A stretch of DNA of 41,549 bases from the NCBI GenBank assembly GCA_964489265.1, contig CAZAXX010000011.1:1-41549 (forward strand), written 5' to 3'. The notes beneath the pieces are model-generated. The model worked only from the letters and a program-made list of their open reading frames with translations. It ran no database searches and was not told the origin of the DNA. A program made the position numbers and the translations under genes. Shown here one piece after another: positions 1 through 41,549 of the stretch (position 1 is its first letter; each line of letters opens with the position of its first letter). The DNA comes from an uncultured Coxiellaceae bacterium (GTDB lineage: Bacteria > Pseudomonadota > Gammaproteobacteria > DSM-16500).

Positions 1-120
1 ATTTCTTCACTTCCCCCCCCCGCGCGCGCGGGGGGGCGCGGGCGCCCCGTGTCTGATTTTATTCCCCCCGCCCCCCCCCCCCCCCCCCCCCCGGGACGTA
101 GGAAAGTCCTGAGGAGCGCA
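1..120. other. GC-rich homopolymer/low-complexity tract at contig start (likely assembly or sequencing artefact)
   Basis: C(8), (CG)n, G(7) and C(>25) runs make this composition completely unlike the rest of the window. Confidence 0.5.
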
Positions 121-158
121 CGCAGTGCGCGTCTCGAAGAGCAAAAAGCGCTGGGCTC

Positions 159-185
159 GCAATGACGCAGGAGCCGCGTCATTGC
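159..185 (-). terminator. perfect 10-bp stem hairpin (gcaatgacgc-aggagcc-gcgtcattgc) overlapping the stop codon of the 179.. gene
   Basis: The stem-loop is visible in the sequence. A T-run follows 11 nt downstream on the minus strand, so this is not a textbook intrinsic terminator. Confidence 0.3.
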
Positions 186-1382
186 CTCATAGCAATTTTT
201 TTTGAATTTTCTTCAGGAAACATTTCTTGTACTTTACTACTCCGCTCAACATCTCTGTCAAATTGCCTCATAGCTGCATCGTAAATTTTTTTCAAATGAT
301 CCGCAGGAATAGCAACTTTCATTTTCTCAACAATATCAGCCGTTTTAAGATAATTTTTTGCTTGCAGCAATTCGCCAAACTTCACAGCAAGATACGCTTC
401 GTATGCGCCCGGGTATGTCATTAAAAGACGCTCATAATGCAGTTCTATTAAAATAATTAATTTTTTCTTTTCTGCTGAATTACTTTTATCTTGATTTAAT
501 AATTGTAAAATTCGGTGATGATCTATTTTTAGAAGCTTGTCACTGTTTTCTAAAGTCTTGAGCAACGAAATTGACTTGTGATATTCATTTGTTTTTAAGT
601 GGGCAATGATCACATCAGTAATAAGAGTAGGTGTGGCTTCAGGAAATAACGCAGCTTCTTCAGCAAGTTCGCGCAATAATAAAAATAAATCGTGACGTAT
701 TTTAGATAATGACAAACCTGTGATTAACACATCAATAGACGACCACGTAGATTTCACGCAAAGCTGGTCAAGCAAAGCGTTGTAATGCACAAAATATTCG
801 CGATGCTCTTGTTTATACGTTTTCCATGTTTTAATTTCTTCATATATCATAAGAAGATTAAAAGTATAGGTAGGAAACAAATAGCTTACCAAGCCTAAAT
901 CATTTTCCATAAGCTTAAGATATTTTTCTGTGCGAGCATTGATTATTGCGCTTTTGGAGGAACAAGGTAAATCCGCAGATTTTTGTTCCACAGGCGCTTT
1001 GTCACTTTGAGATTTTTTAAATTCGACTAGTTTAGTCGCTGTAGCAAGTTCACCACTCATATACAAGGCCTGGCGATCAATCAGCGTAAGTGAGCGAAAT
1101 GAATCGATACGGCCATCAAATATTTTAATTGTGTTAGGATAACTTTCATAAATAAAATGATTATCAGTTACCAAATGCCAAAAAAACACATCCACTAAAC
1201 GAGCTGGATGAAAGTGAAATCCAAAAATTTCTTCGCTGGTATCTAATTTAATGCCTAAGCATTTTTTTTAAAGCAATTAACGCACCCACAATCGAAGGAA
1301 AGCGTATCCCGCAACCTTCAAAAATAAGTGTATCCATTTCATATACAGTTTCATATACATTAACAGCATGACTAAAAGACAT
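179..1382 (-). pseudogene. hypothetical protein apparently interrupted by a frameshift in an A8/T8 homopolymer (ORFs 1248..1382 and 179..1195 are likely one gene)
   Basis: A perfect SD (AAGGAGG-N8-ATG) at 1382 opens a 44-codon ORF (MSFSHAVNVYETVYEMDTLIFEGCGIRFPSIVGALIALKKMLRH) that stops at 1248. The downstream 338-codon ORF 179..1195 begins with GTG, has no SD, and its frame stays open back to 1267. The two frames overlap across tttttttt at 1262..1269, and a 1-nt length change in that run would fuse them into one protein of about 400 aa. Confidence 0.4.
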
Positions 1383-1425
1383 CGAATAGACCTCCTTGTT
1401 TTTTTGAAAGCATCTCTCCGCGAGA

Positions 1426-1454
1426 TTGCTCGCACGTCCGATGCCCGATATAAT
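1426..1454 (+). promoter_or_regulatory. sigma70-like promoter candidate TTGCTC-N17-TATAAT for the 1489..1851 gene
   Basis: The -35 hexamer is at 1426..1431 and a perfect -10 at 1449..1454, which would give a ~30-nt leader. Confidence 0.35.
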
Positions 1455-1488
1455 CAGCGCAATTCTAACATGACATAGGGATATTAAA

Positions 1489-1851
1489 ATGAGTCTTTTT
1501 AAAAAAACTATTTTGTTAATTTTGTCTGTTTTTATGTTGGCTTCACAAGCATATGCAGCAAAGACCAATCGAATACCGCAGTTTACAAATAGCAAAGTCA
1601 CCGTCTGGGAAACAATAATTTATCCCACCAAAAAAGAATCGTTACAACTTCATCGGCATGATCAAGATAGAATAATTGTCGCTTTAACTAGTGGAAAACT
1701 AAAATTTGTCACCAACACGGGGCGCACTGAAATTTTAACGTTTGAAAAAAACAAAGCTTATTATTTTCCTAAAAATCCGCCGCAAGAATTGCATGTTGAA
1801 ACCAACATTGGAAAAGACGTTTTAAAAGTTATGGTTATCGCATTAAATTAA
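1489..1851 (+). CDS. small secreted hypothetical protein (cleavable signal peptide, possible small beta-barrel/cupin-like)
   Basis: The N-terminus MSLFKKTILLILSVFMLASQAYA-AKT is a classic Sec signal peptide. A sigma70-like promoter (TTGCTC-N17-TATAAT) lies about 35 nt upstream. The ORF is 120 aa and overlaps the stop of the convergent gene by 4 nt. Confidence 0.55.
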   Translation: MSLFKKTILLILSVFMLASQAYAAKTNRIPQFTNSKVTVWETIIYPTKKESLQLHRHDQDRIIVALTSGKLKFVTNTGRTEILTFEKNKAYYFPKNPPQELHVETNIGKDVLKVMVIALN

Positions 1852-2435
1852 GATGATTTACACTGTAATTTTACACTCGCGTTTTTTTGAGAATGATAAA
1901 TATGTCCGTCATCGCTTAAAGTAAAAAAATCGCTTGTTACTTCTCGAGCTGCACCAACACCTTTGATGTAACCAAAAGCGATTTTTCCTGGATCATTGCC
2001 AATTTTGATTGCTTCTCCATTTTCATTTGATGCTGGAGCTGATGCAGTACAAATCGGTGTGACTACATTTAATTGCCAAAACACTTCACCGCCACAGCCG
2101 GCGAGAGAGTGAATAGCAAAACCATTTTTAATTGCTGTGGCCTCAACAAATTTTCTTTCTTTTAGATACTCACTAATATTATTAATAATTCCGCCATAGG
2201 TACATCCTGTAAATTGTCCTGAGTTGAGAAGCTTATTATTTTTATCTCTTAACTCATATTTAGTTAGATAGCTTGCGTTATGACGATTCAAAAAAATATT
2301 TAGAACTAATGTTTGATTGGCATTTGAATAGATGAGTTTTTCTGGACGAGCAGATGCGAGAGTTACTGAAGACTTAAATAAGAAAAAACAACTGAGTAAT
2401 GCCAGCGTGATTCGAGTTGTAAATGATAATTTCAT
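1848..2435 (-). CDS. secreted hypothetical protein, possible Cys/His thiol peptidase-like (NlpC/P60- or CHAP-like)
   Basis: The ORF track gives 1848..2642, but the internal ATG at 2435 yields MKLSFTTRITLALLSCFFLFKSSVTLASA, a signal peptide. Conserved-looking Cys residues (GQFTGCTYGG and AGCGG) are followed by DDGHIYH near the C-terminus, which resembles the Cys...His arrangement of NlpC/P60 or CHAP enzymes. This is a weak, motif-level call. Confidence 0.4.
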   Translation of the reverse strand: MKLSFTTRITLALLSCFFLFKSSVTLASARPEKLIYSNANQTLVLNIFLNRHNASYLTKYELRDKNNKLLNSGQFTGCTYGGIINNISEYLKERKFVEATAIKNGFAIHSLAGCGGEVFWQLNVVTPICTASAPASNENGEAIKIGNDPGKIAFGYIKGVGAAREVTSDFFTLSDDGHIYHSQKNASVKLQCKSS

Positions 2436-2486
2436 GATAACCAATTTTTTATGTAAGAATAATTCAACAAATCTTAGCATAAGTTC

Positions 2487-2520
2487 CTTCCCACGTCCCG
2501 CAGTTTGTCCGCGGAACGTG
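2487..2520. repeat. GC-rich near-perfect palindrome (cccacgtcccgc-agtttgtc-cgcggaacgtggg) downstream of the SPFH gene
   Basis: It is a 12-bp stem with one mismatch, unusually GC-rich for this DNA, with no T-tract. Confidence 0.4.
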
Positions 2521-2553
2521 GGTAGGATTGCGCAATGACGCATGCCCTTCCGA

Positions 2554-4542
2554 TTATACATTTGCCAACTTTTGCAATTGAACGACTTCGGCGCCTGCAA
2601 CTTGACTCTGTGCAGCCAAAACAGACGGACGACTTCCCCCAAATAACGTTACACCTGCCAAATTTGCAAACTCAACTGACGTTACCGTAAAATTCGCCCT
2701 ACTTAAAGCTGTTGCTCTAATTTCAGCTGCGCGTAACTCAGCAAGTTGCGGATATTTATTAAATAATTCACCTTGCATGGCTGCCGCTTTATTAATCGCC
2801 TCCGCTTCAACTAATTTCGCCTGGCCTCTCAATTTAGCTGCCTCTAACTCCGCATTGGCTGCATCGATAATCGCTTGATTTGCACGTTGTTGGCTGATCT
2901 TATTAACTTCCGCTTCTTGTGTCGCTTGAGTTCGTTTGTTCATCCAAATCTGATGGATCGCGGCACCTTCTGCACTCGCTTTAGCTGTAATCAACGATTG
3001 TTTTCCCATCTCGTCAGCTAATGTCTTATCCAACATTTTAGACTCTTGCACATTCATGCGAATAAGCGTAATGCCATATTCTTCCAAATCATGAGCCAAT
3101 TGTTTTTTGACTGTATCCTGATAATTTTCAACAACGGGTCCTAATACTTCTCCCGTATCTATTTTTGCATCACGACCTAACGGTTTATTCTGATAAAAAT
3201 TTAAAAAATCTTTGGATGAACATTGTTGAATAGCTTTTCCCATATCCGTTGTCACGACCGCTTCAATGTGATCCAAAATACCTTTCACACTGCCCAAGCG
3301 TTTCATAGCAAGCGTAGGATTGGCAATTTGAATTGCGACTAATAATTTTACTCCCACTTTAACCGAATCATTTGTTGTAAAAATATCAAATGAAAGCTCA
3401 TCACTTTTTGCATCTTTATCATCACGCAGACGCGCTTTCTTCGTTTTTTCACTGGGAAATTCCAGTGTTTGAATACTTGTATTTAAAAAATCGACAACCC
3501 AAAGATATCTATCTGTCACTAATTTCGGCTTATCAATAAATTCGCCATTACTTAATATTGCCACTTCATTAATGCCAGGATTAATGCGTTTCTGCGAACC
3601 GTGTTCAATTAATTTGGTAGATGTATTACAAAATAAAAAATCCTTGTTATCTTGCCTCGTTTTTTCAACACGAAATAATGGATCATCAAACACATAAGGT
3701 TCTACTTGCGCCTCTAATAATCTGGCCTCATTTCCAACCCATACTTTTGCAACAGATCCCGCTGGCACGCGCAAAATATGTCTTGTTCCATGATGGATAT
3801 AAGGTTCAAGTTGATCAACATAATCTCTTTCCGGATCAAATCTAAAAAGCGCAGTGTCAAACACATAAGGTTCTTCACGTGGTTCTAATAAATGCGCTTT
3901 ACCATTAATCGTGATTTTTGCGAATCGACCTGGTTGCACGCGCAAAATATGTAAATTACCGTGCTCAATATAATTTTCGGATTGCACCACAAATTGATTA
4001 TTAAATTTAAATAACGAATCATGAATAACATGCGTGCCTTCATTTAATAACATCGGCGTGTTGCCGGACCAGGCTTTTGCAAATTTTCCTTGCGGAACAT
4101 TTATTACGTGACTTCCGTGTGCTTCAATATAAGTGTCATTTTGATTTACGATACGTATCACGCCTGCTTCTGTATAAGGACCCGTAATGGATGTAACCAG
4201 GCGCTCGCCTCGCAATGCTAGACCTAATTCAGGCACTTTATTTTTATGTGCTAGCATAAATTGGTAAGGCTCCAGACGATAGCCACTACGAAACTGAGCA
4301 GTTCCAATAACGGGATCAGTGACGTTTACATTAAATTGTTTGACGATCGCTTTTGCACGCGAAGCTGCATTTTGTTCATTAATGGTAGCTTGAGTTAAAA
4401 TCGCAGATAAATCCGTTTCATAACTCAGTTTTTCTGCTGTTTTTACTTCAAGTGGTGTTGACGTTTTTTGCTTAATTTTTTGTGGTTCATCAATTGGATC
4501 AGCGAGAGGGACATAATCTGAGGGATCTGGTTTTCTAAACAT
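2554..4542 (-). CDS. SPFH/band-7 (flotillin-like) domain protein with an N-terminal extension of 4 tandem ~55-60 aa repeats
   Basis: The C-terminal ~280 aa carry SPFH hallmarks (FTTNDSVKVGVKLLVAIQIANP...) followed by an Ala/Glu/Gln-rich coiled coil typical of flotillin/YqiK. The start is reassigned to the ATG at 4542, which has AGGAG-N7 upstream; the track start at 4593 lacks an SD. Residues ~131-365 are repeats of the form YIEHGxxHIxxVPxGxFAKxWxGNxxxLLExxxEPYVFDxxLFRF. Confidence 0.7.
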   Translation of the reverse strand: MFRKPDPSDYVPLADPIDEPQKIKQKTSTPLEVKTAEKLSYETDLSAILTQATINEQNAASRAKAIVKQFNVNVTDPVIGTAQFRSGYRLEPYQFMLAHKNKVPELGLALRGERLVTSITGPYTEAGVIRIVNQNDTYIEAHGSHVINVPQGKFAKAWSGNTPMLLNEGTHVIHDSLFKFNNQFVVQSENYIEHGNLHILRVQPGRFAKITINGKAHLLEPREEPYVFDTALFRFDPERDYVDQLEPYIHHGTRHILRVPAGSVAKVWVGNEARLLEAQVEPYVFDDPLFRVEKTRQDNKDFLFCNTSTKLIEHGSQKRINPGINEVAILSNGEFIDKPKLVTDRYLWVVDFLNTSIQTLEFPSEKTKKARLRDDKDAKSDELSFDIFTTNDSVKVGVKLLVAIQIANPTLAMKRLGSVKGILDHIEAVVTTDMGKAIQQCSSKDFLNFYQNKPLGRDAKIDTGEVLGPVVENYQDTVKKQLAHDLEEYGITLIRMNVQESKMLDKTLADEMGKQSLITAKASAEGAAIHQIWMNKRTQATQEAEVNKISQQRANQAIIDAANAELEAAKLRGQAKLVEAEAINKAAAMQGELFNKYPQLAELRAAEIRATALSRANFTVTSVEFANLAGVTLFGGSRPSVLAAQSQVAGAEVVQLQKLANV
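3499..4203 (-). repeat. intragenic tandem repeats (4 units, 52-63 codons each) inside the SPFH gene
   Basis: Protein-level repeats are anchored on EHG..HI(L/N)RVP at residues ~159, 211, 268 and 331. The DNA shows a recurring ...cacgcgcaaaatatg... at 3768 and 3948. Confidence 0.6.
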
Positions 4543-4703
4543 ATACACGCTCCTTATATAAAAATCCTGATATATAAAATCACTGTTCAGCACCTACAAT
4601 AACAAAAAAAAACTTTTCATGTGATTACAAATTTGTCATTTTTGTTTTACTCATTGGGAATGTCGGTGTATATTTTCACACTCAAAATAAGCAGGAAAAC
4701 ACT

Positions 4704-6797
4704 ATGAAAAATTTTGTATTAGGAATTGCATGTTTGACGCTTGGCATCAATCACGCAAGCATCGCGAAGACAGCCTCTGTTAATCCGTTTGCGACAGAGA
4801 GCACACTGCCATTACAAGCGCCGCCATTTAATAAAATCAAAGATTCCGATTATCAACCCGCTTATGAAAAAGCGATGCAAGAACACCTCAGCGAAATTAA
4901 TGTAATTGCAAATAATAAAGCTGCACCGACATTTGAGAATACGATTGTTGCCATGGAAAAATCCGGTCGAATGTTAGATCGTGTTTCAGAAACTTTTTTA
5001 GGTGTCGTGCAAGCGAACACGAATGATTTGCTCGATAAAGTTCAAACAATTGAAGCGCCAAGACTAGCTGCGCATCAAGATGCAATTCATCTCAATCCGA
5101 AATTATTTCAGCGCGTAAAAACAATTTACGATCAACGTGAGAAATTGAAACTTGATTCAGAAGCACAACAAATTTTGAAGATTTATTACATGCAGTTTAT
5201 TCATGCGGGTGCGAATTTAAATGATGCTGATAAAAATAAATTGCGAACGCTCAACAAAGAAATGGCGACACTTGAAACTGCATTTCAGCAAAAATTAGTT
5301 GCTGCTACAAAAGCTGCTGAGTTAACGATTACAGATAAAACAAAACTTGATGGTTTAAGTGAAAATGAAATTGCTGCATTAAATACATCTAATCAAAAAA
5401 AATATGTCATTTCTTTGCAAAATACAACGCAACAACCACTGTTAACCTCTCTAACAGATCGCACCATCCGCGAAAAATTATTTAATCGCTCTTGGAATCG
5501 CGCAGAAAAAAACGATGCCAATGATACTCGCGACATCATCGCCACACTTGCGAAACTCCGCGCTGAAAAAGCGAAATTGTTAGGTTATCCTGATTATGCT
5601 TCGTATATTCTCTATGATCAGATGGCGAAAAATCCAAAAACAGTACACGAATTTTTGGGTCAACTGACCCCCGCAGTTACCAAAAAGGCAGCGGAAGAAT
5701 CGCACGATATCCAAGCTCTCATCGATCAAAAAACTCATTTCGATCTTAAACCATGGGATTGGAATTTGTATGCAGAGCAAATACGCAAGAAAAAATATAA
5801 CTTGGATCAAAATGAATTGAAGCCTTATTTCGAACTTAATAATGTGTTACAAAATGGGGTTTTCTATGCTGCAAATAAATTGTATGGCGTCACATTTAAA
5901 GAACGGCATGATATTCCTGTTTATCAACCGGATGTCAGGGTATTTGATGTGTTTGATCAAGATGGTTCAGAGTTAGGACTTATTTATTTTGATTATTTCA
6001 AACGCGACAATAAAACAGGTGGAGCATGGATGAGTACGTTTGTGCAACAGTCGAAATTACTTGGGACAAAACCTGTCGTTTATAATGTCGCAAATTTCAC
6101 TAAGCCTGCTAAAGGTAGACCTGCTTTATTGAGTTTCGATGATGTGACGACAATGTTTCATGAATTTGGTCACGCATTACATGGCTTGTTTGCTAACGCA
6201 AATTATCCGATGTCAAATAACGATATGGCGCGCGATTTTGTGGAATTTCCATCGCAATTTAATGAGCGTTGGGCACTCTACCCTGCCGTATTAAAAAACT
6301 ATGCGATAAATTACAAAACGCACGAACCTATCCCCGATGCACTAGTTAAAAAAATCAAAAATGCGGCTACGTTTAATCAAGGTTATGAGATCGGCGAACG
6401 GTTAGCAGCATCAGAACTTGATCTGCAATGGCATGAATTACCACAAAGTGCGCCTAAACAAAATGTTGATACATTTGAAATTGACGCACTGAAAAAAACC
6501 CACAGTGATTTTCCTAATGTGCCAACGCGTTATCGTTCCAGTTATTTCCTGCATATTTGGGCAAATGGTTATGCAGCGGGTTATTATGCGTATCTTTGGA
6601 CGGAAATGTTAGCGGATGATGCTTATGACTGGTTTACGCAACACGATGGATTGACGCGTGAAAATGGCCAGCGGTTTAGAGATATGATTTTGTCACAAGG
6701 TCATATGCAAGATTACGATACGATGTTTTATAAATTTTATGGAAAAAATCCTACGATTGATCCGTTGTTGGAACAACGTGGGTTAACTGTCAAGTAG
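4704..6797 (+). CDS. M3-family zinc metallopeptidase (peptidyl-dipeptidase Dcp / oligopeptidase A-like) with signal peptide
   Basis: The HEFGHALH zinc-binding HEXXH motif lies at 6159..6182. The 697-aa length is typical of Dcp/PrlC. The N-terminus MKNFVLGIACLTLGINHASIA looks like a signal peptide. Confidence 0.85.
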   Translation: MKNFVLGIACLTLGINHASIAKTASVNPFATESTLPLQAPPFNKIKDSDYQPAYEKAMQEHLSEINVIANNKAAPTFENTIVAMEKSGRMLDRVSETFLGVVQANTNDLLDKVQTIEAPRLAAHQDAIHLNPKLFQRVKTIYDQREKLKLDSEAQQILKIYYMQFIHAGANLNDADKNKLRTLNKEMATLETAFQQKLVAATKAAELTITDKTKLDGLSENEIAALNTSNQKKYVISLQNTTQQPLLTSLTDRTIREKLFNRSWNRAEKNDANDTRDIIATLAKLRAEKAKLLGYPDYASYILYDQMAKNPKTVHEFLGQLTPAVTKKAAEESHDIQALIDQKTHFDLKPWDWNLYAEQIRKKKYNLDQNELKPYFELNNVLQNGVFYAANKLYGVTFKERHDIPVYQPDVRVFDVFDQDGSELGLIYFDYFKRDNKTGGAWMSTFVQQSKLLGTKPVVYNVANFTKPAKGRPALLSFDDVTTMFHEFGHALHGLFANANYPMSNNDMARDFVEFPSQFNERWALYPAVLKNYAINYKTHEPIPDALVKKIKNAATFNQGYEIGERLAASELDLQWHELPQSAPKQNVDTFEIDALKKTHSDFPNVPTRYRSSYFLHIWANGYAAGYYAYLWTEMLADDAYDWFTQHDGLTRENGQRFRDMILSQGHMQDYDTMFYKFYGKNPTIDPLLEQRGLTVK

Positions 6798-6808
6798 AAT
6801 AGTCCTTG

Positions 6809-6874
6809 TGTCATCCTGAACGAAGTGAAGGATCTCCTTATATCTGGAGGTCCTTCGCTGCGCTCAGGATGACA
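6809..6874. mobile_element. MITE family 1 copy (diverged): 28-bp imperfect inverted-repeat hairpin element
   Basis: The left arm is tgtcatcctgaacgaagtgaaggatctcc and the right arm ggaggtccttcgctgcgctcaggatgaca. It lies between the convergent dcp-like (+) and hydrolase (-) genes, and the hydrolase TGA stop (6864..6866) plus its last 3 codons fall inside the right arm. Confidence 0.75.
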
Positions 6875-8204
6875 AACCTGGCATTGACGATTTTCTTGTT
6901 AAATTCTCATCATGCACTTCAACTACTTTCTTATAATAATCCAACGCAGCACGCCCTTGCCTGCGCTCAGCGTCAAGCGTTAAATTTGCCATCGAACCAA
7001 AATGCCCCATCCCTTCGGGTGCATACACCCAAGGACCTTTCATTTCTAGCGCAGTTAAAATCGCTTTTGTTTCCTGACTATAAGGAACTTTTTCTCGTTC
7101 CAATGTTTTTACTACAGTCACATCAGGCAAAAGAATCCCATCGCCATGTTCCATCGCCCCAATTCCCAAAGCATGTTTCATTTGCTCCATGACGGTTTCT
7201 GTACCGTGAGATTTTTCAGTATTCACATTAAGATAGTGTATGCAATTCGGATTACATTTTTTTATTGCCTGGATAGAATCCACATCCAAATCACCGCCCG
7301 CATATAAAAAAGTCGTCGCGATAACATTCGCTAAATTAAGTGGAACACCTAATTTTGAATGCAGCATGCCTGCCATGGCAGCCGAATAAGAGGAATAAGC
7401 ACGATCCATAAAAACAAGTAAATCAACACCATGCTTATCCTTAAAATAAGCAGCAACTTGCACAGCAATACTGCCGCCAAAACAATAACCATATAAATGC
7501 AAATTTTTTTCAAGTTCGGCATTTGTCCAATTCATTTTTTTTGCAAGATCATACACTTCAGCAATACCTGCATTGACAAAATCGACACTAGAGTCAGGGG
7601 GGTTATTTTCAGTAATACCTGGATAATTAAATACGCGGGTACTGCATTGCAACTTGGCATTTTCACGCTTATATTGATCCAATCCTATTTGATACATTTC
7701 CGCCGCAGCATTAAAAACTATTCTATAGCGTTGTACTTTTTCATCTTTATTTTCAAGTGGAATATCAGCACTATCAATTTCAATTCCATTTAAACCTTTT
7801 ACTTTATGAGCGTATTCTTTGGGAAATTCCTGGCACTTTTTTTGTAGCTTAGCAATATTCAAGGTATATAAAGGAATGATAGGTAAAACAATGCCGCGCG
7901 CGAAGCGTCCGCCGACCCAAGAAGGAAAAATAATGGAAACGCCGGATAACAAAAGCGTAATAGGAAATGCAACCGTGATTCCCAACAAATTTCCGAGAGC
8001 CGCTTTACGTGCAGCAGGATCCACAATGCCATCGATTAAATTTAAAATTAACTTTCCAGTCAGCGGAACGATTGCTACACCACTTAAAAAAAATGTGGCT
8101 AGCCATGCTGCACGTGTTGCAATCGGTTTTTTAAATTCTTGAACCCGAGAAGAATGAATAATATATTTTTCAGTTTCTAAAGTTGAATTAACTTCGCCAG
8201 CCAT
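6864..8204 (-). CDS. membrane-anchored alpha/beta-hydrolase-fold protein with a Cys nucleophile elbow (GYCFG)
   Basis: Two N-terminal TM helices are present (AAWLATFFLSGVAIVPL; LLGITVAFPITLLLSGVSIIF). The nucleophile-elbow-like motif reads HLYGYCFGGSIAVQVAAYF, a G-x-C-x-G variant as seen in dienelactone-hydrolase-type enzymes. AAGGA-N8-ATG precedes the start. Confidence 0.5.
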   Translation of the reverse strand: MAGEVNSTLETEKYIIHSSRVQEFKKPIATRAAWLATFFLSGVAIVPLTGKLILNLIDGIVDPAARKAALGNLLGITVAFPITLLLSGVSIIFPSWVGGRFARGIVLPIIPLYTLNIAKLQKKCQEFPKEYAHKVKGLNGIEIDSADIPLENKDEKVQRYRIVFNAAAEMYQIGLDQYKRENAKLQCSTRVFNYPGITENNPPDSSVDFVNAGIAEVYDLAKKMNWTNAELEKNLHLYGYCFGGSIAVQVAAYFKDKHGVDLLVFMDRAYSSYSAAMAGMLHSKLGVPLNLANVIATTFLYAGGDLDVDSIQAIKKCNPNCIHYLNVNTEKSHGTETVMEQMKHALGIGAMEHGDGILLPDVTVVKTLEREKVPYSQETKAILTALEMKGPWVYAPEGMGHFGSMANLTLDAERRQGRAALDYYKKVVEVHDENLTRKSSMPGLSS

Positions 8205-8291
8205 TTTTATATTCCTTTATGAATGTATTCTCTTTAAAATGCGGCCATAATATTCCAATTAATTTACTGATACAACAAAGGATTGTGATTT

Positions 8292-9749
8292 ATGTTTTCA
8301 CGCTTGAGCAAGACAGCTGGACGAATTAAATATTTATTTTTTGACTGGATCAAAACAAGGTTTCAGCAAATGTTTACCCCATCGCAATCCAACATGCTGA
8401 GTATACGAGTCGTGCCAGGAAAACATATAGTCGTCGTGTCTCCATATAAAATGCCAGCCACAACTGCGACAAAATTATTAAAAGAAATCACCCCAGCGTC
8501 AGAAAACAAAGCACGTCGCATTTATAATTTCATACCTTTTTACACCGGTGCAATGCCTTTTTTAAGCTTGCCAGATGCTGAAGCACTTCCCATACGCAAA
8601 AAAAGAATTGTCCCTTATTTGCATGCGATGCTGAAAAATATTAATTTTTCAGCTGAAATGACTGGGTTAATCGAGAAATTACGGCTAGATCAAACTGCTC
8701 AACCTCGGGCAGAAATCATAGGTGATCATTTTATAGATTTATTTGCCCGAAATTTACTAGGTGTTGAATTTCCTGAGGAATTAAAAAAATCACTCAAGCA
8801 GACTGATAGTGACTATTCCATTTTGTTTTGTTTATTACCTCCTGCTGCAGCAAATTGGCTAACTCTGATTCCATCGATAAGAAAGTTACGCAATGTGTGT
8901 CACACTGAGATTAGGCGTTTTTTAGTTGATACGATTGGAAAAATTAAAACAGATGATTTTCATTTTAAACAAATGAAAAAAAATTTTCTTCTCGATTTAA
9001 TATTAGAAAAAAAAGGCGATCCGAAGTTATTATCCAATAAAGACATCGAAGACTTAGCCGCTGATCCAGAAGTCAAACTGTGCGTTGCTGTTGTACTGGC
9101 AACAAATAATTTGACACGCGCCATGAGTTTTTTAGTAGGATGTTTGACGACCGCAATTCAGACAAATTTATTGATTGAACTATTGGATCAAGAATCGATT
9201 CAGCCAACGGATTTATTGCAACAAAAGAAAATGCCGTTGCTCCATGCAACTTATTTAGAAACGTTACGTTATGCGGCAAGAACAGGAATTATACGTAATA
9301 TTCAATCCGAAATTAGAATTGATGATATTAACATTCCCGCGAATTCATTAGTGATGTTTCCATTTGATTCATCCAGTCAGATGGGTAGCGCTAAATATCC
9401 TTGCTATCAATTTGCTCCAGAGCGATTTCTCGATGAACAAAAGCAACTGCGTCCCGAGATGAAGCTACAGGAAGGTGTTTTCACTCCATTTGGTATAGGC
9501 TCTAGAAACTGCCCAGGGCAACGCATCAGCGAGCAAATGATTAAAATCTATTTGGTAACGTTACTGAATGCGGTGAAAAAATTTTCTAGTTACAAATATA
9601 CTTTTTATGATGAGCCGGCTGGTGATACAGCCAGGAATTTTGTACTCACCTATTCAATTAGATCTTCTTTATTTAACCCATTTAAAGGAAAAGAAGAACA
9701 AGAAGTGGCGGAGAAAATAACTGAAAATATCGTAGGATATTGTTTATAA
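8292..9749 (+). CDS. cytochrome P450
   Basis: The heme-thiolate loop FTPFGIGSRNCPG (F-x-x-G-x-R-x-C-x-G) has its Cys codon at 9510..9512. An ExxR motif (ETLRY) lies upstream, and 485 aa is a typical P450 size. Confidence 0.75.
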   Translation: MFSRLSKTAGRIKYLFFDWIKTRFQQMFTPSQSNMLSIRVVPGKHIVVVSPYKMPATTATKLLKEITPASENKARRIYNFIPFYTGAMPFLSLPDAEALPIRKKRIVPYLHAMLKNINFSAEMTGLIEKLRLDQTAQPRAEIIGDHFIDLFARNLLGVEFPEELKKSLKQTDSDYSILFCLLPPAAANWLTLIPSIRKLRNVCHTEIRRFLVDTIGKIKTDDFHFKQMKKNFLLDLILEKKGDPKLLSNKDIEDLAADPEVKLCVAVVLATNNLTRAMSFLVGCLTTAIQTNLLIELLDQESIQPTDLLQQKKMPLLHATYLETLRYAARTGIIRNIQSEIRIDDINIPANSLVMFPFDSSSQMGSAKYPCYQFAPERFLDEQKQLRPEMKLQEGVFTPFGIGSRNCPGQRISEQMIKIYLVTLLNAVKKFSSYKYTFYDEPAGDTARNFVLTYSIRSSLFNPFKGKEEQEVAEKITENIVGYCL

Positions 9750-9867
9750 ACGAAATCATGATCTGCCTATCTTCTATCTTTGTTAATAGTTCCTTAAGGT
9801 TAAAGATGTACATTTACCAAGCAAAACAAGGGGTTGTAACTATTATAAATGAAGAGGTAGCATTCCG

Positions 9868-11178
9868 ATGTCGACCACGCGAATCATCAATATCAATTTA
9901 TCCAAATTAGATCCAACTATTCGTACGAATCTTTCTCAGCTGTGTGTCTATTTATTAGGGTTAAAACCCAGCGATAAAGAAGATTATTTTGAAAGCGCAT
10001 ATTCTCATTTTTTTGGTACAAAATTATATTCTGCCCTAAAGGTTAAATTTGAACGTAATCCCCAGCTTAAGAACTTTGCGAGCAAAGAAGTAATCGACCA
10101 AATTATAGAAGATTTAACGCATTGCATTGGTGCTATTTCTGATGATGAAATAATACAAACATTAAAAAAACAGATTGCTGATGAAGCTAAAACATTAAAT
10201 GCCAATCCTCACATTGAATGCTTGCGAGAGTACCAAAATAAAGCCGCGGAATGTTTTAAAGGTACACCCGTTCTAGAGTCTTCAGAAATAGCATGGGAAA
10301 AAACGCTTGCTTGTTTAAACAAGGAAGTATATTACAGAGAAAGCTTGAAATACCTTAATTGGGGTAATCTGAAGTTAGGTATTGGATTTATGGTTGTGCT
10401 CATGTTGTTTCAAAAATTTATATTTGATTATTTGAATGCGCGCGCACCAGAGAACACCAAATTTCTTGCGCACGTTAGCGAGACCCAAAGCGAGCAACAG
10501 ATGAAGTTCATGCTTCTTATTTTTACGGCTACACTTGCCAGCGTAGCTGTCAACCCAATCAAAATAAAAGTCAATTTTTCTGCGTTCGATGATGTAATAA
10601 CAACTCGATTTGGACAAGTAATTAAAGATAACTTGGTCAAGAAATCGGAACTCGAAAAGCGTATCAAATTAGCTGATCCTACTTCCAATACGACAGCCGC
10701 TTCTTGTGAATCATCCGAGATGACTACACCTGTCGAAGAAGATAAACCCGCGCCGAAAAAAGAAAAACGTAAATATCAAATTTCTTATTCTGCTGAACCC
10801 AGTGTAGAAGAAAAAAATGAAGTCATTCCTCCCAAAATTCGTCTGAATGGCAGTATTTTTTATTTAAATCAACATCCGAGCGGTCGTTGTTATACTCGTT
10901 ATAATGAAAATGAAATGAAAGAAAAAATTCCGCGCGACCGTCAACGCATTGTTATGCCAAAAATAAAGAGTGCTATTGAGGGTGGCAGAGTAGATGACCC
11001 AGTAAGACCTGGTATTGTAAAAGTTGAGGAAACCGAGCTGAAAAAGTTCCCGGATGGCTGGAAATTAAGAATCAAAGAAAATGAACGATTTGGATATGCA
11101 TTACGTGCTCCCGAAGAAGACGAAAATGAATGTGGCATGGAACAAGTATTTAGTCCAAGGGAACTGAAATATCATTAA
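9868..11178 (+). CDS. hypothetical protein, effector-like (central bipartite hydrophobic hairpin, Lys/Glu-rich C-terminal half, Glu-rich C-terminus)
   Basis: Two adjacent hydrophobic segments are present (LGIGFMVVLMLFQKFIF and MKFMLLIFTATLASVAVNPI). The C-terminal 20 aa (APEEDENECGMEQVF...) are acidic, like the E-block of type IVB secretion substrates. I recognise no enzyme motifs. Confidence 0.45.
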   Translation: MSTTRIININLSKLDPTIRTNLSQLCVYLLGLKPSDKEDYFESAYSHFFGTKLYSALKVKFERNPQLKNFASKEVIDQIIEDLTHCIGAISDDEIIQTLKKQIADEAKTLNANPHIECLREYQNKAAECFKGTPVLESSEIAWEKTLACLNKEVYYRESLKYLNWGNLKLGIGFMVVLMLFQKFIFDYLNARAPENTKFLAHVSETQSEQQMKFMLLIFTATLASVAVNPIKIKVNFSAFDDVITTRFGQVIKDNLVKKSELEKRIKLADPTSNTTAASCESSEMTTPVEEDKPAPKKEKRKYQISYSAEPSVEEKNEVIPPKIRLNGSIFYLNQHPSGRCYTRYNENEMKEKIPRDRQRIVMPKIKSAIEGGRVDDPVRPGIVKVEETELKKFPDGWKLRIKENERFGYALRAPEEDENECGMEQVFSPRELKYH

Positions 11179-11190
11179 TAACGGGGTTTT

Positions 11191-11297
11191 GTCATCATAA
11201 TAGCTGCTTTTGTCATCCTGAACGAAGTGAAGGATCGCCATGTTATAACGTAGCGATCCTTCACTTCGTTCAGGATGACAGAGCCCTCAGGATGACA
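11191..11297. mobile_element. MITE family 1 copy (perfect core 11211..11280 plus flanking partial arm)
   Basis: The core is tgtcatcctgaacgaagtgaaggatcgc - catgttataacgta - gcgatccttcacttcgttcaggatgaca, a perfect 28-bp inverted repeat with a 14-nt spacer. An extra ctcaggatgaca lies at 11287..11297 and a gtcatca fragment at 11191. Confidence 0.8.
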
Positions 11298-11311
11298 ACG
11301 CCTTCGTTAGA

Positions 11312-12628
11312 TCAAACCCACAACTTCTTTGCAATCTTACAATAAACTTCTTTCTCCCCACTCACATACGGCGCAATACGACAATCCATCGTAAAACTCG
11401 CTAATGTATAAACATCTTCACGCGTTAATTTTTTTTCTGCAGAAACTTTGTCAATCATAGCCAGCGAAGCTGTTTTCATTGCTGCTTCCAAATCCGCATT
11501 TTTGCCATGCGTCACAAAATACTGGGCGTTATCTGACTTCAGTAAAGTTGGCTTGCTTTGAGAATTTTTAGGAACCATACAATAAACACCCTGCACGCCA
11601 TTCACCACTTCTGCAATTGGGCAATTCCAAGTTGCTAGCATGATTTTTTCCGCTTCATCGGCTGAGACATGACGTATATCCATGATAAGTTTAAGCGTTT
11701 CATTTTGCAGAATATCAAATGCTTTATTTAAATCTTTATCATAACCAACGGCAATCCAATCTGTTTTCGTTTCTGCGCGTGGCCAGGTTAATGATTTATT
11801 TTTTATAACATCAATTGTCACGTTAAATTCACTGAATGCTGTTTCCATTGCAGTTAAATCAATTTCACCATTACCCTGCCCTGCATGTGAATCACCCGAC
11901 CAAACCAACGCACCTTTCACAAAAACCGGTAAATACAATGTGGAACCTTCAGTTAATTCACGCAAATCCATATTCCCACCAAATTGCCCAGGAGGCCCTG
12001 AACTATATTTTCCAGGCTCTTTGCGTGCAACCGCGACTACGCCTGGAAATGGCGCGAGTGGAATCGTGATGCCAGGTAAAAATGCCATCTGCATTTTCTT
12101 AAGATCGAGATAGTAATATCTGACGTAAGGATTTTTATCTCCAAAAATTTCCGGAAATAAGCCTTTGCCAGGCGTACTATCATTTGATGCATAAGAGCGA
12201 GGTATAATTTTGTTAATGTGGATTTTTAACGTATCACCTGGTTCTGCACCCTTCACGTAAATAGGCCCTGTAAGCGTATGCGGCCCTCGCCCTTCGACCG
12301 CTGTATTCAGCTCGATAATTTGCTTGATAGTCGTGCCAGGGACGACTTGATTGGCTGCTGCAGCTAATGTTTCAATGACGACAGTTTCACCTGGATTAAT
12401 TGTTAAAACCGGCGTGGTTGAATTATCGAAAACACCCCACTGACTAGTAGCAGGTGTGCCAGGCAAAATATATTTTTTGAGTGTCGGTGAATCTGGAGCT
12501 ATCATATTAGCTTCTTTAGGTAAGCCAGATAAATAAGGTTGGCAATACTGGGTTTTGCTTGCATAAGAAGAAGAGATGAAAAACATTGCTAGAAAACAGC
12601 TGGATATAGCTTTATATTTTAAAGACAT
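11312..12628 (-). CDS. formamidase/acetamidase (FmdA_AmdA family) with N-terminal signal peptide
   Basis: Family motifs GPHTLTGPIYVKGAEPGD and GDSHAGQGNGEI are present. The N-terminus MSLKYKAISSCFLAMFFISSSYA is signal-peptide-like, and GGGAGG lies upstream of the ATG. Confidence 0.8.
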   Translation of the reverse strand: MSLKYKAISSCFLAMFFISSSYASKTQYCQPYLSGLPKEANMIAPDSPTLKKYILPGTPATSQWGVFDNSTTPVLTINPGETVVIETLAAAANQVVPGTTIKQIIELNTAVEGRGPHTLTGPIYVKGAEPGDTLKIHINKIIPRSYASNDSTPGKGLFPEIFGDKNPYVRYYYLDLKKMQMAFLPGITIPLAPFPGVVAVARKEPGKYSSGPPGQFGGNMDLRELTEGSTLYLPVFVKGALVWSGDSHAGQGNGEIDLTAMETAFSEFNVTIDVIKNKSLTWPRAETKTDWIAVGYDKDLNKAFDILQNETLKLIMDIRHVSADEAEKIMLATWNCPIAEVVNGVQGVYCMVPKNSQSKPTLLKSDNAQYFVTHGKNADLEAAMKTASLAMIDKVSAEKKLTREDVYTLASFTMDCRIAPYVSGEKEVYCKIAKKLWV

Positions 12629-12700
12629 GCGCCCCTCCCTGGAGTGATTTTGTTAATTATAAGCACGATTGCCCAGTGAAAGAAATGGAGAAAATCAAAT

Positions 12701-13756
12701 ATGGATTCAAGAGCTGAGGAAGTAAAAGAAGAAGTAAAACCTACTCCAGCTGAGAACTTTAAAAAAGTAATAGAGGAACTCAACTCGCTTGGAGAACTCT
12801 TACTAAGTCCCGTAAAAGTTTACTATGCCAACCGCGCATTAAGCGGTCAGTTTGTGCCAATACACGAATATACTGTCGTAGCAACCAATTTTTACAATTA
12901 TTCAAAATCATCGAAAACATTTTATTTAGGCTTCGAATGGCACCTATCCCGTGAGAAAATTAAGGTGCCCGATTCATTCGAGCCCACGTCTTACTGCTTT
13001 CCATTAAGTCCTGATGAAAAAGTATGTTTAGGTGATAGAAAGGCTTTTGAAAAGCAGACAGGTTACTCCGTTGTGCTGGACTCTATAAAAGCGACTCATG
13101 TCTATGAAGTATTTCAGGAACAACTTACCTGTCTACAATACGTTAAATCCCAGGTAGAAGAGAAAAACGAAGATCGCGTTAATCGAATTGCAAAGCGCCT
13201 AGTATTTTTTAACATGTTTCCCGCTGCAGACAATGCATTCTCTGCAAATTGCAATAAGGCAACCGCGACGTTTTTACAAGAGGCTGAAGACCGTTCTGCG
13301 AAACAAGGTTTTAGACCTAAAAAAACAATCACAGGTCGCTCGCCCTTATCTATCTACTCAGTCCATCGAATGTTTCTTTGGAATTCGGGACGCCAGCGAA
13401 TGCTGCTTGATCTTTTTATTAATAGAACGGAATTAACGACGCATGATTTTGCTCGCGCGACCGCGCTTCTTGCCAATACCGAACAACTTAACAAACTTGC
13501 CCATGATAAAAAATACATTCTTGATGTCATCGCAACCTGGCCAGTAAACCAGGAAATCATGGCGTTAGAACAAATCATGAATCCTGAAACACCATTAGGT
13601 GTAGTATTTTCCACACCGCAAAATCCGCTTACATCTTATTTGCCTGCAGCAGTTTCTACTCCCAATACATCGCGTGGGTTACTGGGTGTTGCGGCTGAAC
13701 GTTTAGAAAAATTAAAGAAAGAACAAGGAAGTGCTTTGGCTCCTCCTAACGCATGA
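12701..13756 (+). CDS. hypothetical protein
   Basis: The 351-aa ORF has GGAG 10 nt upstream and no motif I recognise. Confidence 0.5.
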   Translation: MDSRAEEVKEEVKPTPAENFKKVIEELNSLGELLLSPVKVYYANRALSGQFVPIHEYTVVATNFYNYSKSSKTFYLGFEWHLSREKIKVPDSFEPTSYCFPLSPDEKVCLGDRKAFEKQTGYSVVLDSIKATHVYEVFQEQLTCLQYVKSQVEEKNEDRVNRIAKRLVFFNMFPAADNAFSANCNKATATFLQEAEDRSAKQGFRPKKTITGRSPLSIYSVHRMFLWNSGRQRMLLDLFINRTELTTHDFARATALLANTEQLNKLAHDKKYILDVIATWPVNQEIMALEQIMNPETPLGVVFSTPQNPLTSYLPAAVSTPNTSRGLLGVAAERLEKLKKEQGSALAPPNA

Positions 13757-13766
13757 CAAAGAGCTC

Positions 13767-14930
13767 TTAAGGAGGACTATTCCGCGGCGTAGAAATCACT
13801 TTTTTCAATTCATCTTTTACTTCAGTGCCTTTTGAATACCATAATTTTGAATAATAAAACAAAGCGGTTGTCGATACACATGAGGCGGGTTTTAGAAATA
13901 CAGATGCGACACATTTTAAAAACAATACTGTTTTACTATCACGATTTTGCGCGATCACATGCGCAGTTCGATCGAATGTTTGTTCAAATAAATTCAGTTT
14001 TTCAAACGATGTTTTGTTTTCAATTGCAGGGATTTTACTTAATTCACGCGTCGCTTTATATTGGTCAACCGTGACTCGAAATTGTTTATTATTAGCATAT
14101 AAATTTTTAGTTACTTCATTTTTTTCATCATCAACGAACAAATTAACGTTGAATTTGTTTTGGATTACCGGTCTTGGGTTGTCAGCTTCATTTTTTTCCC
14201 AGACTACTGTATTACAATAACATTCATAAACCTGGGGAATTTCTTTTTTTACAATTTCCTCAATGTCATTTTTTAAATCGTTACAGTGTTGATTGCTTAC
14301 TTCAGACAAATAATTATTTAATAAATCCGCTTTAAATTGAGTATAATTATTGTCAGTTAAAAGAGTAATGAGCGACTTGCTAAAGGAACTGACATCGAGC
14401 AACTCAAAACCAGTTTCGCTCAACCGATGCAATGCTCTTGTTTTGTCGCCACAAGGTATACTTATCGTTTCATTTTCTTGATTTAAAAAATGGATAGCGA
14501 ATTTCGTGCGTGTCGTTTCATAATAAAGAACACCGTCTTGTTCATAGATATTGATGCACCAATCATTAGTGTCAGGTGCTGACGCTTCGTATTCAGTGGC
14601 GTTTTTAAATGGTGTTACCATCATATACGAAGGATTTTGACAATAATGTCTGAACAACCATTGAATATTTTGGTCGGAAAATTGGGCGTCGTTACGCAGA
14701 TACGCTTCAAATTCTTCTAACGTAAAATGGGTTGGTATCGATTTTCCATTAATTTTAAAAAAATCGCGCGGAATGTCTTTTTTCAGCTGATTCTTGCCAT
14801 CATCGCCCTTGGCGTCATTTTCGACGTTGAGTTGAATACCTGGATTGATGGGAACAAGTCGAGCTAACTGCTCACGATCTAAGTGATAGGGGTATGGTGC
14901 CACCACCTCGGTTCCACGGTTAAGACTCAT
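13767..14930 (-). CDS. hypothetical protein
   Basis: This 387-aa ORF is convergent with the previous gene across a 10-nt gap and has no motif I recognise. Confidence 0.5.
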   Translation of the reverse strand: MSLNRGTEVVAPYPYHLDREQLARLVPINPGIQLNVENDAKGDDGKNQLKKDIPRDFFKINGKSIPTHFTLEEFEAYLRNDAQFSDQNIQWLFRHYCQNPSYMMVTPFKNATEYEASAPDTNDWCINIYEQDGVLYYETTRTKFAIHFLNQENETISIPCGDKTRALHRLSETGFELLDVSSFSKSLITLLTDNNYTQFKADLLNNYLSEVSNQHCNDLKNDIEEIVKKEIPQVYECYCNTVVWEKNEADNPRPVIQNKFNVNLFVDDEKNEVTKNLYANNKQFRVTVDQYKATRELSKIPAIENKTSFEKLNLFEQTFDRTAHVIAQNRDSKTVLFLKCVASVFLKPASCVSTTALFYYSKLWYSKGTEVKDELKKVISTPRNSPP

Positions 14931-15030
14931 TAGGACGCTCTCTCGTTTTGGATTATAATTTTAATTTAATGGCCTAAATTATAGTTCAAAATAGCTTAAC
15001 GAATTCTTAAAACAACCTAGAGATCACTAA

Positions 15031-15969
15031 ATGAAAATTGGTTTCATCACCTGCGCGGCAGAAAAATTAACCTATTTTTTCCCGACCCTTGCCGAGCCCG
15101 ACTTTATTCCTGTGGAACCACCTTTTACACCGGATGATCAACTTGCCGTAAATCAGCTACGAAAACAGGGGTTTGACGTCAAACCAGTTGTCTGGGGTTC
15201 ACCCATCACAGTAATCCAGGATATCGATTTAGTCATCGTTCGTTCGCCCTGGGATTACATGGATAGTGATGAAAATATAGAACATTTTTTACAATGGGTA
15301 AGTGATTTAGAAAAAAATAATATTCGCGTGGCCAACCCTTCCAACTTGATGCAGTGGCTGTTAGATAAGCATTATTTGGCTGATTTAGCCCAAGAAGGGA
15401 TTCACGTTATTCCTACCCGTTATTATGAAAAAGGTTCTACGTTTGACTTGGGAAGTTACTTTGAAAAGTATGGCGAATTTATTGCTAAACCCTGCATTTC
15501 AGCCGCTGGAATGGGGTTATATCATATTCATTCGCTGCCAGAAGCCAACAAATACCAAGACAGTTTTAATAAAAAATTAATAACTTCCAGCTATATGATT
15601 CAGGATTTTATTCCGGAAATTACCACTGCAGGCGAATGGTCGCTCATATTTTTAGGCGGAAAATATAGTCACTCTATTCATAAAAAACCCGCGGCTGGAT
15701 CCATCATGGTCCATGCTGAGCGAGGTGGTTCACTTGATTTTTCACGCACACCCAGCCAGCGCATAATAGCGTTTGCAGATCGAATCTATGCCCTTATTCG
15801 CGAAAAATGCGATCCCAATTTATTATTGTATTTGCGCTTGGATATTATTGAGACCCAAAATGGCCCAGTTTTAGTTGAATGTGAGGGGGTTGAGCCTGAG
15901 TTATTTTTTAGGGCGAATTCTCGATCCACAGAAACGTTTTGCCAAGCTATTGCTAGGGCTTGTCCCTAA
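15031..15969 (+). CDS. ATP-grasp fold enzyme (RimK/glutathione-synthetase-like)
   Basis: The C-terminal half GEWSLIFLGGKYSHSIHKKPAAGSIMVHAERGGS matches the ATP-grasp pattern (D/E-x-R/W-x-x-hydrophobic-GG ... R ... N/H-x-x-x-GG), and the 312-aa size fits. Confidence 0.6.
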   Translation: MKIGFITCAAEKLTYFFPTLAEPDFIPVEPPFTPDDQLAVNQLRKQGFDVKPVVWGSPITVIQDIDLVIVRSPWDYMDSDENIEHFLQWVSDLEKNNIRVANPSNLMQWLLDKHYLADLAQEGIHVIPTRYYEKGSTFDLGSYFEKYGEFIAKPCISAAGMGLYHIHSLPEANKYQDSFNKKLITSSYMIQDFIPEITTAGEWSLIFLGGKYSHSIHKKPAAGSIMVHAERGGSLDFSRTPSQRIIAFADRIYALIREKCDPNLLLYLRLDIIETQNGPVLVECEGVEPELFFRANSRSTETFCQAIARACP

Positions 15970-16061
15970 GCTGATTCACAGCTGTGATGCGATAAAATTG
16001 ACACACGTCTCAAATTAGCCCAAAGTGACGCCAAATCCCGATAACGAATGGAACCTTGTTT

Positions 16062-17540
16062 ATGAGAAATTTTAAATTATCTCTGTTTAGCCTTTTTTTG
16101 CTGGCAAGCACACTCGCGCATGCGCGTGACAATACGAATTGGAATGTAAAGATATTTAATGATTCCGATGTGGATCAGTATTATCTCGTCACCGATTTGA
16201 CCTTTGTTGATCCCGCACTTCATCCTGAAATGCTGGGTATGTTGCATAAAGGACAACAAGCCAATATTGTGCTGAAGGCAACTGAAAATCATCGCGCGGG
16301 ACGAGTATATTTCTCTGATAAACCAATTAATTATAAAGCAGGTGCTGCACCTGGCTTGGGTGATGAATATAATTTTGTTGAATATACCGTTGGGGCTGAT
16401 AAAAATGAGAAGAAGCAATTAATATCGTTTACGGATTACGATGTTTCTGGCGTTGATTCACTTTATCACGTGCCTTTCAAATTAGAAGCCGTCTATAAAG
16501 ATGGTACTTCAGATGGCTGGGTTGGAATTTTTGATGGCGAGTCAGGAAAAACTGACGATATTTCCAAAAAAATGAATCTGTTTACCCAACAATCCGGTTG
16601 GCCTACGTTTGCAAACAGCAGCAAAATACCGGGTGCCTATAACATGTTTGCATTATCAAACGATCAATTATCTCCTACTGCCGTTACCATGCGTCAAACT
16701 TTATTAAACCGCTGGCTATTTTGGACGAGTGGCAAACCTGCTGATATTTGTCAGGCGAATCATGGCGAGCGATCGTTTGATGACTGCGTGGCTTTTGCGA
16801 CAACCATTCAAAAAATCAAACCCATTCCAAATACCAATGAATTGTTGGCAGCGTTATATGGATATGTGCCGCCTTATAATTATGAAAGTTCGCCTTATGC
16901 AGGCTATGTGATTGCCTTGTTAAGAGGCTTGTCCTATGTGAATGGTCAAGAAGATAAAAATCCGGCGCACTTGTATCCTGAATACGACAGCATTTACTGT
17001 CTTAATCCGTATGTCACATTTATCCATAAATATCTGAATTTGCAAATCTACGCTTTCTCGATAGACGATTCGGTTGGAAATATATACCAACCTGACGTGC
17101 AAGATTTATATATTGATTTAGGATCCGATATTCATTTACCGAATAAAAAAGCTTTTGTGCCGAAAACGCCTGTGGGTTCTTCTGATTTTGTACTGAGCTA
17201 TGCGCCTAACTGGGGTGGTTATACTTTTGTGATTGGTAAAAACATTACTGCAAAACCAACAGATCAAGCGAATGTAGTTCCATTTAATCTCGCTGATTTT
17301 GACCCAACTTCACATCAGTTAACTATGCAAATATCTAATAAAAACTCGTCGTTCTCAGCGGAAATTACGGTAGATCCAGCTACTAAAAATTTATCAAAAG
17401 CAAACTGTAAAGTGACTAAAGCGGAAAGCACTGTTACAGATCCGCTATGTAATGATTTTGCGAATGATAAGCTTGGCGCACAGATGAATGTGGATAATGT
17501 GGGTCATGCAATCGTATTGCCGCCGGGTGATAGCCGATAA
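16062..17540 (+). CDS. secreted hypothetical protein
   Basis: The start is taken at ATG 16062, because the track start at 16056 is TTG. MRNFKLSLFSLFLLASTLAHA is a signal peptide. The ~490-aa protein has no recognised motif. Confidence 0.55.
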   Translation: MRNFKLSLFSLFLLASTLAHARDNTNWNVKIFNDSDVDQYYLVTDLTFVDPALHPEMLGMLHKGQQANIVLKATENHRAGRVYFSDKPINYKAGAAPGLGDEYNFVEYTVGADKNEKKQLISFTDYDVSGVDSLYHVPFKLEAVYKDGTSDGWVGIFDGESGKTDDISKKMNLFTQQSGWPTFANSSKIPGAYNMFALSNDQLSPTAVTMRQTLLNRWLFWTSGKPADICQANHGERSFDDCVAFATTIQKIKPIPNTNELLAALYGYVPPYNYESSPYAGYVIALLRGLSYVNGQEDKNPAHLYPEYDSIYCLNPYVTFIHKYLNLQIYAFSIDDSVGNIYQPDVQDLYIDLGSDIHLPNKKAFVPKTPVGSSDFVLSYAPNWGGYTFVIGKNITAKPTDQANVVPFNLADFDPTSHQLTMQISNKNSSFSAEITVDPATKNLSKANCKVTKAESTVTDPLCNDFANDKLGAQMNVDNVGHAIVLPPGDSR

Positions 17541-17642
17541 CTCTTTGAATAAAAGAGCTATTATTTATTTACTGCTCTTAATTTAACCTTAATGCCTATT
17601 TAGTACAATATTAAATCAGTAGTCGGCTAAATAGGTGTTATT

Positions 17643-18452
17643 GTGAAAAGCACGCGAGAAACTAAAACTGAAGCAAAAAATGACCCTCTCTTTGCAAGCC
17701 CTGAAAAAGTCATCGCATTCTTCAACACGGTGTTGGCTCAAATCGAGAATCAACAGTTAGAGGCAAAAGAACAAAATAAACAATTTGTTTTGATGTTAGG
17801 TGAAACTCATCACTCTAATCACTCTCTCTTCATTGAAACACTTATCTTCATTGCTTGTAATATACTTGGAATAAAAAATGCAATATTAGAAGGCGATCAT
17901 CAATTTATTTCAAAACAAGAAAAAATGACTCAATCCAGTGTAAACACGAGTTATTTAATTCATTTATCAAAAACACTTAACATCAAATATGCTGGGACCG
18001 ATGAAAAATCTGCTTTTGATGGCGATGTTGAAAAATTAGATATTTTTAAAATAGTTAATCTTGCTTTAATTCCAACTGAAAGCAAACCCAGGGAAGCAGC
18101 AATGTATAGATCCATTATAAAAACAAAAAATGATTTAATTTTTGTAGTTGGGAATGCGCACACAGCAAACATTGGCAAACTATTAGAAAATAATTCTAAC
18201 GTGCATCTCCTATGCATTAAAACATGCAATAATTCACTGCTATTTTCTCCTACAACAAACAGCAAGCTAAAATCGCTTACCATTCAGGCTCCGCATTTTG
18301 AAATTTGTGAAAAGACGGACAAAACTGAAGTTATTAAAACGGCAATCGATATCATGGTTAAGAATTTTTTTGCGGGGGAGAGTTTTTTTGCAAGTTGCAA
18401 AGAAGAAGCGATGAGCCACACTACTCGTCATTATCCTCGTGATTTGTGTTGA
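17643..18452 (+). CDS. hypothetical protein
   Basis: The ORF has a GTG start with AGGTG-N5 upstream and encodes 269 aa. Confidence 0.45.
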   Translation: MKSTRETKTEAKNDPLFASPEKVIAFFNTVLAQIENQQLEAKEQNKQFVLMLGETHHSNHSLFIETLIFIACNILGIKNAILEGDHQFISKQEKMTQSSVNTSYLIHLSKTLNIKYAGTDEKSAFDGDVEKLDIFKIVNLALIPTESKPREAAMYRSIIKTKNDLIFVVGNAHTANIGKLLENNSNVHLLCIKTCNNSLLFSPTTNSKLKSLTIQAPHFEICEKTDKTEVIKTAIDIMVKNFFAGESFFASCKEEAMSHTTRHYPRDLC

Positions 18453-18474
18453 ACTAGCGTCATCGCGCACGCTT

Positions 18475-18544
18475 TGTCATCCTGAACGAAGTGAAGGATC
18501 GCCATGTTATAACGCAGAGATCCTTCACTTCGTTCAGGATGACA
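18475..18544. mobile_element. MITE family 1 copy (perfect hairpin)
   Basis: The sequence is tgtcatcctgaacgaagtgaaggatc - gccatgttataacgcaga - gatccttcacttcgttcaggatgaca, sitting between convergent genes. Confidence 0.8.
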
Positions 18545-18562
18545 AAAGCCCGCTCTGGACAA

Positions 18563-18937
18563 TCAATCTTTAGGCGTCAAAAGAGAAGTTCCTGCAGCGC
18601 CATTATGAAAATCTTCTGGTTTAACAAACAGTGAAATCGTATCTTGAAAATTCCCATAACATGTCAATGTTGTATTTGGCGCCATGCGATTGTCTTTACC
18701 ATTACAGGTGACTGTCACGTAATCGGATGTTTTACCTGCGCTTGTCGTCTCACTCACATGCAGGATAAGTTTGTTAGGATTTTCTGGCCAAAGCAGAAAA
18801 AGATACCCATCATCTTGCTTTTTGATTTCCCAGGCTTCTGGCGATGGTGAAGCCGTTTTTTTAGTCATACTTGCAAAAGCCGGCATTGTTAAAAATGACA
18901 TGACTGCCACAAGTATTATTTTTTCCATAAGTTTCAT
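18563..18937 (-). CDS. small secreted hypothetical protein
   Basis: AGGAA-N5-ATG precedes the start, and the N-terminus MKLMEKIILVAVMSFLTMPAFASMTKK is a signal peptide. The protein is 124 aa. Confidence 0.55.
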   Translation of the reverse strand: MKLMEKIILVAVMSFLTMPAFASMTKKTASPSPEAWEIKKQDDGYLFLLWPENPNKLILHVSETTSAGKTSDYVTVTCNGKDNRMAPNTTLTCYGNFQDTISLFVKPEDFHNGAAGTSLLTPKD

Positions 18938-18979
18938 GTTAATTCCTTTTTTAAAATAGCAAAGTATTATAAGGGCATT

Positions 18980-19384
18980 TTAATCAACATGAAAATTTCT
19001 TAGCAACCAACCTTCACCTAATTGATCAAAGCAATCCCCAAGATACACAGATAATTCATCAGTCGACATGATATATTCATTTCCAAGCGTTTCTACTGAA
19101 TGATGCAGATAACGATTAAAATGTTTTTGACAAAAGTCGGTATAATCCTGGGTATGTAAAATAAAACAATGCCACATCTTATCCAGCTTTTCTAACGGGG
19201 CGATCATATGCGTTAAAAGTTGGCGCTGAAAGCGGTGCTCGCTTAACCAGAGCCAACTTAATAAATCCTGAAAAATTTGTTTCGCTTGTCCAGCCGCTAT
19301 TTCAGGATTTTCTTTTTGGAATAGGCTCACCACTGATTCATTTTCATAACCAATCAGATGGGAAAGCTCGAGTAAAACTGCCAT
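18980..19384 (-). CDS. hypothetical protein
   Basis: This 134-aa ORF has only a weak RBS. Confidence 0.4.
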   Translation of the reverse strand: MAVLLELSHLIGYENESVVSLFQKENPEIAAGQAKQIFQDLLSWLWLSEHRFQRQLLTHMIAPLEKLDKMWHCFILHTQDYTDFCQKHFNRYLHHSVETLGNEYIMSTDELSVYLGDCFDQLGEGWLLRNFHVD

Positions 19385-19537
19385 TTAAAAGATATGACAG
19401 CAGCTTTTTAAAAGCGATTGATCACCTGTGATTTTCAGAACGATTCGGCAAATTAATTCATTTTTGGACATTTTTTTTACTCCTCTGGGTTATATTTTTG
19501 GGGAGTATAATGTCAAAGAACGAGTTACGCAATATTA

Positions 19538-19606
19538 GTCATGCTGAACGAAGTGAAGGATCTCCATGTTATAACTCGGAGATCCTTCACTTCGTTCAGG
19601 ATGACA
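19538..19606. mobile_element. MITE family 1 copy (near-perfect hairpin; atGctg variant in left arm)
   Basis: The sequence is gtcatgctgaacgaagtgaaggatctcc - atgttataactc - ggagatccttcacttcgttcaggatgac. Confidence 0.8.
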
Positions 19607-19704
19607 ATACCCCCCACGATAACGATTCATATTGAAGTTGAACAACCCCACAAGCTATAGTACTTACCATACTAGTTAGTGCAGAACCTATAAGGACATA
19701 GTCG

Positions 19705-20736
19705 ATGCCAACACTCATTCTTCTCACCATTGCATATCAAATTCAAAACATTAAATGGCGTTATCTTTTTTTACTGCTGACTGCTATCAGCTTCGTAGCT
19801 AATTTTTATCATGAGATGTGGCTACAGGAAATTTATTCTATCGTTGTAGCTATGTTGCTTTTTATGCTGACGCCAGACTTTGCGCGCTGGTGGCAAAAAC
19901 GCAACGATCGAAATAATCCTGTTTCCTTTTGGAATTTTGCAAAAGAAACGATGCTACTCGCTAAATACAACAAATATAAATTGTTTTTTTGGGTTGTATT
20001 TCTGACTGTGTCTATTACTGCTATTTGCTTCTATACAGGTTATACCAATGAAGCATTGTTAGGCAGCCTATTAGTTGTTTTTATTCTTATCTATGGATTA
20101 AAAAATTTATTTTCCTTGATCCTGCCACCCGAATGGTTTTTACATGATGTCAGCACAGAATATACTTTTTTTACAGTGTTTATCGCATATTGGTTAGCTG
20201 ATTTAATTACCCAAAAACTGGGGTTTGAATTTCTACTTCCCATGCTATTAGCTGCGACATTATGCTTAGCAGGATTTTTTCTGGTTCAAAAAAATAATCG
20301 TTATCTAATTCCCGGCTGCGCGTTGATTTTAGCTGATATTCTTTGGCAACTTCTGCGACTCATACAAAATAATGATACTTATACACATTCATTTATCACG
20401 ACGGTAATTGTTTTAGTGCTCGCTATGCTGATTGGATTACTTTGGCTAATCAAAAAACCCGGTGTCTTCCCTATCGTCTATTTAGCATTATTTCAACTTT
20501 TTCGTTTTTCGACATTCACCTATGAAGCAACCGATCACGCGATTTCCAATGATCTCTCACTATCTGAAGCATCCGATTATATCCTTTATTTAGTATGCTG
20601 GATGTACATTGTGCCCATGTTATTTTGGATAGTTGGATTGAAGCAACTTCAATATGGTGGAACAAGCGTAGAACACCACGCCGATCGAGAAAAGAAACGT
20701 TTTGAGAATTTTAAAAAGAGACTTAATAATAAATAA
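19705..20736 (+). CDS. polytopic integral membrane protein (8 or more predicted TM helices), function unknown
   Basis: Hydrophobic helices recur throughout the 343-aa ORF, and AAGGA lies 9 nt upstream. Confidence 0.55.
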   Translation: MPTLILLTIAYQIQNIKWRYLFLLLTAISFVANFYHEMWLQEIYSIVVAMLLFMLTPDFARWWQKRNDRNNPVSFWNFAKETMLLAKYNKYKLFFWVVFLTVSITAICFYTGYTNEALLGSLLVVFILIYGLKNLFSLILPPEWFLHDVSTEYTFFTVFIAYWLADLITQKLGFEFLLPMLLAATLCLAGFFLVQKNNRYLIPGCALILADILWQLLRLIQNNDTYTHSFITTVIVLVLAMLIGLLWLIKKPGVFPIVYLALFQLFRFSTFTYEATDHAISNDLSLSEASDYILYLVCWMYIVPMLFWIVGLKQLQYGGTSVEHHADREKKRFENFKKRLNNK

Positions 20737-20771
20737 TTCTCTGCAGTTTAATTGGGCATAACAGCGCCCTA

Positions 20772-20799
20772 TTGACACTTTTCTTCCAGATATTATACA
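20772..20799 (+). promoter_or_regulatory. sigma70-like promoter candidate (TTGACA-N16-TATACA)
   Basis: A perfect -35 hexamer sits at 20772..20777 and a 4/6 -10 at 20794..20799. That places the transcript start near 20806, so the gene likely begins at the second ATG (20831). Confidence 0.35.
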
Positions 20800-20830
20800 C
20801 TGCTTGCAGATTTATCCTAATGAGATAAGC

Positions 20831-22237
20831 ATGTCTAATAGCAGAAACACCACATCCTCGACCACGTCGTTTATTTCACAAAAAATGCCGGCACAACCCA
20901 ATACAACGGTTGCGTCATTTTTAACAGATATCGCAGATGTTGATGGCGTAATTGATCTTGCTACGTTGGAAAAAATTGCTGGTGGCGGCACGCATGATAT
21001 CTTTCGATCGAAACAGCATCCTGCATTATTGTTAAAAGTCATGAGAGACACAGCAGGAAAAAATAAAGATGACCTCGCGCTACCGTTACAAATGCATGAT
21101 GATCAATGTGAAGTACTATATGAGACATTCGCACCATCGCGTTGTATTGTTGAAAACCGTTCAATACGACAAATAAAAAATCTTCAATCAAATCACGAAA
21201 CACAAGTGGCTATTGTGTCAGTCGTACCTTTTGATTCTTGTTTTGAAAGCAAAGAACAATTTGGTTTTAATGTCGTACCCATCGAATGTGATCCCTTACT
21301 CATTGAATCGAAGCGTCATTTGTATCAAATGGCAAATAGGGAATTATTGGGAGACAAGCAAGTAAAACCAAGTTTCTATGTCATGAAAAATTATCCTTTA
21401 CTCAACCCGCGCTTTGAAAAAATTTTTAAACTGCTTGAGACGGATGCGGGTCTAGCAGTAGCAATGCGTGAATTTCTAACGAAATATAAAAAGTTTTATA
21501 AAAGAAGCGGACTTTTGCTGGATACCATTGGTTTAGATAATGTTCTTTTTTATAAAGATGCAAATGGCTGGCAATTTAAATTAGGTAGTGTCATTAAACA
21601 TGATAGTGCTGCACTCACAAGGAAAACATTAGAGGCAATCAAAACTAATCCATCTATCGTGCACGATTCACTTTTATATCGTACTTCAATTTACTTAATG
21701 CCTGCTTGCATTCGTGCATTAAATGCTTGTGCTGAAAAAGTCGGGATAGGAAAAATCATAGATAATATTGTCTTAGATGAAAGTACCATTAATCGCTTAG
21801 CAAAAATGCATGAACAACTTGGCAAAGATCATCGCATTATCAATTTCGCAGAGCACGGCCAATTTGCCAAAGCGTTAGAGTTATTTCAACAGTATGTACC
21901 TGAAGAAAAAGAATATGATACAAGATTGCGAGACATGCTGGGAACACACTACTGGGAACATGTCAAAAAAGGTGGCCAGACAAATTCCCTGGAGGAGCTA
22001 GAAACGTATTTAACTATGTTGCGCGATCCACGAAATGATTTTCCGGATTTTAGAAAAAAAGCTGTGGAAGAAGCGACAGTTGGACTGCAAGATAAGCTAC
22101 AATCCATGCAAAATCTAGAGGAAAAAGTTTCTCATAAAAAATCATCAGCAACACTCTACGGAAAAGATTTTCGTGAAAAAAGAGAAAATGAATCTGATAA
22201 AGAATATGTGGCTAGATTATCGAGGTTGAGAAAGTAA
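20831..22237 (+). CDS. hypothetical protein; weak resemblance to an atypical protein-kinase fold
   Basis: The start is moved to ATG 20831 because of the promoter position. A Gly-rich loop plus Lys (IAGGGTHDIFRSKQHPALLLKV) and a later LLDTIGLDNVLFYKDANGWQFKLGSVIKHD segment are reminiscent of a kinase catalytic loop and DFG-like segment, but the spacing is unusual. Confidence 0.45.
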   Translation: MSNSRNTTSSTTSFISQKMPAQPNTTVASFLTDIADVDGVIDLATLEKIAGGGTHDIFRSKQHPALLLKVMRDTAGKNKDDLALPLQMHDDQCEVLYETFAPSRCIVENRSIRQIKNLQSNHETQVAIVSVVPFDSCFESKEQFGFNVVPIECDPLLIESKRHLYQMANRELLGDKQVKPSFYVMKNYPLLNPRFEKIFKLLETDAGLAVAMREFLTKYKKFYKRSGLLLDTIGLDNVLFYKDANGWQFKLGSVIKHDSAALTRKTLEAIKTNPSIVHDSLLYRTSIYLMPACIRALNACAEKVGIGKIIDNIVLDESTINRLAKMHEQLGKDHRIINFAEHGQFAKALELFQQYVPEEKEYDTRLRDMLGTHYWEHVKKGGQTNSLEELETYLTMLRDPRNDFPDFRKKAVEEATVGLQDKLQSMQNLEEKVSHKKSSATLYGKDFREKRENESDKEYVARLSRLRK

Positions 22238-22315
22238 GCTATTCCCGTCATCCCGCACTGAACTGTCTCTGTAATTTTTCCAAAGAATTTGTCCTGAATC
22301 TTGCAAAATTTAACT

Positions 22316-24415
22316 CTACGTGGCGGATCCTTGATTAAAACGCATAGTGACGACTGGGTTTGGCTGTTCTTCATTTATGAAAGAGATCATTAAATTTTCT
22401 TGTTCTTTGTCAAGATTGCCTTTTGTAATCTTCTGTGCAATGTCATCCAATATCATTTTTCTGACATCTAGATCAATACTTCGGTTCGCATACATTTTGT
22501 AAGCCGATAGATACTCACTTTTCACGTCTGGGTTTAATTGGCTAATACAGTGGTCCAGCTTGGAAAAAAAAGATAACTCATCTAAGAACTCCTGCTCAGT
22601 TTTAAATTCTTTAGCTATATTATATAAATTATTAATTGCTTCATATCTTGAAGATTGAGGAATATTTTCCTTAGGTATCTTAGATGATATCAAATCACAA
22701 CGCTTTACATATTCATAGAATTGAGTGTTATCATCTGATTTTTCAAATACCATTGTCATTGTAGGTAAGGACACTGAATTGAATTTATCTAGCGGATTCT
22801 CTTTGTATTCATCACCACGCATTTTTGTCCAGTGCACTAGGTTTAAACGAAGAGCTTGATCCTTACAATCCCTTATATCTTCAAAGTTAATGGAAGCTCC
22901 ATGCTCAATTAAAAATTGAGAAAGTGCATTATTTTTATTGTTAATAGCATAGAACAGTTTTGTGTGTTCAGCAGTATCTTTAGTATCAATTAAATCTTTT
23001 ATTACCAATACTGGGAGGCCATTCAACAATTCACTCGCGGCTTTGAAATTATTATTTTTTAAATGTGTATCGAGTTCTATTTCAAGATATGACATCAATG
23101 AATTATCCCCAGCAAGAGAATTTTTTTTATATAAAATTTGTGGGAAACCCCGCATCATCTCTGGAAATTGCGAAAATCGAGTTATGAAATCTTTAATAAT
23201 ATGAATAGCATTATTTCTATCAGCAATATTCAATATATTTTTGTTTGAAATTAAATTCCAAATACTATGGGAAAAACAGTCTATTACTGTTCCATGAGCT
23301 TTACTTTCGGTATTAATCGCAGCTCCATTTTTAATAAGAAGTTCAGCCATCTCAAATTTTCCATTAAGTGCTGCCCATAAAAGAGGAGTCAGTCCGTTAT
23401 CATCTCTCGTCTCAAGTTTTGCATTTTTTCCAATTAATAATGAAACTATCTGGAAATAACCTTGCCGAACAGCCATCATTAACGCAGTTGCATTTTTAGT
23501 TGTTTCCTTAAAAACTGGGGGTACAAAATCAAGGTCAATGGAAATCTCATTCTTTTCCGCAGCTGCAAAGATATCTTTTAGCTCTGTATCATATCCATTT
23601 GTCGGCGGATGGGAGGATGCATTCTCTGAATCAGGTGGTCGTGATGCTCCAATATAGATATTTGTCATTAAAAGCTCTTGTATCTTTATGATTTGCTTTT
23701 CTTCGCTATCCTTTAAAATGTTGTCCCAGATTTTTTCTGCCTCGTAGCAATCACGGTCAGGTATACAACGAATACCTAAATCTAGTTCAGCAGAATCTAA
23801 AAAATTCATAAATAATCTTTTGGGAGCGGAACGTTCTATACCATAGGCCGCTGTATGCTCTGGATGATCTAAGATATCATCTACAGTTGCATGAAAGGTA
23901 AATGTTAAGCATGCTAATGCTAACTCATTTCGCTTAAATAATTCCTTGTTTAATACCGATCGATTTAACCATGAAAGTATTTTTGTTCCACTCATCTCTG
24001 TTACGTAAAAGGATAGCCCTATGAATTTAAAACACTGCTCCATATGCAGCTGTTTAAGTTCAGGGTCAATGCTGTCTGCCTGTTTTATAGTGTCAAAATG
24101 AACTACACCTGGCATACCTTCTTGAGCAACAACAAATTTTCCTTTGCCAAAAATCTCCTTTGCTTTTTTAATCGTCTCATCATCCGCGTGATCAGGAAGC
24201 CCGGGTCTAGATCGAGCTTCAACTATGAGAGAGTTCAAAGCAGCTGCTTTAGGCACAAAACCAACAACCGCATGTCTTCGGAAGCCAGCAAAAGTTTCGT
24301 TGCAACTTTTTCTAATTAATTCCTTGGATTCACCATCAAATCTTATATTATTGAAGACATTATCGTTAACACCTTCGCTAAGTGAGTACAATCGTTCGCG
24401 TTTTCGTGTTTTCAT
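22316..24415 (-). CDS. ankyrin-repeat protein (eukaryote-like, effector-like)
   Basis: At least three consecutive ANK repeats are present (TALMMAVRQGYFQIVSLLIGKNAKLETRDDNGLTPLLWAALNGKFEMAELLIKNGAAIN...). The start is set at ATG 24415 with GAGGA-N5 upstream, because the track start at 24454 is a TTG without an SD. Confidence 0.75.
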   Translation of the reverse strand: MKTRKRERLYSLSEGVNDNVFNNIRFDGESKELIRKSCNETFAGFRRHAVVGFVPKAAALNSLIVEARSRPGLPDHADDETIKKAKEIFGKGKFVVAQEGMPGVVHFDTIKQADSIDPELKQLHMEQCFKFIGLSFYVTEMSGTKILSWLNRSVLNKELFKRNELALACLTFTFHATVDDILDHPEHTAAYGIERSAPKRLFMNFLDSAELDLGIRCIPDRDCYEAEKIWDNILKDSEEKQIIKIQELLMTNIYIGASRPPDSENASSHPPTNGYDTELKDIFAAAEKNEISIDLDFVPPVFKETTKNATALMMAVRQGYFQIVSLLIGKNAKLETRDDNGLTPLLWAALNGKFEMAELLIKNGAAINTESKAHGTVIDCFSHSIWNLISNKNILNIADRNNAIHIIKDFITRFSQFPEMMRGFPQILYKKNSLAGDNSLMSYLEIELDTHLKNNNFKAASELLNGLPVLVIKDLIDTKDTAEHTKLFYAINNKNNALSQFLIEHGASINFEDIRDCKDQALRLNLVHWTKMRGDEYKENPLDKFNSVSLPTMTMVFEKSDDNTQFYEYVKRCDLISSKIPKENIPQSSRYEAINNLYNIAKEFKTEQEFLDELSFFSKLDHCISQLNPDVKSEYLSAYKMYANRSIDLDVRKMILDDIAQKITKGNLDKEQENLMISFINEEQPNPVVTMRFNQGSAT

Positions 24416-24576
24416 GTTTGTCCTCGCTAAAGTACTAAATTTAGTATGACACAAAATTAAACAATGTGTTCTAATTCTGGCTGGGCGATTTTTGGTAGCT
24501 TATTGATATAACTAACAATATATAAAAGGATTTCAGCTGTGTTTAGAACACCCGCTATAACTCAAGAGATACTATC

Positions 24577-25317
24577 ATGCCTGGCAACAATATCTTGTCC
24601 TTATTAACACTTAATAAGGGATTCAAACGTCTCATTAAAAACTCGCCACAGCTCAACATCATTTATTTACAATGGATGATCCTGCAGATACCCCGCTATC
24701 AAGAAAAAAGAGAAAAAGAAATTCGTGCATCGATTATGAAATTAGAGACGCGTTTAGCGGAATCAAAGAAGAGTTTTAATTGCAGCATTGAGCCCAGTAA
24801 AGGGCCCAAAGACAGAGGAATATTTACGGGCATCTGCTGCACCCTGTCTGGATCATTTTGTAATTTCACGACTTGTATCACTCAATGTTGTAATAACTGT
24901 AGTTGCTGCAATCCATTTTGTATTGCTGGCTCAGCTTGCGGCAAAGGTGCATTTGGCGCATCTTGCTCGTGGGGAACCTGCTATCCAGCCGCCCCCGCAT
25001 GCATCACGGGTTACGCTTGTCTTGGTGTTGGTGTCTTGGCTTTAACTTATACTGCATTCCAAAATTGTTCTTTAGATTGCAATTATCAGTATTCTTTGAC
25101 TTCCTGTTGTATTAAACATCAGATCAGCAAGCAAACTTCAATCCTGGAAAGAGGTATTTCAGAAGAATGTAATGTACTTGAAGAACGTTTATTATTAAAA
25201 ATTTCATTTTTTATGAAAAAACTTAAACAAGTCTTGCCTGTTGTACCAGAAGAAAAGAGGGGAAAACAAAAAGTAAATGCGAGTGAACATGTTGGGCTTT
25301 TAGTTAAACCAGGATAG
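24577..25317 (+). CDS. cysteine-rich hypothetical protein (26 Cys clustered in ~100 aa, several CC pairs)
   Basis: The central region reads GICCTLSGSFCNFTTCITQCCNNCSCCNPFCIAGSACGKGAFGASCSWGTCYPAAPACITGYACLG...CSLDCNYQYSLTSCC. There is no good SD at the first ATG, and alternative starts exist at 24676 and 24736. Confidence 0.4.
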   Translation: MPGNNILSLLTLNKGFKRLIKNSPQLNIIYLQWMILQIPRYQEKREKEIRASIMKLETRLAESKKSFNCSIEPSKGPKDRGIFTGICCTLSGSFCNFTTCITQCCNNCSCCNPFCIAGSACGKGAFGASCSWGTCYPAAPACITGYACLGVGVLALTYTAFQNCSLDCNYQYSLTSCCIKHQISKQTSILERGISEECNVLEERLLLKISFFMKKLKQVLPVVPEEKRGKQKVNASEHVGLLVKPG

Positions 25318-25329
25318 AGTGGAAAAAAA

Positions 25330-25494
25330 TGTCATTGCCGCGAAATACTGTCATTCCCGCGAAGGCGGGAATCTATAAATCCCTTATGATAATGCCAAAT
25401 TGTTAAACTGACCTTGTAATAATTCATGATAGATTCCCGCCTTCGCGGGAATGACAGTATTTCGCGGGAATGATATTTTGTCGTGGAAATGACA
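25330..25494. mobile_element. MITE family 2: ~165-bp element with ~44-bp terminal inverted repeats, each containing its own GC-rich hairpin
   Basis: The left end is atgtcattgccgcgaaatactgtcattcccgcgaaggcgggaatcta and the right end tagattcccgccttcgcgggaatgacagtatttcgcgggaatgata...ggaaatgaca, around an AT-rich ~55-bp centre. The sub-hairpin is attcccgc-gaag-gcgggaat. The termini are TGTCAT/ATGACA, as in family 1. Confidence 0.7.
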
Positions 25495-26927
25495 CTAAGA
25501 ATCACTACTCTTTCGCCTAGGCAAATGAAGGTGAAGGTCAGCAAGCTCAGTGCCCGGTTCGGTGTCTTTATCAACCTTAGATTTAAATAGTCTGGCGTGG
25601 GATTTATTTGCTTTAGCTTCATCTTCCGGTGTTTTTTCCAGCGATTGAATTTGTTTTTTCATTTCTTTTATAATCTTAGGGTCCAGGGGATACGATAGGC
25701 ATTTTTTTAAAAGATCTAATTGAGTCTCTACTGGTTCAATCTTCTTTAGTTCATCTAAAATTTTCTTCTCTTTATCAAATAAAGTTACTAATCCTAAAGA
25801 TGCATTAGTCGCATCAACTTGATTTCCATGCAGACGTGCTACATCTATTGCCTGAATAAAATCAGCAACTGCCAATGCAAAGTTTTTCTGTTCAACATAA
25901 ATTCCTGCGCGTAAGAAATGGCTCGCATATGTCGCAAGATACAACTTTTGCTTATCCGCCGTGGGAGATTGTTTTTCAAGAGCGATAAATACGAGATAAT
26001 CGATCACTGCGAAGCATAACATTGACCACGAAGAAAATAGGCTTCTGTGAACTCAGGTTTTAATTCAACAACCTTGTCACAAAATTCGATAGCTTTTTTA
26101 TACTCACGCGCTTTCTGATGATGCTCTGCTTGTTGATAGAAATCCAAATAGTTTGTTGGTGGCGGCAAGGTAGAAGTCGGATCTTTTTTCAGTGCCTCTA
26201 TAAGTTTCCTAATTTCATCTTTCTGTTTTTCCCATTCAGGTTTTTTTAAATGCCTGCAGTCATGGTAAAATTCACGTCCTAATGGAACTGTTTTCTGCAG
26301 GCATTTTTCCAGCAAAACGATCTGAACTTCTCTGGATTGAATTTCTTTCATAATAAACGTAATGATTAAGTCATGAGTCTTTTGTACAGACATCCATTTG
26401 CTCAAGAATTTAGAGTATTCAGCATCCTCCTTATCACCACGAGCGATGGAATTTAGTATATGGATTAGATATTCTTCTTGATCATGCTTATAGCATCTCG
26501 CAAGATGCTGACGACATTTATTTTTTGTTTTTTCTATAACTGCAGAATCTTTAGATGGAATATCTTTAGATAGAATAGCTAGCGCTTCGTTATATATCCG
26601 GATGGCTATATCATAAAAGCCAAGATCTTCATATAAATGCGCTTTAGCATATAAAATGCTACTCATTTTTTTCAGATTTTTTTTAGCATCCGGATTTAAT
26701 ATTAAATACAGGTTATAGTCAGCAATAGCTTTACAAGCATCCTCTATTTTTTTCGAAGCAGCAATAACGTCTGCACGTACCAGATAAGCCTTTGCTGATG
26801 ATGGATTGGATTTTATGACATCGTCTAAATAAATTAATGCCTCAGCATATTTTTTTTCTTTATATAATTGAGCTGCTTTATTGAAATCAAAGCCAGAGGT
26901 TTTTTGTTCGCCACGATCCTGAGCCAT
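25495..26927 (-). CDS. TPR-repeat protein, apparently split into two overlapping ORFs (26004..26927 and 25495..26022; frameshift or authentic two-gene arrangement)
   Basis: Both ORFs are built of TPR-like helices (e.g. AKAYLVRADVIAASKK, KAREYKKAIEFCDKVVELKPEFTEAYFLRGQCYA and FALAVADFIQAIDVARLHGNQ). They overlap by 19 nt in different frames. Confidence 0.5.
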
Positions 26928-26979
26928 TTTAGCTACCTCTTTTCATGTCATATCCTTTAAATATAGCACATTGTACTGT

Positions 26980-27014
26980 TGTCATCCTGAACGTTCACTT
27001 CGTTCAGGATAACA
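26980..27014. mobile_element. MITE family 1 truncated copy (35 bp, internally deleted)
   Basis: The sequence tgtcatcctgaacg|ttcacttcgttcaggataaca retains both termini but lacks the central ~35 bp. Confidence 0.6.
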
Positions 27015-27062
27015 AGTTAATTATAATTTCTTGTTATACAAGAGATTTTTACAATCCGTCAG

Positions 27063-41549: not shown

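Follow-up and report, generated by a model that had tools for sequence, protein, structure and literature searches.

Palindromic repeats in a Coxiellaceae contig are head-to-head dimers of a REP-like unit, probably of the CGTC-tagged, Ssn-related class

A 41,549-nt stretch of DNA from an uncultured Coxiellaceae bacterium, referred to here as the window, carries a short palindrome in several copies, which raises the question of what kind of element this is. A first-pass annotation had proposed a real repeat family with five copies. Indeed, the 26-nt arm TGTCATCCTGAACGAAGTGAAGGATC gave eight matches in the window at up to three mismatches and none in 100 shuffles. The eight matches form five palindromes, which we call family 1, and no further copies of it were found in the window. 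The elements are listed in Table 1 together with a second repeat family. The window comprises an entire MAG contig, for which no close syntenic relative was found.

Table 1. Repeat elements in the window, with strands in parentheses.
Element	Positions	Sense units	Spacer	Description
Copy 1	6809-6874	6809-6834 (+), 6849-6874 (-)	14 nt, 6835-6848	Head-to-head heterodimer
Copy 2	11211-11280	11211-11236 (+), 11255-11280 (-)	18 nt, GCCATGTTATAACGTAGC	Perfect homodimer
Partial head	11286-11297 (-)			TGTCATCCTGAG, direct orientation, 5 nt upstream of the (-) unit of copy 2
Copy 3	18475-18544	18475-18500 (+), 18519-18544 (-)	GCCATGTTATAACGCAGA	Perfect homodimer
Copy 4	19537-19606	19537-19562 (+, left), 19581-19606 (-, right, intact)	TCCATGTTATAACTCGGA	
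Copy 5	26980-27014			Internally deleted remnant, 14-bp outer stem, 7-nt loop
Family-2 dimer	25326-25494	TGTCATTCCCGCGAAGGCGGGAATCTAT at 25349-25376 (+) and 25429-25456 (-)	52 nt	NTS/dRS3/CGTC-1-type head-to-head dimer
Family-2 partial heads	25330-25348, 25476-25494			Outside the family-2 units

All five family-1 copies have the head-to-head orientation, and their arms start with a TGTC tag, except for the left arm of copy 4 (AGTC) and the right arm of copy 5 (degenerate TGTT). The arms had been described as conserved and perfectly complementary. This is correct for copies 2 and 3, but the left unit of copy 4 is decayed (AGTCATGC...), with two mismatches and with the tag and one stem pair broken, and copy 1 is a heterodimer. 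The right arm of copy 1 does differ, as its description as diverged implied, but it is an internally compensated GCGCAGC variant with one pair broken (sense form TGTCATCCTGAGCGCAGCGAAGGACC). The deletion in copy 5 removed the spacer together with the inner half of the left unit and 5 nt from the right unit. The central spacer was said to vary; we found instead that the spacers of copies 2-4 have a common core, CCATGTTATAAC, with differences at 2-5 of their 18 positions, compared with 0-2 of 52 positions in the arms. As copies 2-4 are alike in both arms and spacer, they are copies of one 70-nt element. In copy 3 the palindrome runs a further ∼3-5 nt into the flanks.

Three copies lie in a convergent, one in a divergent and one in a tandem gene context. 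Copy 2 is flanked by the convergent ORFs 9868-11178(+) and 11312-12628(-), copy 3 likewise has convergent neighbours, copy 4 lies between the divergent ORFs 18980-19384(-) and 19705-20736(+), and copy 5 between tandem (-) genes. Of the earlier statement that all copies are intergenic and mostly between convergent genes, the second part thus holds for three of five, but the right arm of copy 1 encodes L-S-S-stop (the three final codons and TGA) of ORF 6864-8204(-). Because this arm supplies the end of the ORF, copy 1 is not strictly intergenic. The ORF at 6806-7192 results from reading through the repeat, as had been annotated. In its general type, the family is a small non-coding “selfish or domesticated repeat” found mainly at 3′ gene ends.

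The conserved unit is the hairpin that each arm forms on its own, a REP-like structure of ∼26 nt. An unpaired 5′ tag, (T/C)GTC, precedes the hairpin, and a short tail follows it, with C first and then mostly T-C. Of the nine stem positions, the first two are A-T and T-A, the next three form Watson-Crick pairs, a further two are tandem G·A/A·G steps and the last two are again paired; a G-N-A triloop closes the stem (5 nt when the closing C-G is counted). The core of family 1 reads CTGA-GCGNAGC-GAAG. In 86 distinct units, 93.5% of cells were paired, compared with 26-48% when the partner was slid, and 108 cells carried double changes, compared with 27±5 in shuffles. Compensatory changes were seen at six of the seven intra-arm pairs, the loop was G-N-A, and the pairs 4-24 (A-T) and 5-23 (T-A, or C-G) were present. 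The search pattern used to collect the units prescribed both the tag and the G·A steps, and their invariance is therefore no independent evidence. The base preceding the tag (position -1) was T in 96 of 129 cases and C in 28.

The first-pass annotation had argued for selection on the long perfect hairpin. The partner arms in other genomes speak against this: 30 of 36 have 3-7 differences from the 25-mer of the window, but in 35 of 36 all seven intra-arm pairs are intact. Conservation thus sits in the single-arm hairpin and its 5′ tag, and the long inter-arm hairpin is not conserved. The unit is also asymmetric between strands: the sense G·A steps become C·T mismatches on the complement, so that the hairpin can form on one strand of each unit only. 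In a dimer, the sense unit of either DNA strand consequently lies on the 5′ side of that strand. Nearest-neighbour DNA energetics, in which sheared G·A pairs and GNA loops are unmodelled, gave -1.6 kcal/mol (z 0.1) for an isolated family-1 unit. The whole dimer was predicted to fold as one long hairpin of -33 to -36 kcal/mol (z about -13), which would mask the units.

Outside the window, the exact 25-mer was found in at least 120 species, which belong to about 17 phyla. It is usually followed by an inverted partner after 10-45 nt, and across loci such a partner was seen for at least 59 of 127 units, with a median spacer of 23 nt. Family 1 is not a lineage-specific MITE but a small strand-specific DNA hairpin unit present in many bacterial phyla. 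A classical MITE, the original interpretation, would be an internally deleted derivative of a DDE-type IS, with the 26-nt arms serving as terminal inverted repeats bound as double-stranded DNA and with target-site duplications arising on insertion. This would account for inverted arms around a short variable centre and for multiple intergenic copies. However, direct repeats flank none of the five copies in the window, and no transposase family is recurrent at distances up to 1.5 kb from a unit in 120 loci. Compensatory covariation within an arm is needless for a double-stranded terminal repeat, partner arms are commonly non-complementary, and solo and tandem units also occur. Moreover, the one longer element bounded by such arms encodes a GIY-YIG protein; no transposase-bearing parent was seen. 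We therefore regard a MITE as extremely unlikely.

Unbiased ORF clustering of the 120 loci yielded a single specific recurrent neighbour, a small GIY-YIG protein of 90-100 aa (Pfam PF01541, 8.5e-14). The exact 25-mer of the window flanks its gene at three loci (L023, L049, and L002). Around 80 metagenomic homologues, a sense unit was located at most 200 nt upstream of the gene in 54/78 (69%), an inverted unit downstream in 53/74 (72%), and units on both sides in 40/72 (56%), over a background of 0.1 units per kb and one match in 235 kb of shuffled sequence. The unit-associated proteins measure 93-100 aa and share 46-51% identity, with E values of 1e-21 to 1e-26, with GIY-YIG proteins encoded near NTS-type units. 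The genes of these relatives lie 25-47 nt from the NTS-type units in the arrangement NTS-gene-NTS. The gene, a putative ssn, takes the place of the spacer in a dimer. No ssn/GIY-YIG gene is present within the 41.5-kb window. It had been suggested that the interpretation would change if the copies proved to be parts of a larger known element, and this is the case in part: the same units form the inverted ends of unit-ssn-unit cassettes.

This arrangement has a published counterpart. Ssn-related motifs (SRMs), which include the Neisseria NTS/dRS3, are partnered by SsnA, a GIY-YIG nuclease that acts on single-stranded DNA only, is strand-specific, cuts upstream of the motif and does not bind RNA (Chenal et al., Nat Commun 2025, PMC11893778). 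SRMs occur in many phyla with enrichment in symbionts, and inverted copies flank a single-domain GIY-YIG gene of about 94 aa, the Ssn family, cd10448 (PMC11893778). Family 1 resembles SRMs in its strand-specific motif, in which the 5′ HGTC tag precedes AT, the hairpin and a short tail, and in having inverted units around small GIY-YIG genes, although in other genomes, the window copies being gene-less. It differs in that both its arms and its cross-phylum consensus fail the published degenerate pattern, HGTCWYN(0-2)YYVSBRHN(0-5)WNVSBRGN(0-2)RNCYNB, which is an operational search string from 29 genomes and not a definition. The text of PMC11893778 does not mention the family-1 unit.

The second relevant group is the CGTC-tagged REP superfamily, CGTC-1 to CGTC-4, which includes dRS3 and the Rickettsia RPE-4/RPE-6 and in which the tag CGTC is often TGTC (Di Nocera et al., BMC Genomics 2013, PMC3733652). 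Family 1 shares with it a CGTC or TGTC tag, which agrees with the bases seen at position -1, a stem that opens with A and T in that order, and the short tail. Both also occur mostly as head-to-head dimers whose spacers are short, include some intragenic copies and some dimers with deletions, and show no association with a RAYT. CGTC-1 to CGTC-4 have fully paired stems of 8-9 bp and loops of 4-5 nt, whereas family 1 has two tandem G·A steps among its nine stem positions and a loop of 3 nt, or 5 nt with the closing C-G, and it corresponds to none of the listed CGTC-1 to CGTC-4 repeat-derived peptides. No associated enzyme was found for the CGTC REPs in PMC3733652, in contrast to the GIY-YIG partner seen here and by Chenal et al. 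On the basis of this partner and of the published SsnA-like NTS-gene-NTS arrangement, we place the window elements in the class of CGTC-tagged REPs and Ssn-related motifs, as a sequence dialect that the published pattern misses.

The closest mechanistic analogue in the literature is the REPIN, two inverted REP hairpins with a spacer that replicate as one unit, mobilised on single-stranded DNA hairpins by a RAYT, an IS200/IS605-type tyrosine (Y1/HUH) transposase (Bertels and Rainey 2011; Nunvar 2010). The logic is shared: hairpin units in head-to-head dimers, recognition as single-stranded structures, an intergenic 3′-end location, and a single-copy enzyme gene flanked by the repeats. In family 1, however, the tag is (T/C)GTC and not the GTAG of REPINs, no Y1 or RAYT protein is among the recurrent neighbours in the 120 loci, PMC3733652 reports no RAYT gene flanked by CGTC units, and the gene that the units do flank encodes a GIY-YIG nuclease. 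REPINs are furthermore lineage-restricted and vertically inherited, whereas the family-1 unit is identical in sequence across phyla. Mobilisation by a RAYT is thus very improbable.

The class assignment is in accordance with the second family in the window. The published SRM pattern matches exactly at the two units of the family-2 dimer and nowhere else in the window, while shuffled windows contained 0.04 such sites on average. Family 2 corresponds to CGTC-1 (peptides SFPRKRES / VIPAKAGI), and its dimer fills the convergent gap 25317/25495. It aligns end-to-end to Rfam RF02625 (WsnRNA46) with 52.1 bits and E 1e-10, below the gathering threshold of 65.3. The consensus of WsnRNA46, reported as Wolbachia sRNA 46, is itself a TGTCAT...GATC head-to-head dimer like family 2, but its stem is of a Wolbachia dialect unlike that of family 2, and family 1 did not match it.

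This match, together with the very stable hairpins and the observation that an element of family 1 or family 2 fills each of the four convergent intergenic gaps in the window that exceed 80 nt, could point to a role in RNA, either as hairpins at the 3′ ends of convergent transcripts, acting in termination or stabilisation, or as precursors of small RNAs. The proposed terminator function found no support: the hairpins are not followed by a U-tract, and none of 17 terminator-like sites in 6700-26699 falls on a copy (chance expectation 15.4±4.1). No Rfam match in the window reached the gathering score, the matches of family 1 being generic miRNA hairpins far below threshold. Against an RNA role also stand the conservation of the single-arm hairpin and tag instead of the long hairpin, and the lack of RNA binding by SsnA (PMC11893778). 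The 3′-end location would equally result from purifying selection against harmful insertions. We consider RNA as the primary level of function fairly unlikely; effects on RNA may be by-products and are compatible with an Ssn-related origin of the units.

Lastly, the units might be target sites for other mobile DNA, such as IS110/IS1111-type elements or filamentous phage. REPs have been described as IS targets (PMC1525189). Neisseria phage and transposases make use of dRS3 (reference 30 of PMC11893778), and a role of this related repeat as an IS110/IS1111 target is known from the literature. In a variant of this explanation, the GIY-YIG gene is a parasite that homes into the spacers of existing dimers and not the propagator of these dimers, and the position of ssn is equally compatible with this and with an autonomous cassette. 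Yet no IS110-like or other recombinase recurs near units in the 120 and 80 loci, so that the suggested IS110/IS1111 insertion into the hairpin left no signal in the sampled loci, and a target role leaves the origin, covariation and spread of the units unexplained. We find this explanation unlikely.

Taken together, the window elements are probably head-to-head dimers of REP-like units of the SRM/CGTC-tagged class, and gene-less, non-autonomous counterparts of the unit-ssn-inverted-unit cassettes of other genomes. Their cleavage, mobility and current activity we infer by analogy with NTS/SsnA pairs, which have been characterised in experiments. When DNA becomes single-stranded during replication, transformation or conjugation, the folded sense unit would be exposed, and a cognate small Ssn-family GIY-YIG nuclease would bind it and nick a few nt 5′ of the tag; double-stranded DNA and RNA would not be substrates. 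One 70-nt dimer has been copied within this genome to give copies 2-4, and copies 1, 4, and 5 are decaying. The elements may persist at 3′ gene ends because they do least harm there, with donated stop codons and very stable hairpins at mRNA 3′ ends as presumed side effects.

A more far-reaching possibility, which we put forward only tentatively, is that the CTGA-GNA-GAAG unit and the Ssn-like GIY-YIG gene constitute a pan-bacterial, horizontally spreading element, in which the nuclease drives the copying of both cassettes and gene-less dimers by nicking single-stranded DNA, followed by repair or template switching. If so, this mobile element would be driven by a GIY-YIG single-stranded DNA nuclease and not by a DDE, HUH, serine or tyrosine enzyme, the arrays of partial heads upstream of units would be footprints of copying, and copies 2-4 would represent recent products in a Legionellales-like genome.

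Searching the window with the arm TGTCATCCTGAACGAAGTGAAGGATC (26 nt) gave eight matches with at most 3 mismatches, compared with none in 100 dinucleotide-preserving shuffles. The eight arms pair as the five palindromes of family 1 (copies 1–5), whose coordinates and description in the first-pass annotation were correct. A search with the 10-nt head detected no further family-1 copies in the window except one partial head beginning at 11286. Folded as single strands, the whole elements yield long hairpins with energies between −25 and −36 kcal/mol (z −9 to −14). The central spacer had been described as variable, which holds in that the spacers of copies 2–4 differ at 2–5 of 18 positions vs 0–2 of 52 in the arms, but most of the 18-nt spacer is common to the three (core CCATGTTATAAC). 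As the arms also differ so little, copies 2–4 appear to be copies of a single 70-nt element. Copy 1 had been called diverged; its right arm does differ, but as an internally compensated variant in which GCGCAGC replaces ACGAAGT. All copies had been placed between genes, but a reverse-strand ORF takes its final three codons (L-S-S) and its TGA stop from this right arm. The plus-strand ORF at 6806–7192 is, as proposed, spurious and a read-through of the copy 1 repeat. Copy 5 is a remnant after internal deletion, and copies 1, 4 and 5 are probably decaying.

Positions of repeats, occupied convergent junctions and selected genes in the window
Feature	Position	Strand	Remarks
Copy 1 palindrome	6809-6874		right arm is the GCGCAGC variant
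Copy 2 palindrome	11211-11280
Copy 3 palindrome	18475-18544
Copy 4 palindrome	19537-19606
Copy 5 palindrome	26980-27014		remnant, 14-bp stem and 7-nt loop
ORF overlapping copy 1	6864-8204	-	last three codons and stop at 6864-6875
Family-2 dimer	25326-25494		NTS/CGTC-1-type, head-to-head, 52-nt spacer
Family-2 unit	25349-25376	+	TGTCATTCCCGCGAAGGCGGGAATCTAT; SRM match
Family-2 unit	25429-25456	-	TGTCATTCCCGCGAAGGCGGGAATCTAT; SRM match
Partial head	11286-11297	-
Partial head	25330-25348	+
Partial head	25476-25494	-
Occupied convergent junction	6797/6864
Occupied convergent junction	11178/11312
Occupied convergent junction	18452/18563
Occupied convergent junction	25317/25495
Cytochrome P450	8292-9749		eukaryote-like or unusual
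712-aa ankyrin-repeat protein	22316-24454		eukaryote-like or unusual
1393-aa protein	27063-31244		PPDK_N sole domain; eukaryote-like or unusual
PvcA/PvcB-like cluster	31377-37049		isonitrile biosynthesis

The family-1 element is not lineage-specific. When one genome per species was scanned, the exact 25-mer was found at 120 or more loci, and the matches listed fall in Nitrospirota, Bacteroidota, Bacillota, several CPR phyla, Acidobacteriota, Chloroflexota, Verrucomicrobiota, Omnitrophota, Pseudomonadota, Desulfobacterota and others. The flanks of these loci reveal one architecture throughout: a unit, a variable spacer of 10–45 nt and an inverted unit. An inverted partner was seen for at least 59 of 127 units, with a median spacer of 23 nt. 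The unit is laid out as GTCAYYCTGA-(mini-hairpin)-GAAGRATC and is preceded by T (96/129) or C (28/129); some copies elsewhere carry a longer hairpin in place of the mini-hairpin. A tandem array of three dimers with a 125-nt period was observed in a Clostridiales MAG (L022, 5479–5850).

To describe the pairing within one arm we used 86 distinct 25-nt units, a cleaner set replacing a loose unit pattern with about one third noise. The pairs are 4–24, 5–23, 6–22, 7–21 and 8–20, followed by G9·A19 and A10·G18, then 11–17 and 12–16 around a loop at 13–15. Pairing holds in 93.5% of the cells of this hairpin but in 26–48% when the partner is slid. Double changes occupy 108 cells vs 27 ± 5 in shuffles, and compensatory changes occur at six of the seven intra-arm pairs, although the tag, the first A-T pair (4 and 24) and both G·A steps were preset by the search pattern, so that their invariance is not independent evidence. 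Outer stems occur as ATCCT/AGGAT, ATTCT/AGAAT, ATGCT/AGCAT and ACCCT/AGGGT, and the inner stem with its G-N-A loop as GCGNAGC, ACGNAGT and GTGNAAC. With nearest-neighbour DNA parameters the isolated unit gives no folding signal; since these parameters take no account of sheared G·A pairs or GNA loops, we set this result aside and regard the covariation as decisive. The unit is predicted to be strand-specific because its complement would have C·T mismatches.

The perfect complementarity of the two arms had been taken as a sign of selection on the long hairpin. This is not borne out in other genomes, where inter-arm complementarity is not conserved: 30 of 36 canonical partner arms have 3–7 mismatches to the 25-mer, while all seven internal pairs are intact in 35 of the 36. 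As partner arms diverge while their own pairs stay, the single arm is the unit under constraint. The perfect arms of copies 2–4 are then best read as a probable result of recent copying rather than of selection on a long hairpin, and the long hairpin of a perfect homodimer should compete with the unit hairpins.

To find an associated gene, we took every ORF up to 1.5 kb from a unit at the 120 loci listed and clustered them. Besides ubiquitous superfamilies, the only recurrent neighbour was a GIY-YIG protein of 90–100 aa (Pfam PF01541, 8.5e-14), present at four loci from other genomes (L002, L023, L047 and L049); RAYT, DDE and IS110-type proteins were not recurrent in this set. L047 has a sense unit upstream of the gene, an inverted unit downstream and an adjoining gene-less dimer whose inner ends resemble those of the cassette, and L049 has a complete dimer on either side. 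NCBIfam and PDB sequence searches gave no further classification of these proteins, which resemble Ssn, a family of small single-domain GIY-YIG ssDNA nucleases. Scanning metagenomes with the aligned associated proteins yielded 80 homologues with 60–76% identity. Among those with enough flank, a sense unit lies within 200 nt upstream in 54 of 78, an inverted unit within 200 nt downstream in 53 of 74, and units on both sides in 40 of 72. Beyond 500 nt from the gene the background is 0.1 units per kb, and shuffled sequence gave one match in 235 kb. The window itself (41,549 nt) holds no ssn gene detectable by a GIY-YIG regular expression or by tblastn with four Ssn-like proteins. Three metagenome contigs from related organisms have in common the two genes that flank the ssn cassette but differ in unit number, with a single unit upstream in L145 and a full dimer in L146 and L173. 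This indicates unit turnover at one locus; by eye the flanking genes resemble prfB and lysS.

Literature searches with sequence strings returned nothing but unrelated primer sequences. Two known systems are related to the repeat. “CGTC-tagged REPs” were defined by a CGTC (often TGTC) tag, a stem starting with A then T and a short tail; head-to-head dimers predominate, there is no associated transposase, and CGTC-1 comprises Neisseria dRS3 and Rickettsia RPE-6 (Di Nocera et al., 2013; PMC3733652). Chenal et al. (2025; PMC11893778) describe SsnA as a 94-aa GIY-YIG protein that binds the Neisseria repeat NTS, CGTCATTCCCGCGMAVGCGGGAATCYRG, solely as ssDNA and on one strand, with the cut just upstream. 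The gene is arranged NTS-ssnA-NTS, the system modulates natural transformation in N. meningitidis, and motifs of a degenerate Ssn-related motif (SRM) pattern lie near 71% of homologues (PMC11893778). Family-1 arms in the window do not match this pattern, whose only matches here are the two family-2 units. G·A steps and a GNA triloop set the family-1 unit apart, and it escapes the published pattern.

We bridged the dialects by scanning viral contigs for the NTS pattern. At five loci a GIY-YIG gene lies 25–47 nt from NTS units, and the arrangement is NTS(+)-gene-NTS(−) in L283 and L316. The proteins encoded at the five loci are 46–51% identical to the family-1-associated ones (E 1e-21 to 1e-26). 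Because of this identity, the family-1 unit is probably a further dialect of the repeat/nuclease system of NTS/SsnA. Family 1 adds a new sequence variant to a kind of repeat that has only recently been characterised, and its elements, which had been labelled MITEs, are better classed as Ssn-related or CGTC-type REP dimers. Another viral contig (L216, IMG/VR) has 13 NTS-pattern matches, of which eight listed positions span 89–1186.

The family-2 dimer scores 52.1 bits against Rfam WsnRNA46, below the gathering score of 65.3; the consensus of this Wolbachia “sRNA” is itself a head-to-head unit dimer. At the gathering score Rfam gave no match in the window, and family-1 matches in e-value mode were rejected as generic miRNA hairpins. 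A partial head comprises the tag with ~8–10 nt, after which ~8 nt are of different sequence. Such heads lie a short way upstream of a full unit and in direct orientation to it, in the window and also in L001, L073, L120 and other loci. In other genomes they precede 17 of the 126 units, the modal spacing being 19–24 nt, are sometimes arrayed with a period of ~20 nt, and may be footprints of cleavage and repair.

In the window, each of the four convergent gaps exceeding 80 nt is occupied by a family-1 or family-2 palindrome; the other four convergent junctions are at most 78 nt or overlap. A terminator role had been considered, but the palindromes in these four gaps have no terminator-like T-tract. 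The nearest relative of the flanking amidase (79% identity, L201) has different neighbour genes. The window, a complete MAG contig in NCBI, has 37.7% GC and encodes, besides many ORFans, an ankyrin protein and a P450. Its nearest homologues carry the name of uncultured Gammaproteobacteria. The eukaryote-like or unusual genes, the many ORFs without a Pfam match and the GC content suggest a Legionellales-like intracellular gammaproteobacterium. The PvcA/PvcB-like cluster comprises DIT1_PvcA, a TauD-family dioxygenase, an FAD monooxygenase, an MFS transporter and an ATP-grasp enzyme.

For a repeat of this unit structure, which occurs across phyla and is associated with Ssn-like genes, the sister dialect NTS, for which ssDNA-specific, strand-specific nicking upstream of the motif is reported (PMC11893778), may serve as a guide. 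By analogy, the family-1 dialect would be recognised likewise by a cognate Ssn. Gene-less dimers would be non-autonomous counterparts of unit-ssn-unit cassettes, copies 2–4 would stem from intragenomic copying, and the nuclease may either propagate the repeats or merely home into them.

With an identical 25-mer from CPR bacteria to Acidobacteriota, family-1 units rank with the most widespread short non-coding repeats of bacteria; in gene predictions they give rise to numerous spurious ORFs and to protein tails derived from the repeat. The repeats in the window are thus not evidence for a lineage-specific transposon or an unusual locus. The published SRM pattern under-detects the class. The link between this dialect and Ssn-like proteins adds to the known candidates for site-specific ssDNA nuclease/motif pairs, which are of biotechnological interest, and names a concrete candidate for the enzyme of the “orphan” CGTC-type REPs.
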